Source: Thermoanaerobaculia bacterium (GTDB lineage: Bacteria; Acidobacteriota; Thermoanaerobaculia; UBA5066). From it: 64,000 nucleotides of DNA. The stretch is taken from positions 1-64,000 of the forward strand of contig JBBRRY010000015.1 of the NCBI GenBank assembly GCA_038245905.1. Direction: 5' to 3'. The notes under the pieces were generated by a model. It made no database searches. It saw only the letters and a program-made list of their open reading frames with translations, and was not told the origin of the DNA. The position numbers and the translations under genes were made by a program. The first letter of the stretch is position 1. The number at the start of each line of letters is the position of its first letter. Shown here in pieces: positions 1 to 64,000 of this stretch.

Positions 1-738
1 GCCTCGGGTCCGTTCTCGGATCTCAAGGACCTCCTTGGCGGGCTCGAGGGGCAATGGGGCTCGCTCAAGTGCGGCTGCCATCCGAACTGCGGCATCGCGA
101 CGATGATGCTGGTCAGGCCGGACACGGGCCAGGCCGTACCGCTGACGCAGATCCTCGACGCGGACCGGCTCCTGCGCGACCTGATCGTGGTCACGGACGC
201 GGCTCGCGGCCGCTTCCTCACGATCGTCCAGACCGCCCTCGCGCTCGCGCGCAACATCCGTCCCGACGGCGTCCCGCACAACCTCGGCGTCTGGGAGACG
301 CTCAAGGTCATGGACGGCCACACGGGCAAGGGAATGGGGATCGCCAAGCAGGGCCGCTACCCTTGGCGCGTCCTTCTCGTCGCGGGGATGTGGTTCCAGG
401 ACCTTTTCAACTACGATTTCCGCCGAACGGAGATGTGCATCATTCCCTACGGCACGCAGCTCGGAGAGATCTCCTTCTGTGCCTACAACACGGGCGCCGG
501 CTGGCGGAAGATCGTCGAGGAGATGCACCAGAGCGCGACACTGTCGGAGTGGTACAAGGACAAGGGCCGCCACCCCGTGTACGCGCACGGCAAGCGTGTT
601 CCGCTTCCCGCGTTCACGCCCGCGCCGGTCCCTTCCACGCTTCCCGTTTTCGAGCCCGGACTTCCCGCCGCCGCGCGGACAAGCGAGATCCCGCTCTCGC
701 CGATGCTCCCGAGCTACGGGTCCGCCTCGGGGAAATAA
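1..738 (+). CDS. C-terminal part of a radical SAM protein, tetraether lipid synthase (Tes/MJ0619)-like family; 5' end lies outside the window
   Basis: Frame is open from base 1 (ASGPFSDLKD...KCGCHPNCG). CHPNCG and FQDLFNYDFRRTEMCIIPYG...ISFCAYN resemble the C-terminal auxiliary-cluster motifs of the MJ0619 family. The CxxxCxxC motif is not in the window. Confidence 0.7.
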   Translation, partial: ASGPFSDLKDLLGGLEGQWGSLKCGCHPNCGIATMMLVRPDTGQAVPLTQILDADRLLRDLIVVTDAARGRFLTIVQTALALARNIRPDGVPHNLGVWETLKVMDGHTGKGMGIAKQGRYPWRVLLVAGMWFQDLFNYDFRRTEMCIIPYGTQLGEISFCAYNTGAGWRKIVEEMHQSATLSEWYKDKGRHPVYAHGKRVPLPAFTPAPVPSTLPVFEPGLPAAARTSEIPLSPMLPSYGSASGK

Positions 739-745
739 TCGGCTT

Positions 746-1945
746 TCAGCGCACAGCGACGGCGACGAGCGTCACGTCGTCGTCGAGCGGCCGTGACCCG
801 CGGAATGCATCTGCTTCGGCGAAAAGCGCGTCGACCACCGCCTGTGGCCCTTCCGGAGCGGCGCGAAGGAAGACGGCCAGGACGCGCGGGTAGCCGAGCA
901 CGTCGTCGCCATCGCGGCGACATTCGGGGAGGCCGTCGGTGAAGAAGAGCAGCCGGTCCCCGCTCGCGACGACGATCTCCTTCTCGACATACTTGGCGCG
1001 CGTGAGCTGGCCGGGAGGCGGGGCCCCGATCAGGATCTCGTCCACGGCACCCGCCGCGGCGCGGAAGTGCAGGGCGGGCGGCATGCCTCCGGCGGCAATG
1101 CGGACTCGGCCGCTCGACAACGTCGCGAGCGTGAGCGCCATATTCATGCGCGGGAGGCGCAGGCTCCTGACGCCGTCGCTCACGCGCCGCATCTCGGAGT
1201 CGAGCGCACCGCCCGAGGGGCCGGTCTGGAAGAGCGTCTTCGCGCAGACGACGAGCAGGCCTGCCCGCACGCCATGGCCCGTCGCGTCGCCGACGGCGAT
1301 CCGCAAGTCACCGTCCGCGCCGACCTGCCAGTCGTAGTAGTCGCCGCCCACCTCCGTCGCCGTGCGCATGCCGAAGGCGACGTCGAAGCCCGGAACGTCC
1401 GGAGCCGTCGCGGGGAGCATCGAGAGCTGCAGCGCGCGAGCCTCCTCGAGCTCCTGCGTCTTGCGCGCGTTCTCCGCCTCGAGCGTCAGGCGCCGGACCT
1501 CGTCCTTTGCGCGCTCCTGAGCCGCCTCGGCGAGGCTCGTCGTCGTGCGGAACGCGCTCATGACCGCCGTGATGCACAGGCCGATCAGGAAGCTCAGGAA
1601 GACGACAGGCCCGTTCGAGGCGAGGTTGAACCCCGTCACGGCCCGGATCAGCCCGATGCTGAGTGCGACAAGGGCCGTGAACAGGAACAGCGTCCGGAGC
1701 AGCACCCGGCGGGCGACGGAGCCGGGCGGGCGCGCATCGTCTGGCCGGAGAGCGAGCCACGGTCCGAGTGTCTCGAATCCGCCCCACATCACGGCGCTGA
1801 AGACGACCGAGACGAGGATCCCGCCGGCGAGCTGCGGCACCACCCCGAAGATCCTGAGGAGCAGGCCGACGGTCGCACCGAGCGGCACCGCCTTCGCGAG
1901 CGCCCGCAGCCCGGCGCGAAAATCGGGCGGCGGCAGCGGACTCAT
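746..1945 (-). CDS. Membrane-bound PP2C/SpoIIE (RsbU-like) Ser/Thr phosphatase
   Basis: About 4 N-terminal TM segments, a coiled coil, and motifs ARALQLSMLP, EVGGDYYD, GDATGHG, FFTDGL, DDVT. ATG at 1945 overlaps the upstream stop (ATGA). Confidence 0.9.
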   Translation of the reverse strand: MSPLPPPDFRAGLRALAKAVPLGATVGLLLRIFGVVPQLAGGILVSVVFSAVMWGGFETLGPWLALRPDDARPPGSVARRVLLRTLFLFTALVALSIGLIRAVTGFNLASNGPVVFLSFLIGLCITAVMSAFRTTTSLAEAAQERAKDEVRRLTLEAENARKTQELEEARALQLSMLPATAPDVPGFDVAFGMRTATEVGGDYYDWQVGADGDLRIAVGDATGHGVRAGLLVVCAKTLFQTGPSGGALDSEMRRVSDGVRSLRLPRMNMALTLATLSSGRVRIAAGGMPPALHFRAAAGAVDEILIGAPPPGQLTRAKYVEKEIVVASGDRLLFFTDGLPECRRDGDDVLGYPRVLAVFLRAAPEGPQAVVDALFAEADAFRGSRPLDDDVTLVAVAVR

Positions 1946-2724
1946 ATACGGAGGGCGGCCTCCGCGAGCGCGATGATCCCCTCGGCCGCCTCGTCCGGCT
2001 GTTCGAGCGGCACGAGGTGGCCCGCGCCCGGCACCGTAAGGAGCTTCACCCACGGCGCGCGCGCCGCGACGGCGGTCATCGCCTCGGCGTCCGAAGGCGG
2101 CGCGATCGCGTCCTCCTCGCCCACGGCGACGAGGAGCGGCCGGTTCCACGCGGAGAGGACCTCGAAGCCTTCGTCGCGGAGCGCGAGACCGGCGAGGTCG
2201 GCCATCGCGGTTGCGGGCGGCGTCGCGAGGATCATCGCGCGCGCGATCTCCTCGACCGGCTTTCCTTTCGAGATTCGGGCGAGAAGCTTCGGCAGCATGG
2301 CGGAGAGAGCCGCCTCGATCCCATCCTTGCGGAGCGACTCGATCGCTTCTTTGCGCTTCACGCGGCCCGCATCGTCGTCCGACGAAGCCTTTGTGTCGAA
2401 GAGCGCGAGGCCGAGGAGGCGGCCCCGAAACCGCGCTGCGTGCCTCTTGACGAACTCGAACGCAACGTATCCACCCATGGAAAGTCCTGCGAGGAGAAAG
2501 GGATCGCCCTCGGGCACGGAGTTGGAGATCTCCTCTGCCATGTCGTCGGCCAAGAGCGACATCGCGTGCACGGGCGCTACGGGACGGAGCGACGTGCCGC
2601 GGCCGCGAAAGTTCGGGGCGAATACGGCCGTGATCGGGCCGAGCGTGCCCGCCGCGGCGCGCCCGGCGAGCGGCTCCCAGATGCGGCGGTCGAGAGGATA
2701 GCCGTGAAAGGCGACGAGGTGCAT
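1942..2724 (-). CDS. Alpha/beta fold hydrolase
   Basis: HGYPLD, GLSMGG nucleophile elbow, GEED, AGHL. Start set at MHLVAF (2724). Confidence 0.9.
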   Translation of the reverse strand: MHLVAFHGYPLDRRIWEPLAGRAAAGTLGPITAVFAPNFRGRGTSLRPVAPVHAMSLLADDMAEEISNSVPEGDPFLLAGLSMGGYVAFEFVKRHAARFRGRLLGLALFDTKASSDDDAGRVKRKEAIESLRKDGIEAALSAMLPKLLARISKGKPVEEIARAMILATPPATAMADLAGLALRDEGFEVLSAWNRPLLVAVGEEDAIAPPSDAEAMTAVAARAPWVKLLTVPGAGHLVPLEQPDEAAEGIIALAEAALRI

Positions 2725-2734
2725 GGGCAGGATA

Positions 2735-4210
2735 TTAGCGGCTGCCCGCCGGAACGACGCGCCAGTGCGCTTCGCCCGCGCGCCCATCCTCGTGCGTCTC
2801 GGACTTCACGAAGGCGTAGACGGCGGTCTCGCGGATCCGGTCGGCGTCCACGACAGGCTCGCGGAATAGGATGGGGAGACCCGGCGAGGCGCGCATCGCC
2901 GCGACGAGGCGGGCGTCGATCCCGTCCTTGTTCAGGTAGTACCAGAAGGACGGATTCACGTAGAAGCCGCCGGGCGAAAGTGTGCCGGTGAGCGGGTAGA
3001 GCGTCTGGTGTGGCGCACCGAAGACGAGCATGGTCCCCCCGCGCGCGACGCGGCCCTGTACCTCGCGCACGGCCGCGCGCGTCGTGGAGTCGTCCCAAAA
3101 GTGCACGGGAGAGCCGACTCGGTCGAGGGCGAGCGGCCCTGCGCCCAGGACGCCGACGCCTAGGAACACGAGGAGGAGCGCGACTCCCGCCGCAAGCACC
3201 GCTGTGAGGATCGTGGACGCGCGGCTCCGGCTGGCCCGGCTGGCCCGGCGGACCACAACGGCCGCGACGAGACACGCGCGCGACGCCATGAGCGCCGAGA
3301 GAGCCGTCATCGTCGCGAGGTGGAGAAGGCCCCATCGGGGCCAGGCCATCCCCGCGCACCCGAGCGCCGCGAGAGCGGCGGGGGACCGAAAGCGCCGCGC
3401 CCCGAGACGTCGCGACAGCAGCGCAAAGGCGGCGAACGGAAGGAAGAGCCAGACGGCCTCGAAGAGGTCCCCGCTGCCCGGCGGGGCCGCGATCTCTCCG
3501 GAGTGGCGCGAAAACACCGGCAGGACGAGAGTCCAGCGAAGGTGGGCGAGCGTCCGGAACGCGAGACCCCAGGCGACCGCGAATACGCCATACGGAAGCG
3601 CCACGGCCGCTCCGAACAGCGCCGCCTTGCGACCCCGGCGCGGGCGGCCGAGGACGAGCCAGAGGAAGGCGCCGAAGGCACACCAGGCGAACGTCTGCTT
3701 GACGAGGATTCCCGTGCCAAAGGCGAGGCCCGCGGCGAAAAGGACGCGCGCTTTCCCCCCGCGTTCGAAGTGCTCGAGCAGCAGGACTCCCGCGAGAGCC
3801 AGCGGAGCAAGCATTGGCTCGGGCCACAGTGCCGGGCCCTCCGCATAAACCGTGAGCAGAACGAGGAACGGCACGCCGGCGAAGAGTCCGGCGACGGGCC
3901 CGGTCAACGAGGCGCCCCGCCGGCGCGTGCCGAGGACGAGGAGAACCCCGCTCGCGGCGAGAGCGAGCGCGGGGATCGCGCGCAGGACGCCCGCCGAGAA
4001 GCCGAGCGTGCCGCCGAGGAGCGCCGTGAGGAGGATCAGGAGTGGCGTGTGCGGGAAGAAGATGCCGTCGTACAGACGGACGCCCTGTGTCACGAACCAG
4101 GCCGGCGTCACGATCTCCGGCCACGCCGTCGTCCCCACGGCGAAGGGAAGTGCTCCCGCGAGGAGGGCCGCGAGCGCGGCGAGCGGGGTGGCCGCGCGGG
4201 GCGTCTTCAC
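2735..4210 (-). CDS. Polytopic membrane protein, probable GT-C (ArnT/PMT-like) glycosyltransferase
   Basis: Many TM helices; LYDGIFFPHTPL, PEP and LVKQ motifs typical of GT-C membrane glycosyltransferases; GTG start overlaps the upstream stop. Confidence 0.6.
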   Translation of the reverse strand: MKTPRAATPLAALAALLAGALPFAVGTTAWPEIVTPAWFVTQGVRLYDGIFFPHTPLLILLTALLGGTLGFSAGVLRAIPALALAASGVLLVLGTRRRGASLTGPVAGLFAGVPFLVLLTVYAEGPALWPEPMLAPLALAGVLLLEHFERGGKARVLFAAGLAFGTGILVKQTFAWCAFGAFLWLVLGRPRRGRKAALFGAAVALPYGVFAVAWGLAFRTLAHLRWTLVLPVFSRHSGEIAAPPGSGDLFEAVWLFLPFAAFALLSRRLGARRFRSPAALAALGCAGMAWPRWGLLHLATMTALSALMASRACLVAAVVVRRASRASRSRASTILTAVLAAGVALLLVFLGVGVLGAGPLALDRVGSPVHFWDDSTTRAAVREVQGRVARGGTMLVFGAPHQTLYPLTGTLSPGGFYVNPSFWYYLNKDGIDARLVAAMRASPGLPILFREPVVDADRIRETAVYAFVKSETHEDGRAGEAHWRVVPAGSR

Positions 4211-4584
4211 CCGGGCCGGTAAGTCACGCTGTTGCGTGTTCCCTCCCAGACGGTGACCTCGTCGAGCCGCGCGCCGCCCTTCAGATGGCCGGCCTTCGCG
4301 ATCTCATCCGCGACCCAGAGCGCCACGTTCTCGGCGCTCGCGTTTTTCCGATCGAACGGCGGAACAGAATTGAGGTCCCGATTGTGGAGCCGCGACGCGA
4401 GCTCCTTCACGAAGGCCTCGGTCGGGACGAAGTCGACCGAGAGGTCGTACGCGCCGAGGTGCTCGACCGAGAGGGAGATTTCGATCTTCCAGGAATGGCC
4501 GTGGACGGGCTCGGGGCCGCCGGCGTAGTCCACGAGATGGTGCGCGGCCTCGAAAGTCGCGTGGCAGCGGACGGTCCAGCGCAT
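4207..4584 (-). CDS. 6-pyruvoyl-tetrahydropterin synthase family (QueD/PTPS), PTPS-III-type signature
   Basis: FEAAHHL, EPVHGHSW, VDF, SAENVA, VWEG motifs. Start at MRWTVR (4584). Confidence 0.88.
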   Translation of the reverse strand: MRWTVRCHATFEAAHHLVDYAGGPEPVHGHSWKIEISLSVEHLGAYDLSVDFVPTEAFVKELASRLHNRDLNSVPPFDRKNASAENVALWVADEIAKAGHLKGGARLDEVTVWEGTRNSVTYRPG

Positions 4585-4594
4585 GGCCGGCAGT

Positions 4595-7162
4595 CTACGA
4601 CTGAAGGACGGTCTCGAGGCGCGTGACGCGGATGCCGTGCTGTCCCTCGGGCGGGACGCCATATTCCTTCTCGAGGAACTTCTTCGGGGTCGTGGCCGAC
4701 TGTCCCATGAGCGAGAGGCGTTCCTCGCGGGTCTCCCCGTTCGGCAACGTGAACGAATAGACCGCCTCCGTCGCGGCGCGGCCGAGGGACTTCGCCCCCT
4801 TCGGCAGCTCCCGGCAGCCCGTGATCCTGAGACCCGTCGGGAGGCGGTCGTTCACGGCGGCGACGTGCGCGTCCGAAAGCGCGTCGAGGACGTCCACGTC
4901 GAAGAGCTCGTGCTTCGACTCGTGGCCGAGGGGCAGCGCCGGGCCCATGGACATCCGGAGGTGCGGGTTGTAGCCCTCCGTGTAGCGCACGGGCGCGCCC
5001 GAGGCGCGCAGCGCGCGCTCGAGGACGTCCATCGTGTTCCGGTGCGAGAGGTAGCGCGCGTCTCCGAGCTTCTCGAACGTGAGCCGGTACGACCGTGCCG
5101 TCTCGGTGAGCGGGACAGCGAGCGTCCCGCCCGGCTTTCGCCGCTCGTGGAGCGGCTGGAGATCGGGCGTCGATTTCATGCGGTATGCGGCGCCCTTGGC
5201 TTTGTCCGTATAGGCCGAGGGGAGAGAGAGAGGAAGAGAAAGAGGAAAAGAGGATTTTTCTTCGAATGGCAAAGAGGGCGTTTCCGAAGCAGAAATCTCT
5301 TCTCCGAATCCGAATTCCTTCGGCAGCGGGGCCGCGAGGACGATGTCCTCGCCGTTGCCGGGGACGCCGCACGCATAGCAGTGCCCCCACTTGCAGTCGT
5401 CGATCTGCATCTCCTTCAGGGCCTTCTTCCACTCGACGACGAGGAACGGCTTGCGGATGAACGCGTCGACGACGTCCCAGGGAAGGGTCTCCTTGAGGTC
5501 CTTGTCGCGCAGGTGGCGGCTCTTCGGAACGCCAGCCGCGACGAGGGCCTCGTTCCAGCGCTCCCACGAGAAGTGCTCGCTCCACGCGTCGAAGCGTCCG
5601 CCGCGCTTCCAGACCTCGAGAATTGCGCCCCCCATGCGCCGATCGCCGAGCGAGAGCATCGTCTCGATTTCGGCTTCCTTCGGCTCGTGCCACGTCATCT
5701 TCGCGCCCCTCACCGGGCGGAATCGGTCCTTGAGATAGGCGAGCTTCCGGGTGAGGTTCTCGACGCCGTCGAACGCGAACCACTGGAACGGCGTAAAGCT
5801 CTTCGGCACGAAGGATCCGACCGATACGTTCACCGTCGGCTTCACACCGTGCTTCTTGCCCTGGGCGAGGATGTCCTTGACGAGCGTCACGAGCTCGTCG
5901 AGGTCGGGATCAGTCTCCGTCGGGAGGCCGATCATCGTGTAGACCTTGATCATGTCCCAGCCGCGCGAGAAGGCGACGTCGGCGGCCTTCACCATGTCGG
6001 CATTCGTGAATGTCTTGTTGATGACGCGGCGGAGCCGGTCCGACCCCGTCTCGGGAGCGAATGTGAACCCCGACTTACGCACCTCCGAGACCGCGTCCGC
6101 GAGGCCTACGGAGAAGGCCTCGGCGCGCAGGGAGGGCAGCGAAATCGACACCTTCGTCTTCGCAAGCTCCGGGGCGAGGCATGCGACGAGCGGCTCGATC
6201 TGCGAATAGTCGGCCGACGAGAGGGAGAGGAGGCCGACCTCGCTCCAGCCTGCCTCGTTGATGAAGGCCTTCGTGGCCTTCGCGACGTCGGCGGGGTCCA
6301 GCTCGCGCACGGGCCGGTACCAGTAACCGGCCTGGCAGAAGCGGCAGCCCTGCGTGCAGCCGCGCATGATCTCGAGGCCGAGGCGGTCCTGGATGATGTC
6401 GACAGACGGCACCATGGGCTTTGCCGGGTAAACGTCGGCCGAGAGCTTCTCGACCCAGACGCGGCTCGCCTTCTCGGGAACCCCGGGCGCGTTCGGCCTC
6501 GTCGACGCGACGCGGTCGCCGTCATAAAGGACGTCGTAAAGAGAGGGCGCGTAGATTCCCGGACACCCTGCGAAGGCGAGGAGGCGCTCGCGGCGCGGGA
6601 GGCCGCGCGTCGCCGCGACCATCTCGAGAAAGACGGGAAGGGCCTCCTCGGCGTCGCCGATCAGGAAGACGTCGAAGAAGTCGGCGAGCGGCTCGGGGTT
6701 CGCGGTGCACGGACCGCCGCCGATGACGATCGGGTCCGCGTCGCTTCGGTCCGAGGCGAGCACGGGGATGTCCGAGAGGTCGAGCATGTTCGGGACGTTC
6801 GTGTAATTCAGCTCGCTCTGGAGGGAGAAACCGACGACGTCGAAGTCCGAAACAGGGGCAAACGACTCGACCGAGAAAAGAGGGACCTTCTCGCGGCGGA
6901 GCACGGCTTCGAAGTCGACCCACGGGGCATACGTTCTCTCGCAGGCCCACTCCGCGCGCCGGTTCACGATTTCATAGAGGATCTTCGTACCCGTGTGGCT
7001 CATCCCGATCTCGTAGGCGTCCGGAAACGCGAGGCATACACTGACCGACGTGGCGCCGAGATCCTTGCGCGTCACGTTCCTCTCGAGGCCGAGGTAGCGC
7101 CCGGGGCGCTCGACGGCGAGGAGGAAGGGCTCGAAGCGGGGGCGGACGGACGTGTAACGCAC
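4595..7162 (-). CDS. B12-binding radical SAM protein (TIGR03960-like) fused to a TIGR03936/DUF2344-like domain
   Basis: VERPGRYLGLE, FPDAYEIGMS, RGCTQGCRFC (CxxxCxxC), FAPETG, MIGLPTE; C-terminal CKWGHCYAC followed by FEKLGDARYLSH...YTEGYNPH. Confidence 0.9.
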   Translation of the reverse strand: MRYTSVRPRFEPFLLAVERPGRYLGLERNVTRKDLGATSVSVCLAFPDAYEIGMSHTGTKILYEIVNRRAEWACERTYAPWVDFEAVLRREKVPLFSVESFAPVSDFDVVGFSLQSELNYTNVPNMLDLSDIPVLASDRSDADPIVIGGGPCTANPEPLADFFDVFLIGDAEEALPVFLEMVAATRGLPRRERLLAFAGCPGIYAPSLYDVLYDGDRVASTRPNAPGVPEKASRVWVEKLSADVYPAKPMVPSVDIIQDRLGLEIMRGCTQGCRFCQAGYWYRPVRELDPADVAKATKAFINEAGWSEVGLLSLSSADYSQIEPLVACLAPELAKTKVSISLPSLRAEAFSVGLADAVSEVRKSGFTFAPETGSDRLRRVINKTFTNADMVKAADVAFSRGWDMIKVYTMIGLPTETDPDLDELVTLVKDILAQGKKHGVKPTVNVSVGSFVPKSFTPFQWFAFDGVENLTRKLAYLKDRFRPVRGAKMTWHEPKEAEIETMLSLGDRRMGGAILEVWKRGGRFDAWSEHFSWERWNEALVAAGVPKSRHLRDKDLKETLPWDVVDAFIRKPFLVVEWKKALKEMQIDDCKWGHCYACGVPGNGEDIVLAAPLPKEFGFGEEISASETPSLPFEEKSSFPLSLPLSLPSAYTDKAKGAAYRMKSTPDLQPLHERRKPGGTLAVPLTETARSYRLTFEKLGDARYLSHRNTMDVLERALRASGAPVRYTEGYNPHLRMSMGPALPLGHESKHELFDVDVLDALSDAHVAAVNDRLPTGLRITGCRELPKGAKSLGRAATEAVYSFTLPNGETREERLSLMGQSATTPKKFLEKEYGVPPEGQHGIRVTRLETVLQS

Positions 7163-7236
7163 GGGGACTCTCCGAACGGGGCAGTCTAGCGGATCGCTGA
7201 GACGCCGTCGCGACGCGTCGTCAGGCGGTATTCAAG

Positions 7237-7821
7237 TCAGCCGGTCTTCGACTTCCCGACGCCCACGGGGCAGGAGACGCCCGTTCCCCCGATGCCGCAG
7301 TAGCCGTCGGGGTTCTTCGCGAGGTACTGCTGGTGGTAGTCCTCGGCGTAATAGAACTCGGGGGCGGGCAGGATCTCGGTCGTGATCGCGCCGTAGCCCG
7401 CGGTGGCGAGTTCCTTCTGGAACGCGATCTTCGACGCCTCGGCCGCCGCGCGCTGCGCCTCGTCGAAGGTATAGATCCCGGACCGGTACTGCGTTCCGGC
7501 GTCGTTCCCTTGTCGCATTCCCTGCGTCGGATCGTGGCTCTCCCAGAAGACCCTCAGGAGATCCTGGTACGAGACGTGCGCGGGATCGAAAACCACGAGC
7601 ACGGTCTCGTTGTGCCCCGTCCGTCCCGTGCAGACCTCGCGGTAGGAAGGGTTCGACGTCGTGCCCGCGGCGTAGCCGACCGCGGTCGAGAAGACGCCCG
7701 GCACCTGCCAGAACTTTTTTTCGGCGCCCCAGAAGCAGCCCATCCCGAAGAGCGCGCGCCGCATTCCCGCGGGGAAGGGCGGCTCGATCGGATGGCCGTT
7801 GACGAAGTGCGCGACGGGCAT
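7237..7821 (-). CDS. msrA: Peptide methionine (S)-sulfoxide reductase
   Basis: [41 protein letters not shown]. Confidence 0.97.
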
Positions 7822-7935
7822 GGCGTCGGATTCTGCGCCTCGTGCGAGCAGAAGAGAAGCGATCCGTTTGCAGAAACCGAACGGTCGTCCCGGTCGATTG
7901 ACTCCCCGAAGGCAGCGGCCTAGATTGCCGTTCAG

Positions 7936-8328
7936 ATGGCTCTTGACGACAAGGTCCGCGCGTACCTTCGCGAACTCGGCGCCGCGCTCAACGAAGCGGT
8001 GTCCTCCTCGGAGAAGGTGCACGAGATCCTCGGGAAGATGAAGGCCGAGGGTTACGGGGTCTATCTCGTCCTCGACGCGACGGTGGCTCTGGAGAAACGG
8101 GGGCGGAGATCGTCGGCGGCTCTTCCCTCGATTCGGCGCGGCGCGCTGCAGGCGGCCCGTGCTCCCGAGGACGGCGAGGGCGCAACCATCGAGCGTGCGG
8201 TCTTCCAGATAAACGTCAAGGACTTGAGCTTCCTGCGCTCCGTCGGGATCGATCCCACGCGGCCCATCCGCTCCCGCCGCCGCCCGCAGGCCGCCGTGAC
8301 GATCCGGTCCACGATCGCGAAACGCTGA
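7936..8328 (+). CDS. Hypothetical protein upstream of rlmN
   Basis: Good codon usage, ATG start, co-oriented 15 bp upstream of rlmN; no recognised domain. Confidence 0.7.
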
Positions 8329-8343
8329 AGTACCCTGCTCGCC

Positions 8344-9432
8344 ATGCAGGATCTTCTGGGTCTTTCCCCTCTCGACGTCGCGCGTGCCGTGCGCGAAGTC
8401 GCGCCGGAGTCCTTCCGCGCTGCGCAGATTTTCAGGTGGATCCACGAGCGGCGCGCCGCGGACTTCAGCGAGATGACGAATCTCCCGAAGGCGATGCGCG
8501 AGGCCCTCGCCAGGGACTTCACGATCGGCCTCCCGAAGACCGTCGCGAGAACCCCTGCGCCCGATAGCTCCGAGAAATTCCTGTTCGAGCTGGCGGACCA
8601 GGCGCGCGTCGAAGCCGTATACATCGTCGAGTCGAAGAAGACACCCTCGTGGACCGACCCCGAGACGCCGGGCGCTTCGCGCGTGACGATCTGCCTGTCC
8701 TCGCAGGCGGGCTGTGCGCTGGACTGCGCATTCTGCGTGACGGGACGTATGGGCGCTGGCCGCAATCTCACGGCGGGAGAGATCGTCGGCCAGTACCTTT
8801 CGATCGCGCGCGCGAAGAGCTTCTCACCGCACGAGGCAAACGTCGTCTTCATGGGCATGGGAGAGCCTCTCTTGAACGTCGCGAACGTGGTGCGGGCGCT
8901 CGATCTTCTCGAGGAGGAGGTCTCGCCGAAGCGCACGACCGTCTCGACGGCGGGCGTCGTGCCAGGAATCGAGACGCTCGCGGGCCGGCCGCACCGGCCG
9001 AACCTCGCCGTGTCGCTCTCGGCCGCGGACGACGAGACGCGGACGAAGCTCATGCCGATCAACCGGACGTATCCCATCGCGCAGCTCCTTGCCGCGCTCA
9101 AGCGGTGGCCGCTCGAGCGCGGGCGGCGCATCACCTTCGAGTACGTCCTCATCACGGGCGTGAACGACGCCGTGCCACAGGCCAAGGCGCTCGCGGCGCT
9201 CCTGCGCCCGCTGCCGTCCAAGGTCAATCTGATTCCCCTCAACGAGTCGAAGGAATGGCTGCCCGGTCTTGCGCGGCCGGCGGATGCAGTCGTGAACGCC
9301 TTTGCGAAAGCGGTCGCGGACGGCGGTGTGCCGGTGACGGTGCGCTGGTCGAAGGGCCTGCAGGCCGACGCGGCGTGCGGTCAGCTCAGGGGGCGCGAAG
9401 AGCCGCGGCGCCCGGTGCAGCAGGCGCTCTGA
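8344..9432 (+). CDS. rlmN: 23S rRNA (adenine2503-C2)-methyltransferase, radical SAM
   Basis: [33 protein letters not shown]. Confidence 0.95.
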
Positions 9433-9434
9433 CT

Positions 9435-10211
9435 TCACCGGGAAAGCCGGACGATTCCAGTCAGGATCCGGCCGGCGGCCGCCCCGTCCCGGCGCCAGGA
9501 AGGGAGATTCTGAGTGCTTGCCGTGCAGGGTCCGCCCGTCACGATGCGCTCGGGGCGAACGCCGCGCGCGCGGAGGGCCGCGAGGTTGAACGCGGCCACG
9601 TCGACGAAAGCCTTTCCGCCCGCGCCAGGCGCGATCGCGCCCTCGGGGGCCCCGCCATACGCCTCGCGGAGCGCGGTGACGACTTCGGGACCGACCTCGT
9701 ACTTCTCGCGCGAGATCGAAGGGCCGAATGCGGCATGGAGGTTCTCCGCCCGTACGCCCTGGGCGGCGAGTGCATCGAGCGCGGCGTCGAGGACGCGCGC
9801 GGCCGTTCCGCGCCAGCCCGCGTGGACGGCCGCGATCCAGCCCGTCTCGGCGTCCGCGAGAACGATCGGAACGCAGTCGGCGGACGCGACGGCGAGGAGG
9901 ACGTTCGGCCGGCAGGTCAGGAGGGCGTCGCCTTCTCCGAGGAGGACGTCCCACCGCTCACGCGGTGGTTCTTCGAAGGTGAGAACGCGGGCGCCGTGCA
10001 CCTGCTTCAGTCTCACGACATCGGCCGCCGGCGCGCCGAGGGCCTCGGCGAGCGCGCGTGCGGCAAGATCGGGGTCGAGCGGGCGCGCGGTCAGGGGTCC
10101 GCGCGTGAACCCGGCCGCGAAACCCGGGACGCCGCCGAGCGACAGACGCGAAACAGCGCTGGCGGGGCTGGCGCCGGCCGAGGTCGCGCGTGCAGGCATC
10201 TCCCGATCCAT
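9435..10211 (-). CDS. pgeF: YfiH/PgeF family (polyphenol oxidase-like / purine nucleoside phosphorylase) protein
   Basis: QVHG, ADCVP, HAGWRG, GPSI, CT...SWRR motifs. Confidence 0.9.
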   Translation of the reverse strand: MDREMPARATSAGASPASAVSRLSLGGVPGFAAGFTRGPLTARPLDPDLAARALAEALGAPAADVVRLKQVHGARVLTFEEPPRERWDVLLGEGDALLTCRPNVLLAVASADCVPIVLADAETGWIAAVHAGWRGTAARVLDAALDALAAQGVRAENLHAAFGPSISREKYEVGPEVVTALREAYGGAPEGAIAPGAGGKAFVDVAAFNLAALRARGVRPERIVTGGPCTASTQNLPSWRRDGAAAGRILTGIVRLSR

Positions 10212-10264
10212 CTTCCCATTCTAAGAAGATCTTCTTCTCTTCTTCCCCTCTAGAATCCCGCTGC

Positions 10265-10879
10265 TTGGAAAAGACGACGATCCTCCTGCGGCTCCCGCGC
10301 GGCCTGAGAAAGCCCGAAGCGATCCAGCGCTTCCTCGACGAGGAGGTCCTGTACAACAAGGAGCCGGACGGCGAGACGGCCTTCTCTCCCCGGCGGGTCC
10401 TGCGAGAACGGCGCGCGCACTGCTTCGAAGGCGCGCTCTTCGCCGCCGCGGCGCTGCGGCGTCTCGGGCACCAGCCTCTCGTCCTCCAGCTCCGCGCCGT
10501 GCGCGATGACGACCACGTACTTGCGCTCTATCGCGAGCGCCCGGGCGCGGGCTGCTGGGGCGCCGTCGCGAAGTCGAACTACTCGGGGCTGCGCTTTCGC
10601 TCGGCGGTCTACCGTTCGCTCCGCGAGCTCGTGATGAGCTACTTCGACGTCTACTACAACCTCGAGGGCGAGAGGAGCCTGCGGGCATTCGGGCGCCCCG
10701 TGAACCTGGCACGCTTCGACGCCTCCCGCTGGGAGACAGCCGGCGAGAGCCTTTGGGACGTGAGTCTTTACCTCGCGACACGGCGCTTCACGCCGCTCCT
10801 CCTGCGGGGGCAGGCGCGCGCGCTCGCCCCGATGGACCGGCGTCTTTTCGACGCCGGCCTTGTCGGAACGGTGGCTTGA
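10265..10879 (+). CDS. Conserved hypothetical protein, transglutaminase/papain-like Cys-His candidate
   Basis: AHCFEGALFAAAAL...DDDHVLALY...WGAVAKSN. TTG at 10265 preferred because TAGAAT lies at 10251-10256; the ORF is open from 10190. Confidence 0.7.
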   Translation: MEKTTILLRLPRGLRKPEAIQRFLDEEVLYNKEPDGETAFSPRRVLRERRAHCFEGALFAAAALRRLGHQPLVLQLRAVRDDDHVLALYRERPGAGCWGAVAKSNYSGLRFRSAVYRSLRELVMSYFDVYYNLEGERSLRAFGRPVNLARFDASRWETAGESLWDVSLYLATRRFTPLLLRGQARALAPMDRRLFDAGLVGTVA

Positions 10880-10899
10880 GGAAGGGGCCTCCGCCCCGG

Positions 10900-13551
10900 T
10901 TAGAAGCGGTAGGACACCCGTGAGTAGATGAAGCGCCCGTTGTAGCCGTAGGGCGAGTTGTTCGGAAAGCGGTTGATGCCGCTGTTGCTGTTCGCGAAGA
11001 TGACCTGATCCGGCGTCACGTCGCCGAGGTTCTGCGCTCCGAATGCGATCCGGAGATGGGAAAACGTCCAGCCGAGCTCGACATCGACGAGCCAGTTCGA
11101 GGGAAACGTCTGGTCCACGGCCGTTCCCGGGCCGAACGGCGCCTCGCCGGAGCCGTTCGCGATCCCGCAGAACGAGCCGTAGCGCGTCGCCGTCACGTTC
11201 ACGCCGACCGGGCCGCTGGACCAGTCGGCCGTCGCGCGGACGGTGTCCTTCGGCTGGGCGCACTCGAAGCGCTTGACCTCGAGCCGATCGAAGAGAGTCG
11301 TCTGGAACGCGGCGAGCTGGGGCGGCGTGGCCGCGATGTTCGTGACGCTCGTCTCGGCGTGCGCCCAGGACATCTGGAACCTGATGATGCCGTTCGGCCC
11401 GAGGTCCTCGTGGTAGTTGCCAATGACCTCGACCCCATCTGTGCGCGTGTCGATGGCGTTCGTGAAGAAACGCACGCCCGTCGCGCCGAAGGGCTGCAGG
11501 ATGGGGTTGAGTGCCGCGCCCGTGAAATTTCCCGAGAAGACGATGCGGTTCTTGATCGCGATGTTGAAATAGTCGGCTGTCAGGTCGAAGCGGCGGTCCG
11601 GGGAGAGGACGAGCCCGCCCCCGAAATTGACGGAATCCTCGGGCCTGAGCGACGTGGCGCCGAGCGCCTGCGCGACGGGGCTGTCGACGCGCGCCGTCAG
11701 GATGTCGAACGGCTGGTTCACGCCGTTGATGTTCAGGAAGTTCGTCGAGACGGTCGAGAAGTAGGATTGCCCGAGCGAGGGCGCGCGGAAGCCGGTGGAG
11801 GCGGACCCACGGGCGACGAGCCAGGGCAGGACCTCGTACCTGAGGGTGCCCTTGAAATTCGTGGAGTTGCCGAAATCGGTGAAGTGCTCGAAGCGAACGG
11901 CCGCTCCCGCACGCAGCTTCTTCATGACGTTAGCCTCGAAGTCGGCATAGGCCGCGACGTCGCTGCGGTTCGTGTCGATTTCGTTGGCGGGCCGGAAGCC
12001 CGGGAAGACCTGTGAGCCCGGGGCCCCGGGACCGCCGTCCTGCGCCTTGAAGCCGCCGTCGATGTAAGAGTTCTTTTCTCCGGCGATCTGGCGGTAGCGG
12101 TCGTTGCGGAACTCCGCCCCGAACGCGACGTTGAGCGGACCCGCGAGACCGATCGAGAATTCGCGCGAAATGTCGAGGTTCGAGACGAACTGTCCGAAGA
12201 CGAGCGACCCCGCGTCGAACGAGGTCTGGTTCAGAACCGGCGACGGGCCGAGGGAGACGTTCAGGCTGTCCACGACGCGGAAGTCGAACTGGTTGCGGCC
12301 GTACTGCGCCGAGAGGTCCCAGAACCACTTTCCGCCCAGAACGCCGCGCACGCCCGCGGTCGCGGAATAGTCGATCGTCGTCGGCGTGATCTTCGGAAGG
12401 AATCCGTTCGGGTAGATCGTGGGCCAGTTCGTGGCCTGGAGGGCGCGCCGGAAGTTGCCGGCCGAGTCCGCGTACCTGTAGCTCGCGCCGCCGAAAAGGT
12501 AGGCGCTCGCCGTGCCGTCGGCACTGATCGGGAACACGCCGTTCATGAAGCCGAGAACGTCGGACGTCGCGGGATCGCCGTAGCGCGTGTTGGGCTGATT
12601 GATCACGTCCCGCGATCCCTGCGCGCGTGGGTCCTCGCCCGCGCGGTTCGTCGCGTTGCGGCGCCGGAACTCGCCCGTGAAGTTGATCGAGCCGGACCCG
12701 ACGGGAATTCCGACGTTTCCGTTCAGGTCGAAGAGAGAGCCGTCCTGGTGGGTCGTCTCTCCCCCGGTGACCGTGAGGTCGAACGGCGACGGGCCCGAGC
12801 GGAGGTTGAGGTTCAGGACGCCCGCGATCGCGTCGGAGCCGTATTGTGCGGCGGCGCCGTCCCTGAGGAGCTCGATGTGGTCGAGCGCCTGCGCCGGGAT
12901 GGCGTTGAGGTCCACGCCCGCCGAGCCCCGTCCGACCGTGCCGTTCACGTTCACGAGAGAGCTGGTGTGGCGGCGCTTGCCGTTGAGGAGGACGAGGAGC
13001 TGGTCGGGTCCGAGGCTGCGGATCGTGGCGGGCCGGGTCGTATCGGTGCCATCCGAGATCGTCGTGCGCGGGAAGTTGAACGACGGCACGAGCTTCTGGA
13101 TGACCTGAGCCATCTCGCCGGAAGGGCTGGCCTGTTCGATCTGCCTTTGAGTGAGGATGTCGACCGGGACCGCCTTCTCGACGTCGGCGCCCGCCGCGCG
13201 GGAGCCGACGGTGACCTGCGCGCTCACGCCGAGGGTCATCGAGAAGTCCTGCGTGACCGCGCCGGGCGTCAGCGTGACACGGGCGGATTTCGCGGAGAGG
13301 CCCGGAGCGACGACGCGAAGCTCGACCGTGCGTCCCTTCGCGATCGCGGCTGGAATCCTGATTTCATACCTGCCGTCCCTGCCGGCCTTCGCCGAGAGCT
13401 CGAGGTCGGCGATCGCGACGGTTGCGCCCGGATAGGGGAGCCCGTCCTCTTTCGTCGTCACGGTGCCCGTGACGACCGTCGCCTCCTGTGCCAGGGCGGG
13501 GGAGGCCGCGATCAGAAAGACACCGAACAACGCCCCGAATAGCTTTCGCAT
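10900..13551 (-). CDS. TonB-dependent receptor with N-terminal carboxypeptidase-regulatory-like domain
   Basis: Signal peptide MRKLFG...ALA, plug motifs LVLLNGKRRH and IELLRDGAAAQYGSDAIAGV, C-terminal YRF. GGAGGAG RBS before ATG 13551. Confidence 0.95.
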   Translation of the reverse strand: MRKLFGALFGVFLIAASPALAQEATVVTGTVTTKEDGLPYPGATVAIADLELSAKAGRDGRYEIRIPAAIAKGRTVELRVVAPGLSAKSARVTLTPGAVTQDFSMTLGVSAQVTVGSRAAGADVEKAVPVDILTQRQIEQASPSGEMAQVIQKLVPSFNFPRTTISDGTDTTRPATIRSLGPDQLLVLLNGKRRHTSSLVNVNGTVGRGSAGVDLNAIPAQALDHIELLRDGAAAQYGSDAIAGVLNLNLRSGPSPFDLTVTGGETTHQDGSLFDLNGNVGIPVGSGSINFTGEFRRRNATNRAGEDPRAQGSRDVINQPNTRYGDPATSDVLGFMNGVFPISADGTASAYLFGGASYRYADSAGNFRRALQATNWPTIYPNGFLPKITPTTIDYSATAGVRGVLGGKWFWDLSAQYGRNQFDFRVVDSLNVSLGPSPVLNQTSFDAGSLVFGQFVSNLDISREFSIGLAGPLNVAFGAEFRNDRYRQIAGEKNSYIDGGFKAQDGGPGAPGSQVFPGFRPANEIDTNRSDVAAYADFEANVMKKLRAGAAVRFEHFTDFGNSTNFKGTLRYEVLPWLVARGSASTGFRAPSLGQSYFSTVSTNFLNINGVNQPFDILTARVDSPVAQALGATSLRPEDSVNFGGGLVLSPDRRFDLTADYFNIAIKNRIVFSGNFTGAALNPILQPFGATGVRFFTNAIDTRTDGVEVIGNYHEDLGPNGIIRFQMSWAHAETSVTNIAATPPQLAAFQTTLFDRLEVKRFECAQPKDTVRATADWSSGPVGVNVTATRYGSFCGIANGSGEAPFGPGTAVDQTFPSNWLVDVELGWTFSHLRIAFGAQNLGDVTPDQVIFANSNSGINRFPNNSPYGYNGRFIYSRVSYRF

Positions 13552-13650
13552 GGACTCTCCTCCTCGAGAGAACGCAAACATGACCTGGAGTTGGCGGTAC
13601 TTTGGGACATGTACCCGGTCGAGGTCAACGCCTTCGCAGAACTTCGACGC

Positions 13651-15087
13651 TCACGTAGGGAATTTCACGCCTCCGTCGACCCGATCGACGGCGGCGATCG
13701 CGTTCGCGTAATAACGCAGAAGGGGCAGTTCCGCGGGGACCACCTCGTAGAGCCCGTTCCGCACGGTCACGAGATGCCGCGACAGGAGCATCCGGAGGCC
13801 GAACGTGACCGCGTAGTCCTGGTCCTTGCGGGGCACGTAGATCTGCGCGCCCCCCTCCTCGAGGGTCCGCCAGCGCGCGAGCACCTCGGCCTTCAGCTCG
13901 ATCTCGCTCAGCGCCCGGCCGGGAGCCGCGACAAAGACGTGTGAGACGAGTGAAACGGGGAGCACCGGAACGATGCGCGCGATCCGCGCCATGAGCTCGC
14001 CGGCGAGAGACTCGACGGCCGCAAAGCGGTCCTCGCGGGAGACGGCTCCGAGGTCGAGCGAACGCGACGCGAGCCAGGCCTTCGTCGAAAGCGGCGAGCC
14101 GAAGCTGACGCACGCGTACCCGAAACGGTGCCAGTCGTTCGTGACGAGGAGACGCAGGTTCTGACGCACGAAACGCAGCGTTCCCCAAAGCGTGTCGCGC
14201 GAGGACGCCTTCCCCTGTGCGGGCGAGCGATCCTGGATGAGCGTGCGGTCCTCGAGCACGCGGTCGTAGTTCACGCCGACCGGCACGAACACGAGGTCGC
14301 GCGCGCCCCGCGGATCGAATCCGCGGAGCATGTAGTCGAGGAGCCCGAGCTTCGGAGGCCGGAGCGCGCCGTCCTTCGAGAGGCCTCCTTCGGGATAAAC
14401 GGCCTGTGGCACTCCGTGCGCGGTCGCCATCGCGACGTACCGCTCGAGGACGCGCCGGTAGAGCGGGTCGTTCGCGTCGCGGCGCACGAAATAGGCGCCG
14501 GTCGCGCGGACGAGGCTCTGGATGGGCCAAATCCTGGCCCACTCGCCGACGGCATAGCTCAGGGCCGTGCGCTCGGCCGCCAGGTACGACAGAAGGATGT
14601 AGTCCATGTTGCTGCGGTGGTTCATCACGAAGACCACTGCCGAGCCGTCCGGAATGGCCGCCAGCCCCGCGTCGTCCGCCGAGCCGATGCGCACCCGGTA
14701 GAGCGTCCGGGCGACGGCGCGCGCCACCGCATAGCCGGCGCGGAAGTAGATCCAGGCGTTGAACGCGGGGACGATCTCCGTCGCATAGCGACGGACGCGC
14801 TTCTGCACCTCCTCGCGCGGTGCGCCCGTTTCCCTCGCGAACGCCTCGGCGGCCTCGAGGACCTTCGGGTCGAAGCGAAGCTGTTCCACGAGGACTTCTC
14901 GCTTCGTGAGCTTGAAGGACGGGATGCGCAGGGGCAGCCGCGTGTTCAGCTCGTCGATGACGCGGTTCGCGCGGCGGCGGAGCACGGCGCGCATCGCGGG
15001 CCGGAGCAGCCGGTCGACGACCGCCCAGCCCGCGAGGAGGGCCAGGAGGGCGAACGCCCAGACGGGGAGAGAGACCGTCGCGTGCAT
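13651..15087 (-). CDS. Glycerol-3-phosphate/1-acyl-G3P acyltransferase (PlsB-like)
   Basis: NHRSNMDY (HX4D), GAYFVRR, YPEGGLSKDG, VPVGVNYDRVLED. Confidence 0.88.
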   Translation of the reverse strand: MHATVSLPVWAFALLALLAGWAVVDRLLRPAMRAVLRRRANRVIDELNTRLPLRIPSFKLTKREVLVEQLRFDPKVLEAAEAFARETGAPREEVQKRVRRYATEIVPAFNAWIYFRAGYAVARAVARTLYRVRIGSADDAGLAAIPDGSAVVFVMNHRSNMDYILLSYLAAERTALSYAVGEWARIWPIQSLVRATGAYFVRRDANDPLYRRVLERYVAMATAHGVPQAVYPEGGLSKDGALRPPKLGLLDYMLRGFDPRGARDLVFVPVGVNYDRVLEDRTLIQDRSPAQGKASSRDTLWGTLRFVRQNLRLLVTNDWHRFGYACVSFGSPLSTKAWLASRSLDLGAVSREDRFAAVESLAGELMARIARIVPVLPVSLVSHVFVAAPGRALSEIELKAEVLARWRTLEEGGAQIYVPRKDQDYAVTFGLRMLLSRHLVTVRNGLYEVVPAELPLLRYYANAIAAVDRVDGGVKFPT

Positions 15088-15143
15088 GGTTCGGGGGTCG
15101 CCCCGATTGTGTCAGAGGGCGCGAGTCGCGGTCTAATTGACGA

Positions 15144-16208
15144 ATGAAGACGCTCGCGCTCGCGGCGGCGCTCGCCGCATGTTCCGCCTCCGCCCAGATC
15201 GTGCCGCAGCCCCAGGTACCGGGCGACGCCGTTGTCCGGGACTTCCGGTTCGCGAACGGAGAGACTCTTCCCGAGCTAAAGATTCACTACGTCACGATCG
15301 GGCGGAAGCTCGACGATGGGCGAGGGCGCACGACGAACGCCGTCCTCGTCCTGCACGGGACGGGCGGCTCGTCGGCCCAGTTTCTCGGCCCGAATTTCGC
15401 GGGCGTTCTGTTCGGGCCGGGTCAGCCGCTCGACGCGTCGCGCTACTTCATCGTGATCCCGGACGGTGTCGGCCACGGCGCCTCGTCGAAGCCGAGCAAC
15501 GGCCTGAAGGCGAAGTTCCCCCGCTATACATACGACGACATGGTCAAGGCGCAATACCGGCTCCTGACCGAGTCCCTCTCGGTGGACCACCTCAGGCTCG
15601 TGATCGGGACCTCGATGGGCGGCATGCAGACGTGGATGTGGGGCGAGACGTACCCCGCCTTCATGGACGCCCTTCTGCCTCTCGCGAGCCTACCGAACGC
15701 GATCGCGGGCCGGAACCACATGTGGCGAAAGATGGCGATGGACCTCATTCGCGAGGACCCCGAGTGGAAGGGCGGCAACTACGACGCACAGCCGCGTGGG
15801 CTCAAGGGGGCGCTTGCGCTCCTACTCGTTCTGTCGGGCAGCCCGCACCAGTGGATGCGGCAGGCGCCCGACCTGGCGGCCGCCGACGCTGCGGTTGAAG
15901 GCTACATGAAGGACCGATTCGCGAAGGTCGACGCGAACGACCTGCTCTTCGCGCTCGACGCATCCCGCGACTACGACCCGTCCCCGCGCCTGGAGAGGAT
16001 CCAAGCGGCGCTCCTGGCGCTCAACTTCGCGGACGACGCCATCAACCCGCCCGAGCTCGGCCTTCTCGAAAAGGGCGTGGCGCGCGTCAAGAACGGGCAG
16101 GCCGTGGTCTTCCCGCTCTCGGAAAAGACGCGCGGCCACCAGACACACACCTGGCCGGACCTTTGGAAAACTTACCTCTCCGAGCTGCTTGCTCGCTCGA
16201 AGAGGTAA
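15144..16208 (+). CDS. Alpha/beta hydrolase, homoserine O-acetyltransferase (MetX)-like, with signal peptide
   Basis: NAVLVLHG, IGTSMGG, DANDL, ADD, GH catalytic motifs; N-terminal MKTLALAAALAACSASA. Confidence 0.85.
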   Translation: MKTLALAAALAACSASAQIVPQPQVPGDAVVRDFRFANGETLPELKIHYVTIGRKLDDGRGRTTNAVLVLHGTGGSSAQFLGPNFAGVLFGPGQPLDASRYFIVIPDGVGHGASSKPSNGLKAKFPRYTYDDMVKAQYRLLTESLSVDHLRLVIGTSMGGMQTWMWGETYPAFMDALLPLASLPNAIAGRNHMWRKMAMDLIREDPEWKGGNYDAQPRGLKGALALLLVLSGSPHQWMRQAPDLAAADAAVEGYMKDRFAKVDANDLLFALDASRDYDPSPRLERIQAALLALNFADDAINPPELGLLEKGVARVKNGQAVVFPLSEKTRGHQTHTWPDLWKTYLSELLARSKR

Positions 16209-16246
16209 GTGAAGGTCTCAGTCAGGTCAGAGCCGGCCGGCGCGAA

Positions 16247-16639
16247 TCACCTGTAGATGAGGCGCTCGTGCGACCAGTGGCCAGGGTAGTAACGAGTTCC
16301 GCCGCGCACCCTCTGGTAGCGGGGAGCGATCCAGCGCGCGCGGGCGCGCGGCCGTTCGAACCAGCGGCCGTCGTTCCAGCTCCAGTCCGTACCCGTGTGG
16401 TTCCAATACCCGCCCTGCCATACGTGATTCGGGCCCGGCCGCGCGATGCGGACTTCGTGGCGGCGCTCCGGTGGAGCCTGCGGGACGATGCGGACGTGCA
16501 GATCGCCCATCATCGGGGGCGCGGGCATCCCGGGCGGCACGGGGGGGTGAGGCTGCGCGATCGCCGTCCCCGCGAAGGGCAAGGCGGCCGCCAGCACGAG
16601 GAGAGCGGCGGAGAGAGTGAGATGTTTGGTTTTTCTCAT
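16247..16639 (-). CDS. Secreted YXWGXW-repeat protein
   Basis: Signal peptide; APPERRHE, HVWQGGYW, WSWNDGRW, WIAPRY, YYPGHW repeats. Confidence 0.85.
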   Translation of the reverse strand: MRKTKHLTLSAALLVLAAALPFAGTAIAQPHPPVPPGMPAPPMMGDLHVRIVPQAPPERRHEVRIARPGPNHVWQGGYWNHTGTDWSWNDGRWFERPRARARWIAPRYQRVRGGTRYYPGHWSHERLIYR

Positions 16640-16738
16640 GACTGAGACTCTGCAAGCCTCAGGCCAGAAGGCGACGCTGTGCGGGTCAGAACGCTGGCTT
16701 TCGCACCGGCCTTCTGACATCCTCCGCCCACAAACCCG

Positions 16739-17074
16739 ATGGATCTCTCGCTCCACGAAGACGGAAGTGTCACGGTCGTCACGCTTTCTGGCGACCTCAT
16801 CATCGGCGACGCTGAGGCCGTGTTCAAGAAGACCGTGAGCCGTCTTCTCGAGGAAGGCAAAGTGCAGCTCGTCGTCGATTGCGGAGGCCTCAGATACGTC
16901 GATTCGTCCGGCCTCGGCGCTCTCGTACGCGCGCTCACGACGTCGCAGCACGAGGGCGGCGGGACGAAGCTCCTGGGGGTCCCGTCGTCGCTGCGGAAGC
17001 TTCTCGAGCTGACGAAGCTGGATTCCGTCTTCGAGATGTTCGAACAGCGCGACGAGGCCGTCTCGAGCTTCTAG
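16739..17074 (+). CDS. STAS-domain anti-sigma factor antagonist
   Basis: 111 aa; VVDCGGLRYVDSSGLGAL phosphorylation motif; LELTKLDSVF. Confidence 0.93.
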   Translation: MDLSLHEDGSVTVVTLSGDLIIGDAEAVFKKTVSRLLEEGKVQLVVDCGGLRYVDSSGLGALVRALTTSQHEGGGTKLLGVPSSLRKLLELTKLDSVFEMFEQRDEAVSSF

Positions 17075-17101
17075 ATCGCCGGCGCTCCGGCGCCGGAAAC
17101 G

Positions 17102-19522
17102 GTGCACATGGGTGACGTCCACGGAACGGGCCGGACCTCCGAAGCCGAATCCGGCGTTCTCGGAGAGCTCGCGCGCTGCGAGACCGTCGCGCAGAAGGCG
17201 GCATGGGCCGCACGCTGGTGCGCGCGACTCTCCGGAGCGGACATCGCGCTAGTCTTCTGCGTCGACGCGCCCTCCGGCGGGTGGATCGCCCTCGGCGCTT
17301 CCGGCGAAGGCGCGGCGAAGAGCCTTCGCCGCGTCATCCCACGGGATGCGGGCGTCGCGCGGGATGCCGCGCGCAGTCGCGCGCTCCGCGTGATGCGCCG
17401 CGACGATGCCGCTTTCGTTTCCGATCCGATCGTGTCCCTACTCCCGGGGGGCTCCGGATCTGTCCTCATCGCCCCGCTTCTTCTCGACAAGGGTGCGGCC
17501 GGCGTGGCGGCGCTCTCCTTCCGTCAGGAGCCGGCGGCAGAGCGGATCGGGCGGCTCGAAGCCTTCCTGCCCGACGCCGCCGCGGCACTCGATCGCGCGC
17601 AGCTCGCGGAACGCAAGACGGCCGGGCACCTTTTTGCCATCGAGCGTCTCACGAACCTGTACGACGTCGCGAAAGCGTTCGGCTCGACGATCGATCTGGA
17701 AGACCTGTCCGGACTCATCGCCCGGAAGGCCGCGGACTTCGTGGCGGCCGAGGTCGCGTCGTTCTGGCTTTTCGACTCCGAGGCGGGTGAAGTCTCTCTG
17801 GCGGCGACGGCTCTCAACGAGAACTACGAGATACCGAATCCGCCCGAGTCCATCGGCGGGTCCATCGTCGGGGCCGTCCTCGCGGACCGAACGATCCTGA
17901 GAAACAGCGCGCTCGCGGACGACGATCCCCTCCGGCACGCCGATCCGCCCTTCGAGACACGCTCTGTGCTCGCCGTGCCGCTCGTCGAGGACGACTCTCC
18001 GGTCGGCGTCCTCGTCGCCGCCAACAAGCGCGGGCGCCGCCCGGAGTTCACCGCGGCGGACGAGGAGCTACTCGTCGACGTCGCCCGGCAAGCCGTCGCC
18101 GCCTTGCGTAACGCGCGGCAGTACGAGGCCGAGAAGAAAGTCGAGGAACTGGACGCCCTCCTCGCGGTGAGCCACGAGATCACCTCGACGCTCGACCTCG
18201 ACAAGGTGATGCGGACGATCGTCAACGGAGCGTCGGCCCTGATCCGTTACGACCTTTGCGCAATCGCGATCCTTCAGCGGGGGAAGCTGCGGATTGGGGC
18301 GGTCTCAGGGGCGTTGGACGTGGACCGGAAAGAGCCGTCGGTTCGGCGGACCGAGGCGCTCCTCGAGTGGGTCTTCTTCGGCGGCTCCGACGTCGCCGTC
18401 ACGCGCCGCGAGGACGGCACCATCGCCACCGACCGCCCGGAGACAGAGGAGAAGTTCCGCGCGTTCTTCGACGAGAGCGGCCGCAACGCGTTCTACGGAG
18501 TCCTGCTCGAGGACGACGAGGGAAAACTTGGCGTTCTCGGCTTCGAGTCGACGGAGCCCCTCGAGTTCGAGGCGGAGACCCGGGATCTCCTCCGGATCCT
18601 CGTCAACCAGGCCACCGTGGCCGTCCGCAATGCCCAGCTCTACCAGCAGGTTCCCCTGCCTGGCTTCCTCCGGCCTCTCGCGGAGCGGACACGGAAGCTG
18701 CGGGAGCAGCCCGGCAACCGCGCCCGGCGATGGGTGCTCGGGAGCGCTGGTGCCATGGTCCTTTTGGCCGTCCTGCCGTGGAATGTGAGGGTGTCCGGGC
18801 CCGCGCGGGTCGTGCCGGGCCGGCGGATCCCGGTCACGGCGTCCGTGGAAGGCGTCGTCGAGAGCGTGGCGCATCGCGAGGGGGATGCCGTCGTCGCCGG
18901 GGCCGTCCTCGCGACGCTTCGCGACGACGCCTACCGCGCCGCGGCGGCAGAGGCGCGCGCGGCCGAACAGATCGCCGACTCCGAGGTCTCCCGGCACCGC
19001 GCCGAGGGAAACGCTCCCGCACTTTTCCAGTCCGCCGCCCGCCGCGACGAATTGCGGGCGCGCGCGGCTCTCGCGGAGGAGAAGCTCGAGAGGACGCGCC
19101 TCCGCGCGCCCGAGGCCGGCATCATCCTGACGCCACGGCTCGAGGAGCGCCTCGGCCAGCTCCTTCCCGCCGGCGCCGAGTTCGCGGTCCTCGCCGAGAC
19201 GTCCGCCGTCCTCGTCGAGGTGGCCGTGCCGGAACGGGATGCGTCGCTCCTCGCCGCCGGGCAGAGGGTCGACGTCAAGCTGAACTCATATCCCGCGGCG
19301 ACGTTCCACGGGACCGTCGCCCGCCTCGGCGCCGTCGTCCGCGAGGAAGGTGAGGAGCGTTTCGTCATCGCCGAGGCGCGCGTCGAGAACGCGGACGCGC
19401 TGCTCCGGCCCGGAATGCTCGGGAAAGCCAAAGTTTCGACGGGACGCCAGCGGCTTCTCCGCGCCCTCCTCCGCAAGCCGGCGCGCTGGTTCTGGGTACG
19501 GCTCTGGCCTCTCCTGCCGTGA
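17102..19522 (+). CDS. Multi-GAF domain / membrane fusion protein (HlyD/RND periplasmic adaptor) fusion
   Basis: About three GAF-like repeats (LIAPLL, LAVPLVEDDSPVGVLVAANK...FTAADEELL, NQATVAVRNAQLY), one TM helix, then lipoyl/hairpin MFP (EGVVESVAHREGDAV; LRAPEAG; LRPGM). Start is GTG 17102 or ATG 17108. Confidence 0.88.
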   Translation: MHMGDVHGTGRTSEAESGVLGELARCETVAQKAAWAARWCARLSGADIALVFCVDAPSGGWIALGASGEGAAKSLRRVIPRDAGVARDAARSRALRVMRRDDAAFVSDPIVSLLPGGSGSVLIAPLLLDKGAAGVAALSFRQEPAAERIGRLEAFLPDAAAALDRAQLAERKTAGHLFAIERLTNLYDVAKAFGSTIDLEDLSGLIARKAADFVAAEVASFWLFDSEAGEVSLAATALNENYEIPNPPESIGGSIVGAVLADRTILRNSALADDDPLRHADPPFETRSVLAVPLVEDDSPVGVLVAANKRGRRPEFTAADEELLVDVARQAVAALRNARQYEAEKKVEELDALLAVSHEITSTLDLDKVMRTIVNGASALIRYDLCAIAILQRGKLRIGAVSGALDVDRKEPSVRRTEALLEWVFFGGSDVAVTRREDGTIATDRPETEEKFRAFFDESGRNAFYGVLLEDDEGKLGVLGFESTEPLEFEAETRDLLRILVNQATVAVRNAQLYQQVPLPGFLRPLAERTRKLREQPGNRARRWVLGSAGAMVLLAVLPWNVRVSGPARVVPGRRIPVTASVEGVVESVAHREGDAVVAGAVLATLRDDAYRAAAAEARAAEQIADSEVSRHRAEGNAPALFQSAARRDELRARAALAEEKLERTRLRAPEAGIILTPRLEERLGQLLPAGAEFAVLAETSAVLVEVAVPERDASLLAAGQRVDVKLNSYPAATFHGTVARLGAVVREEGEERFVIAEARVENADALLRPGMLGKAKVSTGRQRLLRALLRKPARWFWVRLWPLLP

Positions 19523-21714
19523 GCGCAGCTGCGCCGGACCCGGTCTCGCGGTACGTTGCGGCCGCCCGCGGCGGACGCGGCGCGGCGGCTCTCGCCGCGC
19601 GCCACACCCCTCGGCAGGACCACCCCGCCCTTCGGGCGGACCTCGTCATCCGCCGCCAGGTGCGAATCGGCGAGGTCACCTGGGTCGTCAAGCAACCGGA
19701 GGCGAACAAGTTCTACAACTTCGAGGACGCCGACTGGACCCTCATCGAGCTTTTCGACGGAACGCGGAGTCTCACTGAAATCCGCGAGGAGTACTGCCGG
19801 CGGGTCCCGGGAGGCGAGATCGCCTTCACCCTCATCCTCGACTACCAGGAGATGCTGCAAAGGATCGAGTTCCTGGAGCAGTCGGCGGCCGAGAAGAACC
19901 TCCAGCTCCTGTCGAAGTTCAAGACCCTGAGGCAGAAAGCGGCGGAGGAGCGCGCGGAGGGTTTCAACATCCTCTTCATGCTCTTCAAGGTCTTCGACCC
20001 CGACCGGATCCTCAATCGGACGATCCGGTACGTCCGCTGGCTCTGGAGTCCCCCCGTCGTCGCGGTCGCCTGTGTCGCGTTCCTCTTCACGATCGGTGTC
20101 TTCGCGGCGCGCTTCGACACGATCTGGGCCCAGACGATCGAGCTCTACTCGTTCCTGAGAAAGCCGTTCTGGGACTTCGTCCAATTCTGGGTCATCCTGA
20201 CCACGATCGGCTGCATCCACGAGTTCGGTCATGGCTATGCCACGAAGATGTACGGGGGCGAGGTCCATGACATGGGGATCGCCCTCCTCTACTTCATGCC
20301 TGCCTTTTACTGCGACACGACGGACTCGCTCCTCTTCCCGAGCAAGTGGCAGAAGCTGACGGTCACGGTGGCGGGGATCTACATCGAGGCGATCCTCTGC
20401 ACGATCGCGACGGCGCTCTGGGTGGCGAGCTACCCCGACACGCTTCTCCACGAGCTGGCCTACAAGACGATGCTCTTCACCGGGGTCTCGACGATCTTCT
20501 TCAACATCAACCCCCTCGTGAAGATCGACGGCTACTACGCGCTTTGCAGCCTCACCGAGATCCCGGAGCTGCGCGAGGAGTCTTTCCGCTGGATGGGCGC
20601 GATCTTCCAGCGCCACATCCTCCGCCTGAACGTCGAGGTGCCGGTCGTGTCGCGGCGGAAGAGGCGGATCTTCCTGATCTACGGTCCGCTCGCGCTGGGC
20701 TACATCGGTTTCATCATGGCGTTCATCACGAAGCTCCTCGACAACTTCTACTCGAAGGTCGTCCCGGAGCTGGCCGTCGTCCTCCTCCTCGTCACGCTCT
20801 ACTTCTTCTTCCGGAAGAGGGTCCGCCTCGTCCTCCGGATCTCCCGCCTCTTCTATCTCGACAAGAAGGAGCTCGTCATGTCGCCGCGCGCCCGTCTCCC
20901 TCTCCTTGCTGCCGCCGCCGGCCTCGTCCTCTTTCTCGCCGTCCCCTGGGGCCGGCGGACGATCAGGATGGACGCCGTCCTCGAGCCCGCCGCGTCGGTG
21001 AAGGTCGAGGCCCCGGAGGACGGAGTCGTGCGGGAGGTCTTCGCGCGCGAAGGGGACATCCTGCGGGCGGGCCAACCGCTTTTCCGGATCGAGAGCCCCG
21101 GCGTCGTGGCCGATTCCGCGTCCCTCTCGGCCCGCCGCGCGGGGGCTGCCGACGAGATGGGAAGGAGCTTCCGGTCCGGAGACGCCGGGGAGGTCTATCG
21201 GGCCGAGCGGAAGGAGGGGGCGGCCGCAGCCGGTCTTGCCCTCGACACGGCGCGCACGGCGCGACTCTCCGTGCTCAGCCCGATGGACGGGCGTCTCCTT
21301 TCGGAAGGCGCGGAAAACCTCGTCGGCAGGTGGGTTACGGCAGGAACCGTTCTCGGAACAGTTGGCGCCACGCGGCAGCTCACGGCAGTATTCCCGGTCT
21401 CGGAGCGCCTTCTGACAGACCTTGTGGTCGGAGCGCCGGTTTCGGTGCAGCTTCGCGCGCGCCCGTTCCACATCCTCCACGGCACGATTGTTTCCATAGC
21501 TCCCGCGTCTCAGGCCGCTTCGTCCGACACCCCCCCGGCACTCCGCCCGTCCGAAACGCCCGGCCGCATCGTGGCTGTGGCGCGTTTCGAAAATCCCGAC
21601 GGCAGCCTGAAGCCGAGGCTCGAAGGGAGGGCGAAGATCAGGGGGCCTCGGAGCTCGCTCCTCGGAGAGGGCTTCCGGATCCTCTCCCGTTGGCTCCGCG
21701 CGATCGCCTGGTGA
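19519..21714 (+). CDS. RRE/PqqD-like domain + M50 (site-2) metalloprotease + HlyD/MFP fusion
   Basis: N-terminal PALRADL...KQPEANKFYNF...FDGTRSLTEI winged-helix pattern; IHEFGH (HExxH) and NINPLVKIDGY; C-terminal MFP (APEDGVVREVFAREGDIL). Start overlaps the upstream stop. Confidence 0.88.
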   Translation: MSAAAPDPVSRYVAAARGGRGAAALAARHTPRQDHPALRADLVIRRQVRIGEVTWVVKQPEANKFYNFEDADWTLIELFDGTRSLTEIREEYCRRVPGGEIAFTLILDYQEMLQRIEFLEQSAAEKNLQLLSKFKTLRQKAAEERAEGFNILFMLFKVFDPDRILNRTIRYVRWLWSPPVVAVACVAFLFTIGVFAARFDTIWAQTIELYSFLRKPFWDFVQFWVILTTIGCIHEFGHGYATKMYGGEVHDMGIALLYFMPAFYCDTTDSLLFPSKWQKLTVTVAGIYIEAILCTIATALWVASYPDTLLHELAYKTMLFTGVSTIFFNINPLVKIDGYYALCSLTEIPELREESFRWMGAIFQRHILRLNVEVPVVSRRKRRIFLIYGPLALGYIGFIMAFITKLLDNFYSKVVPELAVVLLLVTLYFFFRKRVRLVLRISRLFYLDKKELVMSPRARLPLLAAAAGLVLFLAVPWGRRTIRMDAVLEPAASVKVEAPEDGVVREVFAREGDILRAGQPLFRIESPGVVADSASLSARRAGAADEMGRSFRSGDAGEVYRAERKEGAAAAGLALDTARTARLSVLSPMDGRLLSEGAENLVGRWVTAGTVLGTVGATRQLTAVFPVSERLLTDLVVGAPVSVQLRARPFHILHGTIVSIAPASQAASSDTPPALRPSETPGRIVAVARFENPDGSLKPRLEGRAKIRGPRSSLLGEGFRILSRWLRAIAW

Positions 21715-21724
21715 CCGTAAACAC

Positions 21725-21752
21725 GAGCGCCCCGGCCGGAGCCGGGGCGCTC
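21725..21752. terminator. Perfect 12-bp hairpin between convergent genes (probable terminator)
   Basis: GAGCGCCCCGGC-CGGA-GCCGGGGCGCTC, followed on the minus strand by GTGTTT. Confidence 0.7.
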
Positions 21753-21774
21753 ATGGACGCGGGGAGATGCGCCG

Positions 21775-22179
21775 TCAGTCGGCGTTGTCCGTCGCCCGCG
21801 CGTTCAGGATTTTGGGGGCCGCCTGCGTGCGGGCCGCGGTAACGCGGGGGGCCGCCTGCGCGCGGGCCGCGGTAACGCGGGGGGCCGCCTGGGCGCGGGC
21901 TGCGGTGACGCGAGGAGCCGCCTGCGCGCGGGCTGCGGTGACGCGAGGAGCCGCCTGCGCGCGAGCCGCGGTGACGCGAGCGGCTGCCTGCGCGCGCGCC
22001 ATGTTGACGCGGGGGGCCGCCTGCACACGGGCGCTCGTGACCTTGGCCGAAGTCGTCGGCGTCATGGCGGGGTTGTTGCCGAGATTGCTGACGCGGATCT
22101 CACCGACGGCCTGACCGGTCGCCTGCTTGATCTTCGCCTTCTGCTCGTCGGTCAGCTTGATCCGTACTTCGTTTGCCAT
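21775..22179 (-). CDS. 134-aa leader + tandem-repeat peptide; candidate exported precursor peptide
   Basis: AGGAGG RBS then ATG 22179; leader MANEVRIKLTDEQKAKIKQATG...; eight 11-aa units; synonymous variation between units. Confidence 0.85.
   Translation of the reverse strand: MANEVRIKLTDEQKAKIKQATGQAVGEIRVSNLGNNPAMTPTTSAKVTSARVQAAPRVNMARAQAAARVTAARAQAAPRVTAARAQAAPRVTAARAQAAPRVTAARAQAAPRVTAARTQAAPKILNARATDNAD
21781..22044 (-). repeat. Coding tandem repeat, 8 x 33 bp (consensus RVTAARAQAAP)
   Basis: On the plus strand GCCTG recurs at 21821, 21854, 21887, 21920, 21953, 21986 and 22019; terminal units are degenerate. Confidence 0.95.
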
Positions 22180-22243
22180 GGTGGCCTCCTCTTTCTTTCG
22201 TTCTTCCGTTCTCGTTGTCCCTGGCTTGGGGCGCAATCTCAAT

Positions 22244-22260
22244 TGCAAAGAGGGGGCCAG
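22244..22260 (-). promoter_or_regulatory. Sigma54 (-24/-12) promoter for the repeat-peptide gene
   Basis: Minus strand CTGGCCCCCTCTTTGCA = TGGC-N7-TTGCA, exact GG-N10-GC spacing, adjacent to a sigma54 activator gene. Confidence 0.75.
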
Positions 22261-22333
22261 ACCAGTCCGGCCGCCAGAGACCCGTAAGTGGTTGAGGAAA
22301 CGTCGAGACCGCCTCGTCGCGGTTACGCCGGCT

Positions 22334-22369
22334 CGATGACTCTTTCAACCTCGGTTGACGGATTCATCG
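22334..22369. promoter_or_regulatory. Dyad-symmetric candidate enhancer (UAS) for the sigma54 activator
   Basis: CGATGA-N5-TCAACC-TC-GGTTGA-N5-TCATCG, about 90 bp upstream of the -24 element; a related half-site GTTGA-N7-TCGA lies at 22291-22306. Confidence 0.5.
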
Positions 22370-22375
22370 GTCCGC

Positions 22376-23773
22376 TCAGAGGCGGTACTTCCGGCAGAGG
22401 TACTTCATCTGGTTTGCGTCGAGGCCGAGTGCTTCGGCGGCCCGCACCTTCACGCCTCCGGCGCGGGAAATGGCCTGGCTCACGAGCTCCCGTTCGAACC
22501 TTCCGACCGACTCGGCAAGGGAGAGGTCGGCAGAGTGCGTCGCGGCGGGTTGGGCCGGCTCCCGGGAGCCGCCGGCCCGGCCCAACGTCCCCGGCAGATG
22601 CTCCTCCCCGATCGTGTCGCCGTCCACCATGAGCGTCAGCATCTCGACGAGGTGTTCCAGCTCGCGCACGTTTCCGCGGAAGATGTGTCGCCCGAGCACC
22701 TCGAAGGCTTCGGACGAGAAGGCCTTCGGGCGGCGGCCATGGCGCTCTGCGGCCCGCGCCGTGAAGAATTCCACGAGCAAGGGGATGTCCTCGCGCCGCT
22801 CTCTCAGCGGCGGAATCCTCAGGATGACGGTGTTCAGGCGATAGAAGAGGTCATTGCGGAACGTTCCCGCCGCCACCTGACGCTCCAGGTCTTCGTTCGT
22901 GGCCGCGACGAGCCGGATGTCGACGTGGATCGTCTTCGTCCCGCCGACCCGCTCGAAGTCGCGCTGCTCGAGGACGCGCAACAACTTGGCCTGTACGGCC
23001 GGGGATAGTGTCGCGACTTCGTCCAGGAAGAGCGTCCCGCCGTGAGCCATCTCGAAACGCCCGGGCCGGGAGGCCACGGCCCCGGTGAAGGCACCCCGCT
23101 CATGGCCGAAGAGCTCGGACTCGGCTAGCGTCTCCGTGAGCGCCGAGCTGTTCACGGCTACGAACGGCCCGTCCCGGCGAGTGCTCCCCCGGTGGATCGC
23201 TTCGGCCACGAGCTCTTTCCCCGTTCCGCTTTCACCGGTCACGAGGACGGTCGCGTCGGTGGGGGCCACCTTCTCGATGGCGGCGAAGAGCCCGCGCATG
23301 CTTGGGCTCTCGCCCACCAGCCCGCCGTACGACCCACGCTTGAAGATCTCCTCCTTCAGCGCCCGGTTTTCAGCCAGGATGCGGTGTCGCTCCAAGGCTC
23401 GCCCGAGAACGAGGAGCAGCTCCGACTTCTCGAAGGGCTTCCGGAAGAAATCGAATGCACCCAGCTCGACGGCTTTCAGCGCCCAGCGGCGCTCCGCCTC
23501 CGCCGTCATGACCACGACCGTGGCGGCCGGCTGGCGCTGCCGAATGGCCCGCAGCAGACGGAGCCCCTCTTCCGCCTCGCCCGACGGCGGGAGCCGGAGG
23601 TCGACGAGGTAGACGTCGGGCTCGAGCTCGGCCAGCTTGAGCCCCGCGGCGGCGTCCCCTGCACTGTGGACTTCGAACCTGTCCTTCAGAGCCCAGAGGA
23701 GCTGGTCGCGCAGGAGCGGATCGTCTTCCACGACGGCGAGGCGCCCCTCCACCGTCTTTTGGACCACGCCCAC
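22376..23773 (-). CDS. Sigma54-dependent response regulator (REC-AAA+-HTH), PrsR/NtrC-like
   Basis: VVEDD, DLRLPP, GESGTGKE, ESELFGHERGAFTGA, FLDEV, DLFYRL, GNVREL, C-terminal Fis HTH. Confidence 0.95.
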   Translation of the reverse strand: MGVVQKTVEGRLAVVEDDPLLRDQLLWALKDRFEVHSAGDAAAGLKLAELEPDVYLVDLRLPPSGEAEEGLRLLRAIRQRQPAATVVVMTAEAERRWALKAVELGAFDFFRKPFEKSELLLVLGRALERHRILAENRALKEEIFKRGSYGGLVGESPSMRGLFAAIEKVAPTDATVLVTGESGTGKELVAEAIHRGSTRRDGPFVAVNSSALTETLAESELFGHERGAFTGAVASRPGRFEMAHGGTLFLDEVATLSPAVQAKLLRVLEQRDFERVGGTKTIHVDIRLVAATNEDLERQVAAGTFRNDLFYRLNTVILRIPPLRERREDIPLLVEFFTARAAERHGRRPKAFSSEAFEVLGRHIFRGNVRELEHLVEMLTLMVDGDTIGEEHLPGTLGRAGGSREPAQPAATHSADLSLAESVGRFERELVSQAISRAGGVKVRAAEALGLDANQMKYLCRKYRL

Positions 23774-23775
23774 GC

Positions 23776-24477
23776 CTACACCTGCCGGCCAGGCGCGGCC
23801 GGAAGCGGCAGGAAGAGACGGACGCTGGTGCCCTCGCCCTCCGCACTTCTAACCTCGACGTCGCCCCGGTGGTGGCGCAGGATGCGGCGCGCCGTGTAGA
23901 GACCGAGTCCCACGCCTCCGGGCTTCGTCGTCTGGAACGGCCGGAACAGGCGCCGCCGCACGAACTCTCCCGACATCCCGGGCCCGTCGTCCTCGACGTC
24001 GACCACGGCGAAGTCTCGCGCCCCTCGCCGCTCGAGGCTCGTGCGTACCGTCACGCAGCTCTTCGCGGCCTCCTGCGCGTTCTGAATCACGCCCTGGATC
24101 GCCTCTTGCAAGTAGTAAGGGTCGCCCCAGAGCCCGGGGACCTCGGCGAAGGTCGCGTTCATCCGCGGTGTCGACGCCCGCCCCCGGGGGTGGCACGTGT
24201 GCAGGGCCTCCCGGATCAGGTCGTTCAGATCGAGCGGCACCTTGATGAGGACCGAGTCGCGATGAGCCGACCAGCTTCTCGCGATCCCGTCGAGCTTCTG
24301 GACGGTGGATTGCAGGAGGTCCGTGGCGCTGCGTTTGAAATCCGGATCGCCGTAGTGCTCCTCCATGTTCGACAGGAGAAGGCTGAGGCGGAGCTCGAGG
24401 TTCCGGATGTCGTGGATGAGGACGGAGTCCTTCGTGGCGCGGATGCGTCGACGCGGGGCAGCCGTGCGTGTCGCCAT
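23776..24477 (-). CDS. Histidine kinase core (HisKA + HATPase), PrsK-like, without a sensor domain
   Basis: IHDIRNL H-box, IQNAQEA N-box, EDDGPGM, LFRPFQTTKPGGVGLGL; only about 20 aa precede the H-box. Confidence 0.88.
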   Translation of the reverse strand: MATRTAAPRRRIRATKDSVLIHDIRNLELRLSLLLSNMEEHYGDPDFKRSATDLLQSTVQKLDGIARSWSAHRDSVLIKVPLDLNDLIREALHTCHPRGRASTPRMNATFAEVPGLWGDPYYLQEAIQGVIQNAQEAAKSCVTVRTSLERRGARDFAVVDVEDDGPGMSGEFVRRRLFRPFQTTKPGGVGLGLYTARRILRHHRGDVEVRSAEGEGTSVRLFLPLPAAPGRQV

Positions 24478-24481
24478 GGTT

Positions 24482-25264
24482 TCAGGGCCGGGAAGGCGCA
24501 CGGAACGTGAGCCGGACCGCCATCCCCGGCCGCAGTATTTTTTTCGGATCGTGCTTCACCCGCACGATCACCTGCACCGTCCCGCTGCCCGGATCGATGA
24601 CGGGGCTGATGAACGAGACGCGCCCGCTCGAGCGTGCGTCCGGGAAATCCGGAGCCTCCACGGTCACTTCGTCACCGGTCTTCACGGTCTGAAGGCCGGA
24701 GGCCGGCAGATAGGCGCGCGCCAGAAGCGGCTGGAGCGCCATCACCTTGAAGAGCGGTTTGCTCTCTTCGAGCGTGAACTTTTCCCCCACGCGCGCGTAA
24801 CGGTCCGCCACGATCCCGTCGAAGGGAGCGCGCACCACGGACCGGTCGATCACGAGTTTCGCCCTCTCCAGCTCCACGAGGGCCAGCTCGTGTCGCGATC
24901 TTCTCTGCTCGAACTCGGCCTCGCTCGTCAGATTCTGGCGGCGCAGCTCCTCGTACCTTTTCAGGTCCGCGAGACTCACGGCGAGCGTCTCCTCCGCGGC
25001 TCTCAGATCCAGGCGGAACTCGCGCTGGTCCAGCGTGGCGAGCGGCTGCGACTTCCGCACGAGCTCGCCCCGCTCGACCTGGATCGAGTCGATCACGCCG
25101 CTGACCCGAGTCGTCACCGTGACTTCCTGCTCGACCATCAGGTTCGAGGCGACGGTGAGCGGCGCAGGAAGCGCCGGCGCCGGCAGAGCGGCGCTGGCCC
25201 TCGCGAGCGCAAGGAGGGAGACGGCGATGAACGCCCGACCGGTAAGCCGGATTGAGTCGCGCGT
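24482..25264 (-). CDS. Efflux RND/HlyD-type periplasmic adaptor (MFP), apparent ACG start
   Basis: VSGVIDSIQVERGELV, VRAPFDGIV, GRVSFISPVIDPGSGT, LRPGM. GGAGG lies 8 nt before an in-frame ACG that opens a signal-peptide-like segment; start uncertain. Confidence 0.85.
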   Translation of the reverse strand, partial: TRDSIRLTGRAFIAVSLLALARASAALPAPALPAPLTVASNLMVEQEVTVTTRVSGVIDSIQVERGELVRKSQPLATLDQREFRLDLRAAEETLAVSLADLKRYEELRRQNLTSEAEFEQRRSRHELALVELERAKLVIDRSVVRAPFDGIVADRYARVGEKFTLEESKPLFKVMALQPLLARAYLPASGLQTVKTGDEVTVEAPDFPDARSSGRVSFISPVIDPGSGTVQVIVRVKHDPKKILRPGMAVRLTFRAPSRP

Positions 25265-25305
25265 GACTTTTTCCTCCAGGGTGTCTGGAACGGAATGATA
25301 CCGAA

Positions 25306-26532
25306 TCAGGCGGGCGTGAGCGCGCGCACGAGGCGCTTGAGGGCCTCGTAGAAAACACCAGGCGGCGGCAGGAGGCTGACGACGACGAACGCCTCGAAAG
25401 GGAACTCGTAGAAATAGCCGGGCTGGACGAGCAGATCGTGTGATTCGAGGAGATCGAGGACGAGCTCCTCCTCGGGGCGGACAGCCGGCACGCGGAGGCA
25501 CGCGGCCCAGCCGGCCCGGACGGGTAGGACCGTAACACCGCCACCCGCGGGGAAGGCAGCCTTGAGCGCGCGCTCGTTGCGAAGCACGCGCGCCCAGATC
25601 GCTTCCGCCGTCCCGCGCCCGTACTCCAGAAGCCTGGGGAGCGCGAGCTGCACGGGCGTCGAGACGGAGAGATACGAATCCGCAACCCACTCGAGGCGCT
25701 CGATCGCCTGCTCGAGGAGCCCGGCGGGTCCATTCGCGAGTATCCATCCGAGCTTCATCTGCGGGAGGCCGGCCGACTTGGAGAGCCCGCCCAGCGAGAA
25801 AACGAGCGCTTCGGGCGCGTTCGCGGCTGCGGCCACGCGCACGTCGCCGGGCCGGTCCGAGTAGCGATAGTCGACGAACACCTCGTCGGAGACGACGGCG
25901 AACCGGCGCTCCTTCGCCAGCGTCATGAGATCCGACAGCTCCGCGCCAGAGAGGGAGGTGCCCGTCGGGTTGTTCGGATTGACGACGACCACGGCCGCGA
26001 CGCGACGTCCTTCCACCTCGACGCGCCGCACTTCCGCCTCCACGGCCGCCGCGTGGAACGCGAAGCCGTCATCGCTCGCGAGCGCGTAGCGGCGCAGCGA
26101 CAGGCACTCGAGCTCCGCGAGGGTGTCGAGAAGCGGGTAGGACGGCGCCGGCACGAGGACGACGTCGCCGGGATCGCCCACCAGCTTGAAAAGCCAGCCG
26201 TAGGCTTCGCTCGACGAGGCCGTCAGGACGATCTGGTGCGGGGGCGCGAGAACGCCGTGCAACGCCGCGTAGTAGTTGCTCACGGACGTGCGCGCCGCGA
26301 GCAGTCCCCTCGGATCGGGTGCATACGAGAGGCCGCGGGGATCGGAGAGAGCCGCGAGAATGCGCGCGTCCGGCGCCGACGCAGCGTTGTCGAAGAGGTC
26401 GGCTTCGCCCGAACGCAGAGAGACGGCGGTCGGATTCGACACGGCGAGATCGAGGAACGGGCGCGTTCGCGCCGCGACCGCGCGCGTCAGGCGGTTCACG
26501 TCGCGGGGGGCGGGGATCCGCTGCGAGAACAT
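25306..26532 (-). CDS. PLP-dependent aminotransferase class I/II
   Basis: VNPNNPTG, SDEVF, GGLSKSAGLPQMKLGW. Confidence 0.92.
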   Translation of the reverse strand: MFSQRIPAPRDVNRLTRAVAARTRPFLDLAVSNPTAVSLRSGEADLFDNAASAPDARILAALSDPRGLSYAPDPRGLLAARTSVSNYYAALHGVLAPPHQIVLTASSSEAYGWLFKLVGDPGDVVLVPAPSYPLLDTLAELECLSLRRYALASDDGFAFHAAAVEAEVRRVEVEGRRVAAVVVVNPNNPTGTSLSGAELSDLMTLAKERRFAVVSDEVFVDYRYSDRPGDVRVAAAANAPEALVFSLGGLSKSAGLPQMKLGWILANGPAGLLEQAIERLEWVADSYLSVSTPVQLALPRLLEYGRGTAEAIWARVLRNERALKAAFPAGGGVTVLPVRAGWAACLRVPAVRPEEELVLDLLESHDLLVQPGYFYEFPFEAFVVVSLLPPPGVFYEALKRLVRALTPA

Positions 26533-26547
26533 GCGCGGCGCGTTTTC

Positions 26548-28641
26548 TCAGCGCCCGGACACGAGGTCTTCGGGTTTCCACGGCGAGGCGGCGCCGCCGA
26601 GGAACCTGTGGAACCAGTCGAGGTGCGCCGCGTAGTAGAGGCCCATCTCGAACGCGCTCGGCCAGTGGCCCGCCTTCTCGAACACGATCAGGCGCGACGG
26701 CACGCCGCGCGCCTGCAGGTCCGTGAAGAATTCGAGCGACTGCGTATAGGGAACGCGGAAGTCCTTTTCGCCGGTAATGACGAGGCAAGGGGTGCGGAAA
26801 TCTGTCACGTACGAGGACGGCGATTGCTTCGCGTAGAGGTCTCCGTTCTCCCACGGCGCGCCCTTGATGTCCCACTGGGGGAACCAGACCTCCTCGGTCG
26901 AGGAGTACATCGCGCGCAGGTCGTAGACGCCCATCATCGAGGCGAGGGCCTTGAACCTCGTCGTGTGGCCTTCGAGCCACATCGTCGCGTAGCCGCCCCA
27001 GGACCAGCCCATCGCGCCCATGCGGCTCTTGTCCACATACGGAAGCCTCTCGAGCGCGTCCGCGACTTTCTCGATGTCGGTCATCACGCGGCCGTTCCAG
27101 TCGCCCGAGATGGCCGACGTGTAGGCCTGGCCGAATCCGGTCGAGCCGTGCGGATTCGGAAATCCGACGACGTAACCCGCGCCCGGATAGACCTGCCAGT
27201 CGCCGCGGTAGGAGTCCGCCCACTGCTGCTGCGGCCCGCCGTGGATGTTCAGGATGAGCGGGTACTTCTTCGCAGGATCGAAGCCGTGCGGCTTGACGAT
27301 CCAGACCTGCACGGGCTGTCCGTCGGCACCGGGCACGCTGATCTCCTCGGCCGGCCGGATGTCGACCTCGTTTTCGAGGGCGGCGTTGTGCGTCGTCAGG
27401 CGCTGTCCCGCCTCGTCCGCGCCTTTCGCGAGAGAGAGGCGGTAGAGTTCGAGCGGGCTCCCGATGCGGCGCCGCGCGGCCACGGCGAAGGTCACGTCCG
27501 GCGCGAGCGTCCACGCGTCGAGAGACCCGACGGACGACACCGCGCGGAAGGCGCCCGTCGCGAGGACGATCTCGTAGAGCGGCGTTCGCCCCTTCACGTC
27601 GGCCGTGAAGAAGATCCGGCTTCCGTCCCGCGAGAAGTCGAAGTCGCGGACCGCGTTGTCGAACCTGGCCGTGAGGTCACGCTCGGCGCCGGTCGCGCGG
27701 TCCCGGAGGACGATCCGGAAGCGGTCGGCCTCGTAGCGGGGCGTGAGCTGCCGCTTGAAGGCGAGGAAGCGGCCGTCGGGGGAATAACGCGGCGACCCGT
27801 CGTAGCCCTTGTTCCAGGCCGTGAGATTTTTCGGGACTCCGTCACCCTTCACGGCGACGGTCCAGACGTCCGCGTTCGTCGAGAAGGCGGCGTCCGCGTC
27901 GCGGTTCGAAGAGAACGTGAGCTCGGTCCCGTCCGGCGAGAGGTCGAAGTCCCGCCCGCCACCGACCGAGAAGACGGGCGAGTCGAAGTCGCCCGGTGTC
28001 AGGTCGCGAATCGCCTTCGCCGCGTCGGGCTCGGCAAGGTCGAGGATGAAAACATGCGTGCGCTTCCCGTCCTTCCACTCGGTCCAGTGCCGGTAGAGGA
28101 GGGCGTCCGCGAGGTGCGCCTTGATCTTGTTCGCCTCGTGCGCGTCGGCCGCCTTCTTGTTGCACGCCGCGTCGGCGCCGCAGGAGGGGACGACGTCCGC
28201 CGCGAAGAAGACGGACCGGCCGTCCTTCGAGAAGGCCGGCCCGTCGATCCCTCCGGGGAACCGGGTCTTCTGCTCGGCCTCGCCGCCGCCAAGAGGGAGG
28301 AAGAAAAGCTGCGGTTCACCCGTACGCGTCGAAACGAACGCGAGCGTCTTTCCGTCAGGCGAGAAGAACGGGTGCTCGTCGCGCGCGTCGCCTGCGGTGA
28401 TCGGCCGGGCGTTTGTCCCGTCCGCGTCCACGCGCCAAAGGGCGGCGGTCTTCCTCTTCGTCGCCCAGTCGTTCGTCGTGACGGTGTAGACGATCGCCTT
28501 CCCGTCGGGCGAGATCGCGGGCTCGCCGACGGCCTTCACGCGATAGAGGTCCTCGAGCGTGAAGGCGCGGCCGGAGGAGGCGGCGAGAGCGGGAGAGGCG
28601 AGGACGAAGAAGAGGGCGAAGGCGGTGGACAGTTTCGGCAT
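26548..28641 (-). CDS. Secreted S9 family peptidase (PD40 propeller + catalytic domain)
   Basis: Signal peptide, SPDG repeats, IHGGP, GWSWGG, GEKDFRVP, AGH. Confidence 0.95.
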   Translation of the reverse strand: MPKLSTAFALFFVLASPALAASSGRAFTLEDLYRVKAVGEPAISPDGKAIVYTVTTNDWATKRKTAALWRVDADGTNARPITAGDARDEHPFFSPDGKTLAFVSTRTGEPQLFFLPLGGGEAEQKTRFPGGIDGPAFSKDGRSVFFAADVVPSCGADAACNKKAADAHEANKIKAHLADALLYRHWTEWKDGKRTHVFILDLAEPDAAKAIRDLTPGDFDSPVFSVGGGRDFDLSPDGTELTFSSNRDADAAFSTNADVWTVAVKGDGVPKNLTAWNKGYDGSPRYSPDGRFLAFKRQLTPRYEADRFRIVLRDRATGAERDLTARFDNAVRDFDFSRDGSRIFFTADVKGRTPLYEIVLATGAFRAVSSVGSLDAWTLAPDVTFAVAARRRIGSPLELYRLSLAKGADEAGQRLTTHNAALENEVDIRPAEEISVPGADGQPVQVWIVKPHGFDPAKKYPLILNIHGGPQQQWADSYRGDWQVYPGAGYVVGFPNPHGSTGFGQAYTSAISGDWNGRVMTDIEKVADALERLPYVDKSRMGAMGWSWGGYATMWLEGHTTRFKALASMMGVYDLRAMYSSTEEVWFPQWDIKGAPWENGDLYAKQSPSSYVTDFRTPCLVITGEKDFRVPYTQSLEFFTDLQARGVPSRLIVFEKAGHWPSAFEMGLYYAAHLDWFHRFLGGAASPWKPEDLVSGR

Positions 28642-28682
28642 GTGCCGAGTCTATCGGCCCGCGCCCCCGGGCGCCCCCGCCG

Positions 28683-29186
28683 TCAGCTCGTGAGGCCGTC
28701 CTCCTTCTGCAGGATCTCGTTCAGGAACCAGCGGCTCTTCTGGTGCACCTGGACGAGGCGCGTGTATAGGTCGGCCGTTCCAATGTCGCCCGCGTCCGTC
28801 GCGACCTCACAGTCGTCGTGCATCTCTTTGATCACGACGTCGAGCGTGGCGCGGGCCTCGGCGATCATCTCTTCGAGCGAGAGCTTGCCCTTCGAAGGTT
28901 CCACGCTGGCGCTCGGGAGATAGTCGGCCGGATCGCCCAGCGGGGCGCCCCCCACCATGATGGCGCGTTCGGCGAACTCGTCGATCGTGTCGTACACGAG
29001 CGTCGCTTGCTCGTCGAGCATGAGGTGGATGTCGCGAAAGAGGGGCCCGTAGCTGAGCCAGTGGTATTTCTTGTAGTTGAGGTACGCGACGAGCGCGTTC
29101 GCCTGTTGCCGCTGAAGAGTGCCGACGACGGCCGCCGAGCCGCCGCTCTTGTTCTTCTTCTTCTGCTTCTTGTCTTTCTTGGCCAT
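28683..29186 (-). CDS. dps: Dps DNA-protection ferritin-like protein with Lys-rich N-terminus
   Basis: YHW, FRDIHLMLDEQ, IDEFAER, GDIGTADL; N-terminus MAKKDKKQKKKNK. Confidence 0.92.
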   Translation of the reverse strand: MAKKDKKQKKKNKSGGSAAVVGTLQRQQANALVAYLNYKKYHWLSYGPLFRDIHLMLDEQATLVYDTIDEFAERAIMVGGAPLGDPADYLPSASVEPSKGKLSLEEMIAEARATLDVVIKEMHDDCEVATDAGDIGTADLYTRLVQVHQKSRWFLNEILQKEDGLTS

Positions 29187-29207
29187 GAATCCTCCGAGAT
29201 CCTTAGA

Positions 29208-29222
29208 TTAGACTATGTCTAA
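29208..29222. promoter_or_regulatory. Palindromic operator upstream of dps (Fur/PerR/Irr-like)
   Basis: TTAGAC-TAT-GTCTAA in an AT-rich patch 21 bp upstream of the dps ATG. Confidence 0.55.
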
Positions 29223-29235
29223 AATAAGGTCAAGC

Positions 29236-29475
29236 TCAGGATTTCTTGATGAGACGCACGATCGCGACGAGCACGATGGCGCCGACGAGCCGCACGAGAA
29301 AATCGCCCAGCAGGCCGCCGCCCATCACGAAGCGGCCGAGGAGGAATCCGCCTATCCAGCCGCCGACGATCCCGAGCAGAACGTCGACGAGGAGGCCATA
29401 GCCGCCGCCCTTCATGATCTGTCCGGTCGCCCAGCCCGCGAGCGCGCAGAGCGCGAGTTCCACGATCAGCCACAT
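29236..29475 (-). CDS. GlsB/YeaQ/YmgE (transglycosylase-associated) membrane protein
   Basis: 79 aa, three Gly-rich TM helices: LAGW...[21 protein letters not shown]...GAIVL. Confidence 0.9.
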
Positions 29476-29534
29476 GTTCCTGTTCTCCTTATGCGTCTGA
29501 TCCTACCCCCCGTTCCTGTTACATTCCCGCCCCC

Positions 29535-31214
<1,680 letters not shown>

Positions 31215-31317
31215 ACGGGCAGGATCTCATTTCGACGCCGCGGCGACCGCCCGCGGACCAGTCGACGAGACCCGCCGAGTCGTGCTTCGCCCAGAACTCG
31301 CGCTCGGCCGCTTACAC

Positions 31318-32100
31318 CTAGGGAACGAGGGCGATGACGGCGAAGGCGGCGCCCTCGCGGTCGGACAGGAAGGCGTAACGCCCCACCTTCGCGATGTCGT
31401 CGGGTGCCCGGAGGACGCGCGCTCCGAGCTTTTCGGCCTTCGCTGCGGCCGCGTCGCAGTCGGCCACGCGGAAATAAACGTTCCACGCGGGCGTCGTCGC
31501 GCCATCCTCCGGCCCGATCGCCGTCATCCCGCCGGCCGGGCGCGGCCCCTTCCAGAGCTCGACATACGCGTGGAGGTCCGTCTCCTGCTTCTTGATCGCC
31601 CAACCGAAGAGACTCGCGTAGAAATGTCCGGCCGCGTCGATGTCTGTCGTGGCGAGCTCGGTCCAGCAGAGCGTGCTGATCTCGCCGACGACCTGCGCCC
31701 CGGGGTGAGCCCGCGCCTCCCAGAGGCACAGCTCCGCGCCCTGCGGGTCCTTTACGATCGCCATGCGCCCGTTCGGTCCGACGTCGAACGGCGCCCCGAA
31801 AATCGTTCCGCCGAGAACCTTCACGCGGAGCGCGCTCTCGTCGGCGCTCTTCACCGCCGCATAGGAGTTCCAGTGGGCGACGACGCCGCGCTGCCGCTGC
31901 GACTTCTGCAGGACGTACAGCGCGGCCACGTCCTTGCCTACGAGCCGCGCGATCGTGTAGGTCGTGCCGGGCTCCGGGGACTGGTCGTCGAAGCTCCAGC
32001 CGAAGAGGGCCCCGTAGAGCGCCTTCGCCGAATCGGCGTCCGTCGTGGCGAGCTCGGGCCAGCAGAACGTCCCAGGCTCGTGCTGGATGATCTCTCGCAT
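31318..32100 (-). CDS. VOC/glyoxalase family protein (two domains)
   Basis: Duplicated CWxELATTD...YxxLFGW; WNSY/WNVYF; DPQGA. Confidence 0.93.
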   Translation of the reverse strand: MREIIQHEPGTFCWPELATTDADSAKALYGALFGWSFDDQSPEPGTTYTIARLVGKDVAALYVLQKSQRQRGVVAHWNSYAAVKSADESALRVKVLGGTIFGAPFDVGPNGRMAIVKDPQGAELCLWEARAHPGAQVVGEISTLCWTELATTDIDAAGHFYASLFGWAIKKQETDLHAYVELWKGPRPAGGMTAIGPEDGATTPAWNVYFRVADCDAAAAKAEKLGARVLRAPDDIAKVGRYAFLSDREGAAFAVIALVP

Positions 32101-32161
32101 CGAAGACCTCCGGATGAGCGTGGATCATAAGGGCGCACGGCGTGTCGCGCCCGGGGAAGGG

Positions 32162-33061
32162 TCAGGAGCCGGCGGCGATCCGAAGTTCGCGAAAGAAACC
32201 CTTAACGAGCGCGGAGGCGACGTGCGCCCGGTAGGCGGCCGTCGAACGGAGATCGTCGATGGGGGCGATATCCCGGCGCGTTGCCGCGTCGAGCTCTTCG
32301 TCCGAAACCGAGGCGAGGCTGGGGGAGAGGCCGAGCGCCCGTACGGACGGGAGGGAGACCGTCACGGGAGCGACCGAGGCCATGCCGAATCCGGAGCGGA
32401 CGCCGCGGCCCCGCTCGACCTCGGCGACGGCCGCGAGGGCGACCTTGGAAATCGCCTGGGCGGCGCGCGTGCCCACCTTCCTCCAGACCTGGTGGGCACC
32501 GGTCCTCGGAAGGGTGAACTCCACCCGGACGATCACTTCGTCTTCGGCCCGGCGTGTCGTGCGGTATGCCGTGAAGAACTGCGTCATGGGTACGCGCCGC
32601 TCGCCGTGGATGCTCGCGAGAACCACGTCGGCGTCGAGGGCCATGAGCGCCGCGGCCCCGTCGGCCGCGGGAGACGCGCCCGCGAGGTTGCCGCCCAGGG
32701 TGCCGCGCGCCTGGATCTGGACGGCTCCCACCTCGCGCGCCATGGCCGTGAGGACCGGTGCGCGCCGCGAGAGCACGGGATGACTCTTGATCTCGAGGAA
32801 CGTTGCCGCGGCGCCGATGGTGGCGATCTCCTTCACGACCGTAATGCCGCGCATTTCGGTGAGACGCGACACGTCGAGCACGAGCGGCAGGTCGTTCGGG
32901 TCCTCGGGCGGGGCGAGACGGCGCTCCACGATCCAGTCCGTTCCCCCCGCGAGGAGGACGGTCTTCTCTTTGCGGCCTGCGCGCGCCGAGAGCGTCCGGC
33001 ACAGCTCGGCGAGCGTTCCGGGCCGCTCGAACGGGTAGAGAGCGATCTCAGCCGGGTTCAC
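32162..33061 (-). CDS. Xanthine dehydrogenase family FAD-binding subunit
   Basis: LAGGTD, QIQARGTLGGNL, SPAAD, PIDDLRSTAAYR. Confidence 0.92.
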   Translation of the reverse strand: MNPAEIALYPFERPGTLAELCRTLSARAGRKEKTVLLAGGTDWIVERRLAPPEDPNDLPLVLDVSRLTEMRGITVVKEIATIGAAATFLEIKSHPVLSRRAPVLTAMAREVGAVQIQARGTLGGNLAGASPAADGAAALMALDADVVLASIHGERRVPMTQFFTAYRTTRRAEDEVIVRVEFTLPRTGAHQVWRKVGTRAAQAISKVALAAVAEVERGRGVRSGFGMASVAPVTVSLPSVRALGLSPSLASVSDEELDAATRRDIAPIDDLRSTAAYRAHVASALVKGFFRELRIAAGS

Positions 33062-33524
33062 GCGCAGCCTGCTCCTTTGCGGCTTGCCGGATCGACTCGA
33101 CGATGCGCTGGTAGCCCGTGCAGCGGCAGATGTTGCCCGCGATGCTCTCGCGAATCTCGCCCTCGCCCGGCTGCGGGTTCGCCGCGAGGAGCGCGTGCGC
33201 AGCCATGAGGATTCCGGGCGTGCAGATGCCGCACTGAGCGCCGCCCTCCTTCACGAAGGCCTCTTGCAGGTCGGAAAGCGTGTCCTTGCTGGCCAGCCCT
33301 TCGACAGTGAGGACCGTTCGCCCGTCGCACTGACCCGCCACGACGAGGCACGCGTTCACGGGAACGCCGTCCAGGAGCACGGTGCACGAGCCGCACTCGC
33401 CTTCACCGCAGCCCTCTTTCGTGCCGGTAAGCCCGAGAGGCCCGCGGAGGATGTCGAGGAGGCGCGTGAGGGGAGGTGCATCGAGCGTGCGGGAGCGCCC
33501 GTTCACGACGAAGGACATTCTCAT
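33048..33524 (-). CDS. Xanthine dehydrogenase family 2x[2Fe-2S] subunit
   Basis: GTKEGCGEGECGSC, NAC, QCGICTPG, GNICRCTGY. Confidence 0.95.
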   Translation of the reverse strand: MRMSFVVNGRSRTLDAPPLTRLLDILRGPLGLTGTKEGCGEGECGSCTVLLDGVPVNACLVVAGQCDGRTVLTVEGLASKDTLSDLQEAFVKEGGAQCGICTPGILMAAHALLAANPQPGEGEIRESIAGNICRCTGYQRIVESIRQAAKEQAAREPG

Positions 33525-35788
33525 CGTCCCGTCTTCCATGCCACGAAGAGGTCTTCCGGGAGGAGCGGCAGGTCGTCGCGGACGATCCCCGTCGCATGCT
33601 CGATCGCGGCGGCGATCGCGGGCGCGCCGCCGTCCATCGGCAGCTCTCCGATGCCTTTCGCGCCGCCTCCGGGCCCTCTGGAATAGGGATCCTCCACGAG
33701 AACCGTCGTGAAGCGGGGCGCGTCGATGCTCGTGGGTACGATGTAGTTCGTCATGCGGGCATTGAGGATCTTCCCGTCCTTGAGGACGACCTTCTCGTTC
33801 AGGGCCCAGCCGATCGCCTGCAGCGTTCCTCCCTCGATCTGCCCCTTGCACATGAGGGGATGAATCGCCTTGCCGACGTCCTGCGCGGCCCAGAAACCGA
33901 TAACCGTCGTCTCGAACGTGTCGAGGTCCACCTCGACCTCGGCGATGTCGCAGCCCCAGCCGAAGACGGGATAGGCGTCGCCGCGGTAGGTCGCGTCGTC
34001 CCAGACGAAATCCGCCGGTGTTTCGTAGGTCTTCTCGGAGATGACGGTTCCTTCGTGCGCGATCAGGCGCCGCGCGGCGTCATCGAACGAGCCCCCCTGT
34101 TTCTGCCGGTTTTGCTCGATACGCGCGAAGAGGTCGCGCGCGGCGTGCTCGAGGATCGAGCCGACGATCATCACCGTTCGGGACGCCACGGTGGGCCCCG
34201 AATCGGGGACGGTCGCGGTGGACGGCGTCGCGAAGTCCACCCGATCCATCGAGACCCAGAGCGCCTCGGCCGCGATCTGCCGGAAGACTGTCTCGGTACC
34301 CTGGCCGATGTCCGTGGATGCGGTGCGGATTCGGAAACGCGGCTTCTTCTCCGTGAGGAGCTGAAACATGTCGATCGCGACGCGGCCCTTCAGCTTGCGC
34401 TCGCCCGAACCCGTGAATCCCGCGCCGTGGAGGAACACGCTCGCGCCGATTCCGCGCGCCTTTCGGGACGCGGAGCCCCCTGGGGCGGGCCGGCGAAGAA
34501 TCGCTGAGACGGGCCGCGCCGCCGCGGCCTGACCGAGCGTCTCGCGCTTCCGTTCCCAGCCGCTCGCTTTCCGCGCCTCCTCGACGCAGCGCTGGACCCC
34601 GACGGACTCCTTCAGGAACTGGCCCGTCGGCGTCGTGTCCCCGACGCGGAGGAGGTTCTTCTCGCGCAGGGCGAGCGGGTCGGCCGACAGCTCGCGCGCG
34701 ATCCGGTCCAGGTGCCTCTCGATCGCCCAGATCGTCTGCGGGGCTCCGAAGCCGCGGAAGGCGCCGTTCGGTGGCGTGTTCGTGGCGACCGCGATGGCCT
34801 CGATCGAGACGTGCTCCCATCGGTAGGCGCCGGCCGCGTGGAGAGCCCCGCGCGACAGAACGACCGGCGTGAGGGTGACGTACGCACCACCGTCCATGAC
34901 GATCCGAATTGACACGGCCGACAGGTTTCCCTCGCGATCGCAGCCCGACGAAATCGTCACCTCCGACGGATGGCGTTTCGTCGTCGCCTCGATGTCTTCC
35001 TGCCGGTCGTAGATCATCTTCACGGGCCGGCCGCTCTTCTTCGCGAGGAGGAGGGCGTGAAGAGCGAGGAGCGTGGGGTACTCTTCCTTTCCCCCGAAAC
35101 CTCCACCCGTGACAGCTTGCGTCACGTCCACGTGCGCGTCGTCCAGGCTGAACGTGCGCTTGACGCCCTTGTGTACGTAGAACGGGCACTGCAGCGAGCC
35201 CACGAGGTGGGCGCCGCTCGCGTCCCAGAAGGCGAGCATCCCCTGCGGCTCGATGTAGAGCTGCTCCTGGTGGTGCGTGCGGTACGTACCGGAGAGACGC
35301 ACGGCGCTCTCGGCGATGGCCTTCGCCGCGTCGCCCTTCGAGATCCGGTAGGTGGCGAAGACATTGTCGGGGCCGTGAATCTGTGCCTTGCGTTGGAGCG
35401 CGTCGGCGACCGTCAGGACCGGCGGGAGCGGGTCGATCTCGGGCGTGAGGGCGCGAAGCGCGCGGGCGAGACGCACCGGGTCCTCGGCCGCCACGAGCGC
35501 GATCGGCTCGTACGCGTGGCGGACCTCGTCCGATGCGAGGACGGGCTGGTCCTCCTCGATGAGCGCCACGACGTTCACGGGCACGTCTTCCGCGGTCACG
35601 ACCGTCACGCCGGTCCAGTCGAAGGAGGGATCCCGCCGGATGCCGCGCAGGCGGCCGCGCGCCACGGGGCTGCGGAGCGTCGCGCCCAGGAGGACGCCCG
35701 GCCGCGTGAGATCGTCGACGTAGCGGGCCGTCCCGGCGACCTTGGCCGGTCCATCCGCGCGCGGAACGCTGCGGCCGACGAGCGCCAT
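33521..35788 (-). CDS. Xanthine dehydrogenase family molybdopterin-binding subunit
   Basis: KVAGTARYVDD, GGGFGGK, AFRGFG, IGQG, QIEGG, KGIGE. Start MALVGR (35788). Confidence 0.95.
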   Translation of the reverse strand: MALVGRSVPRADGPAKVAGTARYVDDLTRPGVLLGATLRSPVARGRLRGIRRDPSFDWTGVTVVTAEDVPVNVVALIEEDQPVLASDEVRHAYEPIALVAAEDPVRLARALRALTPEIDPLPPVLTVADALQRKAQIHGPDNVFATYRISKGDAAKAIAESAVRLSGTYRTHHQEQLYIEPQGMLAFWDASGAHLVGSLQCPFYVHKGVKRTFSLDDAHVDVTQAVTGGGFGGKEEYPTLLALHALLLAKKSGRPVKMIYDRQEDIEATTKRHPSEVTISSGCDREGNLSAVSIRIVMDGGAYVTLTPVVLSRGALHAAGAYRWEHVSIEAIAVATNTPPNGAFRGFGAPQTIWAIERHLDRIARELSADPLALREKNLLRVGDTTPTGQFLKESVGVQRCVEEARKASGWERKRETLGQAAAARPVSAILRRPAPGGSASRKARGIGASVFLHGAGFTGSGERKLKGRVAIDMFQLLTEKKPRFRIRTASTDIGQGTETVFRQIAAEALWVSMDRVDFATPSTATVPDSGPTVASRTVMIVGSILEHAARDLFARIEQNRQKQGGSFDDAARRLIAHEGTVISEKTYETPADFVWDDATYRGDAYPVFGWGCDIAEVEVDLDTFETTVIGFWAAQDVGKAIHPLMCKGQIEGGTLQAIGWALNEKVVLKDGKILNARMTNYIVPTSIDAPRFTTVLVEDPYSRGPGGGAKGIGELPMDGGAPAIAAAIEHATGIVRDDLPLLPEDLFVAWKTGR

Positions 35789-35793
35789 CCCGA

Positions 35794-36699
35794 TCAGTCC
35801 CTTGTGACGTCCTGGAGAGCGGCTCCGACCTCGGTGAAGCGGAACTTGAAGCCGAGCGCTTCGGCTTTTCTCGGGACGACCCGTTGCCCCTCGAGGACCA
35901 CGGTGGCCATCTCGCCGAGCAGGAGCCGAACGGCGGCTGCGGGTGCGGGGAACAGGCTCGGCCGGTGGAGGGCGCGGCCCAGCGCCTTCGCGAATTCCTT
36001 CATCGTGACCGGGTTCGGAGCGGTCCCGTTGATGGGGCCGCGGGCGTCTGCGTTCTCGATCGCGAAGACGAACAAGGCGACGAGGTCGCCCACGTGGATC
36101 CACGACATCCACTGCTCTCCGCTTCCGATGGGGCCGCCCGCGAAGGCCTTGAACGGCGGAAGCATCTTTGCGAGGGCGCCGCCGTCTCCGCCGAGCACGA
36201 CGCCGGCGCGAATCATCACGACGCGGACGCCCTGCGCCTCGATCTTCTTCGCGGCCTCTTCCCATGCCACACACGTCGTCGCGAGGAAATCGGTTCCAGG
36301 CGGGCTGTCCTCGTCGAGTATCTCGTCGCCGTGGGAGCCGTAGTACCCGACCGCTGCCGCGTTCACGAGGACGGAAGGCTTCACGGCGGCCTTCTCGATC
36401 GCGGCGGAGAGCCGGGCCGCCGCGTCGACGCGGCTCGCGACGATCCGCAGCTTGGCGGCCGCCGTCCAGCGCTGGGCGATGCTCTCGCCCGCGAGGTTCA
36501 CGATCCCTCCGGCGCCGTCGACCCAGGATTCCCACGCGGCGCCGGGCGCCCACGAGACGACGCGTACCTTCGGATGGACCTGGTCCCGCGACCGGGACGC
36601 GTCGCGCGTGAAGAGAACCACTTCGTGCCCTTTCGCGACGAGGTTCTCGCACAGCTTCGAACCGATGAACCCGGTTCCGCCCGTGACGATGACGCGCAT
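35794..36699 (-). CDS. TIGR01777/YfcH family NAD-dependent epimerase-like protein
   Basis: VTGGTGFIG, NLAGE, VGYYG, GSGEQWMSWIH, GQRVVP. Confidence 0.93.
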   Translation of the reverse strand: MRVIVTGGTGFIGSKLCENLVAKGHEVVLFTRDASRSRDQVHPKVRVVSWAPGAAWESWVDGAGGIVNLAGESIAQRWTAAAKLRIVASRVDAAARLSAAIEKAAVKPSVLVNAAAVGYYGSHGDEILDEDSPPGTDFLATTCVAWEEAAKKIEAQGVRVVMIRAGVVLGGDGGALAKMLPPFKAFAGGPIGSGEQWMSWIHVGDLVALFVFAIENADARGPINGTAPNPVTMKEFAKALGRALHRPSLFPAPAAAVRLLLGEMATVVLEGQRVVPRKAEALGFKFRFTEVGAALQDVTRD

Positions 36700-36757
36700 T
36701 CCGCTCTCCTTGCGCCCGCATCGTACCCAAAACGCGCCGCCGTATAGTCCGACGGTC

Positions 36758-37660
36758 ATGAACGCGCGTTTCAGGCCTTGCGCCGCCCTGCTTCTCGCCT
36801 TTGCGGCGGGCGTGGCGGAGGCCGACACGGCCGTCCCTCGAACGCCGGACCTGGACGTCCGGGAGCTCGTGAAGCGCGTCGTGAAGAGCCAGCGCCGTGT
36901 CGAGGTCGCGTTTGCCGGCTCGACGTTCGACCAGCGCGAAGTCCGGATCACCTGGGGCGCCGATGGCCGGGCGAAGGAGGTCGCCTCACGGCTCTTCTAC
37001 GTCCTCTCGGGCGACGGCGACGTGGAGGGGACGCGCGAGCTCATCGAGGTGGAGGGCCGTCCGGCGACCGAGGAGGAGAAGCGCAAGGCCGCCGAAGGAG
37101 ACGAGAAGGGCCGAAAGAAGCGCCTCGAGCAGAAGGCCGCGGCTGAGGCCCGCCTGGCCGAAAGGGTCTCCGGCGACGAAGACGATCCTCTCGTGGGTCG
37201 GCGGCGGCTCTCGGAGCTCATCGGCCGTTTCGTGATCCGCGTCGTCGGGGAGGAGACCGTCGAGGGCCGCCCCACGTACGTGCTCGACTTCTCGCCGGAC
37301 CCGGCGGCGCCGCCCGCGACGAACCTCGGGGACCGTGCGCTCAACGCGCTGGCCGGCCGCGCCCTGATCGACGCGGTGGACTTTCAGGTGCGTTCCGTCG
37401 TCGCGCACCTCACGAAGCCCGTGAAGGTGGCGGGAGGAATCGCCGCCAACGTGAAGGAGGCCGAGATCGTTTACACCGGCCAGCCGCTCGGGGGCAACCT
37501 GTGGTTTCCCTGCGTCGTCGAGCTTCGATTGACCGGGAAAACGGCGCTCTTCTTCCGCCTCGACACGTCTTTTCGATTCGAATTCGCAAATCTGAAAAGG
37601 TTCCGCGTGGACACGGAAAGCGACGTCCGTCCCGCTGGAGACCAGGGGAGCGCTCCATGA
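36758..37660 (+). CDS. Secreted hypothetical protein (possibly LolA/MucB-like fold)
   Basis: Signal peptide; GEETVEGRPTYVLDF and WFP motifs; function unknown. Confidence 0.7.
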   Translation: MNARFRPCAALLLAFAAGVAEADTAVPRTPDLDVRELVKRVVKSQRRVEVAFAGSTFDQREVRITWGADGRAKEVASRLFYVLSGDGDVEGTRELIEVEGRPATEEEKRKAAEGDEKGRKKRLEQKAAAEARLAERVSGDEDDPLVGRRRLSELIGRFVIRVVGEETVEGRPTYVLDFSPDPAAPPATNLGDRALNALAGRALIDAVDFQVRSVVAHLTKPVKVAGGIAANVKEAEIVYTGQPLGGNLWFPCVVELRLTGKTALFFRLDTSFRFEFANLKRFRVDTESDVRPAGDQGSAP

Positions 37661-38229
37661 CACCGTCCCGCCGCCGCGTGTACCTCCTCGGCGCCATTGC
37701 CGTTTTCGGCGTCGCATTCGCCTGGGCCTACTGGCGCTCGCTGACCCCGGCGACGCATGCGGACCATGACCACGGAATGCTGAGCCTCGACGGAGGAGGG
37801 CACCTCAACGTGAAGACGCGCGACGGGAAGACGCGCAATCTCGTCGGGCGCCCGGGAAAGACGCTCGTCATTCACTTCTTCTCGACGTCGGCCGAAGGGG
37901 CGGCTCCGGAGCTCGGCGGGATCTTTCGGACTCAGGAAGAGCTGAAGGCGGATGCCGGGCTGGAGTTCGTCCTCATCGCCCAGGACCGCGATTTCGCGAC
38001 CCTCGATGCGTGGCTGAAGGAGAAGGGGCTGACGCCGCCGCAGCCTGCGACACTCGTTCTCGATCCGGACGGAGACGTCACAAACAAGATCAACTCGAAA
38101 CGCCCCCTCGAGACGATGTTCTTCACCGCGGAGGGAAAGCTCTCCTCGCAGGCGCGCGGCCGGCTGGAGTGGCCGGACGGCGCCATGGGCCATCTCGCGC
38201 GCGCCCGTGGCGGAGAAACGATCGAGTAA
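37657..38229 (+). CDS. Membrane-anchored TlpA/ResA-like thioredoxin-fold protein lacking CxxC
   Basis: N-terminal TM; GKTLVIHFFSTSAEGAAPEL lines up with GKxvvLNFWATWCxxCxxE; also LVLDPDG and ETMFFTAEGK. ATGA overlap with the upstream gene. Confidence 0.7.
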   Translation: MTPSRRRVYLLGAIAVFGVAFAWAYWRSLTPATHADHDHGMLSLDGGGHLNVKTRDGKTRNLVGRPGKTLVIHFFSTSAEGAAPELGGIFRTQEELKADAGLEFVLIAQDRDFATLDAWLKEKGLTPPQPATLVLDPDGDVTNKINSKRPLETMFFTAEGKLSSQARGRLEWPDGAMGHLARARGGETIE

Positions 38230-38252
38230 CACTCGAGGTGCTCTCGGGACGC

Positions 38253-38738
38253 TTATTTTTTCGCGGCCGGGGGCGCGGGCGCCGGGTCGTCCGCCGCGTG
38301 GTCGGCGACGTACTTCCACGCGCCGTCCTTCTGCTGCGTGGCGACGGCGCACCAGGTTCCCGTCTCCGTCGTCGCGGCCCCGCCGGCCTTCGGCGCGGTC
38401 GTCACCTTGAAGCGGCCCCAGCCCGCCGAGACGCGGCCGGCCGAGCGGTAGTGGTTGTCCATGACGGCGGCGTCGGTCACCTTGACGGTGTTGAGCCATC
38501 CCGCGTAAGCCTCGGCGATCGCCTTCTTGCCCTGGATCGCCCCCGACCCGGGAAGGACGAGGACGGCGTCGTCGGCGTACAGGTCGGCGCACGCGGCGGC
38601 GTCGTTGGCGAGCATCGCTTTGATCCAAGCGCTATCGACCGTCATAAGGCCGTGCTTTGGCGCCGCGTCCGCAGCCGCGAGACTGCCGGCCGCGAGGGCC
38701 GCGCACACAAACAAAACGACGATTCCGGCTCTTTTCAT
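38253..38738 (-). CDS. Secreted SnoaL/NTF2-like (DUF4440/YybH) protein
   Basis: Signal peptide, LYADDAVL, QGKKAI, QKDGAWKYVADH. Confidence 0.85.
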   Translation of the reverse strand: MKRAGIVVLFVCAALAAGSLAAADAAPKHGLMTVDSAWIKAMLANDAAACADLYADDAVLVLPGSGAIQGKKAIAEAYAGWLNTVKVTDAAVMDNHYRSAGRVSAGWGRFKVTTAPKAGGAATTETGTWCAVATQQKDGAWKYVADHAADDPAPAPPAAKK

Positions 38739-38775
38739 CGAGTCCCCCCTATTTCTTCTGGGTGGAGATTCTGCC

Positions 38776-39669
38776 CTAGACGGATCTTCGGCGCATCTCG
38801 CCAAGCGTGATCAGGACGACCGCCCACACGATCACGGCCGCCGCCAGAAGCGTTCTCGGGGTGACCGGCTCCGCCGCGAGAGCCCAGCCGAGAAACACGG
38901 CCACGGCCGGATTCACGAACGCGTAAGTCGAAACGAGGGCCGGGGCCGCCACGCGGAGGAGCCACATGTAAACCGTGAAGCCGAGGAGCGAGCCGAATAC
39001 GAGAAGGTAGAGGAGGGCCGCCCAGGAACGCGCGGAGACGTGCGCGGGCGAGAAGCGGGTCCATTCACCCGTCGCGAGAGAAAGGGCGAGAAGCAGGCCC
39101 CCGCCCGCGAGCATCTGCAGCGCCGTCGCCTGAAGCGGTGACGACGCTGGTGTGAAGCGGCGAGAGAGAACGGAGCCGAGGGCCCACGTGAACGCGGCGA
39201 AGAGCACCGCGGCGGCTCCGAGGAGGTCGATGCGATCGCCGCCGAGCCGTGCGGGGCCGAGCAGGAGCGCGACGCCCCCGAGGCCGAGGGCGACTCCGGC
39301 GAGAGCGCGGCCGCCGGGCGCATGCCGCTCGGGCGGCAGCGCCTGCAGGAGGACGATGAAGAGCGGCTCGATCGCGATGAGGAGAGCGGCGAGGCCCGAC
39401 GAGATGCGTTGCTCGGCCCAGACCACTCCGCCGTTTCCGCAGAGGAGCAGCAGGGCGCCGCACGTGAAGGCCGGCGCGAGGTCGCGGGCCGCGATGCGGG
39501 GTGCTCCCCTCGCCTTTGCGACCGCGAGGAGGATCGCGCCGGCGGCGGCGTAGCGGACACCCGACATCACGAAGGGCGGGATCGACTCGAGTCCGAACCG
39601 GATCGCGAGGTAGGTGGATCCCCAAACGACGTAGAGGACGAGAAGGCCGAGGCCGACGCCGCGTTTCAC
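38776..39669 (-). CDS. EamA/DMT transporter (YedA-like)
   Basis: YVVWGSTYLAIR, SSGLAA, YAFVNPAVAV; GTG at 39669 overlaps the upstream stop. Confidence 0.92.
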   Translation of the reverse strand: MKRGVGLGLLVLYVVWGSTYLAIRFGLESIPPFVMSGVRYAAAGAILLAVAKARGAPRIAARDLAPAFTCGALLLLCGNGGVVWAEQRISSGLAALLIAIEPLFIVLLQALPPERHAPGGRALAGVALGLGGVALLLGPARLGGDRIDLLGAAAVLFAAFTWALGSVLSRRFTPASSPLQATALQMLAGGGLLLALSLATGEWTRFSPAHVSARSWAALLYLLVFGSLLGFTVYMWLLRVAAPALVSTYAFVNPAVAVFLGWALAAEPVTPRTLLAAAVIVWAVVLITLGEMRRRSV

Positions 39670-41426
39670 GGCGCGATCATCGCCTCCCACACGGCGCGCG
39701 ACATTCTCTTCGCCGCCTCGTAAACGCGCGCGCGCCCCTCCTCGTTCTTCCCGAAGTCGTTCGCGAGGAGGACGAGGACGTACTCACGTCCGTCCGGCAG
39801 GCGGACGATCCCCGCGTCGTGCTGGACGGAGGAGATCGACCCCGTCTTGTGGGCGACGATGGCGCCCGACTGCGGGTGGAGGCCGGCGGGGATCTCCTCG
39901 TTAAACGTCTGTCCTGCGAGGATCTCCCAGGCCTTCGATTTCGCGGCGGCGGAAAGCTTTGGCGTCCGGACGGCGGCCTCCATGACCGCGCCCATGCCGG
40001 CCGCGTCCGTCTCGTTGTTGAGACCCTTGTCGAACGCCTTCGAGTCTTCGACGCAGCGCCGGACGTGGACGGTCGGCGCGCCGAGTGCGTCGGCGAGCTT
40101 CTGGACGTTCTCGGGCGCGACGAGCGAGAGGAGAATGTTCGTCGCGAGGTTGGACGAGCGGACGATCATCTCGGTCGCAAGGAACTCGACCGTGGCCGTC
40201 TTCCCGAGGTGCGCCACGGTAGGGCCGTCGTTGTCCTCGAGGCCGATCGAGAAGAGCGAACCGTCGACGAGGCTCTTGAACTCGTTCTTCACGGGCAGCT
40301 CGTCGGTCAGCCGAAGGCTTCCCGCGTCTACGCGGCGGAGCACCTCGAGGAGGACGGGCGTTTTCATCGTTGAGGCGGCGTGCATGACCAGGGAGGGATC
40401 CTTTGAAAGGGAAAGACCGCTGGCGAGATCCTTGAACCAGATGCCGAAGCGCGCCCCGCTCCCGTCGGCGATCGAGTCGAGCGTGCGCTGCAGGGCGCGC
40501 ACTTTCGTCACGCTGAGACGCGGCCCCTCTTCACCATCTAAGGAATTTCTCTTCAATCTCCTCGCATAACGAAACAGAGGCTTCAGGAACGGGCTGTCGA
40601 ACGGCGTGATCTGGACGCCAGGGACGTTGTGCCTTGTGGACTGAAGGACCGTTCCGTCGCCGATCCACATCGCCTCGTGGTCGATCTTGTCCGGCGTCCC
40701 GAAGAAGAGGAGGTCGCCGGGCTGGAGCTTCTCGAACGCGACGGGGACGAGCTGCGGGTCCTGAAACGCTTGTTCGGAGCTGTTCCTCTTCAGCGTGACG
40801 CCGTGCTCCGAGAAGATCCGCGCCATCAGGCCGGAGCAGTCGAACCCGAGGGGCGTCGTCCCGCCCCACGTGTAGGGCGCGCCGAGGAAGCGCCTGCCGA
40901 AGGAGATCCAGGAAGAGGGGGAGGAGAGAGGGGAAGAAGAGGGAGCTTCTTTGAAGGGTAAGAAGGAGACGTCGCACGCGGCGATGTAACCGCTGCGCCC
41001 GTCCGGCAGGACGACCCGCACCCACGAATACGGGTCCCCCTCTTTACCTTCAAAGAAATCCGAAAAACCCAGGGTTGCTCCAACCGGGGCCGTGAGAAGC
41101 GGCTTCTGCTTTGTGAACGAAGGTGCCGCGTATACGTGGGCGAAGTTGGACGTCACGCGCGCGACCTTCGCTCCCGCCGCCGGCGGCGCGTCGCCCCGGC
41201 GGAGTGCCCGCTCGGGGATCCACGCAACCTCGCCCGCGGCCGTCCGTACCTTCGCGAAGCCGGCGGCGTCTTCGAGGACGGTCACGCGGTCGCCTAGGAT
41301 CGCCTGGTCGTCCACGCTCGACGTCTCGTCCGGCCTCACGAAGAGGTCCTCGACGGCGGTGACGACGACCGCCGTTTTCGCCGGAGAGAGGGAAAAGAGG
41401 AGGAAGGCTGCCGCAAACGTGCGCAT
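39666..41426 (-). CDS. SH3b x2 + NlpC/P60 (YkfC-like) + class A beta-lactamase-fold serine hydrolase fusion
   Basis: Signal peptide; PYTWGG...FDCSG, HEAMWIG; AASTMK (SxxK), SSN, HKTG. Confidence 0.88.
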   Translation of the reverse strand: MRTFAAAFLLFSLSPAKTAVVVTAVEDLFVRPDETSSVDDQAILGDRVTVLEDAAGFAKVRTAAGEVAWIPERALRRGDAPPAAGAKVARVTSNFAHVYAAPSFTKQKPLLTAPVGATLGFSDFFEGKEGDPYSWVRVVLPDGRSGYIAACDVSFLPFKEAPSSSPLSSPSSWISFGRRFLGAPYTWGGTTPLGFDCSGLMARIFSEHGVTLKRNSSEQAFQDPQLVPVAFEKLQPGDLLFFGTPDKIDHEAMWIGDGTVLQSTRHNVPGVQITPFDSPFLKPLFRYARRLKRNSLDGEEGPRLSVTKVRALQRTLDSIADGSGARFGIWFKDLASGLSLSKDPSLVMHAASTMKTPVLLEVLRRVDAGSLRLTDELPVKNEFKSLVDGSLFSIGLEDNDGPTVAHLGKTATVEFLATEMIVRSSNLATNILLSLVAPENVQKLADALGAPTVHVRRCVEDSKAFDKGLNNETDAAGMGAVMEAAVRTPKLSAAAKSKAWEILAGQTFNEEIPAGLHPQSGAIVAHKTGSISSVQHDAGIVRLPDGREYVLVLLANDFGKNEEGRARVYEAAKRMSRAVWEAMIAP

Positions 41427-41451
41427 CCCGGGATTCCACCATAATCCGGCC

Positions 41452-42603
41452 ATGACGCAGCCTCCTTTCCCCTCCCTCTCCCGCCGTGAACTCATTTTCT
41501 CGTCCGCTGCCGCCGCCGCGGCTTCCGCGCTGCCCGAGGCCCTGCTCGCGGAGGCTCCTTCGGGTCCGTCCCCTTCGTCGCCCTCTCTCTCCTACCGCGC
41601 TCTTCCCTTGAAGCTCGCACACACGTGGACGATCGCGCGCGGTTCTTCGGACACGAAGACGAACGGTCTCCTGTCGCTCTCGGGCGAAGGCGTGACGGGA
41701 TACGGCGAGGCCGCCGCGAACAAGCGCTGGAACCAGAGTTTCGAGACGTCGGAGGCGGCGTTCGCGAAGGTGAAGGCGGCCGTCGCGGGGCTTTCGCCCT
41801 GGGAGCACCTGACGTGGCTCGAGCGTGCCGAGAAAGAGGCCGGGCCCGACAGCGAAGTCGTCGCCGCGCTCGACCTCGCGCTATGGGACTGGAAGGGCAA
41901 GAGGCTGAACCGTCCGGTTCACGAGCTTCTTGGAATCCCGAAGGGCCGCATGTCGATCACGACATTCTCGATCGGGATCGACACCGCGGAGGTCATGAAG
42001 CAGAAGGTCCTGGAGGCCGCGGCGTTTCCGAGGTTGAAGATCAAGATCGGCCTCCCGAACGACGAGGAGAACATCGCGGCGATCCGGTCCGTGACCGACA
42101 AGCCCATCACCGTGGACGCGAACGAGGGCTGGACGAGCGTGGACGAGGCGAAGAAGAAGATCGCGTGGCTGAACGGCGTCAAACCCCTCTTCCTCGAGCA
42201 GCCCATGCCCGCGGCGATGGACGGCGAGATGGTGAAGCTCAAGGGCCTCGCGACGTTTCCGATCCTGGGCGACGAGGGGGTGCTGCATGCGTCCGACGTG
42301 GCCGCCAAGGCCGGGCTGTTCGACGGCGTCGTCCTGAAGCTCGCAAAGTCGGGCGGCATCACCCGTGTCTACGAGATGGCGGCCGTCGCCCGCGCCCACG
42401 GCCTCAAGCTGATGCTCGGCTGCATGATCGAGTCGTCGCTCGGCATCGCGGCGGGCGTCGCCGTGGGTCCGCTCTTCGACTGGCTCGACATCGACGGCAA
42501 TCTCCTCCTGGCGTCAGACCCGTTCAAGGGCCTCTCGATCGCGAGCGGCCGGTGGGCGCTGCCCGAGGGACCCGGCCTCGGCGTCGTTTTCGCGGGCGTC
42601 TAG
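41452..42603 (+). CDS. L-Ala-D/L-Glu dipeptide epimerase (enolase superfamily) with Tat signal
   Basis: SRRELI twin-Arg motif; GYGEA, KIKIG, DANEGW, EQP, GDE, GCMIES, DIDG. Confidence 0.92.
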   Translation: MTQPPFPSLSRRELIFSSAAAAAASALPEALLAEAPSGPSPSSPSLSYRALPLKLAHTWTIARGSSDTKTNGLLSLSGEGVTGYGEAAANKRWNQSFETSEAAFAKVKAAVAGLSPWEHLTWLERAEKEAGPDSEVVAALDLALWDWKGKRLNRPVHELLGIPKGRMSITTFSIGIDTAEVMKQKVLEAAAFPRLKIKIGLPNDEENIAAIRSVTDKPITVDANEGWTSVDEAKKKIAWLNGVKPLFLEQPMPAAMDGEMVKLKGLATFPILGDEGVLHASDVAAKAGLFDGVVLKLAKSGGITRVYEMAAVARAHGLKLMLGCMIESSLGIAAGVAVGPLFDWLDIDGNLLLASDPFKGLSIASGRWALPEGPGLGVVFAGV

Positions 42604-42617
42604 CGCCTGTCAGGACG

Positions 42618-43493
42618 TCAGGTCCGAGGCACGAGTGCGATCTTCGGGCGCTCGCCCGAGCGGGTGAGCCCGCGCGAGCGCAGAAGGCGGTGGTCCGCGC
42701 GTGCGATCGTCTTCTCGAGTGTCTCGCCGTCTTCGCGCGCGGCCCAGCCAAGAGAAAAAGGCACGAGAAGCTCGCGTTCGGCCATGAACGTCAGACGCTC
42801 GCTCATCTTCTCGGTTGCCGGTGCATCGGCCCCGTCGAGAAGCAGCAGGAACTCGTCGCCCCCCATCCGCACCGTGGATTCCTCGGCGCGCGAGGCTCGC
42901 ATGAGGAAGCGCGCGACCCGGTTGAGCACGGCGTCGCCCGCCTGGTGCCCAAATTCGTCGTTGTAATGCTTGAAGTGGTCGATGTCGACCATGACGCACC
43001 CCCACGAGCCGCCCGCGTCCCCGTGACGCGCGACGAACTCGGTGAGGTAGCGGCGGTTCCAACAGCCCGTGAGCGGGTCGCGAAGGGTCTGGTCCAGGAG
43101 ACGGTCCTCGAGCTGTTTTCGGTCCGTGATGTCGATGAGGATGCCCTGGAGGTAGACCTCCGTCGTCTCGGGATCGACGCAGCGGTACGCGGTGTCGATA
43201 ACGGTCCGGATCTCGCCGTCCCTGCGCCGGATCTGAAATTCGAAGTCGCGCACGGCTCCGTCGCGCTCGAGGACGAGCAATTCCACCTCGCGCCGTGACG
43301 GGTCGACGAGATAGTCGGCACTCGCATGCTGCCGCGCTTCCTCGAGAGACGCGAAGCCCAGCATCTCGAGAAATGCCGGGTTGCCGTCGACGATTCTCCC
43401 CGCCGCGTCGGTGACGTAGATACCCTCACGCAGGTCGCGTACGAATCGGCGCAACGCCTCAGCGTCGTCGAGACGGGAGAACCGGCTTGGCAT
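42618..43493 (-). CDS. PAS-GGDEF diguanylate cyclase
   Basis: PAS/PAC ending DITDRK; DPLTG, DIDHFK, GHQAGD, RMGGDEF. Confidence 0.93.
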   Translation of the reverse strand: MPSRFSRLDDAEALRRFVRDLREGIYVTDAAGRIVDGNPAFLEMLGFASLEEARQHASADYLVDPSRREVELLVLERDGAVRDFEFQIRRRDGEIRTVIDTAYRCVDPETTEVYLQGILIDITDRKQLEDRLLDQTLRDPLTGCWNRRYLTEFVARHGDAGGSWGCVMVDIDHFKHYNDEFGHQAGDAVLNRVARFLMRASRAEESTVRMGGDEFLLLLDGADAPATEKMSERLTFMAERELLVPFSLGWAAREDGETLEKTIARADHRLLRSRGLTRSGERPKIALVPRT

Positions 43494-43533
43494 GGTGGGG
43501 TGGGATCCTATAACGAACGCTTGGGGCGGTTTG

Positions 43534-45129
43534 TCAAGGCGTGGTCGAAGCCGAATGCCCGTTCAGTTTCTCCGCGAGGGCGAGACCGCGTCTCATGATT
43601 TCGTTCCACGGGAAGAGGGCGCCGGGGTCGTTCTTGCGGTCCGGGGCGATGTGCTGATGCCCGGCGATCCACGGCGACTCGAGCTCGAACATCGCCGTGA
43701 GAACGCCCACGAGCCGGACGACGGTCTCGATTTGCGCGGGCGTGAACGGATACCGGTTTCCGTCCCCCGTGATCTCGACGCCGACGGACGTGCGGTTCAC
43801 GGCCATCCGCCCGTGCAGGAGAGACGCGCCCGCGTGCCACGCCCGATGCTCGAGCGAGACGAACTGCACGAGGCGGCCATCGCGTTCGACGAGGAAGTGC
43901 GAAGAGACCCTGCTCTCGGGTTTCTGGAAGAGCTCGATGCACTCTTCGTCCGTGTCCTGCGCGGTGTGGTGGAGGACGAGGGCCGAGATCGGCTCGATCT
44001 TCCACGGCATGTATCCGTCCCACCAGGAGTTCGGCATCGGGATGAGGCAGGCGTCCGTCTCGTCCCCGCCGGCGGCCCGCCAGAGGTCCCAGAAGCGGCG
44101 GTCCCCGTCCCGGAAGACGCGGTCGAGGTGCGGCGCGCCTGGGTTCGCGCGGGCCTCGGCGAGCGTCGTCTCCGCGCGGGGCACGGGCGGCACGAGGACG
44201 GGGGGAAGAAAAGGCTCGACGACAGGCGGAAGGTCCGGCAGCGAGGCGGACCAGTCGTTCACGATCCCTGCGGCGATATCGCCCATCGCGCGGATGGCGG
44301 TGGTCGCGCTTCCCTTCGCGTCGGGGATGCGGTCGGCAAAGGCGACCAGGACGAACCGGCCCTTCTTCGTCGTGAGGATGCCCGAGTCGTTCCGAACGCC
44401 TCCGTAGCTGCCCGTCTTGCCGGCCCACGACGTCCCGCTCTCGTGCAGGAGAAGCCGGGGCAGGCGGTCGTGCGTGTGCTGCGTCGCAAGGAGCTTCGCG
44501 AGAAGGCGATCGCCCGCCGGACCCGTGAGCGTGCGCGTCGCGACGCGCCTGTAGAACTCCGCCGTGTCCTCGGGCGTCATGCTCCCAAGGGGCGGCCATT
44601 TCGGCGGCTCCTGTCCTCGACTCGGGATACGGCCGACGAGCCGGATTCCCGGCAGGCCGAGCGCGGCCATGCGGGTGTTCACGGCTTCGGCGCCGAAGAG
44701 GTCGATGAAGCGCTCGGCCGCCGTGTTGTCGGAGATCGCGATCATAAGCTGCAGGAGATCGCGATTCGTGGGCGTGAGACCCGGATCGAATTCGTCCAGC
44801 ATCCCGGAGCCGGCGGCCACGTTCTTCGCGGTCAGCCTCCAGCGATCCGTCAGGTCGAAGCGGCCCTCGCGCTCGAGGGCGACGGCCTCGGCGAGGAGAG
44901 CGATCTTGATGACGCTTGCGCCTTCGAAGTTGTCCGTGGCGTTCAGCTCCAGGCGTCTCCCGCTCTCGACGTGGAGCGCGACGATTCCCATGCGCGCCCC
45001 GCTGCCCGCCGCGAGCTTCGCGACGCGGCGGGCGAGGCCCGCGTCCGGAGGTGACACGCGCAGCGAAGGCGGAAGAGTCGCGCATGAAGAAAAAAGAAGC
45101 AGCCCGGCGACGGGGAGGAGGCGCCTCAT
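43534..45129 (-). CDS. Lipoprotein: beta-lactamase-fold serine hydrolase + Amidase_2 (AmpD-like N-acetylmuramoyl-L-Ala amidase)
   Basis: Lipobox FSSC; ASVIK, SDN, KTG; VLHHTA, SSHFLV, RAWHAG, SVGVE, GHQHIAPDRKNDPG. Confidence 0.9.
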   Translation of the reverse strand: MRRLLPVAGLLLFSSCATLPPSLRVSPPDAGLARRVAKLAAGSGARMGIVALHVESGRRLELNATDNFEGASVIKIALLAEAVALEREGRFDLTDRWRLTAKNVAAGSGMLDEFDPGLTPTNRDLLQLMIAISDNTAAERFIDLFGAEAVNTRMAALGLPGIRLVGRIPSRGQEPPKWPPLGSMTPEDTAEFYRRVATRTLTGPAGDRLLAKLLATQHTHDRLPRLLLHESGTSWAGKTGSYGGVRNDSGILTTKKGRFVLVAFADRIPDAKGSATTAIRAMGDIAAGIVNDWSASLPDLPPVVEPFLPPVLVPPVPRAETTLAEARANPGAPHLDRVFRDGDRRFWDLWRAAGGDETDACLIPMPNSWWDGYMPWKIEPISALVLHHTAQDTDEECIELFQKPESRVSSHFLVERDGRLVQFVSLEHRAWHAGASLLHGRMAVNRTSVGVEITGDGNRYPFTPAQIETVVRLVGVLTAMFELESPWIAGHQHIAPDRKNDPGALFPWNEIMRRGLALAEKLNGHSASTTP

Positions 45130-45154
45130 CGTTCTCCCGTTCTAACATGGACGA

Positions 45155-46273
45155 ATCGAGAAAGAGCAGCGCCTTGCCGCCCTCGACATGTTTCGCGGCC
45201 TGACGGTTGTCGGGATGGTGTTCGTCAACAACCCGGGCGATTGGGGGCATCTCTACTGGCCATTCGACCATGCGGAGTGGCACGGCTGGACGCCGACGGA
45301 CCTCATTTTTCCGTGGTTCCTGTTCATCGTCGGCGTCGCGGGCGTCTTCTCGCTCGAGAAGCGCTTGGCACAAGGGGCAGACCGCCTCGACCTCGCGCGC
45401 CATGCCTTTCGTCGAGGGATGACGATCGTCTTCGTCGGCTGGCTGATGGCGTTCTACCCGTTCCTGCCGTTTCTCGAGCGCCTCTCGCGCCTCAGGATCC
45501 CCGGCGTCCTTCCGCGAATCGGCGTTGCGTTCGTTTTTGGAACGTGGATCGTTCTCGCGGCCTGGAAGCGGCGCATTTTCGGGGTCGCAGCGGCGGTCGT
45601 GGCGCTTCTCGCCCTGCATACGTGGATTCTCCTCGGGACGGGCTGCGACCTCACGCCTACCGGAAATGCCCAGCGCGCCGTGGACCTCGCGGTTCTCAAG
45701 GGTCATCTCTGGAAGAACGTGCAGGGCTGGGACCCCGAAGGGATCGTCTCGACGCTGACGGCGATCGCGACGATGCTCACCGGCACGCTGACCGGCTTTC
45801 TCCTGAGGGGCGGGGCGGGCGTGAAGGCGAAGGTCGCGCGTCTCATGACGATCGGGGCTGCCGCCACCGCAGCGGGACTCCTGTGGGGCCGGTTTCTCCC
45901 GATCAACAAGAACCTCTGGACGGCGTCGTACGTCGTTTTCACGTCGGGCGCAGCCCTTCTCGCGGTCGGCGTCTGCGTCCTCGCGATCGACGTCCTCGGG
46001 TGGAGAAAGCCCTTCGGCGTCTTCTTCACGTTCGGCACGAACCCGCTCCTCGTCTTCGTGCTCTCGGGCTTCCTTGCGAAGACGATGGGCCTGATCAAGT
46101 GGACGGACGTCGCCGGAAAGGCGATCACGCTTCACACGTGGCTCTACAGAACGTGGTTTTCCTGGATCGCGGACCCCACGTTGCGCTCGCACGCGTTTGC
46201 GCTCGTGACGATCCTCTTTTGGTGGGTGGTCCTGCGCGCCTTCGAGAAAAAGGGCTGGTTCTGGAAGATCTGA
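45155..46273 (+). CDS. NagX / heparan-alpha-glucosaminide N-acetyltransferase-like membrane protein
   Basis: RLAALDMFRGLT, VNNPG, HAEWHG.TPTDLIFPWFLFIVG, DPEG, PINKNLWT. The conserved motif begins upstream of ATG 45188; apparent ATC start at 45155. Confidence 0.88.
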   Translation: MEKEQRLAALDMFRGLTVVGMVFVNNPGDWGHLYWPFDHAEWHGWTPTDLIFPWFLFIVGVAGVFSLEKRLAQGADRLDLARHAFRRGMTIVFVGWLMAFYPFLPFLERLSRLRIPGVLPRIGVAFVFGTWIVLAAWKRRIFGVAAAVVALLALHTWILLGTGCDLTPTGNAQRAVDLAVLKGHLWKNVQGWDPEGIVSTLTAIATMLTGTLTGFLLRGGAGVKAKVARLMTIGAAATAAGLLWGRFLPINKNLWTASYVVFTSGAALLAVGVCVLAIDVLGWRKPFGVFFTFGTNPLLVFVLSGFLAKTMGLIKWTDVAGKAITLHTWLYRTWFSWIADPTLRSHAFALVTILFWWVVLRAFEKKGWFWKI

Positions 46274-46274
46274 G

Positions 46275-47219
46275 TCAGTCCGTGTCGAGGATGCGGCGCG
46301 GGACGTTCGAGGCCATCCGGCGGGCCGATTCGGGCGGGAGGCCGAGCGATGCGGCCCGGCTGACGCAGTCGTCGAGGAGCGCCGTCGAGCCCGCGAGCGC
46401 GCCCGACGCGTTGCGCGCGGCCCCGCCCTTCACGGTCAGCGTCTCCCCCCAGACCGCGTAGTCGCCGTCGGCCAGGCCCGCCGCGGGCATCGCGTCGCTG
46501 ATGAGGGCGACGCGGTCTTCTCCCTTCACCTTCAGGACGAGTCGCAGCATCTCCGGCGCGAGGTGCTGCCCGTCCGCGATGACGTCGACCGTCACGCCGT
46601 CCGTCACGAGGCCCCAGCCGATCGGGCCGACATCGCGGTGGTGGAGCGGCTTCATCGCGTTGCCGAAATGCGTCATGTGCCGCGCACCGGCCGCGAGCGC
46701 GGCGTCGAGCGTGGAGGCGTCGGCCTCCGTGTGGCCGATCGAGACGACGAACCCACGCTTCACGAACTCCTTCACGACCGCGATGCCTCCGGGGATCTCG
46801 GGCGCGAGCGTCGTCATCCCGCGCCCCGGAGCGCTCGATGCGATCTCGAAAAACGCGCCGAGCGCGAGGGCGTCTCTCCCGTCGAGGAAATCCTCGCGGT
46901 GGAGAGCACCGCAGCGCGCGCGGGAGACGAACGGCCCCTCGAAGTGAATGCCGAGCGGCAGCGCGCCCTTCCCGTCCCCCGGCCGGCGCGACCGAATCCA
47001 CGCGGAAAGCCGCGCCACGGCAACGGCCATCTCCGGCAGCGGCAGAGGGATGAGCGTAGGCAGGAAGCCAGAGACGCCGCGGGACGAGAGCCCGAACGCG
47101 AGCCTGTCCATGTCGGCGGCCGACGCCGTGACGACGTCGATGCCGAAAGCGCCGTGGATGTGGAGGTCGATGAAAGCAGGGGACGCAGAGGAAGACGAAT
47201 TCTTTGTTCCGGAGCTCAC
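46275..47219 (-). CDS. nagA: N-acetylglucosamine-6-phosphate deacetylase
   Basis: DLHIHG, HFEGPF, TLAPE, GHT, THFGNAM, IADGQH, ISDAM, LAGS. Confidence 0.92.
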   Translation of the reverse strand: MSSGTKNSSSSASPAFIDLHIHGAFGIDVVTASAADMDRLAFGLSSRGVSGFLPTLIPLPLPEMAVAVARLSAWIRSRRPGDGKGALPLGIHFEGPFVSRARCGALHREDFLDGRDALALGAFFEIASSAPGRGMTTLAPEIPGGIAVVKEFVKRGFVVSIGHTEADASTLDAALAAGARHMTHFGNAMKPLHHRDVGPIGWGLVTDGVTVDVIADGQHLAPEMLRLVLKVKGEDRVALISDAMPAAGLADGDYAVWGETLTVKGGAARNASGALAGSTALLDDCVSRAASLGLPPESARRMASNVPRRILDTD

Positions 47220-48073
47220 GGGAGGTTTCGCTCCGGAGGCGAGGTCAATGCGGCGGCCACGTTTGAAGATTGCTTAGAAAGGTAATCGTCCGCGGCCTCG
47301 CACGAAAGTCCCCATTTCGCCGAGACGAGCGCGGTGGGCAGCCGCCACCCACACCTTCTAAGAAAATCTTCCGCGTTCTCTTCGGACGTGCCCGCAATGT
47401 CCCGGACGATCCTCACGGCGCGCGTCTTCAGTTTCTCGTTCGTCGGCTGCATCGCGACCATCTCGTCCCGGTAGACGAGGCCGCGCCTCGCCATGACGGC
47501 GGTCGAAAGCATGTTGAGGGTGATCTTCTGCGCGGTTCCGGCCTTCAGGCGGCTGGACCCCTCGAGGACTTCCTTTCCCGTGTCGAGAAGGATGGCGATG
47601 TCGGCCAGCTTCTCGATCGGCCCGCCCGGGCGGCACACGACGGCGATCGTGAGGGCGCCCGCGCTCTTCGCGTGCTCCAGCGCGCCGATCACATAAAGTG
47701 TCACCCCGCTCGCGGCGATGCCGACGACGGCGTCCTTCCCCGTGAGGCCGGCGATGGAGAGGTCTTTCCCGCCGGCATCGGCGTCGTCCTCCGCGCCCTC
47801 CACGGCCTCGAACATCGCCGCCCGCCCGCCCGCGAGGAGCGCGACGACGAGCGAAGGATCCGTCCCGAAGGTGGGCGGAAGCTCCGCGGCGTCCAACGCG
47901 CCGAGGCGGCCGCTCGTCCCCGCTCCGGTATAGAACCACCGGCCGCCCGTCTCGAGCCGCTCGGCGATCGCGTCGGCCGCGCGCGCGATCGCGGGAAGGG
48001 CGGCCGTGAGCGCGACCTCGACCGCCCGATCGGCTTCGTGGAGACGCGTGACGAGATCGAGCGAATCGCTCAT
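47216..48073 (-). CDS. murQ: N-acetylmuramic acid 6-phosphate etherase
   Basis: GAGTSGRLGALDAAELPPTFG, EGAED, GSSRLKAGTAQK, NEKL. Confidence 0.95.
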   Translation of the reverse strand: MSDSLDLVTRLHEADRAVEVALTAALPAIARAADAIAERLETGGRWFYTGAGTSGRLGALDAAELPPTFGTDPSLVVALLAGGRAAMFEAVEGAEDDADAGGKDLSIAGLTGKDAVVGIAASGVTLYVIGALEHAKSAGALTIAVVCRPGGPIEKLADIAILLDTGKEVLEGSSRLKAGTAQKITLNMLSTAVMARRGLVYRDEMVAMQPTNEKLKTRAVRIVRDIAGTSEENAEDFLRRCGWRLPTALVSAKWGLSCEAADDYLSKQSSNVAAALTSPPERNLP

Positions 48074-49011
48074 GAAGGACTCGTTTCGGTCGTGAGGGCG
48101 AGGCGGATCGCGCCCATTTCCGGGGAATGGGCGGCGGGACCGACGCGCGCGAGCGGGGCCACGCGCCGGATCGCTTCGGCGAGAGGGTCCGTGACGAACG
48201 CGCCGGCCGCGAAGACGCCGCCGATGGTCGCGACGGGAAACGAGGCGCTCTCGAGGCCCAGCTTTTTCACGACCGTCACGACGTCGAGCGCGAGATCGTG
48301 TCCGGCCTCCGCGAGGATGCGCCGCGCCTCGCCATCGCCCGCGCGGGCCGCCGCGAGAACGACCGGAAAATACGCCGCGATGTCGGCGGCGCCGTCCTCG
48401 GAGCGGTAGATTCTCTCGAGCAGCTCGGTCAAAGACGAGACACCGCCCGTGGAGAAGAGAAGCTCCTTGATCGCCGTCGGGGGACCGCGGCCGTCGAGCT
48501 CGCGAACGACGGCGACGAGGCCCTGCCGGGCGATGGCATAACCGCCCCCTTCGTCGCTCAGGAGGGGTCCGAATCCGCCGGCGCGCGCCGTGGCGCCGCC
48601 TTCTCCCTGCCCGAAGGCGATGGCTCCCGTGCCTGCGATGACCACGACCGCAGGCGCGTCGACGCGATCGGGAGCCGCGCCCGAGAGAGCGATCCGCGCG
48701 TCGCTCGTGAGGAGGACGCGGCTCTTCACGAAGACCGACTCGAGTGCCTTGAGGAGGGGCTGCCGGTCCCGGATCGAGTCGACGCCGGCAAGGCCCACGA
48801 CGACGGCTTCGGGGGGCACATCCCCGAGATCCGCCGCGAGAAGAGCGTCCGATGCAGCTTCCTGGACGGATTCCACGACCCGGGGGAGGGGGCGGGTGGC
48901 CACGTTCCCGGGGCCGGACGCGCCCCGGCCCAGCGGCGCGAGGTCCTTTCGAGCGACGACGGCGCGCGTACGGGTCCCCCCGCCGTCAATTCCGATGAAG
49001 AACGGCCCCAC
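48070..49011 (-). CDS. BadF/BadG-type amino-sugar (GlcNAc/MurNAc) kinase
   Basis: GIDGGGT, SDARIAL, IAGTG, GGFGPLLSDEGGG; cotranscribed with murQ and nagA. Confidence 0.88.
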   Translation of the reverse strand: MGPFFIGIDGGGTRTRAVVARKDLAPLGRGASGPGNVATRPLPRVVESVQEAASDALLAADLGDVPPEAVVVGLAGVDSIRDRQPLLKALESVFVKSRVLLTSDARIALSGAAPDRVDAPAVVVIAGTGAIAFGQGEGGATARAGGFGPLLSDEGGGYAIARQGLVAVVRELDGRGPPTAIKELLFSTGGVSSLTELLERIYRSEDGAADIAAYFPVVLAAARAGDGEARRILAEAGHDLALDVVTVVKKLGLESASFPVATIGGVFAAGAFVTDPLAEAIRRVAPLARVGPAAHSPEMGAIRLALTTETSPS

Positions 49012-49086
49012 GGAGCCAGCTTAGCAAGGGCGGCCAGATTCACCCGCATCAGTTCCGGCGATCCGCGGGCGCGTTAGATTCACCCC

Positions 49087-50403
49087 ATGACGTTCGACAC
49101 CGACTGGAAGACCCGCTACTCCCGAAAGGTCGCGACGGCCGAAGACGCCGTACGTGCCATCCTCCCGGGCCGCCGCATCCTGATCGGCTCCGGCGCCGGC
49201 GAACCGGGGCGCCTCGTCGAGGCCCTCGTGTCGCACGCCACGCAGCTCCGCGGAAACGAAATCGTCCACCTCATGACGCTCGGGGCCGCCCCTTACGTCG
49301 CCCCGGGACTCGAGGACCGCTTCCGCCACATGGCGTTCTTCATCGGGTCGAACGTGCGGGGCGCCGTCCAGGAAGGACGCGCCGACTTCCTGCCCGTCTT
49401 CCTGTCCGAGATCCCGCAGCTCATCACGAGCGGGCGTCTCGGAGTGCATGCGGCGCTCGTACAGGTGAGTCCGCCCGACCACCACGGATTCGTAAGCCTC
49501 GGGGTTTCCGTCGACATCGTGCGGGGTGCCGTGGACACGGCCGACATCGTCCTCGCCGAGGTCAATCCGAACATGCCGCGGACGCTCGGCGACTCTTTCC
49601 TCCACGTGGACCGCATCGCGCACCTCGTGCCCGTGGACGACCCGCTGCACGAGCTCAAACCCGAGCCGCTCGACGAAGTCTGCCGGCAGATCGGGCATCA
49701 CGCCGCGCAGCTGATCCAGGACGGGTCGACTCTGCAGATGGGAATCGGGCGCATCCCGGATGCGGTCATGAGCGGCCTCCGGGAGCGAAGCGACCTCGGG
49801 ATCCACACGGAGATGCTGTCCGACGGCGTCATGGCGCTCGCGAAGGCCGGCGTGATCACGGGCCGGAAGAAGACGCTCCTCCCGGGCAAGATCGTCACGT
49901 CCTTCATCATGGGCACGCGCGCTCTCTACGACTGGGTGGACGACAACCCCGTCGTCGAAATGCGCCCTTCGAGCTTCACGAACGACTCGTTCCAGATCGC
50001 GCGAAACGACAAGATGGTCGCGCTGAACTCGGCCCTTGCCGTTGACCTCACCGGCCAGGTCGCGGCCGACTCGATTGGCGGGCGCTTCTTCTCGGGCATC
50101 GGGGGCCAGGTGGACTTCATCCGGGGCGCCGCGCGCAGCAAAGGCGGCAAGCCCATCATCGCCCTGCCGTCGACCGCCAAGAACGGCGCGATCAGCCGCA
50201 TCGTCCCGGTGCTCGAGGAAGGGGCCGGTGTCGTGACGAGCCGCGGAGACATTCACTACGTCGTCACGGAGTACGGGGCCGCGGATCTGTGGGGCAAGAA
50301 CATCCGCCAGAGAACGGAAGCGCTCATCGGCATCGCGCACCCGGATTTCCGCGCCGACCTCCTGGCGAGCGCGAAGGCCCGGAAATACGTATTCGCCGGC
50401 TGA
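49087..50403 (+). CDS. Acetyl-CoA hydrolase/transferase family (4-hydroxybutyrate CoA-transferase-like)
   Basis: NPNMPRT, LQMGIG, GIHTEM, VDLTGQV, SGIGGQVDFIRGA, VVTEYG. Confidence 0.93.
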   Translation: MTFDTDWKTRYSRKVATAEDAVRAILPGRRILIGSGAGEPGRLVEALVSHATQLRGNEIVHLMTLGAAPYVAPGLEDRFRHMAFFIGSNVRGAVQEGRADFLPVFLSEIPQLITSGRLGVHAALVQVSPPDHHGFVSLGVSVDIVRGAVDTADIVLAEVNPNMPRTLGDSFLHVDRIAHLVPVDDPLHELKPEPLDEVCRQIGHHAAQLIQDGSTLQMGIGRIPDAVMSGLRERSDLGIHTEMLSDGVMALAKAGVITGRKKTLLPGKIVTSFIMGTRALYDWVDDNPVVEMRPSSFTNDSFQIARNDKMVALNSALAVDLTGQVAADSIGGRFFSGIGGQVDFIRGAARSKGGKPIIALPSTAKNGAISRIVPVLEEGAGVVTSRGDIHYVVTEYGAADLWGKNIRQRTEALIGIAHPDFRADLLASAKARKYVFAG

Positions 50404-50422
50404 CCCGCGCTAACCTCGCGGC

Positions 50423-52345
50423 GTGCGCCGCCGGCTCCCGACGTTTCTCGCGCCTCTCCTGCTCCTTCTCGCCGCCTTCGCCCTGAAGACGGCGCTGCTC
50501 GAGCATTTCGACACGCATCCGCTCCTCCAGCCCGCGGGAGACATGGACAGCGGCGTTTATGCGCGGCTCGCGGCCGACGTCGCACGCGGCGACTTGCTCC
50601 TCCGCGGGCCGGGTCCCGTCCCGTATTTCGTCTCGCCGCTCTACATCTATTTCCTCGCAGCGGTTCACGCGCTCTCGGCGGGCTCGCTGTTCGCGGCGAA
50701 AGTCGTCCAGATCGTCCTTGGGACGGCCGTCGTTGGGCTCGTCTGGGCGATGACGCGCCGGCTCTTCGACGACCGCGCCGCGCTCGTCGCGGGAATCCTC
50801 TACGCGCTCACCGGCATCGTGTCGTTCCACGAGATTCTGATCTTGCAGGCCGCGCTGGATCCCTTCCTGACCGCGCTCTTTCTTTTCCTGCTGGCGGTTG
50901 CACTCAGTCCAGACCAGCCGAAGACTTCTTTGAAGGTGAATGAGGAGAAGGCAGCAGCATGGGCGGCGGCCGGGGCCGCGCTGGGCCTTTTCGCGTTGAA
51001 TCGCCCCAACGTTCTCCCATTCGCGGCGGTCGTCGCAGTCGGACTCGTCGTGCGGGGCATCGGCGCACGCGGCGAGCGTCCTCTCTCTCCTCCTTTCAAA
51101 GAGAATCCTCTTCGAACGCTGGGATTTGCCGGGGCCTTCCTCGCAGGCACCGCCGCGATCGTGGCGCTGCCCCTCGCGCGCAATCTCATCGTCTCCGGCG
51201 AGCCCGTCCTGATCTCCTCGCACGGCGGCCTGAACCTCCTCGTCGGTAACGGGCCCGGCGCGAACGGGGTATACCGATGGCTGGACGGCATCACGCCGTC
51301 TGTCTCCGGCCAGGCCGCGGACGCGAAAAAGCTCGCGGAACGTGAGACGGGACGGCCGCTCACGACGCGCGAGGTGTCGTCGTTCTTCGCGCGGCGCGCA
51401 TTTTCCTGGATGGCCGAACAGCCCCAGGCGGCGGTACGCCTCTTCGCCCGGAAAATCTGGTACGTCTTCTCGAACGACGAGCTGTCGCTCAATTTCAGCG
51501 CGACGTGGTACCGCCGCGAGAGCGTCCTCCTCCGGCTTCTCGCCGTGGGGCCGTGGCTGCTGGTGCCGCTCGGGATGGCGGGCCTCGTTCTCGCCGTCCT
51601 CGGCGCAGGGAGATTCCCGGGGCGTGTCGCGGGGATCTGGGCTTCCTTCGTGCCGGTCTACGCGCTCCTCGTCGCCGCGTTCTTCGTGGCGACGCGCTAT
51701 CGGCTGCCCCTCGCAGTCCCACTCGCGGCCGGAGCGGGCGGGGCGGTGTCGATCGTGTGGACGTCGCTCCTGAAGCGAGACGGGAAGCGCGACCGGAAGC
51801 CAGTTCTCGTAGCCGCATGCGTCGCCCTGCCGTGCCTGCTCCTCGCGCTCTGGCCGACCGGCGTCGACGACGGCTCGTCGGAAGAAGAAATGCAGTGGGT
51901 GCTCGCCCTGATCGAGACGGGCGATGTCTCCGAGAGCACGACGCGCCTCCACACGCTCGCGAAAACGTATCCGATGCCGGGCGTCCTGTGGTTCCGGGCG
52001 GGCCAGGCCTGGGCCGCTGCCGGCCGCCTCGACGACGCGATCTCCGCTCTCGAGCGGGCGCGCGCGATCGACCTCGAGCAGAAGGAGACGAGAGGCGTGC
52101 TCGCGGCCGCACGCGAGAGGCGGGGAATGGAGCGCGCGACGGCGGGAAAGATGTCGGACGCGGCGGCGGACATGGAGGAGGCCGCGCGCCTCGACCCGGG
52201 CAATCCGGCCATCCGGGTGAACCTCGCCGCGATTCTGGCGGAGCAGGGAGATAGTGCGCGGGCACGCTCTCTCGCGTCGGAGGCGCTCGCGCTTCGGCCC
52301 GGCTACGACAAGGCCGAGGCGCTCCTCCGGGCCCTTCCCAAATGA
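50423..52345 (+). CDS. GT-C (PMT/ArnT-like) membrane glycosyltransferase with C-terminal TPRs
   Basis: DSGVY, PLYIYFLA, RPN, RN...GGLNLLVGN, RYRLP; TPR helices at the C-terminus. Confidence 0.82.
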   Translation: MRRRLPTFLAPLLLLLAAFALKTALLEHFDTHPLLQPAGDMDSGVYARLAADVARGDLLLRGPGPVPYFVSPLYIYFLAAVHALSAGSLFAAKVVQIVLGTAVVGLVWAMTRRLFDDRAALVAGILYALTGIVSFHEILILQAALDPFLTALFLFLLAVALSPDQPKTSLKVNEEKAAAWAAAGAALGLFALNRPNVLPFAAVVAVGLVVRGIGARGERPLSPPFKENPLRTLGFAGAFLAGTAAIVALPLARNLIVSGEPVLISSHGGLNLLVGNGPGANGVYRWLDGITPSVSGQAADAKKLAERETGRPLTTREVSSFFARRAFSWMAEQPQAAVRLFARKIWYVFSNDELSLNFSATWYRRESVLLRLLAVGPWLLVPLGMAGLVLAVLGAGRFPGRVAGIWASFVPVYALLVAAFFVATRYRLPLAVPLAAGAGGAVSIVWTSLLKRDGKRDRKPVLVAACVALPCLLLALWPTGVDDGSSEEEMQWVLALIETGDVSESTTRLHTLAKTYPMPGVLWFRAGQAWAAAGRLDDAISALERARAIDLEQKETRGVLAAARERRGMERATAGKMSDAAADMEEAARLDPGNPAIRVNLAAILAEQGDSARARSLASEALALRPGYDKAEALLRALPK

Positions 52346-52347
52346 AA

Positions 52348-52371
52348 CGGCCCGGCGTTTCCGCCGGGCCG
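52348..52371 (-). terminator. Rho-independent terminator downstream of the TonB receptor gene
   Basis: Perfect 10-bp stem CGGCCCGGCG/CGCCGGGCCG, GAAA loop on the minus strand, followed by TTTCATTT. Confidence 0.75.
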
Positions 52372-52393
52372 GGAGGAATCGGGAGGGGCGCTT

Positions 52394-55156
52394 CTAGAAG
52401 TTGAAGAGCGCCGTCAGGAGGAAGCGGCGAGCCGCCGTGTATGCCGTCGGGGCCCCGAAGTTCGCGTTCGGCTTCGTCGTCCCCTGCGGACCGAGGTTCC
52501 GCGCCGGCGTCCCGTCGACGTAGTCGTCGAAGTACTGGGTGCGGTCCACGGCGGAGATGATCTGCGTGTTGAAAACGTTCTGGACGCGGCCTTCGAGGCG
52601 GAGGCCCATGTCGCCGCCGAGCTTGAACGTGTAGCCGAGGAGAAGGTCGAGGTTCGACCACGTCGGCAGGCGGCGCGATCCGGCCGGCTCGAGGTAGCGC
52701 AGGAAGCTGCCGTTCGCGTCCATACCCGTCGCCTGCCAGGCCGCGCCGCTCTGGAGGCGGTAGAAGCCGCCCAGCGAGAATCCGTAGGGCAGGTCATAGC
52801 TCGCGAAGATCTTGAGGATGTGAGGGCGGTCCTGCCCGAGCGTGCCGTTGCGGTTCGGCTCGGCGCTGTTGATGCCCGGGTTGTCCTCGAGGAGCGAGGA
52901 CGTATTGAAGAGTCCGAGGCCGTATTCCTCGTCGAAGTTCCCGCGGAGCTCGCTGTAGGTGTAGTTCACGTTCGCGTACCAGCCGTGGGAATACCGCTTC
53001 GTGAGGTCGAGGGTGACGCCTCGGTAGTTGCGCGTCGCGCCCGCGATGTTCGCGGCCTTGAAGGAGCCGAAGTAGTTGTCCGGGTCGATCGGCGCGTCCT
53101 CGAAGGCGTCCTTGAGGGCCCGCTGCTGGTAGTAGACCTCGAAGGAGAAGTCGCTCCCCAACGGGGCGGCGTAGCCGAGGATGAATTCCTGATAGGAGGG
53201 CGGCTTGAGGTCGGCGGGAATGACCTTGCCGCCGGAAGAGCCGCGGATCTGCTGGCCGAGGTACACGCCGGTCACCTTGTCGAACCACGCCTGGTCCTGA
53301 CGGATCCGGAAGGGCGCGAACGAGCGGGCGGTCGACTTCTGGTCGAGGCTCAGGTAGCGCCCGAAGCTGCCGTAGAACTTGTCACCGGCGAGGAGCTCGG
53401 CGTTGTACGCGAGGCCGATGCGCGGCTGTATCTCGTCCTTCCAGTCGAAGGACATGAAGTTGTAGCGCGTCTCCTCGGTCACGAGACTGGTGCCGCAGAC
53501 GACGCCCGGCATGCACACCTGCGCGAAGTCGTCCTTATTCACGAGGACGCCGACGGTGGCCGTCAGGCGCTTCCACGTGAGCTGGTCCTGAAGAAATACG
53601 GAGTAGGTGCGCGCTTTGCTGTTCTGCTCGGGCTGCAGCGTGTAGTAGCGGGCGCGGATCTGGCCGGACCGCGATGTCCCACAGACGGAGGCAGGGCATG
53701 TCGAGCTTGCGATGAAGGCTCCCCACCCGTTCGTCTGCCGCACGAGGTCGTAGGTGTCGTTCTCGTAGCCGCCGCCGGCCTTGAGCTGATTCTGCGTCTC
53801 GCCGAGGTCGAAGAACGTGCTCGCCGTGAGCTTGATCTCGTCACGCTTGTACGAGTCGCCGACGTTCGCGAACTCGTAAAAGCCTGTGTTGCCACCCGAG
53901 CGGTTCACGTTGTCGTAGAACGCGCCGTAATTCCCGAGGTTTGCCGGGTCAACCGTGCGCGGCTGGCCCGAGAGTGTGTTCTGGGCCTGTTGCGTGTCGT
54001 TCTCCGTAAGGTGGACGTATTTCGCCTCGACGTAGCTGTCCTTGTTGACGAACCAGTTCGCGACGACGCTGGTTACGTAATTCGTCGTATCGGCGTCCCA
54101 CCCTGCCTTCGGCGTGTCGAACAGCGAGTCGAAGCCGTTCGAGACCTTGTTCGGAAGCGCCCGGAACCCGGCGTTCAGGAGGAAGGAGGAGCCGAGGTAG
54201 CCGGTCAGCTTTCCGAAGTAGTCCTGGTTGTGGGTCGTTGTGTCCGGGAGGGAGCCGTACTGGCTGCCCTGACCGGTGGACTTCGCGGAGAAGTAGCGGC
54301 CGGACGCATAGCCGAAGAGCATGTCCTTGACGATCGGGAACCCGATGTTCGCGGCGCCCGTATACCGGTCGGTCGTCTGGGTGGACGCGCCCGTGACCGG
54401 TGCGGCGATGAACCCGTCGGGTTGCGCCTCGACGCGGAGGCCACCGTGGATGTCGTTCGTGCCCGACTTCGTGACCGCGTTGACGATGGCGCCCGACGTG
54501 CGTCCGAACTCGGCGGAAATTCCGCCCTTCTTGATGTTGACGTCCGCGATGTCGAGCTCGTTCGTGTCGACCTGCAGGTAGCCATAGCCGGGGTTCGTGA
54601 TGTTGACCCCGTCGACCATGTACTTGTTGTCCTGCCGCGTCCCGCCCGCGACGGAGACGTACCCGTTGCCCGCGGTGGCGGCGGCGCCCGGGATCAGGTT
54701 CAGGATGCCCTCGTACGTGCGCGCGAGCGGGAGCGACTTGATCTCGGTGTCGGTGAAGTTCGCGTTGACCTCGGCGCTCTTCTTGTCCACTTCGGCGGCG
54801 GTGGCGGTGACCGTCACCTCGGCCCTGGCGGACTGAACCAGCTTGAGATGGACCTGCGCGTCGACGTCGACCTGAACCTGTACCGTGCTCGCGGCCTTGC
54901 CGAGTCCCTGAAGACTCGCCTCGACCGTGTATTTGCCGGGAATCAGGACGGGGAAGTTGTAGGCGCCCCTGGCGGACGTGACGGCGGACCGGCCCGCGGG
55001 GAGCTGCGGACCGGAAACCTTCACCGTCGCGCCCGGGACTCCGACGCCGCTCGAATCCGTGATGGCGCCGGAAATCGATCCAGTCTCCGCCGCCCACGTG
55101 GCGGTGGCCGTCACGAGGAGCACGAGTGAGAGCAGTGCACGCGAGATAAACCTCAT
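52394..55156 (-). CDS. Oar-like TonB-dependent outer-membrane receptor with carboxypeptidase-regulatory-like domain
   Basis: Signal peptide, GVPGATV, LPLARTY, GGISAEFGRTSGAIVNAVTKSGTN, C-terminal FNF; AGGAGG RBS before ATG 55156. Confidence 0.93.
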   Translation of the reverse strand: MRFISRALLSLVLLVTATATWAAETGSISGAITDSSGVGVPGATVKVSGPQLPAGRSAVTSARGAYNFPVLIPGKYTVEASLQGLGKAASTVQVQVDVDAQVHLKLVQSARAEVTVTATAAEVDKKSAEVNANFTDTEIKSLPLARTYEGILNLIPGAAATAGNGYVSVAGGTRQDNKYMVDGVNITNPGYGYLQVDTNELDIADVNIKKGGISAEFGRTSGAIVNAVTKSGTNDIHGGLRVEAQPDGFIAAPVTGASTQTTDRYTGAANIGFPIVKDMLFGYASGRYFSAKSTGQGSQYGSLPDTTTHNQDYFGKLTGYLGSSFLLNAGFRALPNKVSNGFDSLFDTPKAGWDADTTNYVTSVVANWFVNKDSYVEAKYVHLTENDTQQAQNTLSGQPRTVDPANLGNYGAFYDNVNRSGGNTGFYEFANVGDSYKRDEIKLTASTFFDLGETQNQLKAGGGYENDTYDLVRQTNGWGAFIASSTCPASVCGTSRSGQIRARYYTLQPEQNSKARTYSVFLQDQLTWKRLTATVGVLVNKDDFAQVCMPGVVCGTSLVTEETRYNFMSFDWKDEIQPRIGLAYNAELLAGDKFYGSFGRYLSLDQKSTARSFAPFRIRQDQAWFDKVTGVYLGQQIRGSSGGKVIPADLKPPSYQEFILGYAAPLGSDFSFEVYYQQRALKDAFEDAPIDPDNYFGSFKAANIAGATRNYRGVTLDLTKRYSHGWYANVNYTYSELRGNFDEEYGLGLFNTSSLLEDNPGINSAEPNRNGTLGQDRPHILKIFASYDLPYGFSLGGFYRLQSGAAWQATGMDANGSFLRYLEPAGSRRLPTWSNLDLLLGYTFKLGGDMGLRLEGRVQNVFNTQIISAVDRTQYFDDYVDGTPARNLGPQGTTKPNANFGAPTAYTAARRFLLTALFNF

Positions 55157-55313
55157 TCCAGATCTCCTCCTTAAATAGATAATCAATAATTTAACGTGAA
55201 CCACGGGGGTTTTTACCACGAAAGGGCAATCGTGATCGAGTGTCCAATGGCCGTCCAATTCATTGGAGCCACGGCTTCGCCGCTCCTTCGCGGATAATCG
55301 GGCGGAACCTCAC

Positions 55314-56747
55314 TTGAGCGACTCGACCAGAATCCTTAACGGCACGTACGAACTTCTGGGAAAAGTGCGCGCGGGCGGCATGGGGGCGGTCTGGAAGGCG
55401 CGTCACGTGAAGCTCGGGACGACCTGCGTCGTGAAGCTGCTGCACGAGTCGCTCATCGACGATCCCTCGGCGCAGGAGCGCTTCAAGCGCGAGGCTCAGA
55501 CCGCCCTGAAAGTGAACCACCCGAACGTCGTGCGTTTCTTCGACTACGCGATGGAGCCGGACGGAACGGCCGTTCTCGTCATGGAGTACATCCCGGGAGT
55601 CGATGTCTCCGAGCTCATGAAGTCCACGGGGCGGCCCCCGCTCCCCGTGGCGCTCGAGATCGCGCGTCAGACGCTTGCCGCGCTCGGAGCGCTCCACGCA
55701 ATGGGAATCGTCCATCGCGACGTCTCGCCGGACAACCTCATGCTCACGGTCGACAAGGACGGCACGCTCCTTGTGAAGCTCGTCGACCTCGGCCTCGCGA
55801 AGGAGATGGACCAGAAGAGCCTGACCGAGACTGGCATGTTCATGGGCAAGCTCAAGTACGGCTCGCCCGAGCAGCTCGGTCCCGCCCGGAAGGCGGGGAT
55901 AGACCTCAGGAGCGACCTCTACGGCTTCTCGGTCGTGCTCTATCAGATCCTGACGGGGACGCCGCCCTTCGAGGCGGACACGCCTGGAGGCTGGGTCTAC
56001 GCGCACCTGTCCGAGGCACCGCGGCCGTTCGCCGAGACCGATCCTCAAGGACGCATCCCCGGGGACGTCTGCATCGCCGTGATGCGCGGCCTGGAAAAAG
56101 ACCGCGCCCAGCGGTTTCAGTCGGCTGCGGATTACGCGAAGGCGCTCGAGCCCGTGCGGAGGCGACTCGGAGACGCCGGTCTCGCCGAGACGCTCGGCAC
56201 GATCCGCACGCTGGCCGAGGCACGGAAGGCGCGCTCCGTCGAGGCGGTCCGCTTCGGCTCGAAGGTCGCGCGCGATCCCTCTTCAGGCGCGGGGTACGGG
56301 CCGTCCTGGTCCGCAGGGCGCCTGAGGTGGGGTGTTGCCGCCGGCGTTGCGGCGGTTGGACTCGCCTTGTTGCTCTTCTGGATGCGGCGCGGCAATCCAC
56401 AGGAGCCAAGGCTCGCGCCGTCTGCCTCGCCCGGCACGCCACGCGTGTCGCCCGCCGCGCGTGCGGTGCGGACCGTCCTGGCGAAGGGCGGGATCTCGTT
56501 CGTCGCTCTCCCGAATGCCGACATCCGCGTCTTTGCCGCGGCGACATCGGAGGAAGTCCCCCTCCCCGGACACACCACGCCGCTGTATGTCTCGCTCTCG
56601 CCGGGTATCTATCGCGTCGAGCTGACGTTCCCGGGCGCGCGGCCGGCAACCCGGCTCGTGACCGTGGAGCCGGGGCGCGCGATCGCGGTGCGCGTCGAAG
56701 ACCCGAAGTTCGACGTCGAGAAGCTCGTGGCCGCCTATGTACCTTAG
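55314..56747 (+). CDS. Hanks-type Ser/Thr protein kinase with TM helix and PEGA-like extracellular domain
   Basis: GGMGAVWKA, VVK, RFKREA, HRDVSPDN, DLGLAK, YGSPEQ, SDLYG. Start TTG 55314 (ORF open from 55263). Confidence 0.92.
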   Translation: MSDSTRILNGTYELLGKVRAGGMGAVWKARHVKLGTTCVVKLLHESLIDDPSAQERFKREAQTALKVNHPNVVRFFDYAMEPDGTAVLVMEYIPGVDVSELMKSTGRPPLPVALEIARQTLAALGALHAMGIVHRDVSPDNLMLTVDKDGTLLVKLVDLGLAKEMDQKSLTETGMFMGKLKYGSPEQLGPARKAGIDLRSDLYGFSVVLYQILTGTPPFEADTPGGWVYAHLSEAPRPFAETDPQGRIPGDVCIAVMRGLEKDRAQRFQSAADYAKALEPVRRRLGDAGLAETLGTIRTLAEARKARSVEAVRFGSKVARDPSSGAGYGPSWSAGRLRWGVAAGVAAVGLALLLFWMRRGNPQEPRLAPSASPGTPRVSPAARAVRTVLAKGGISFVALPNADIRVFAAATSEEVPLPGHTTPLYVSLSPGIYRVELTFPGARPATRLVTVEPGRAIAVRVEDPKFDVEKLVAAYVP

Positions 56748-57597
56748 GCCAGCGCTTCTCCTCGCCCTCTGCCTCCTGGCTGGGCGACTCTTCGCGCAGG
56801 ACGCGGCGGATTCCTATCAAGCGGGGCTCGACGCGTTTGCAAGGAGGGACTTCGGCGCGGCGGCGAATGCGTTTCGGCAGGCGATCCGGCGGGAGCCCGG
56901 CGAGCAGCGGCGGCTTCACATCAGCGGCACGTTCTTTCACGAGAACTACGTTCCGCACTTCTTTCTCGGGCTTTCGCTGAAAGAGCTGGGAGACGCTCCG
57001 GGGGCGCGCGCGGAGCTCGTGCTTTCCAGGAGCCAGGGCCTCGTCCCCCAGCACCCGGCCTACGGCCCGCGTCTTGCCGCCGCGCTCCTCGAGCTGGAGG
57101 CGAAGAGGTCCTCGTCGGCTCCTTTGCCCGCGAAGCCCGTCGCGATTCCGGCGACGGTGGTGACGACGACCGCGGCGACGCCGCGCCCGGGCCTCTCCGC
57201 CCCGCTCGGACCCGCCGCCGGCGTTCCGCCTCTTCCCGCCGCGTCGGGGGCTGAGACCGCGTTCCAACCCGAAGCGGCTCCCGTGTCGGAGACGCGGATC
57301 GTGCTTCGGAACGGCATCCGTTCCTTTTTCCGCGGCGACTACGATGGCTCGATCAAGACGCTCTCGGGTCTTTCCGACGCCGGCAACGAAACGGCGCGTC
57401 TCTTCACCGCGTACGCGATGGCGGGGTCCGTGCTCGCGGGCGGCCGGGAGGCGGGTCCGGAGCTGCCGCGCGCCCGCGCCCTGTTCGAAGGCTTGCCCGG
57501 CCGCACGCGGCCGAGGAAGCCGCCCGGCGTATCCGCGCGGATTCTGGAGGCGCTTGCCGCCCCGGCCGGCGGCCGCTCGGCCGATCGCTCCCCATGA
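56737..57597 (+). CDS. Secreted TPR-like protein with Pro/Ala-rich linker
   Basis: Signal peptide; two helical TPR-like units (YQAGLDAF...YVPHFFLG; GIRSFFRGDY); overlaps both neighbours. Confidence 0.72.
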   Translation: MYLRPALLLALCLLAGRLFAQDAADSYQAGLDAFARRDFGAAANAFRQAIRREPGEQRRLHISGTFFHENYVPHFFLGLSLKELGDAPGARAELVLSRSQGLVPQHPAYGPRLAAALLELEAKRSSSAPLPAKPVAIPATVVTTTAATPRPGLSAPLGPAAGVPPLPAASGAETAFQPEAAPVSETRIVLRNGIRSFFRGDYDGSIKTLSGLSDAGNETARLFTAYAMAGSVLAGGREAGPELPRARALFEGLPGRTRPRKPPGVSARILEALAAPAGGRSADRSP

Positions 57598-59195
57598 ACG
57601 CACGAACGGTGAGCATCGTCCTCGGGGGCTCTCTTCTCGTGCTCGCGCTGCCGGCGTCCGCCCAACGGCGGGTTCCGGGTGCCCCTGTCGACGAGAGCTA
57701 TCTCCTCAATCTCCAGACGTTCAATTCCGCGCTCGGGGTCGGGGCCCGCGCTCTCGGAATGGGCGGCGCGTTCGTCGCCGTCGCCGACGACGCGACGGCC
57801 GCGTCCTGGAATCCAGCCGGGCTGGCCTTCCTCATCCGTCCCGAAGTGAGTCTCGTTCTGGACCGGACGACGTCCTCGCTTGCGACGAGCGACTTCGTCG
57901 ACACGACGCCCAATCCGGATTCTCCCGGTCAGATACGCCGCGTGCCGGGAACGGACGAAGGGAAAGGAAGCGGACTGTCGTTCCTGTCGGTCGCATACCC
58001 GTTGAAGACGCTCTCACGCCGCGTGACGCTCCAGCTTTCGTACCAGCGCCAGGTCCGGCCGCTCTCCGCGGACCTCTATAGCCGCGACGACACGGGGGCC
58101 GTCCCCGCCGCCGACGCGCCGTTCGTTCCGGATTACTCGACGGAAAGAAGGACGCACGTGGCGTCGAGCGGGGGAGTCGACAACCTCTCCTTCGGCTTCG
58201 GCGCCGCCCTGTCCGAGACGGTCTTCGTCGGCGCGACGGTCAATTACTGGTTCGGCTCGCCGGCGGCCGAGCGCCATACCGCCACGCGCGTCGAGTCCCT
58301 TCCGGGGCGCGGCGACCCGCAGGTCTTCACCGACTTCGTCGAGACGACGACCGAAGCACAACGGATCTCGTCGCTCTCGGCGAACCTCGGCATCCTCTAT
58401 CGCCCCGTCTCGTGGCTCACGCTGGGGGCCGTTTACCGGAGCGGGTGGGTGGGCCGCGCGAATACGACCTACGCGACGTCGCGGACGGGCGTCGACTACG
58501 TGCTCTACACGCCGCCTGGAGGCGAAGCCGAGTACCGGACGCAGCGCGTGGACTGGTCGGGTCAGACCGAGGCGTCGGGCTCGCTCGCGTGGCCGGCGTC
58601 GTACGGCGTCGGCGCGGCTCTCCGCCCCGTGTCGACGCTCGTCCTTTCGTTCGACGTCACGCGGCAGGAATGGAGCCGCGCCTCGGTCGACTTGCCGCGC
58701 GTCCATCTCGCCTGCGTGAACGACGGCGTCACTCAGACCTGCCGCCCAAACGGGATGCCAGGCTTCTCCGATCCCGCCGTCGGCGCGGGCGAATACGTGA
58801 CGCACGTGCAGTACCCGACCCAGCTCGATGCCGCGAACCTCGCGCAACGGGACCAGAACTCCTTCCGGGCCGGCGCCGAATGGGTCCTGTTCCTCGGGCG
58901 CGTGACGATTCCCGTGCGCGCGGGCGTCTACCGCGTCGATTCGATTTCTCCCTACTTCGAGGCCTCGACGACCCAGCGGGCGACGCAGTTCGTCGTGCCG
59001 GAGGCCGGGCGCATTTCACTGACGGGCTACACGCTCGGGTTCTCGGTGGGGCTCGGCGGCCTCGTCTTCGACGCCGCCTTCGTGCGCGACCGCTCGACGG
59101 ACGATCGCGAGCAGATCGACGACACGCCGCCGGACATCGGGCACCGCGTCCTCACGAACACGCGCTTCCTCGCCGGGCTCACGTACCGGTTCTGA
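57594..59195 (+). CDS. FadL/OmpP1-like outer-membrane beta-barrel protein
   Basis: Signal peptide; GARALGMGGAFVAVADDATAASWNPAGL hatch motif; C-terminal TYRF. Confidence 0.88.
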   Translation: MNARTVSIVLGGSLLVLALPASAQRRVPGAPVDESYLLNLQTFNSALGVGARALGMGGAFVAVADDATAASWNPAGLAFLIRPEVSLVLDRTTSSLATSDFVDTTPNPDSPGQIRRVPGTDEGKGSGLSFLSVAYPLKTLSRRVTLQLSYQRQVRPLSADLYSRDDTGAVPAADAPFVPDYSTERRTHVASSGGVDNLSFGFGAALSETVFVGATVNYWFGSPAAERHTATRVESLPGRGDPQVFTDFVETTTEAQRISSLSANLGILYRPVSWLTLGAVYRSGWVGRANTTYATSRTGVDYVLYTPPGGEAEYRTQRVDWSGQTEASGSLAWPASYGVGAALRPVSTLVLSFDVTRQEWSRASVDLPRVHLACVNDGVTQTCRPNGMPGFSDPAVGAGEYVTHVQYPTQLDAANLAQRDQNSFRAGAEWVLFLGRVTIPVRAGVYRVDSISPYFEASTTQRATQFVVPEAGRISLTGYTLGFSVGLGGLVFDAAFVRDRSTDDREQIDDTPPDIGHRVLTNTRFLAGLTYRF

Positions 59196-59203
59196 GGCTC
59201 GTT

Positions 59204-60559
59204 CTAAGCGGGCTTCCGCCCCACGGTCAGGTAGTAGACCGGGATCCCTGCCGCCACGACGCCGAGGACTGCGAGCGTCGACCAGCGACTCTCGGGCTGG
59301 ATGACGGCGTTCGCGAGGAGATAGAGGACGGACGCGAGGAAGAGGACCGGCACGAGCGGGAAGAGCGGCGCGCGGAAGGACGGCGCGTAGCCGGGTTGGC
59401 GGCGCAGCCGGAAGATCGACGCGACGGCGAGCGCGTAAAACGGCAGAAACGCCGTCACGAACGCGTCCGCGAGCTGCTCGAAGCTGCGCGAGAGGACGAA
59501 CACGATCCCGAGAGAGGCCGTCATCGCGATCGAGACCCACGGAGTTCCCCAGCGGGGATGAACGGACGCGACGGACTTGAAGAAGAGGCGATCCGACGCC
59601 ATCGCGAAGAAGATCCGCGGGCTCGTGAAGAGGACCGTGTTGAGCGTCCCGAAGGTCGAGATCATCACGGTGACCGACACGAGCGCGACGCCGGCCGGTC
59701 CGAGGACAGCCTGCGCGACGTCAGCGGCGACGAGCTTCGAGACGCGGATCTGCTCGATCGGCAGTACGGCTAGATACGCGAGATTCGCGAGGAGATAGAT
59801 CGCGACGACGGCGAGCGTGCCACCGATCAGCGCGCGGGGAAGGTTCCGCTGCGGGTCCTTCACTTCGCCCGCGTTGTAGGCGAGGTCGGCCCAGCCGTCG
59901 AACGCCCACAGCGTCGACACGAGCGCGAGGCCGAACGCGGCCGGGGTGAAGCTGCCCGCGGGAATCGCCGGCGTGAAGTGGCCGCCCGTGTGCGGCAGCC
60001 CGAAGACGAACGCGATGAAGACGATGAAGACGAGCCCGCCGTACTTCGCGAGGACGGTCACGTTGCTGACCATCGCGGCGAGGGACACGCCCCGGATGTT
60101 GAAGAAGCCCGTGAGGGCGATCGCGAACGCGGCGAAGATCCGCACACTCCAGAGATTTGCGGGATCCTGGGGACTGATCCCGATCACGCGGAAGAAATAC
60201 TCCGAGAACACGATCGCGATCGCGCCGAGCGAGGCCGCGCGGATCATGGCGAACTGCCCCCAGCCGAAGAGGAATCCCGCGAGACGGCCCCAGCCGTCCC
60301 GGCAGAAGACGTACATCCCGCCGGTCTTCGGCAGCGCGCTCGCGATCTCCGCGAGCGTCAGGGCGCCGCAGATCGCGAAGAGGCCGCCGGCGGCCCAGAC
60401 CGAGAGCATCGGAAGAGGGCCCGGGAGCTTCGCGGCGATGCCGGCGGGGGAACGAAAGATCCCCGACCCGATCGTGGAGCCGACAACGACGGCGACGGCG
60501 CTCCAGAGGCCGATGCGGCGCTCCAGCGCCTTTACGGGTCCGGCGGGACGGTCGGGCAT
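59204..60559 (-). CDS. APC family amino acid permease (LAT/SteT-like)
   Basis: IGSGIF, AFDGW, GEVKDPQRNLP, HPRWGTP. Confidence 0.93.
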   Translation of the reverse strand: MPDRPAGPVKALERRIGLWSAVAVVVGSTIGSGIFRSPAGIAAKLPGPLPMLSVWAAGGLFAICGALTLAEIASALPKTGGMYVFCRDGWGRLAGFLFGWGQFAMIRAASLGAIAIVFSEYFFRVIGISPQDPANLWSVRIFAAFAIALTGFFNIRGVSLAAMVSNVTVLAKYGGLVFIVFIAFVFGLPHTGGHFTPAIPAGSFTPAAFGLALVSTLWAFDGWADLAYNAGEVKDPQRNLPRALIGGTLAVVAIYLLANLAYLAVLPIEQIRVSKLVAADVAQAVLGPAGVALVSVTVMISTFGTLNTVLFTSPRIFFAMASDRLFFKSVASVHPRWGTPWVSIAMTASLGIVFVLSRSFEQLADAFVTAFLPFYALAVASIFRLRRQPGYAPSFRAPLFPLVPVLFLASVLYLLANAVIQPESRWSTLAVLGVVAAGIPVYYLTVGRKPA

Positions 60560-60568
60560 CCGGAGATG

Positions 60569-63558
<2,990 letters not shown>

Positions 63559-63592
63559 CGGCTACTTGCCCTGCACCTGCACCGCGGGGAGC

Positions 63593-64000
63593 TTACGGGG
63601 TCAGCGTCGACGTCGTCGTGTTGTTGCCTTCGTTGCTCTCGGCGACTGCATTCGTCGCGTCCGCGGTCGCCGTGAAGTGGTAAATGCCCTTGGGCCACTT
63701 CGTGTTCGCCCACCACGGCATCGTCGCCGTGAACTCGGCGTGGCAGGCGAGCGCCGGGATGTTGACGCCGAGCGCGTCCGGCGTCGCGAAGAACGGAGGC
63801 GCGAGCGCGGAGGCGGGGAGGTCGACGCAGCCGCCGCCGGGGCCCACGTGGCCCTGCTTGACGCACTTGATAAAGAGGCGGCTCGCCCCCGCGTTGCCCA
63901 TTCCGACGTTCTTCACGGCGACCCAGCCATCCATCGGCGTGTGGAGGAGCGGGACGAGATCGGGCTTGCCGTCGCAGCGGGCGTTGGGATTCGGGTGCGT
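63593..64000 (-). CDS. CARDB/Ig-like domain protein, 5' end outside the window
   Basis: Frame is open to the window end; KPDL...VKNVG...ADATNAVAESNEGNN CARDB signature. Confidence 0.8.
   Translation of the reverse strand, partial: THPNPNARCDGKPDLVPLLHTPMDGWVAVKNVGMGNAGASRLFIKCVKQGHVGPGGGCVDLPASALAPPFFATPDALGVNIPALACHAEFTATMPWWANTKWPKGIYHFTATADATNAVAESNEGNNTTTSTLTP

Follow-up and report, generated by a model that had tools for sequence, protein, structure and literature searches.

The window analysed here, the 64-kb stretch at positions 1-64,000 of contig JBBRRY010000015.1, belongs to a Thermoanaerobaculia genome (G000 below; 3.80 Mb, 96.4% complete) in which one short low-GC element recurs in and beside genes of very different kinds. 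In the window these are a gene with a radical-SAM and a DUF2344 part, a gene of the Cu-oxidase_4 family, a gene with NlpC/P60 and beta-lactamase-family domains, a SIS-domain gene and a gene for a PMT_2/TPR membrane protein (table 1). Each copy of the element is referred to as an arm, and copies that face each other as a pair. The initial annotation had described a dispersed low-GC motif in unrelated genes and had given 12 sites for it; ten of them are strong matches to our weight matrix (scores 21-42), and two, 5281-5305 and 47179-47210, are not. It listed the copies singly and missed the pairing. It had noticed no copies between 16.7 and 25.3 kb, which fits with there being no match scoring at least 6 between positions 10246 and 27247.

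Table 1. Arms of the window and the two sites of the initial annotation that do not match the weight matrix.
Feature	Positions	Strand	Core start	Score	Location
Arm	5239..5278	-	5258	40.3	Linker from the radical-SAM part to the DUF2344 part, gene 4595-7162 (-)
Site without matrix match	5281..5305	+		-3.3 (best)	
Single arm	10207..10246	+	10219	42.2	Divergent spacer, directly before the start codon (ATG at 10211); gene 9435-10211 (-), Cu-oxidase_4 family
Left arm of pair 40399/40536 (cores 137 bp apart)	40380..40419	-	40399	21.8	Start of beta-lactamase-family domain, gene 39666-41453 (-)
Right arm of pair 40399/40536	40524..40563	+	40536	32.9	Linker from NlpC/P60 to beta-lactamase domain
Left arm of pair 40947/41049 (102 bp)	40928..40967	-	40947	37.3	Linker before NlpC/P60 domain
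Right arm of pair 40947/41049	41037..41076	+	41049	25.9	Between SH3 and NlpC/P60 domains
Site that is not an arm	47179..47210	-		-1.5 (best)	
Left arm of pair 47271/47356 (85 bp)	47252..47291	-	47271	21.0	C-terminal tail, SIS-domain gene 47216-48073 (-)
Right arm of pair 47271/47356	47344..47383	+	47356	35.3	
Left arm of pair 50926/51095 (169 bp)	50907..50946	-	50926	28.9	Loop of PMT_2/TPR membrane protein, gene 50423-52345 (+)
Right arm of pair 50926/51095	51083..51122	+	51095	26.5	

The arm is one asymmetric element of ~35-40 bp, in which a head rich in pyrimidines is followed by the core TTC-D-AAGAAA and then by a CT-rich tail whose length varies among arms. It is palindromic in the 9-nt core only, and its strand is G-poor over the whole length. 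Arms were defined as matches that score at least 18 against a weight matrix built from copies across the genome (information content 30.6 bits). By this definition there are 657 arms genome-wide, approximately one per 5.8 kb, compared with 9 in a third-order Markov simulation scored with the same final matrix. Inside called genes 488 arms were counted, whereas 78, 82 and 79 were left after synonymous codons had been shuffled within genes, an approximately sixfold excess over the codon-shuffled expectation that the initial annotation had proposed as a yardstick. The most over-represented 9-mer of the genome is TTCTAAGAA/TTCTTAGAA, with 149 occurrences against 2.4 expected from base composition (3.80 Mb), and low-GC patches occur 48 times per 100 kb. 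The motif is over-represented on both strands, with much the same count in either direction in each of the genus's 29 genomes. Each of these 29 genomes carries between 120 and 528 matches, which argues against the assembly artefact that had been considered as an explanation; contigs from a public sequencing run, which may be the source of this assembly, cover two arm pairs without difference. The motif is thus real and not an artefact of assembly. Literature searches for Thermoanaerobaculia, for intragenic repeats and for the core 9-mer returned nothing on the arm element.

The arms are mostly organized in facing pairs, usually ~100 bp apart. A head-to-head partner at a distance of 50-250 bp was found for 480 of the 657 arms, and among neighbours within 300 bp the order '-+' is present in 197 of 222 cases, '+-' in 9 of 199, '--' in 33 of 90 and '++' in 33 of 87; tandem arms occur as well. 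What lies between two partners is ordinary host sequence: the interiors of 194 pairs have a host-like GC content of 0.70, only 7 pairs of interiors are similar to each other, and the interiors align with proteins of the outgroup. An element with conserved ends and an interior inserted as a whole (a MITE) is ruled out by these unique interiors. Recent copy-and-paste finds no support either, since the outer flanks are alike (at least 80%) in only 26 of 215,496 pairs of arms. Partners resemble each other no more than random arms do (z = 0.8, 2.1, -0.2 and -1.2 by region), and this is also true if G-U pairing is permitted (z = 1.0 and 0.1), so that the consensus is maintained in each arm separately. 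Selection for a hairpin finds no support, as partners do not covary. Minimum-energy folds nevertheless join the two arms of 150 among 211 units, as would happen in single strands, and this keeps a reading at the level of RNA or single-stranded DNA in consideration. The spacing of pairs has neither helical nor codon phase (p = 0.16 for 10.5 bp, p = 0.11 for 3 bp), the best of the periods tried being 9 bp with an uncorrected p of ~0.01. Without helical phase, a rigid loop that joins two bound protomers is less plausible.

According to our own crude gene caller, 492 of the 657 arms (75%) are located within genes, where their orientation relative to the host gene is balanced (256 versus 236). Translation passes through arms in each of the six frames, and a core base that would create a stop codon is replaced only where it stands in frame. 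Arms are enriched in intergenic DNA and in genes of weak codon bias, the residues they occupy are poorly conserved, and their frequency in the genes of strongest codon bias is four times lower. Along the genome they are clustered, with a spacing CV of 1.29 compared with 1.00 ± 0.06, and 36 bins of 20 kb are empty where 17.5 were expected. Clustering and rarity in strongly biased genes are as they would be for an element that is tolerated or driven, and a cellular function is not required to account for them. Fifteen genes have arms on both sides. The 14 of these that were scanned (a 52-aa gene was left out) include 10 with ordinary Pfam families of housekeeping type and 4 with no Pfam family, and no transposase or nuclease was found among the 14.

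Comparison with orthologues was based on 14-16 congeneric genomes with ~74-91% DNA identity per aligned stretch (86% in the best long match). Among 120 combinations of arm and genome, the arm is kept in 97, weak in 14 and lost in 9. Arms are kept via substitution or small in-frame length changes, the latter mostly within the simple-sequence tail, and at one and the same site the encoded peptide, the reading frame and the tail length differ between species. The window illustrates these modes. The arm at 40524..40563 is kept in 14 of 14 congeners, with a tail length and a reading frame that vary among them, and its partner at 40380..40419 has a length change in none of the orthologues compared. 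The arm at 47252..47291 was written by substitution, there being no indels in 16 congeners and 4 outgroups, and the one facing it, at 47344..47383, is kept in 16 of 16 congeners at unchanged length. By contrast, the arm at 50907..50946 adds residues relative to the outgroups, and in 4 of 16 congeners a gap takes the place of the one at 51083..51122; at the latter arm, exactly positions 51079-51111 (33 bp, in frame) are missing from a related environmental population. Two arms have further peculiarities. The long purine tail (plus strand) of the arm at 5239..5278 extends back to ~5222, and the non-matching site at 5281-5305 may represent a degenerate partner of this arm, with overlapping heads; the core variant that bears on this site, TCCGAAGCA, is present in 6 of the 657 arms. 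The single arm at 10207..10246, read on the minus strand, places its purine head at the position expected of a ribosome-binding site.

The motif is restricted to a pair of sister genera. Against the counts in the genus, the sister genus has 6-72 matches per genome, with arms decaying in two of its genomes and with 7 and 6 matches in G052 and G207, and 26 genomes of eight other genera in the family are at control level. An exact 12-mer of the motif gives the same picture: it is present in every one of 11 genomes of the genus and in a single one from the sister genus, and counts are 0-4 in the remaining 189 of 201 class genomes. At the places occupied by arms, outgroup genera give matrix scores below -8. 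The concern that orthologues of other lineages might carry the same peptides is thereby settled, other genera having neither the DNA motif nor the peptides.

Six-frame translation, avoidance of in-frame stops, the sixfold excess over shuffled codons, absence from outgroups and retention of sites whose peptides change all identify the motif as a signal at the level of DNA. It is not a protein motif, which is ruled out by the use of six frames and by the different peptides that one site encodes in different species. The core of the earlier inference holds: selection or drive acts on the signal as DNA, independently of what the protein does. What reads this signal can be proposed with less assurance. 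We give a probability of roughly 40% to the reading in which the arm is a recognition element read in trans, as duplex DNA, by a lineage-specific factor, with the facing pair as its usual unit. The working unit would usually consist of two head-to-head arms around 50-250 bp of ordinary host DNA. The factor, presumably a protein, would act on double-stranded DNA, recognise each arm separately and be sensitive to its direction; it could be composed of two protomers that are obliged to face each other, or it could be an enzyme that tracks along the DNA from the arm. Selection on DNA, or a biased process of equal persistence, would keep the signal, which would be laid over coding sequence where the protein tolerates it, namely in linkers, loops and weakly biased genes. 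A more far-reaching version is conceivable but doubtful. In it, a DNA system that is sensitive to direction and has not been described before would have its chromosomal sites in these pairs, and selection for the sites throughout the genus, even in essential genes, would make them a second layer of information over the protein code.

A driven motif of the uptake type could produce many of the same features. Under such an uptake or recombination drive, the DNA-uptake machinery of the two genera would prefer the arm, arm-like alleles would be passed on more frequently through transformation, and arms would build up by substitution at places that the proteins tolerate. The arms of the SIS-domain gene, written at unchanged length, are consistent with such a process, as are the presence of arms in both orientations and all frames, their position at poorly conserved residues, their enrichment in weakly biased genes and intergenic DNA, and a lineage-specific occurrence with the same sites in related species and decay in the sister genus. 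The distribution also recalls DUS of Neisseriaceae and USS of Pasteurellaceae, which are likewise short lineage-specific motifs over-represented on both strands, read in several coding frames and generated by substitution. PMC2817400 reports that uptake sequences favour poorly conserved genes and residues and are absent from genes that have no homologue in related genomes. The arms differ from DUS and USS in being paired head to head at 50-250 bp, longer, provided with compositional flanks, clustered rather than even, and less dense. DUS and USS are denser than one copy per 5.8 kb. Uptake sequences are not known to be strictly paired head to head or clustered. An uptake model has no place for the head-to-head rule; a single unit without obligatory partner is not what was found, given how many arms have a facing one. 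The initial annotation had suggested a search for competence genes, and ComEC and ComEA-like (HHH_3) genes do exist. They are present equally in genomes with and without arms and do not separate arm-bearing from arm-free genera, and they were rejected as candidates for the reader. Overall, we consider uptake drive rather unlikely; it stays a candidate, like the nucleoid-protein site that the initial annotation had also put forward.

A second alternative is a non-autonomous mobile or gene-converting repeat, with an enzyme acting in trans that inserts or refreshes arms, with pairs as its two ends, and with in-frame copies surviving in genes. REPs are extragenic and each REP is itself a palindrome, whereas three quarters of the arms lie in genes and are translated, no palindrome extends beyond the 9-nt core, and the spacer is unique host sequence. 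Rickettsia palindromic elements (RPE) insert as whole units of ~150 bp and encode a conserved peptide; what is shared here is no more than two arms of ~35 bp, all six frames are read and many arms are written by substitution. There are also likenesses to these families. Inverted doublets constitute the architecture of REPINs, and REP/BIME/REPIN sequences, mobilised by RAYT transposases, are described in PMC3337134 and PMC3116915 as present in hundreds of copies that are mostly inverted doublets. With regard to the hairpins of REPINs, doublets are present here and their arms would pair in 150 of 211 folds, but no complementarity specific to the partner was seen. RPEs, according to PMC10969869, are repeats read through in frame within unrelated metabolic genes. 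Furthermore, some arms are insertions, as seen from the additional residues and gaps in the pair of the PMT_2 gene and from the population that is without 33 bp at one arm, and tandem arms and clustering also fit a mobile repeat. It is opposed by interiors of unique host sequence that align with outgroup proteins, by arms that share nothing past ~35 nt, by the occupation of the same sites across the genus with length changes mostly in the tail, and by the housekeeping character of the arm-flanked genes, with no transposase among those scanned. In addition, the Y1 transposase (RAYT, PF01797) has 0 matches in G000, in a search whose control was positive in 6 of 14 genomes. We consider a mobile repeat improbable.

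The pairing of arms in folds, together with the fact that a pair reads alike on both strands (purine arm, interior, pyrimidine arm), raises the question of whether the signal acts in RNA. In that case the transcribed pair would fold into a long stem or provide a G-poor entry site for Rho or RNase, with effects on mRNA processing, polarity or antisense transcripts. The G-poor arm strand is consistent with such a role, and so is the position of intergenic arms, 110 of 158 of which are located at co-directional gene junctions, compared with 55% of intergenic bases. However, there is no compensatory change between partners even with G-U pairs allowed, a stem needs no specific conserved core, unpaired arms have no strand bias relative to their host gene (62 versus 58), and a search of the 64-kb window against Rfam gave 0 matches. 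Among public sequencing runs, no RNA run was listed as a match. We regard an RNA element as quite improbable. Least credible of all, and indeed barely so, are intragenic invertons, in which a site-specific recombinase would flip the segment between inverted arms and thereby recode the gene or switch it off: the arms are inverted repeats around 50-250 bp inside genes, like those in a preprint on intragenic inversions (10.1101/2023.03.11.532203), but inversion about the cores leaves the frame open in 66 of 147 intragenic pairs compared with 1775 of 3000 random length-matched segments, many hosts are housekeeping genes, and a strand-changing joint was found in none of the joints listed for four runs, in contigs, which drop rare forms.

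Two further known systems resemble the arms in part. The first is HIP1 of cyanobacteria, which according to PMC5861425 is hyper-abundant, retains orthologous sites inside ORFs as well as between them, is argued to be kept by selection, and has a function that is still debated. Retention of orthologous sites inside ORFs is shared by the arms, in the proportion of arm-by-genome combinations given above. HIP1 is an 8-bp palindrome tied to orphan methylases (PMC4390886), whereas the arm is asymmetric, ~40 bp long and paired, and the one methylase family tested (N6_N4 methylase, PF01555) does not track arms, being absent from G000 and from all 8 sister-genus genomes; it was therefore rejected as the reader. 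The second is the Ssn nucleases with their NTS/SRM repeats; in PMC11893778 these repeats number in the hundreds, lie around genes and are the targets of a dedicated, site-specific Ssn enzyme. The difference is that a small GIY-YIG gene of the Ssn type was not found in G000, where the only PF01541 match is in a 614-aa frame. Judging from its length and the N-terminal position of the match, we take this frame to be UvrC. ParB (ParB_N) was also considered as a reader and rejected, as it is found alike in genomes with and without arms.

What would follow from these pairs depends on why they are kept. On the one hand, if they are functional, the constraint on hundreds of protein-coding positions would come from a DNA signal and not from the protein, which is rare, and their clear polarity rule should point to a definable reader. 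On the other hand, if the element is driven, it would add a third kind to the motifs of the uptake or drive type, one from outside Proteobacteria and cyanobacteria, and would be relevant to the coexistence of such motifs with coding constraints. The gradient of matches, from the genus through the sister genus to the control level elsewhere in the family, offers a comparative route to the reader. Moreover, arms create low-GC patches of rare codons and ORFs that look fused, which can lead to wrong gene calls and annotations in this lineage.

Some observations concern the surroundings of the arm-bearing group, whose hosts are sediment bacteria. Matches to a 15-mer were obtained in 84 viral contigs, a single match in each, which is chance level by a rough estimate, and none of the viral contigs had several matches. 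In 200 kb of a sister-genus genome (G140) no AT-rich repeat was seen, and low-GC patches number 5 per 100 kb. An equally long stretch of a genome from another family (G130, 200 kb) contains a different element, which is arranged in tandem heptamer arrays and not in facing pairs.

The 9-mer most over-represented relative to base composition in the genome (3.80 Mb in 113 contigs, GC 0.678, completeness 96.4%) is TTCTAAGAA together with its complement, observed 149 times against 2.4 expected. Alignment of these 149 copies yields an asymmetric element, here termed an arm, which consists of a head rich in pyrimidines, the core, an A and a CT-rich tail, in that order; in the head, a C lying two bases 5' of the core is nearly invariant. 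The refined profile amounts to 30.6 bits with the core TTC-D-AAGAAA, and G makes up at most 11% at each position from 10 bases before the core to 6 after it. With an iterated weight matrix 657 arms were detected genome-wide at a score of at least 18, compared with nine when the final matrix was applied to a third-order Markov simulation. The excess also holds against codon-shuffled controls, the test that the initial annotation had called for: 488 arms in genes fall to 78-82 when synonymous codons are permuted within each gene so that neither the protein nor the codon pool changes. In the window, where GC runs from 0.64 to 0.71, the sites cited in the initial annotation are low-GC patches; ten of its twelve are genuine matches scoring 21-42, but two are not (Table).

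The initial annotation missed that the copies are arranged in pairs. Neighbouring arms lie within 300 bp of each other in 197/222 cases for the facing ('-+') arrangement, as against 9/199 for '+-', 33/90 for '--' and 33/87 for '++', and 480 of the 657 arms have a facing partner (score at least 10) at 20-300 bp, with heads inward and tails outward. In 211 pairs the cores lie a median of 114 bp apart (5-95% range 51-244 bp), and neither a 3-bp nor a 10.5-bp phase was seen in this spacing. The interiors (194 analysed) have a GC content of 0.70, are mutually unrelated except for seven similar pairs, and can be aligned with orthologous proteins of genera lacking arms. Therefore, the pair brackets ordinary host sequence, and a MITE is ruled out.

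According to our own codon-usage gene caller (3253 genes), 492 of the 657 arms lie inside genes, compared with 5563 of 6000 random positions, which means that arms are enriched in intergenic regions (25.1% vs 7.3%). Within genes they are evenly spread, occupy all six reading frames and occur in either orientation, as had been proposed (256 vs 236); unpaired arms likewise favour neither orientation (62 vs 58). T occupies the fourth core position in 109 of the 177 arms not wholly within a called gene and in just 4/111 and 1/70 arms in the two frames where T would create a stop codon. Arms are therefore translated, and the ambiguous position in the initial consensus reflects stop avoidance. The arms of the window are found in linkers between domains and in loops, as suggested earlier, or close to the edge of a domain, their host genes being radical-SAM/DUF2344, SH3-NlpC/P60-beta-lactamase, SIS-domain and PMT_2/TPR membrane protein genes. 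With arms masked first, their density is 2.53 per 10 kb in the lowest coding-score quintile and declines to 0.61 in the highest; GC3 shows a like trend.

In the genomes compared, the element is restricted to the genus and its sister genus. A class-wide sample of 201 genomes was searched for the exact 12-mer: each of the 11 genus genomes has 45-138 copies, one sister-genus genome has 16 and the other 189 have 0-4. In 63 genomes of the family, a looser pattern has 120-528 matches in 29/29 genus genomes, the present one included, 6-72 in 8/8 sister-genus genomes (the two lowest 7 and 6) and 0-6 in the 26 that belong to eight further genera (controls 0-5). Its presence in 29 separately assembled genomes refutes an assembly artefact. 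No AT-rich repeat was found in 200 kb of a sister-genus genome, and 200 kb of an other-family genome has a different element, tandem heptamers, whose arrays precede a conserved AAAACCGA-like end at about 16 loci.

The eight arms located from 40.3 to 51.2 kb were compared with 14-16 other genomes of the genus, at a DNA identity of roughly 74-91% per aligned stretch (best long match 86%). Of 120 arm-by-genome cells, 97 keep the arm (score at least 18), 14 are weak and nine have none; all outgroup genera score below -8 at the same places. Both arms of the SIS-domain gene were made by substitution alone, with no gap in 16 congeners or four outgroups. In linkers the arm is kept and its tail length, core variant and reading frame vary between species, one genome having a tandem double arm. 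The membrane-protein pair contains extra residues relative to outgroups, and one of its arms is absent with a gap in 4/16 congeners; contigs of a related environmental population (sequencing runs X2 and X3) lack exactly 33 bp at this arm, in frame. Substitution and small in-frame length changes thus both occur, most of the length change falling within the simple-sequence tail, and the position of the arm is kept far better than the peptide it encodes. Contigs of run X1, which may be the source of the assembly, are identical across the pairs at 47.3 and 51.0 kb.

Considering that the core is specific and conserved, that partners evolve independently (partner arms are no more alike than random arms) and that neither strand is preferred with respect to transcription, we tentatively favour, at a probability of about 0.4, recognition of each arm separately by a putative sequence-specific factor that would bind duplex DNA and be sensitive to arm direction. 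An uptake-type drive (cf. PMC2817400) would account for arms written by substitution, for their tolerant positions and for their confinement to a lineage, yet it leaves the polarity rule unexplained and is a somewhat doubtful alternative. A mobile repeat resembling REPINs (cf. PMC3337134, PMC3116915) or Rickettsia palindromic elements (cf. PMC10969869), to which doublets and insertions point, is unlikely, given that interiors are unique, that copy signatures are lacking and that no transposase was found (no Y1 match in the genome). A role at the RNA level would be consistent with the strand symmetry of the pair, and when units are folded as single strands the arms pair with each other in 150/211, with interiors exceeding random genic segments in stability only slightly (-0.394 vs -0.370 kcal per nt); however, partner arms are no more complementary than random arms even with G-U pairs allowed, so covariation is lacking, and such folding does not need the conserved core, which makes this role rather improbable. 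Invertons (cf. 10.1101/2023.03.11.532203) are very improbable, since inversion between arms would keep the frame open less often than inversion of random segments.

Units are clustered (spacing CV 1.29 vs 1.00 +/- 0.06; 36 empty 20-kb bins vs 17.5 expected), with arm-free stretches of up to 60-78 kb in a genome where units lie about 6.8 kb apart on average. One such stretch, on contig C3, looks like it holds an ATP-synthase operon, judged by gene lengths, and therefore arm-free DNA is not simply foreign. Several arm-associated genes are fusions of units that other bacteria encode separately. One 770-aa frame contains two LptF/LptG matches, a HisS-like unit is fused to HisG and dehydroquinase to shikimate dehydrogenase, and SH3, NlpC/P60 and beta-lactamase units are combined in another. 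The junctions often have an arm at or close to them. The gene caller left out a 503-aa ORF, and gene boundaries at about 41.1-41.6 kb are provisional. Next to some arm tails are short runs in which a second AT-rich unit, similar to TCCGAAT, stands in two or three successive copies. The window's two longest low-GC stretches are not arms but ordinary-looking intergenic regions with no matrix match of at least 10, the sole nearby match scoring 6.2.

Table. Positions of features in the window (contig C15, bases 1-64000) and on other contigs of the same genome
Location	Feature	Remark
Window 5281-5305	Initially cited site	Score -3.3
Window 47179-47210	Initially cited site	Score -1.5
Window 4595-7162	Fusion gene	
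Window 39666-41453	Fusion gene	
C1:218243-220555	Fusion gene	
C17:30066-32842	Fusion gene	
Window 41092-42603 (+)	503-aa ORF	Coding-like GC3 0.86; overlaps 5' end of 39666-41453 gene call
Window 5296-5322	Second AT-rich unit	
C1:14402-14444	Second AT-rich unit	
Window 29144-29255	Low-GC stretch	
Window 55143-55239	Low-GC stretch	
Window 51079-51111	Segment at membrane-protein arm	Missing in X2, X3 contigs
Window 40461-40548	Putative replacement over arm	X2, X3
Window 40912-41037	Putative replacement over arm	X2, X3
C3:48777-126765	Arm-free stretch	
C2:2736-70960	Arm-free stretch	
C20:1-60622	Arm-free stretch	
C12:35120-35794 (-)	ComEA-like protein	224 aa, secreted

Candidates for the factor were sought among known families. 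Ssn nucleases, site-specific enzymes that read a repeat of their own (PMC11893778), were considered as candidate arm readers, but no small GIY-YIG gene was found; the genome has a single GIY-YIG match, within a 614-aa frame. ComEC and ComEA-like HHH_3 proteins do not track the arms, being found alike in genera with and without them; nor does ParB_N, with two copies in most family genomes, arm-bearing or not, or an N6_N4 methylase, which is sporadic and absent from this genome. The 14 scanned genes flanked by arms on both sides included no transposase or nuclease (ten ordinary Pfam families, four with none), no motif enrichment was seen in viral contigs, and no description of the element was found in the literature searched. 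The secreted ComEA-like protein has two HHH_3 domains with an arm scoring 45.5 in the Ser-rich linker between them; the sister genus and two other genera likewise have two-domain forms.

Follow-up and report, generated by a model that had tools for sequence, protein, structure and literature searches.

A seven-gene cluster lies at positions 16739-25267 of the window, the whole 64,000-nt stretch of DNA that was analysed. The plus-strand unit encodes a STAS protein, a GAF-TM-adaptor (MFP) protein (GAF-MFP) and an RRE-M50-TM-MFP fusion (M50-MFP), and the minus-strand unit encodes a small adaptor (MFP3), a sensor-less histidine kinase, a sigma54 activator and a 134-aa peptide. This is the order of two convergent units proposed in a first-pass annotation of the DNA, and all seven genes were found in place. 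The stop codon of the GAF-MFP gene overlaps the start of the M50-MFP gene by 4 nt. The two units meet at a hairpin (arms 21722-21736 and 21741-21755, 4-nt loop) that had been called perfect; the inner 12 bp are perfect, but the full 15-nt arms are only near-perfect, with 93% complementarity. The features are as follows.

16739 to 17074, plus strand: STAS protein (SpoIIAA-like anti-sigma antagonist), 111 aa; Pfam STAS 65 bits
17102 to 19522, plus strand: GAF-MFP, with GAF-GAF-GAF, one TM helix and a periplasmic adaptor (MFP), 806 aa
19519 to 21714, plus strand: M50-MFP, a fusion of RRE, M50 intramembrane metalloprotease, TM helix and MFP, 731 aa
19615 to 19878, plus strand: RRE of the fusion, a PqqD-like winged helix (three strands, then three helices), aa 33-120
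20929 to 21711, plus strand: periplasmic MFP domain of the fusion (lipoyl, alpha-hairpin, beta-barrel), aa 471-731
21722 to 21755, no strand assigned: hairpin between the plus and minus units, shared, bidirectional terminator-like
21775 to 22179, minus strand: precursor peptide, 134 aa from ATG; leader, about aa 1-40, at 22060-22179
about 21814 to 22032, minus strand: 11-aa repeats (ARAQAAPRVTA type) of the peptide tail
22245 to 22259, minus strand: sigma54 -24/-12 promoter element TGGCCCCCTCTTTGC; 3' end 65 nt and 5' end 79 nt upstream of the peptide ATG
22376 to 23773, minus strand: NtrC-family sigma54 enhancer-binding response regulator (REC, AAA+, HTH_8), 465 aa
23776 to 24501, minus strand: soluble histidine kinase, 241 aa; HATPase_c 75.5 bits
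24482 to about 25267, minus strand: MFP3, small membrane-anchored adaptor, about 261 aa; start uncertain

Evidence that the M50-MFP fusion begins with an RRE, as first proposed, came from both fold and profile comparisons. In a fold search of the PDB with this domain, the best match was TbiB1 with its leader (E 7.8e-4, TM 0.69), and PqqD, the RRE domains of the sactipeptide-synthase entries 5why/5wgg, TruD and lasso B1 were also matched. A profile search of the PDB likewise returned TbiB1 (0.012) and PqqD (0.076), and the homologue P0381 carries a precomputed PqqD Pfam match. The assignment of the following domain to peptidase family M50 (site-2 protease type) also held. Peptidase_M50 (PF02163) scores 35.5 bits against a cut-off of 27.2, and HExxH is followed downstream by NPxxxxDG; across 44 sequences, no change occurs at H234, H238, N331, P332, D337 or G338, and at least 90% keep E235. 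Of the curated models, daptide_HExxH (NF041824; 169.4 bits, E 1.2e-49, aa 53-431) comes nearest. Membership of this daptide metalloprotease equivalog was rejected, with a score below the cut-off of 300 and no further conserved gene linked. The AF2 model of the fusion has a pLDDT of 83.2. Its adaptor domain matches MexA, AcrA, MacA and ZneB at E of about 1e-14 to 1e-13 (Foldseek), with alpha-hairpin helices at 527-553 and 556-582, and the fusion scores 58.8 bits for HlyD_3.

The presence of three MFP-domain proteins was thus borne out by profile as well as by fold, the other two being GAF-MFP (RND_mfp 96.5 bits; HlyD_D23 76 bits) and MFP3 (RND_mfp 158 bits), both above the RND_mfp cut-off of 94.9. 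These matches cover profile positions 10-248 of 322 in GAF-MFP and 18-248 in MFP3, which we take to mean that the membrane-proximal domain, the contact site for RND or MacB pumps, is missing. The genome also holds other MFPs. Of the three GAF domains claimed for GAF-MFP (GAF 83 bits), two stretches pass the cut-off, but the third (aa 38-164), with 17.6 bits, falls short of the 28.6 required. The putative start of MFP3 is a GTC where relatives show ATG or ATC. The STAS protein scores 63 bits for NCBIfam ant_ant_sig (cut-off 53.45) and has a phosphoserine-type motif, DSSGLG, identified by eye. In four examined loci, an FHA-GAF-SpoIIE (PP2C) phosphatase is encoded inside the module.

The precursor peptide matches no Pfam or NCBIfam family. 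Its ATG is preceded, at 6 nt, by a ribosome-binding site rated strong (GAGGAGG), and its tail is built from a 33-nt unit in 6.6 copies with 88% matches (TRF). Every complete locus has a leader-plus-repeat peptide in the gap, and in each the peptide begins with a conserved leader of about 40 aa and continues in tandem repeats of 3-22 aa whose makeup changes entirely from one species to the next. This hypervariability of the repeats, absent from the first-pass annotation, is the most striking feature of the module. A total of 80 distinct peptides were collected, and there are 430 representative leader-peptide clusters. Repeat autocorrelation is at least 0.6 in 65 of the 80 tails. The tails are rich in Ala, Ser, Arg, Lys and Thr (A 26%, S 12%, R 12%, K 7%), Cys and Trp are absent, and the peptide has no hydrophobic segment like that of classic site-2 protease substrates. 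Since 52 of the 80 tails are strongly cationic and 12 are anionic, and their character ranges from helix-prone to proline-rich, no single product activity is evident. Within the leader, M1, V5, L9, T10, Q13 and G22 are invariant in an alignment of 48 sequences, and diversity at the three codon positions is 0.21/0.18/0.44; judging from this third-position excess, purifying selection acts on the leader. Where the RRE of a locus has diverged (18-29% identity), the leader is of another type.

Within the window, TGGCCCCCTCTTTGC is the sole match to the -24/-12 consensus with one mismatch. A TGG-N9-TGC element starts 43-81 nt upstream in 81 of 83 homologous peptide genes, and a sigma54 element also precedes 8 of the 11 genes that have leaders of other types. 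With a -24 GG/-12 GC promoter, an rpoN gene in the genome and an adjacent enhancer-binding protein all present, the peptide gene is predicted to be sigma54-dependent. The activator scores 234.5 bits for Sigma54_activat and 69.5 bits for Response_reg. HATPase_c is the only domain found in the kinase, in which neither a sensor nor a TM domain was detected; its H-box, IHDIRN, was identified by eye. The two proteins had been described as a PrsK/PrsR-like pair. These families do give the best matches, but both scores are under the cut-off (activator, PEP_resp_reg 429.5 against 502.6 bits; kinase, 142.8 against 300 bits, with only the C-terminal 198 PrsK profile positions, 482-679, matched). Identification as the PrsK/PrsR pair of PEP-CTERM systems (TIGR02915, TIGR02916) was rejected on these scores, on a PrsK match that is not full-length and on the lack of an exosortase in the module; the genome does have an exosortase-like gene, on a different contig.

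Additional evidence that the block is a conserved functional unit came from comparisons at three distances. The six protein genes are syntenic in all 19 relatives' loci with enough flank; a twentieth locus that was fetched (L029) is cut and was left out of this count. In a wider scan, all seven genes were found in 57 of 80 loci, and contig ends cut 20 of the other 23. Variants at a greater distance (25-39% identity) occur in other Acidobacteriota classes; of 20 such loci, 15 keep GAF-MFP, M50-MFP and the convergent sigma54 activator, and nine have the MFP3 gene placed between those for GAF-MFP and M50-MFP. Flanking genes are not conserved, the biggest extra family occurring in 7 of 34 loci. 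Because the arrangement recurs in about 100 loci, it is far beyond chance. The module is absent from 9 of 41 close relatives and is therefore dispensable. Its carriers are soil and sediment Acidobacteriota; the N-terminal plus M50 part has matches in 61 of 401 genomes sampled, and one variant is matched by 2733 clusters (90% identity) at E <= 1e-30.

Genes for ABC, RND, TolC or exosortase proteins are absent from the conserved block, in agreement with the first-pass annotation. An ORF with both Walker A and LSGGQ occurs in just 1 of 121 stretches, in a search that used a two-motif regular expression rather than an HMM; RND and MFS permeases were examined indirectly, via all-against-all clustering of locus genes. 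The same annotation had noted no recognisable RiPP tailoring enzyme, and clustering of 34 loci revealed no linked tailoring enzyme or other conserved gene beyond the seven, although an unlinked enzyme is possible. It had also suggested a search for TolC elsewhere, and 22 OEP-domain matches in at least 11 ORFs were found on other contigs, outside the module. Finally, among the observations that it had named as counting against it were homologous loci that never have similar leaders or that are always accompanied by an ABC transporter; neither was made. Compared with an RRE-dependent RiPP pathway, the module has the PqqD-like RRE and a precursor whose leader is conserved and whose core varies (leader alignment; 80 distinct tails) and has no tailoring enzyme within the cluster. 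Compared with type I secretion or tripartite efflux, it has the adaptors, with three MFP domains, and no energised inner-membrane transporter (ABC, RND or MFS) beside them, although an unlinked pump is possible.

The model we favour, with confidence about evenly divided for and against, is a self-contained module that cleaves a repeat peptide under the guidance of its leader and exports it, unmodified, across the envelope. From the gene set, promoter, fold and motifs we infer the following sequence of events. The kinase and NtrC-type activator would turn on the sigma54 promoter, leading to a small cytoplasmic precursor with a conserved leader and a species-specific repeat tail. The M50-MFP fusion would bind the leader with its cytoplasmic RRE domain and remove it with its M50 intramembrane zinc protease, probably near a conserved G-x-N-P-A stretch. 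The unmodified tail would then leave the cytoplasm via an assembly of the three adaptors, GAF-MFP, M50-MFP and MFP3, docked on a TolC-type channel encoded elsewhere. The cytoplasmic GAF domains and STAS, joined in some lineages by the FHA-GAF-PP2C phosphatase, may gate or report the state of the machine. The proposal of the first-pass annotation is thus supported in part, its ATPase-less mechanism, hetero-oligomeric MFP channel and GAF/STAS/kinase feedback being putative. The module includes no energy-coupling protein, and export would therefore require an unlinked transporter or an unknown mechanism; we know of no role of M50 proteases as translocation pores. The favoured product is a species-specific extracellular signal or a surface or matrix peptide. 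A bolder version, which we regard as doubtful, is a new kind of trans-envelope machine in which RRE-M50-adaptor, GAF-adaptor and small adaptor make up the entire inner-membrane and periplasmic apparatus, free of any ABC, RND or MFS pump, and release species-specific repeat peptides as private signals or surface codes of Acidobacteriota.

M50 enzymes act classically in signalling cascades, and the module might instead serve regulated proteolysis: the peptide would be a cytoplasmic regulatory substrate whose cleavage by RRE-M50, gated by MFP envelope sensors and a GAF/STAS/PP2C switch, tunes the kinase-activator pair. The kinase without a sensor of its own, the conserved STAS protein, the phosphatase within the module and the lack of a linked exporter are consistent with this. 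However, a hypervariable, length-variable repeat tail that dwarfs the conserved part is unexpected in a regulator, TolC-type adaptors with alpha-hairpins, three of them, are hard to see as sensors, and the pairing of conserved leader and variable core marks a processed product; we consider such a role rather unlikely. It also seems unlikely that the module is an ordinary tripartite exporter, with the MFPs serving an unlinked ABC, MFS or RND pump, M50 acting as a mere leader peptidase, and nothing new in the transport. The curated RiPP M50 proteases named by NCBIfam (daptide, YydH/LiaK) do work beside ABC exporters, MFP3 and GAF-MFP do exceed the RND_mfp cut-off, and the genome is well supplied with OEP genes and further MFPs. 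Against this, no transporter is linked in about 120 loci from several classes, even though MFP3 has moved between operons, and all three MFPs match only positions 10/18-248 of the 322, which we read as lacking the pump-contact domain.

The composition of the tails, often strongly cationic and resembling KPAA/SPKK-type tails, raises the question of whether the repeat protein is a disordered polyion-binding protein of the cell or periplasm (histone-H1/AlgP-like if cationic) that has only its regulation in common with an unrelated envelope module. This is improbable, given the anionic tails, a peptide gene that always adjoins the gene for an RRE-bearing protease, and the pairing of diverged RREs with a different leader type. 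The strand opposite the repeats is open as well (21767-22114, plus strand), as might be expected if the peptide were no gene and its frame had stayed open by chance in repeat DNA that is rich in GC. That explanation is effectively refuted by a leader kept across classes with variation in excess at third positions, by the strong ribosome-binding site and the sigma54 promoters, and by a repeat unit that, in the window, fits whole codons (a multiple of 3 nt) and a frame that is open in 80 peptides.

The favoured export model has partial parallels in several known systems. The M50 RiPP leader peptidases (daptide_HExxH, NF041824; YydH/LiaK, NF058609) share the membrane HExxH core and presumed leader removal, although the fusion scores only 49 bits for the YydH/LiaK epipeptide protease against a cut-off of 225, and here a TM helix and MFP are fused, no tailoring enzyme or ABC exporter is linked, and the substrate is a repeat peptide. 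The winged helix of three strands and three helices is common to RRE/PqqD domains (TbiB1, PqqD, lasso B1, LynD/TruD, 5why/5wgg), with weak sequence E-values (0.012 to 0.33), but here the domain is joined to a protease-adaptor fusion, not to an enzyme that modifies the peptide. Adaptors of type I secretion and tripartite systems (HlyD, MacA, AcrA/MexA, EmrA, ZneB) share the lipoyl, alpha-hairpin and beta-barrel parts, and TolC-family genes, candidate partners for these adaptors, are present in the genome. Unlike those systems, each module has three different adaptors, of which two also carry large domains in the cytoplasm or membrane (3xGAF; RRE-M50). It also lacks a linked energised inner-membrane transporter, and the RND_mfp match ends at 248 of 322. 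The PCATs for double-glycine bacteriocins carry a C39 cysteine protease on an ABC pump. The concept of a leader protease joined to the export apparatus, with cleavage coupled to export, is common to both, whereas here an M50 metalloprotease sits on an adaptor without an ATPase and no double-glycine site is evident in the leader alignment. PrsK/PrsR of PEP-CTERM/exosortase systems are the best NCBIfam matches to the kinase-activator pair, and both systems drive sigma54 promoters of small low-complexity proteins that are secreted or, here, presumed to be; the differences are the sub-cut-off matches, a kinase without the PrsK membrane/GAF N-terminus and a module without an exosortase. No PEP-CTERM-like hydrophobic C-terminal anchor was seen by eye in the tails. 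Shared with SpoIIAA/SpoIIE-RsbU partner switching are the STAS protein with DSSGLG and the FHA-GAF-SpoIIE phosphatase of four loci, but the module has no SpoIIAB/RsbW-type serine kinase or sigma factor.

No family model specific to any part of the module was found, nor any paper describing it within the accessible library and the search terms used. The route by which this module would make and export a peptide thus looks undescribed, a leader-directed export that is possibly new in kind. If the favoured model is right, the module would add a large family of ribosomal peptides with hypervariable short repeats as cores, an RRE employed without any tailoring enzyme, and an intramembrane protease tied directly to TolC-type adaptors. 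It would also pose a question that experiments can address, namely how a peptide passes the inner membrane without a linked pump. Acidobacteriota, whose genetics is poorly understood, rank with the most abundant bacteria of soil. A cultured Acidobacteriaceae species carries a variant of the module, so experiments are feasible.

The first-pass annotation had read the module as two convergent units, an arrangement that an ORF listing and domain scans bear out.

Features of the module and its neighbours
10900-13581, - strand: TonB-dependent receptor (neighbour)
16250-16642, - strand: secreted small WXXGXW-repeat protein (neighbour)
16739-17074, + strand: STAS, from Pfam and NCBIfam domain scans
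17102-19522, + strand: GAF-MFP, 806 aa; GAF domains, then a putative transmembrane (TM) helix, then an HlyD/RND-type periplasmic adaptor (MFP) domain
19519-21714, + strand: M50-MFP, 731 aa; Peptidase_M50 (35.5 bits, cut-off 27.2), then an adaptor domain at the C-terminus
21775-22179, - strand: peptide ORF, 134 aa, with a GAGGAGG ribosome-binding site
65-79 nt upstream of the peptide ORF, - strand: -24/-12 element TGGCCCCCTCTTTGC, one mismatch to the sigma54 consensus
22376-23773, - strand: sigma54 activator, REC-AAA+-HTH by domain scan
23776-24501, - strand: kinase, 241 aa; an ATPase domain is the sole domain detected, with no sensor found
24482 to about 25267, - strand: MFP3, a small adaptor by domain scan
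25306-26532, - strand: class I/II aminotransferase (neighbour)
26548-28641, - strand: S9 prolyl-oligopeptidase-type secreted peptidase with PD40 repeats (neighbour)

The start of M50-MFP overlaps the stop of GAF-MFP by 4 nt, and the junction of the convergent units carries a hairpin with 15-nt arms and 93% complementarity. Three GAF domains had been proposed for GAF-MFP; two score above the Pfam cut-off and the third (aa 38-164) is sub-threshold, while the single TM helix is a hydrophobic stretch read by eye. In the window MFP3, the stretch from the upstream stop (25306) to the membrane anchor holds no ATG, GTG or TTG. The codon at the presumed start of this MFP3 (25265-25267, - strand), 6-7 nt past a GGAGGA site, is GTC, and the same position in five loci of relatives (L018, L023, L025, L031 and L032) holds ATG in two and ATC in three. 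The GTC must be a non-canonical start or an error in the sequence.

The module is far more constant than its surroundings. Twenty loci of relatives were fetched, and all 19 with enough flank carry STAS, GAF-MFP, M50-MFP, a gap of 0.6-1.4 kb, the activator, the kinase and MFP3 in identical order and orientation (the 20th, L029, stops at a contig end). The flanking genes of these loci, like the window's neighbour genes, are common to the closest relatives only. A pattern scan taking one genome per species gave 120 relatives. Among the best 80 of these 120 loci, a set that overlaps partly with the first 20, all seven genes are present in 57; 20 are cut by contig ends, and three long loci (L058, L061 and L074) have one or two genes undetected under a 40%-coverage filter. 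When ORFs of 220 aa or longer from 34 diverse loci were compared all against all, families from outside the module each reached 7 loci at most, and a search for Walker A plus LSGGQ found an ABC-like ORF in just 1 of 121 stretches. Within the window's order, the M50 fusion is intact and full length in 28 of 41 genomes (a tally that takes in the unpublished genomes G025 and G030), split or stop-interrupted in 4, and represented by nothing or by weak adaptor-domain matches only in 9. Two same-genus genomes have a fusion disrupted by in-frame stops and frame changes (G018:C24:626132-628318 and G007:C6:379954-382145). The module appears to be dispensable, and decaying in some lineages. One locus, L107, holds a full Thermoanaerobaculia-type module under an Acidithiobacillales MAG title; this placement is likely a binning error, with transfer less likely.

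Every complete locus encodes a two-part peptide in the gap, in the same orientation as the activator. Residues 1 to ~40 form a conserved leader (consensus MANEVRIKLTDxQKAKIKxATGKxxxEIRVxSLGxNPAV), in which M1, V5, L9, T10, Q13 and G22 do not vary among 48 sequences. In 24 leader sequences, nucleotide diversity is 0.21, 0.18 and 0.44 at the first, second and third codon positions, from which we conclude that the leader is coding. The extent of the family is visible by profile search, a word-index search with the leader having given 22 matches only. The leader profile matches 430 representative proteins of 1.84 billion at E <= 1e-3, of which 86 reach E <= 1e-10. Almost all of these proteins measure 45-260 aa and match at the N-terminus, and repetition is clear in 50 of the 96 with a tail long enough. 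None of the matched proteins has a name beyond "hypothetical protein" or falls in a Pfam or NCBIfam family. The sole Pfam match of the window peptide is Apolipoprotein at 30.5 bits, far under the 90-bit cut-off; one homologue has a precomputed match to PF05403, and a search of a protein atlas with the peptide returned nothing usable.

Some long proteins (among them P0211, P0242, P0256, P0283, P0143 and P0152) match the leader profile at many stretches. P0211, P0242, P0256 and P0283 carry repeated LTxxQ motifs, which we take to be of the periplasmic CpxP/Spy kind, and long proteins of this sort, such as P0211, P0242 and P0256, were judged unrelated. P0143 and P0152 match at many stretches without that motif. 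The LTDEQK of the leader is the same short motif as the LTxxQ of the long proteins, a likeness that probably reflects convergence and not homology.

The remainder of the peptide consists of tandem repeats that differ wholly from species to species, with units that include KAT, AKPL, SPKL, SAQDL, KSPSL, RAQKAM, SGKPGL, AGRAAGKSI, ARSARNVEN and ARAQAAPRVTA; in the window tail, a 33-nt unit occurs in 6.6 copies. Among 80 distinct peptides, the repeats have periods of 3 to 22 residues, and autocorrelation is at least 0.6 in 65. The tails of these 80 peptides are composed of Ala (26%), Ser (12%), Arg (12%), Lys (7%) and Thr (7%), with Cys and Trp absent, and 52 are cationic, 12 anionic and 16 near neutral. 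Where species are related, so are their units, at equal period (for example the 9-mers AGRAAGKSI, AGRASAKNI and GARASGKSI), a pattern that suggests point changes which are then homogenised. At least five loci (L028, L089, L090, L102 and L103) have two tandem peptide genes, each with its own -24/-12 element and with repeats that are related yet distinct; one member of the pair often has a shortened leader. L066 gave two leader matches in the promoter survey. Some peptide ORFs (in L030, L047, L048 and L112, and the homologues P0145, P0155 and P0204) extend 200-570 aa into Arg/Pro-rich, non-repeat sequence, and may reflect frameshifts or assembly errors or collapse within the repeat arrays. The opposite strand of the repeats is also open (21767-22114, + strand, 115 aa, Ala/Arg-rich); it was taken for a shadow of the repeats and rejected as a second gene.

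The element TGGCCCCCTCTTTGC is the sole match to the sigma54 consensus with one mismatch in the 64-kb window, where two-mismatch matches are no commoner than chance. Of 83 distinct leader genes, 81 have a TGG-N9-TGC that starts 43-81 nt upstream, in every case in the form TGG[C/T]-N7-[T/G]TGC. The element also precedes 8 of 11 genes that come from distant loci or have leaders of other types. One of the remaining three has the element by eye with spacing one base longer, and another has a near-match. The genome has one copy of rpoN (398 bits). Expression of the peptide through the sigma54 pair would be inducible, and possibly auto-inducible. Among sequencing runs searched with 16739-25264, no RNA run contains the stretch; one DNA run does, and is maybe the source sample.

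An AlphaFold2 model of the fusion, built from 44 sequences (mean pLDDT 83.2), places three strands and three helices (aa 43-115) before a long helix, an HExxH-bearing helical membrane core, a TM helix and the adaptor domain, in which a two-helix hairpin is predicted (527-553 / 556-582). In a fold search, the whole model resembles MexA, AcrA, MacA and ZneB via its adaptor part. When the N-terminal domain was modelled separately (pLDDT 80.7), its best match in the PDB was leader-bound TbiB1 (E 7.8e-4, target TM 0.69-0.70); the other top folds are PqqD, sactipeptide synthase RRE domains, TruD and related heterocyclase entries, ThcOx, lasso B1 and PbtF. A sequence profile of the domain against the PDB also ranks TbiB1 (0.012) and PqqD (0.076) first. 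These fold matches and rankings support the earlier proposal that the fusion begins with an RRE-like (PqqD-like leader-recognition) domain, and one fusion homologue has a precomputed PqqD Pfam match. A prediction of the complex between the leader (aa 1-48, leader alignment A2) and the N-terminal domain (aa 30-175, alignment A3) scored 0.01 against a mark of 0.32, which, in a run without controls, weighs neither for nor against binding. Across 44 sequences with identities as low as 23%, H234, H238, N331, P332, D337 and G338 do not vary, and E235 is kept in at least 90%. Among curated families, the closest is that of the daptide leader protease, which matches aa 53-431 at 169 bits, under its cut-off of 300. 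For each of the three adaptors, the match to the 322-position RND_mfp profile is confined to positions 10/18-248, and the membrane-proximal domain is presumably absent. Identity was compared domain by domain in search of a region of the fusion co-varying with the tails; the M50 core is the best conserved part (52-68%) and the hairpin diverges furthest (21-40%), which was not decisive.

Judged from sequence and predicted fold, an RRE on a leader-type protease, encoded beside a gene with a conserved leader and a variable core, is the logic of leader-directed peptide maturation. The first-pass annotation had also suggested looking for TolC elsewhere in the genome, and TolC-family genes are indeed present outside the module; together with the three hairpin-bearing adaptors, these point to passage across the envelope. 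The module contains no tailoring enzyme and no linked pump. Since a tailoring enzyme is lacking, the product is not, on present evidence, a RiPP in the strict sense, and we give even odds to the repeat peptide being cleaved and exported unmodified. We infer that the product would be better explained as a private signal, or as a peptide of the surface or matrix that is under diversifying pressure, than by a single conserved biochemical activity, because the repeats turn over completely between species, the arrays show concerted evolution, and each precursor holds many short units. Membership of the PEP-CTERM group was considered and rejected on an NCBIfam scan and an all-against-all ORF comparison. 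No Pfam or NCBIfam model is specific to any part of the module, and public annotations of the parts read "HlyD family efflux transporter periplasmic adaptor subunit", "putative peptide zinc metalloprotease protein" or "hypothetical protein". No description of the system turned up in the literature searched, a collection with few subscription journals, and one may still exist in print. A passage search of a review on tripartite pumps (Chem Rev 2021, PMC8277102) gave nothing relevant either: GAF is not mentioned, and the sole "M50" is residue M507.

In a wider survey, the N-terminal and M50 part has matches at E <= 1e-10 in 61 of 401 sampled Acidobacteriota genomes, a tally that takes in the unpublished genomes G025 and G190. 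Among the genomes sampled, the distribution is patchy: the window's order carries the module in all three of its families, several other classes of the phylum have it too, and no copy turned up in most of the remaining families of its own class. Twenty distant loci were fetched (identity 25-39%), of which 15 keep GAF-MFP, M50-MFP and the convergent activator; one of the other five is cut by a contig end, and the four weakest retain parts only. A kinase beside the activator was detected in 8 and not in 7. MFP3 sits between the two larger adaptor genes in 9, which argues that the three adaptors would act jointly. Weak S9-like matches also lie near L118, L120 and L124, and may be chance. The peptides of the distant loci vary in type, and none was found in L124 in this survey.

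Peptides and additional phosphatases in distant loci
L113, L114, L117, L118, L119, L120: LTxxQ-type leader, other repeats
L125, L132: LTxxQ-type leader, no clear repeats
L121, L123, L126, L127: second leader type (M-x-I/M-Q-K-K-S-L-I...) with repeats
L116, L122: short Lys-rich ORFs
L113:14072-15721, - strand: FHA-GAF-SpoIIE (PP2C) phosphatase
L118:1758-3419, + strand: FHA-GAF-SpoIIE (PP2C) phosphatase
L125:4015-5790, + strand: FHA-GAF-SpoIIE (PP2C) phosphatase

The phosphatases are the three scanned examples of an FHA-led ORF of ~550 aa that lies within the module in L113, L114, L118 and L125. The presence of such a phosphatase inside a module that also encodes STAS suggests a partner switch. 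Part of the L123 fusion is 100% identical to a protein that NCBI names as an M50 metallopeptidase of a cultured Acidobacteriaceae species, and the variant of the L123 type has 2733 relatives at E <= 1e-30 among 8000 candidates scored.

What the first reader, a model, noticed from the sequence alone, without database searches (positions are those of the whole stretch)
21775..22179. Precursor-like peptide: 45-aa leader plus eight cationic 11-aa cassettes
Seen: the leader MANEVRIKLTDEQKAKIKQATGQAVGEIRVSNLGNNPAMTPTTSA is followed by KVTSARVQAAP, RVNMARAQAAA, RVTAARAQAAP x4, RVTAARTQAAP and KILNARATDNA-D. There are two basic residues per unit, no acidic residue until the last few, no Cys or aromatics, and no Sec/Tat signal. 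Identical peptide units differ at synonymous sites (GTT/GTC, GCC/GCT, CCC/CCT), in adjacent pairs, which indicates stepwise duplication under protein-level selection. Strong AGGAGG RBS. Inference: a multi-core RiPP/pheromone or antimicrobial precursor, or a secreted polycationic DNA/EPS-binding or fibre-forming protein.
Basis: partly seen in the sequence, partly recalled or inferred. Interest (0 to 1): 0.82.

Follow-up and report, generated by a model that had tools for sequence, protein, structure and literature searches.

The report
Leader-plus-tandem-repeat peptide, protease-exporter cargo
This small gene encodes a conserved 40-residue leader followed by identical short peptide repeats that differ completely between species, and it always sits between a sigma-54 switch and a membrane protease carrying a leader-binding domain, so it is most likely the cargo of an unstudied peptide processing and export system.

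Summary
Window 21775-22179 (minus strand) encodes a 134-aa peptide with a conserved N-terminal module and eight 11-aa cationic units. The identical units differ almost only at synonymous third-codon positions.

The leader defines a family: 77 of 401 sampled genomes of the class and 130 hits in 1.84 billion representatives. Its repeat cores vary in unit length (4-24 aa), sequence and even charge (32 of 37 cationic, 5 anionic).

In all 20 loci inspected the gene lies in one seven-gene cassette: STAS, GAF-HlyD, RRE-M50-HlyD, peptide, sigma-54 response regulator, kinase, HlyD. A -24/-12 promoter precedes 37 of 37 genes. The N-terminus of the M50 protein models as a RiPP recognition element; the top PDB fold matches are lasso-peptide RREs and PqqD.

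Best reading: a sigma-54-induced, leader-guided substrate of this protease/adaptor machine. No modifying enzyme is conserved, so it is not a demonstrated RiPP. Release of single units is unproven. A DNA-binding polycation role is disfavoured.

The machine was noted in 2015 without a substrate, and I found no paper on the peptides. This scan has met the same system on other genomes. Verdict: a new variant of a known kind.

The parts
21775..22179 (-). Peptide gene, 134 aa plus stop
   Evidence: Frame supported by synonymous bias.
22066..22179 (-). Conserved leader module, residues 1-38. Modelled as strand 5-8, helix 11-21, strand 27-30. Ends at the conserved Asn36-Pro37.
   Evidence: A1 alignment has 82% mean column identity. 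The AF2 model has pLDDT 74-88 over residues 1-30. Found in 77 of 401 genomes.
21781..22044 (-). Eight 11-aa units, residues 46-133. The TRF array spans 21814-22032 with a 33-nt period.
22185..22190 (-). Shine-Dalgarno AGGAGG, 5 nt before the ATG
   Evidence: Read. GGAGG-like sites are seen upstream in relatives.
22245..22259 (-). Sigma-54 type -24/-12 promoter, TGGCCCCCTCTTTGC
   Evidence: The same motif lies at -43 to -81 in 37 of 37 relatives.
22335..22368 (-). Two tandem palindromes (TGA-N5-TCA cores, 19 nt apart), a candidate enhancer for the sigma-54 activator
   Evidence: At least one site in 32 of 37 upstream regions against 1.4 expected from shuffles; spaced pairs in 13 of 37 against 0.01 expected.
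21725..21752 (.). 12-bp GC-rich hairpin between the two convergent genes, terminator-like
   Evidence: Read; partly flagged.
19519..21714 (+). RRE - M50 site-2 protease (HEFGH, NPLVKIDG) - HlyD adaptor fusion, 731 aa, convergent with the peptide gene
17102..19522 (+). GAF-GAF-HlyD protein, 806 aa
16739..17074 (+). STAS-domain protein
22376..23773 (-). Sigma-54-dependent response regulator (receiver, AAA+, HTH_8)
23776..24501 (-). Histidine kinase, 241 aa, resembling the PrsK C-terminus, with no Pfam sensor domain matched
24482..25267 (-). Third HlyD/RND_mfp adaptor. The start is approximate; the listed ORF runs to 25747.

Best explanation
The gene encodes the dedicated substrate ('cargo') of the adjacent RRE-M50-HlyD protein.

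Shown:
- It is a translated small gene with a conserved beta-alpha-beta leader and an array of near-identical units.
- It is preceded by a conserved sigma-54 promoter and enhancer-like palindromes, next to a sigma-54 activator.
- It is always convergent with a membrane site-2 protease whose N-terminal domain has the RiPP-recognition-element fold.

Inferred:
- The two-component pair switches the gene on.
- The cytoplasmic RRE binds the leader.
- The M50 domain cuts the leader off, probably near the conserved Asn-Pro at residues 36-37. This is by analogy with the daptide peptidase, whose leader ends in Pro.
- The repeat core leaves the cell through a tunnel built from the three HlyD-type proteins.
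- The unit sequence itself is the selected product, either as a periodic polymer or, less certainly (about 0.3), as separately released 11-mers.
For: (1) Family. Leader homologs are 68-89% identical with unrelated repeat cores. The leader HMM hits 77 of 401 class genomes and 130 representatives at E<=1e-3, 79 of them at E<=1e-10.

(2) Context. All 20 loci inspected keep the seven-gene cassette, and the flanks are not conserved. I chose these 20 from the 77 for long contigs; they cover about 9 genera. In other Acidobacteriota classes and one Gemmatimonadaceae MAG, M50-HlyD lies beside the peptide in 11 of 12 loci, and the twelfth ends at a contig edge. It does so in 5 of 5 further loci.

(3) Co-occurrence in the same 401 genomes: 75 have both, 2 the leader only, 3 the M50 only, 321 neither. 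All 5 exceptions are assemblies of 230-720 contigs.

(4) RRE. The AF2 model has pLDDT about 90 over residues 40-120, with three strands then three helices. The top Foldseek PDB matches are TbiB1 with its leader peptide, PqqD, lasso B1, CteB, ThcOx and TruD (TM to target 0.61-0.73, best E 2e-3). The best PDB profile hit is PqqD at E 0.14. NF041824 daptide_HExxH scores 169 bits over profile positions 17-366 of 379.

(5) Translation and constraint on units. In 37 genes, unit-versus-next-unit codon differences are 775 synonymous against 820 non-synonymous in frame, compared with 189/1424 and 80/1504 out of frame. GC3 is 0.84 in frame against 0.68 and 0.65. The reading frame has the highest synonymous fraction in 32 of 37 genes.

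(6) Regulation. The -24/-12 motif precedes 37 of 37 genes and palindromes precede 32 of 37. The activator is adjacent.

(7) Distant members carry short non-repeat tails after '...ELEERIAP', which resembles the daptide leader motif ELExMEAP quoted in passages of 10.1101/2023.03.08.531785.
Against: - No transcript, peptide or cleavage product has been observed.
- No transporter or ATPase is in the cassette, and only one SecA_DEAD gene exists in this 96%-complete genome, so export has no identified energy source.
- The core is hydrophilic, unlike known substrates of intramembrane M50 proteases.
- The NF041824 and YydH/LiaK scores are far below their cut-offs (169 against 300; 49 against 225).
- Foldseek E-values for the RRE are modest.
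- About 22 of the 37 repeat types contain no proline or other motif shared with the leader end (my reading), so repeated cleavage at a common site is not general.
- Membrane topology (RRE in the cytoplasm, HlyD in the periplasm) was not established; the crude hydropathy was inconclusive.
Confidence: 0.6

Rival explanations
1. Cytoplasmic regulated-proteolysis substrate. As with pro-sigma-K and SpoIVFB, the M50 protease cleaves the peptide at the inner face of the membrane, and a fragment (leader or core) acts inside the cell as a regulator. The HlyD, GAF and STAS parts only gate the protease.
For: - M50 proteases classically signal by intramembrane proteolysis (established knowledge).
- The cassette is rich in signalling parts: STAS, GAF, kinase and activator. 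In Blastocatellia loci there are also an FHA-GAF-SpoIIE phosphatase, a Ser/Thr kinase and an ECF sigma factor.
- The leader is as conserved as the enzymes, 52-87% against 46-83% for M50-HlyD in the same 20 loci.
- No pump is present.
Against: - Three periplasmic adaptor domains make little sense without passage across the envelope.
- A regulator would not be expected to change unit length, sequence and charge between species while keeping units identical within a gene.
Confidence: 0.15
2. The conserved N-terminal module is the functional part, for example a small folded domain that binds or regulates the machine. The repeat tail is then a disordered spacer or tether with no product role.
For: - The leader models as a compact beta-alpha-beta unit.
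- It is highly conserved.
- The cores are low-complexity and not alignable between genera.
Against: Within arrays the amino-acid units stay identical while synonymous sites diverge, for example 56 synonymous against 5 non-synonymous, 38 against 5, and 53 against 10 in three genes. This argues for selection on the exact unit sequence, which a spacer would not need.
Confidence: 0.12
3. Histone-H1-like, AlgP-like polycation that binds DNA, polyphosphate or exopolymer in or on the cell, unrelated to the neighbouring protease.
For: - The window's core is Ala/Arg/Pro-rich with net charge +14.
- A distant member with KKAAP repeats gives a sub-threshold hit to histone H1-like families, 30 bits against a cut-off of 80.
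Against: - 5 of 37 orthologous cores are acidic, with net charge -14 to -21.
- The window peptide hits no NCBIfam family and only a sub-threshold Pfam Apolipoprotein match, 30.5 bits against 90.
- Synteny and co-occurrence with the RRE-protease are strict.
Confidence: 0.04

Closest known systems
Daptide system: precursor MpaA and leader peptidase MpaP, an RRE fused to an intramembrane site-2 protease (bioRxiv 10.1101/2023.03.08.531785, passages read; NCBIfam NF041824)
   Same: A small leader-bearing peptide lies next to an RRE-M50 protease. The leader ends in Pro in daptides, and a conserved Asn-Pro ends the leader here. The profile match covers both the RRE and the protease.
   Different: The score is below the family cut-off. 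No MpaB/C/D/M-type enzymes are conserved. There is no C-terminal Thr. The core is hydrophilic and tandemly repeated. The protease is fused to an HlyD adaptor. Control is by sigma-54. The host is Acidobacteriota.
Conserved module GAF-HlyD / Peptidase_M50 / HlyD-biotin_lipoyl / secondary SecA_DEAD (PLoS One 2015, PMC4452313, passages read)
   Same: The same three kinds of HlyD-bearing proteins, with an M50 membrane protein proposed as the pore and function unknown.
   Different: That paper names no substrate and does not mention Acidobacteria (0 occurrences). Here there is no secondary SecA_DEAD, but there is a dedicated peptide gene and a sigma-54 two-component pair.
Multi-copy peptide precursors (recalled, not tested here): cyanobactin PatE-type multi-core precursors, yeast alpha-factor, animal neuropeptide precursors
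   Same: One leader is followed by several identical units whose codons differ synonymously.
   Different: No flanking recognition sequences are shared by all family members. There are no modifying or macrocyclising enzymes. Release of units is not shown.
Double-glycine leader peptides exported by C39-peptidase ABC transporters with an HlyD adaptor, for example colicin V CvaAB-TolC (recalled)
   Same: Leader removal is coupled to export through an HlyD-type adaptor.
   Different: There is no ABC transporter, no C39 domain and no GG cleavage motif in this peptide. Only two distant family members show sub-threshold GG-leader similarity.
PrsK/PrsR sigma-54 control of PEP-CTERM proteins (NCBIfam TIGR02915/TIGR02916)
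   Same: The regulator and kinase score best against these models, 429 and 143 bits. Both control low-complexity target genes through sigma-54.
   Different: Both scores are below the cut-offs (502.6 and 300). The kinase lacks the long PrsK membrane part. The peptide has no PEP-CTERM motif.

Membership tests
Daptide precursor / MpaP system | RRE domain fused N-terminally to an M50 site-2 protease | tested here: met
   AF2 model and Foldseek hits to RRE proteins. Peptidase_M50 with HEFGH and NPLVKIDG.
Daptide precursor / MpaP system | Protease reaches the NF041824 cut-off of 300 bits | tested here: not met
   169.4 bits
Daptide precursor / MpaP system | Precursor with an invariant C-terminal Thr and a hydrophobic core (per passages of 10.1101/2023.03.08.531785) | tested here: not met
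   The peptide ends ...TDNAD and the core is hydrophilic.
Daptide precursor / MpaP system | Oxidative decarboxylase, aminotransferase and methyltransferase genes in the cluster | tested here: not met
   None lies among the seven conserved genes. A class I/II aminotransferase lies next to the cassette in the window but in none of the 20 other loci.
RiPP precursor (general) | Conserved leader plus variable core, with an RRE-bearing partner encoded nearby | tested here: met
RiPP precursor (general) | At least one post-translational modification enzyme acting on the core | tested here: not met
   No candidate is found in the conserved cassette. Modification by unlinked enzymes cannot be excluded.
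RiPP precursor (general) | Physical binding of the leader to the RRE, and cleavage | not testable with these tools
   Needs a binding or cleavage assay.
Double-glycine bacteriocin/pheromone precursors | GG-type leader and a C39 peptidase ABC exporter | tested here: not met
   No GG motif at the leader end. No ABC or C39 gene in the cassette.
Histone H1-like / AlgP-like basic repeat proteins | Match to the family models, with basic repeats conserved among orthologs | tested here: not met
   No NCBIfam hit for the window peptide. Orthologs include acidic cores.
GAF-HlyD / M50 / HlyD / SecA_DEAD module (PMC4452313) | GAF-HlyD, M50 membrane protein and HlyD/biotin_lipoyl protein encoded together | tested here: met
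GAF-HlyD / M50 / HlyD / SecA_DEAD module (PMC4452313) | Secondary SecA_DEAD protein | tested here: not met
   There is one PF07517 match in the genome, a 968-aa frame on another contig. The genome is 96% complete.
Sigma-54-dependent gene | -24 GG / -12 GC promoter at correct spacing, with a nearby enhancer-binding protein | tested here: met
   (motif level only; no transcript data)

The most novel reading that the evidence does not exclude
This is a bacterial counterpart of the yeast alpha-factor or neuropeptide precursor. One sigma-54-induced transcript yields many copies of a short, unmodified, species-specific peptide. The copies are cut out after leader-guided docking on an RRE-site-2-protease and passed outward through a pump-less tunnel of three HlyD-type proteins. 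The adjacent kinase/activator pair senses the peptide or the flux and closes an autoinduction loop. The complete turnover of unit sequence between species would then be dialect formation in a cell-cell signal.
Probability: 0.15. Interest if true: 0.9.

Novelty: new variant of a known kind. Interest (0 to 1): 0.72.

Why it matters
Leader-guided peptide maturation is well known. This family combines features not described together in the papers I could search:
- tandem arrays of identical units that are replaced wholesale between species;
- an RRE-protease fused to a periplasmic adaptor;
- three adaptors with no pump;
- a private sigma-54 switch.

It supplies a candidate substrate for an envelope machine that was reported in 2015 with unknown function. 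That makes the machine's role directly testable by co-expression and mass spectrometry. It also points to a possible unmodified multi-copy peptide signal, or extracellular periodic polymer, in abundant uncultured soil and sediment Acidobacteriota.

Tried and rejected
- Complex prediction of M50-HlyD residues 30-450 plus Zn with the 45-aa leader gave 'no answer' (score 0.02, mark 0.32). It is no evidence either way.
- Sequencing runs: no RNA holder was listed. Only one DNA run holds the stretch, and it may be the source sample.
- ESM Atlas look-up of the peptide gave no usable hit.
- Own-genome search for paralogs found none beyond compositional matches at E>0.02.
- My first sigma-54 pattern had the wrong spacer (0 matches); it was corrected. 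My first enhancer regex was wrong (0 of 37); it was corrected.
- The wide alignment A4 was too diverse for the search for related loci. I used the narrower A5 instead.
- The repeat finder on the minus strand was rejected and not repeated.
- Crude hydropathy for membrane topology was inconclusive, and the script stopped on a stop codon.
- S9 prolyl-oligopeptidase-family gene next to the cassette (26548-28641). I considered it as a post-proline unit-releasing enzyme and rejected that link. It has no counterpart in the 20 related loci. The apparent S9 hits in Blastocatellia loci are PD40 repeats of a Ser/Thr kinase.
- Amphipathic 11-mer helix (Apolipoprotein-like, 30.5 bits against a cut-off of 90). 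Rejected as a family property, because unit lengths range from 4 to 24 aa.
- Literature searches found nothing on this peptide family. One search found only the 2015 module paper. Supplements were not seen.

Full report
THE OBSERVATION

An AGGAGG lies five bases upstream at 22185-22190.

Tandem Repeats Finder reports a 33-nt period with 6.6 copies and 88% matches at 21814-22032.

Among units 3-7, 32 of 36 pairwise nucleotide differences are at third codon positions. Codon differences are 31 synonymous against 4 non-synonymous in this frame, compared with 4/26 and 0/30 in the other two frames. These pairwise counts are not independent.

The peptide has no Cys or aromatic residue and no hydrophobic segment.

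A FAMILY WITH A FIXED HEAD AND A FREE TAIL

Searching with residues 1-45 found 20 proteins of 74-233 aa that are 68-89% identical in the leader but have unrelated repeat tails. Two carry the source label 'Thermoanaerobaculia bacterium'.

A 19-sequence leader alignment has 82% mean column identity. It matched 77 of 401 sampled genomes of the class, concentrated in three families: 16/37, 54/58 and 4/4, against 2/96 in a fourth family and 0 in the rest. These tallies include the unpublished genomes G004 and G104. Usually there is one copy per genome. There is no paralog in the window's genome.

Against 1.84 billion cluster representatives the profile found 130 proteins at E<=1e-3, 79 of them at E<=1e-10.

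From loci L009-L058 I extracted 44 distinct peptides. I dropped 6 that were cut by contig ends and one 572-aa read-through, leaving 37. In these 37:
- the repeat period ranges from 4 to 24 aa;
- the net core charge ranges from -21 to +36;
- 32 are cationic and 5 are anionic, the anionic ones coming from three genomes.

Cationic character is therefore a property of this gene, not of the family.

THE TAIL IS TRANSLATED AND ITS UNITS ARE CONSTRAINED

Across the 37 genes, comparing each codon with the codon one unit later gives:
- 775 synonymous against 820 non-synonymous differences in the reading frame;
- 189/1424 and 80/1504 in the other two frames;
- GC3 of 0.84 in frame against 0.68 and 0.65 out of frame;
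- the highest synonymous fraction in the reading frame in 32 of 37 genes.

In several genes the units are almost perfectly identical as protein while their DNA has diverged, for example 56 synonymous against 5 non-synonymous, 38 against 5, and 53 against 10. Gene conversion alone would homogenise the DNA as well. So the exact unit sequence appears to be under purifying selection within a lineage, although it is replaced entirely between lineages.

CONTEXT

Pfam and NCBIfam identify the neighbours:
- a STAS protein at 16739-17074;
- a GAF-GAF-HlyD protein at 17102-19522;
- an M50-HlyD protein at 19519-21714;
- on the peptide's strand, an HlyD adaptor, a 241-aa histidine kinase and a sigma-54-dependent response regulator at 22376-23773.

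I fetched 20 loci, chosen from the 77 for long contigs and covering about nine genera. All 20 keep this seven-gene order, and the flanking genes of the window are not conserved.

The RRE-M50 part of the protease was found in 78 of the same 401 genomes. Comparing the lists gives 75 genomes with both, 2 with the leader only, 3 with the protease only and 321 with neither. The five exceptions are assemblies of 230-720 contigs. Five of 18 genomes of the window's own genus lack both, so the cassette is gained or lost as a unit.

THE PARTNER CARRIES A LEADER-BINDING FOLD

The first 135 residues of the M50-HlyD protein, modelled with 18 homologs, give pLDDT of about 90 over residues 40-120, with three strands followed by three helices.

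The best Foldseek matches in the PDB are all RiPP recognition elements:
- TbiB1 bound to its leader peptide;
- PqqD;
- lasso-peptide B1;
- the RRE parts of CteB, ThcOx and TruD.

TM-scores to target are 0.61-0.73 and the best E-value is 2e-3. The best sequence-profile hit in the PDB is PqqD at a weak E of 0.14.

NCBIfam's daptide intramembrane metalloprotease model aligns over nearly its whole length at 169 bits, below its 300-bit cut-off. Passages of the daptide preprint state that this peptidase is an RRE fused to a site-2 protease that removes a leader ending in Pro.

The HExxH and NxxPxxxxDG motifs are intact in the window protein.

The leader alone models as strand 5-8, helix 11-21 and strand 27-30 at moderate confidence.

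REGULATION

A TGGC-N7-TTGC site lies at 22245-22259 on the gene's strand. The window holds 4 matches in total against 1.24 expected. A -24/-12-type motif lies 43-81 nt before the start codon in 37 of 37 genes.

Further upstream, palindromes with a TGA-N5-TCA core occur in 32 of 37 upstream regions, against 1.4 expected from shuffles. In 13 of 37 they occur as pairs 15-25 nt apart, against 0.01 expected. The window has two, at 22335-22368.

A 12-bp GC hairpin at 21725-21752 separates the convergent genes.

No RNA data could be found.

WIDER RELATIVES

Weaker hits of the leader profile are small proteins with the same head, followed by other repeat types or by short non-repeat tails after '...ELEERIAP'.

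A genome-collection scan returned 12 loci: Pyrinomonadaceae and other Blastocatellia, other Acidobacteriota, one MAG labelled Clostridia and one Gemmatimonadaceae.
- 11 of the 12 have an M50-HlyD gene beside the peptide; the twelfth ends at a contig edge.
- 10 of the 12 have the sigma-54 regulator.

In the Blastocatellia-type loci each unit contains a '(D/E)RANP' motif that also ends the leader. This is the one clade where a repeated cleavage site is suggested. In the window each unit ends in Ala-Ala-Pro and the leader ends in Asn-Asn-Pro. By my reading, about 22 of the 37 repeat types have no proline at all.

A phylum sample gave 20 of 401 genomes with a match. Five further loci all show regulator, peptide, then M50-HlyD.

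Blastocatellia loci add an FHA-GAF-SpoIIE phosphatase, a Ser/Thr kinase and an ECF sigma factor.

WHAT IT MOST LIKELY IS

The best-supported reading is a sigma-54-induced, leader-guided substrate of the RRE-M50-HlyD protein (confidence 0.6).

Shown: the family, the frame, the unit constraint, the strict synteny and co-occurrence, the RRE fold, and the promoter motifs.

Inferred: binding, the cleavage position, export, and the nature of the product.

Points against:
- no pump or ATPase lies in the cassette, and the genome has only its ordinary SecA;
- the core is hydrophilic;
- family scores are sub-threshold;
- topology is not established.

Rivals are a cytoplasmic regulated-proteolysis substrate (0.15), a functional head with a mere spacer tail (0.12) and a histone-like polycation (0.04). 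The histone-like reading is weakened by the acidic orthologs.

KNOWN OR NEW

The closest characterised system is the daptide peptidase and its precursor. Membership fails on the score cut-off, the C-terminal Thr, the hydrophobic core and the modification enzymes.

The machine (GAF-HlyD, M50, HlyD/biotin-lipoyl) was described as a conserved module of unknown function in 2015, together with a secondary SecA_DEAD protein that is absent here. The passages I read name no substrate, and the paper does not mention Acidobacteria.

Six literature searches found no description of these peptides. Subscription journals and supplements were not searched.

Earlier notes of this scan describe the same system on other genomes. 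I re-tested their main claims here: the RRE fold, the synteny, the enhancer palindromes and the 2015 paper.

I rate it a new variant of a known kind, with interest 0.72.

Noticed in passing
37 family peptides from loci L009-L058 (table): 12 of 37 peptides end in Val (for example ...SMV...SSV...GTV). Many others, including the window's ...TDNAD, end in a short acidic tail. Within the window's genus the C-terminal '...NAR(A/S)T..(N/D)D' cap is kept while the repeats change. This may be a C-terminal recognition or stop element.
   Followed up: partly
window 26548-28641 (-): A signal-peptide-bearing PD40 plus S9 prolyl-oligopeptidase-family peptidase lies three genes from the cassette. This is tempting, given that the units end in Pro, but it is not conserved in the 20 related loci.
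   Followed up: yes
L055 and L058: In two genomes the peptide ORF runs on out of the repeats into a long, unrelated Arg/Gly/Pro-rich reading (572 and 194 aa). This is probably a frameshift or assembly slip inside the repeat array.
   Followed up: no
L051 and L057: Two genomes carry two tandem peptide genes. All four products are acidic (repeats of the SAQDL or EEGLR type), and each gene has its own -24/-12 motif.
   Followed up: partly
L039 (G212), M50-HlyD at 7473-9667: The M50-HlyD gene of this same-genus genome is matched in three pieces in different frames. This is either a broken gene or long-read indel errors.
   Followed up: no
window 16579-16593 and 16652-16666 (-): There are two more TGGC-N7-TTGC matches just upstream of, or inside the start region of, the WXXGXW-repeat lipoprotein-like ORF (16247-17122, minus strand) next to the cassette. 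They may be another sigma-54 promoter.
   Followed up: no
L068 305-7236: In a Blastocatellia-type locus the cassette is preceded by an ECF sigma factor, a Ser/Thr kinase with a PD40 propeller, STAS and an FHA-GAF-SpoIIE phosphatase. This is a partner-switching set that the window's cassette lacks. A 23S rRNA intervening-sequence protein gene also sits between M50-HlyD and HlyD.
   Followed up: partly
window 21767-22114 (+) and 21804-22028 (-): Long open frames overlap the repeat on the other strand and in another frame (115 and 74 aa). They are by-products of the GC-rich repeat; the synonymous-site pattern supports only the annotated frame.
   Followed up: yes
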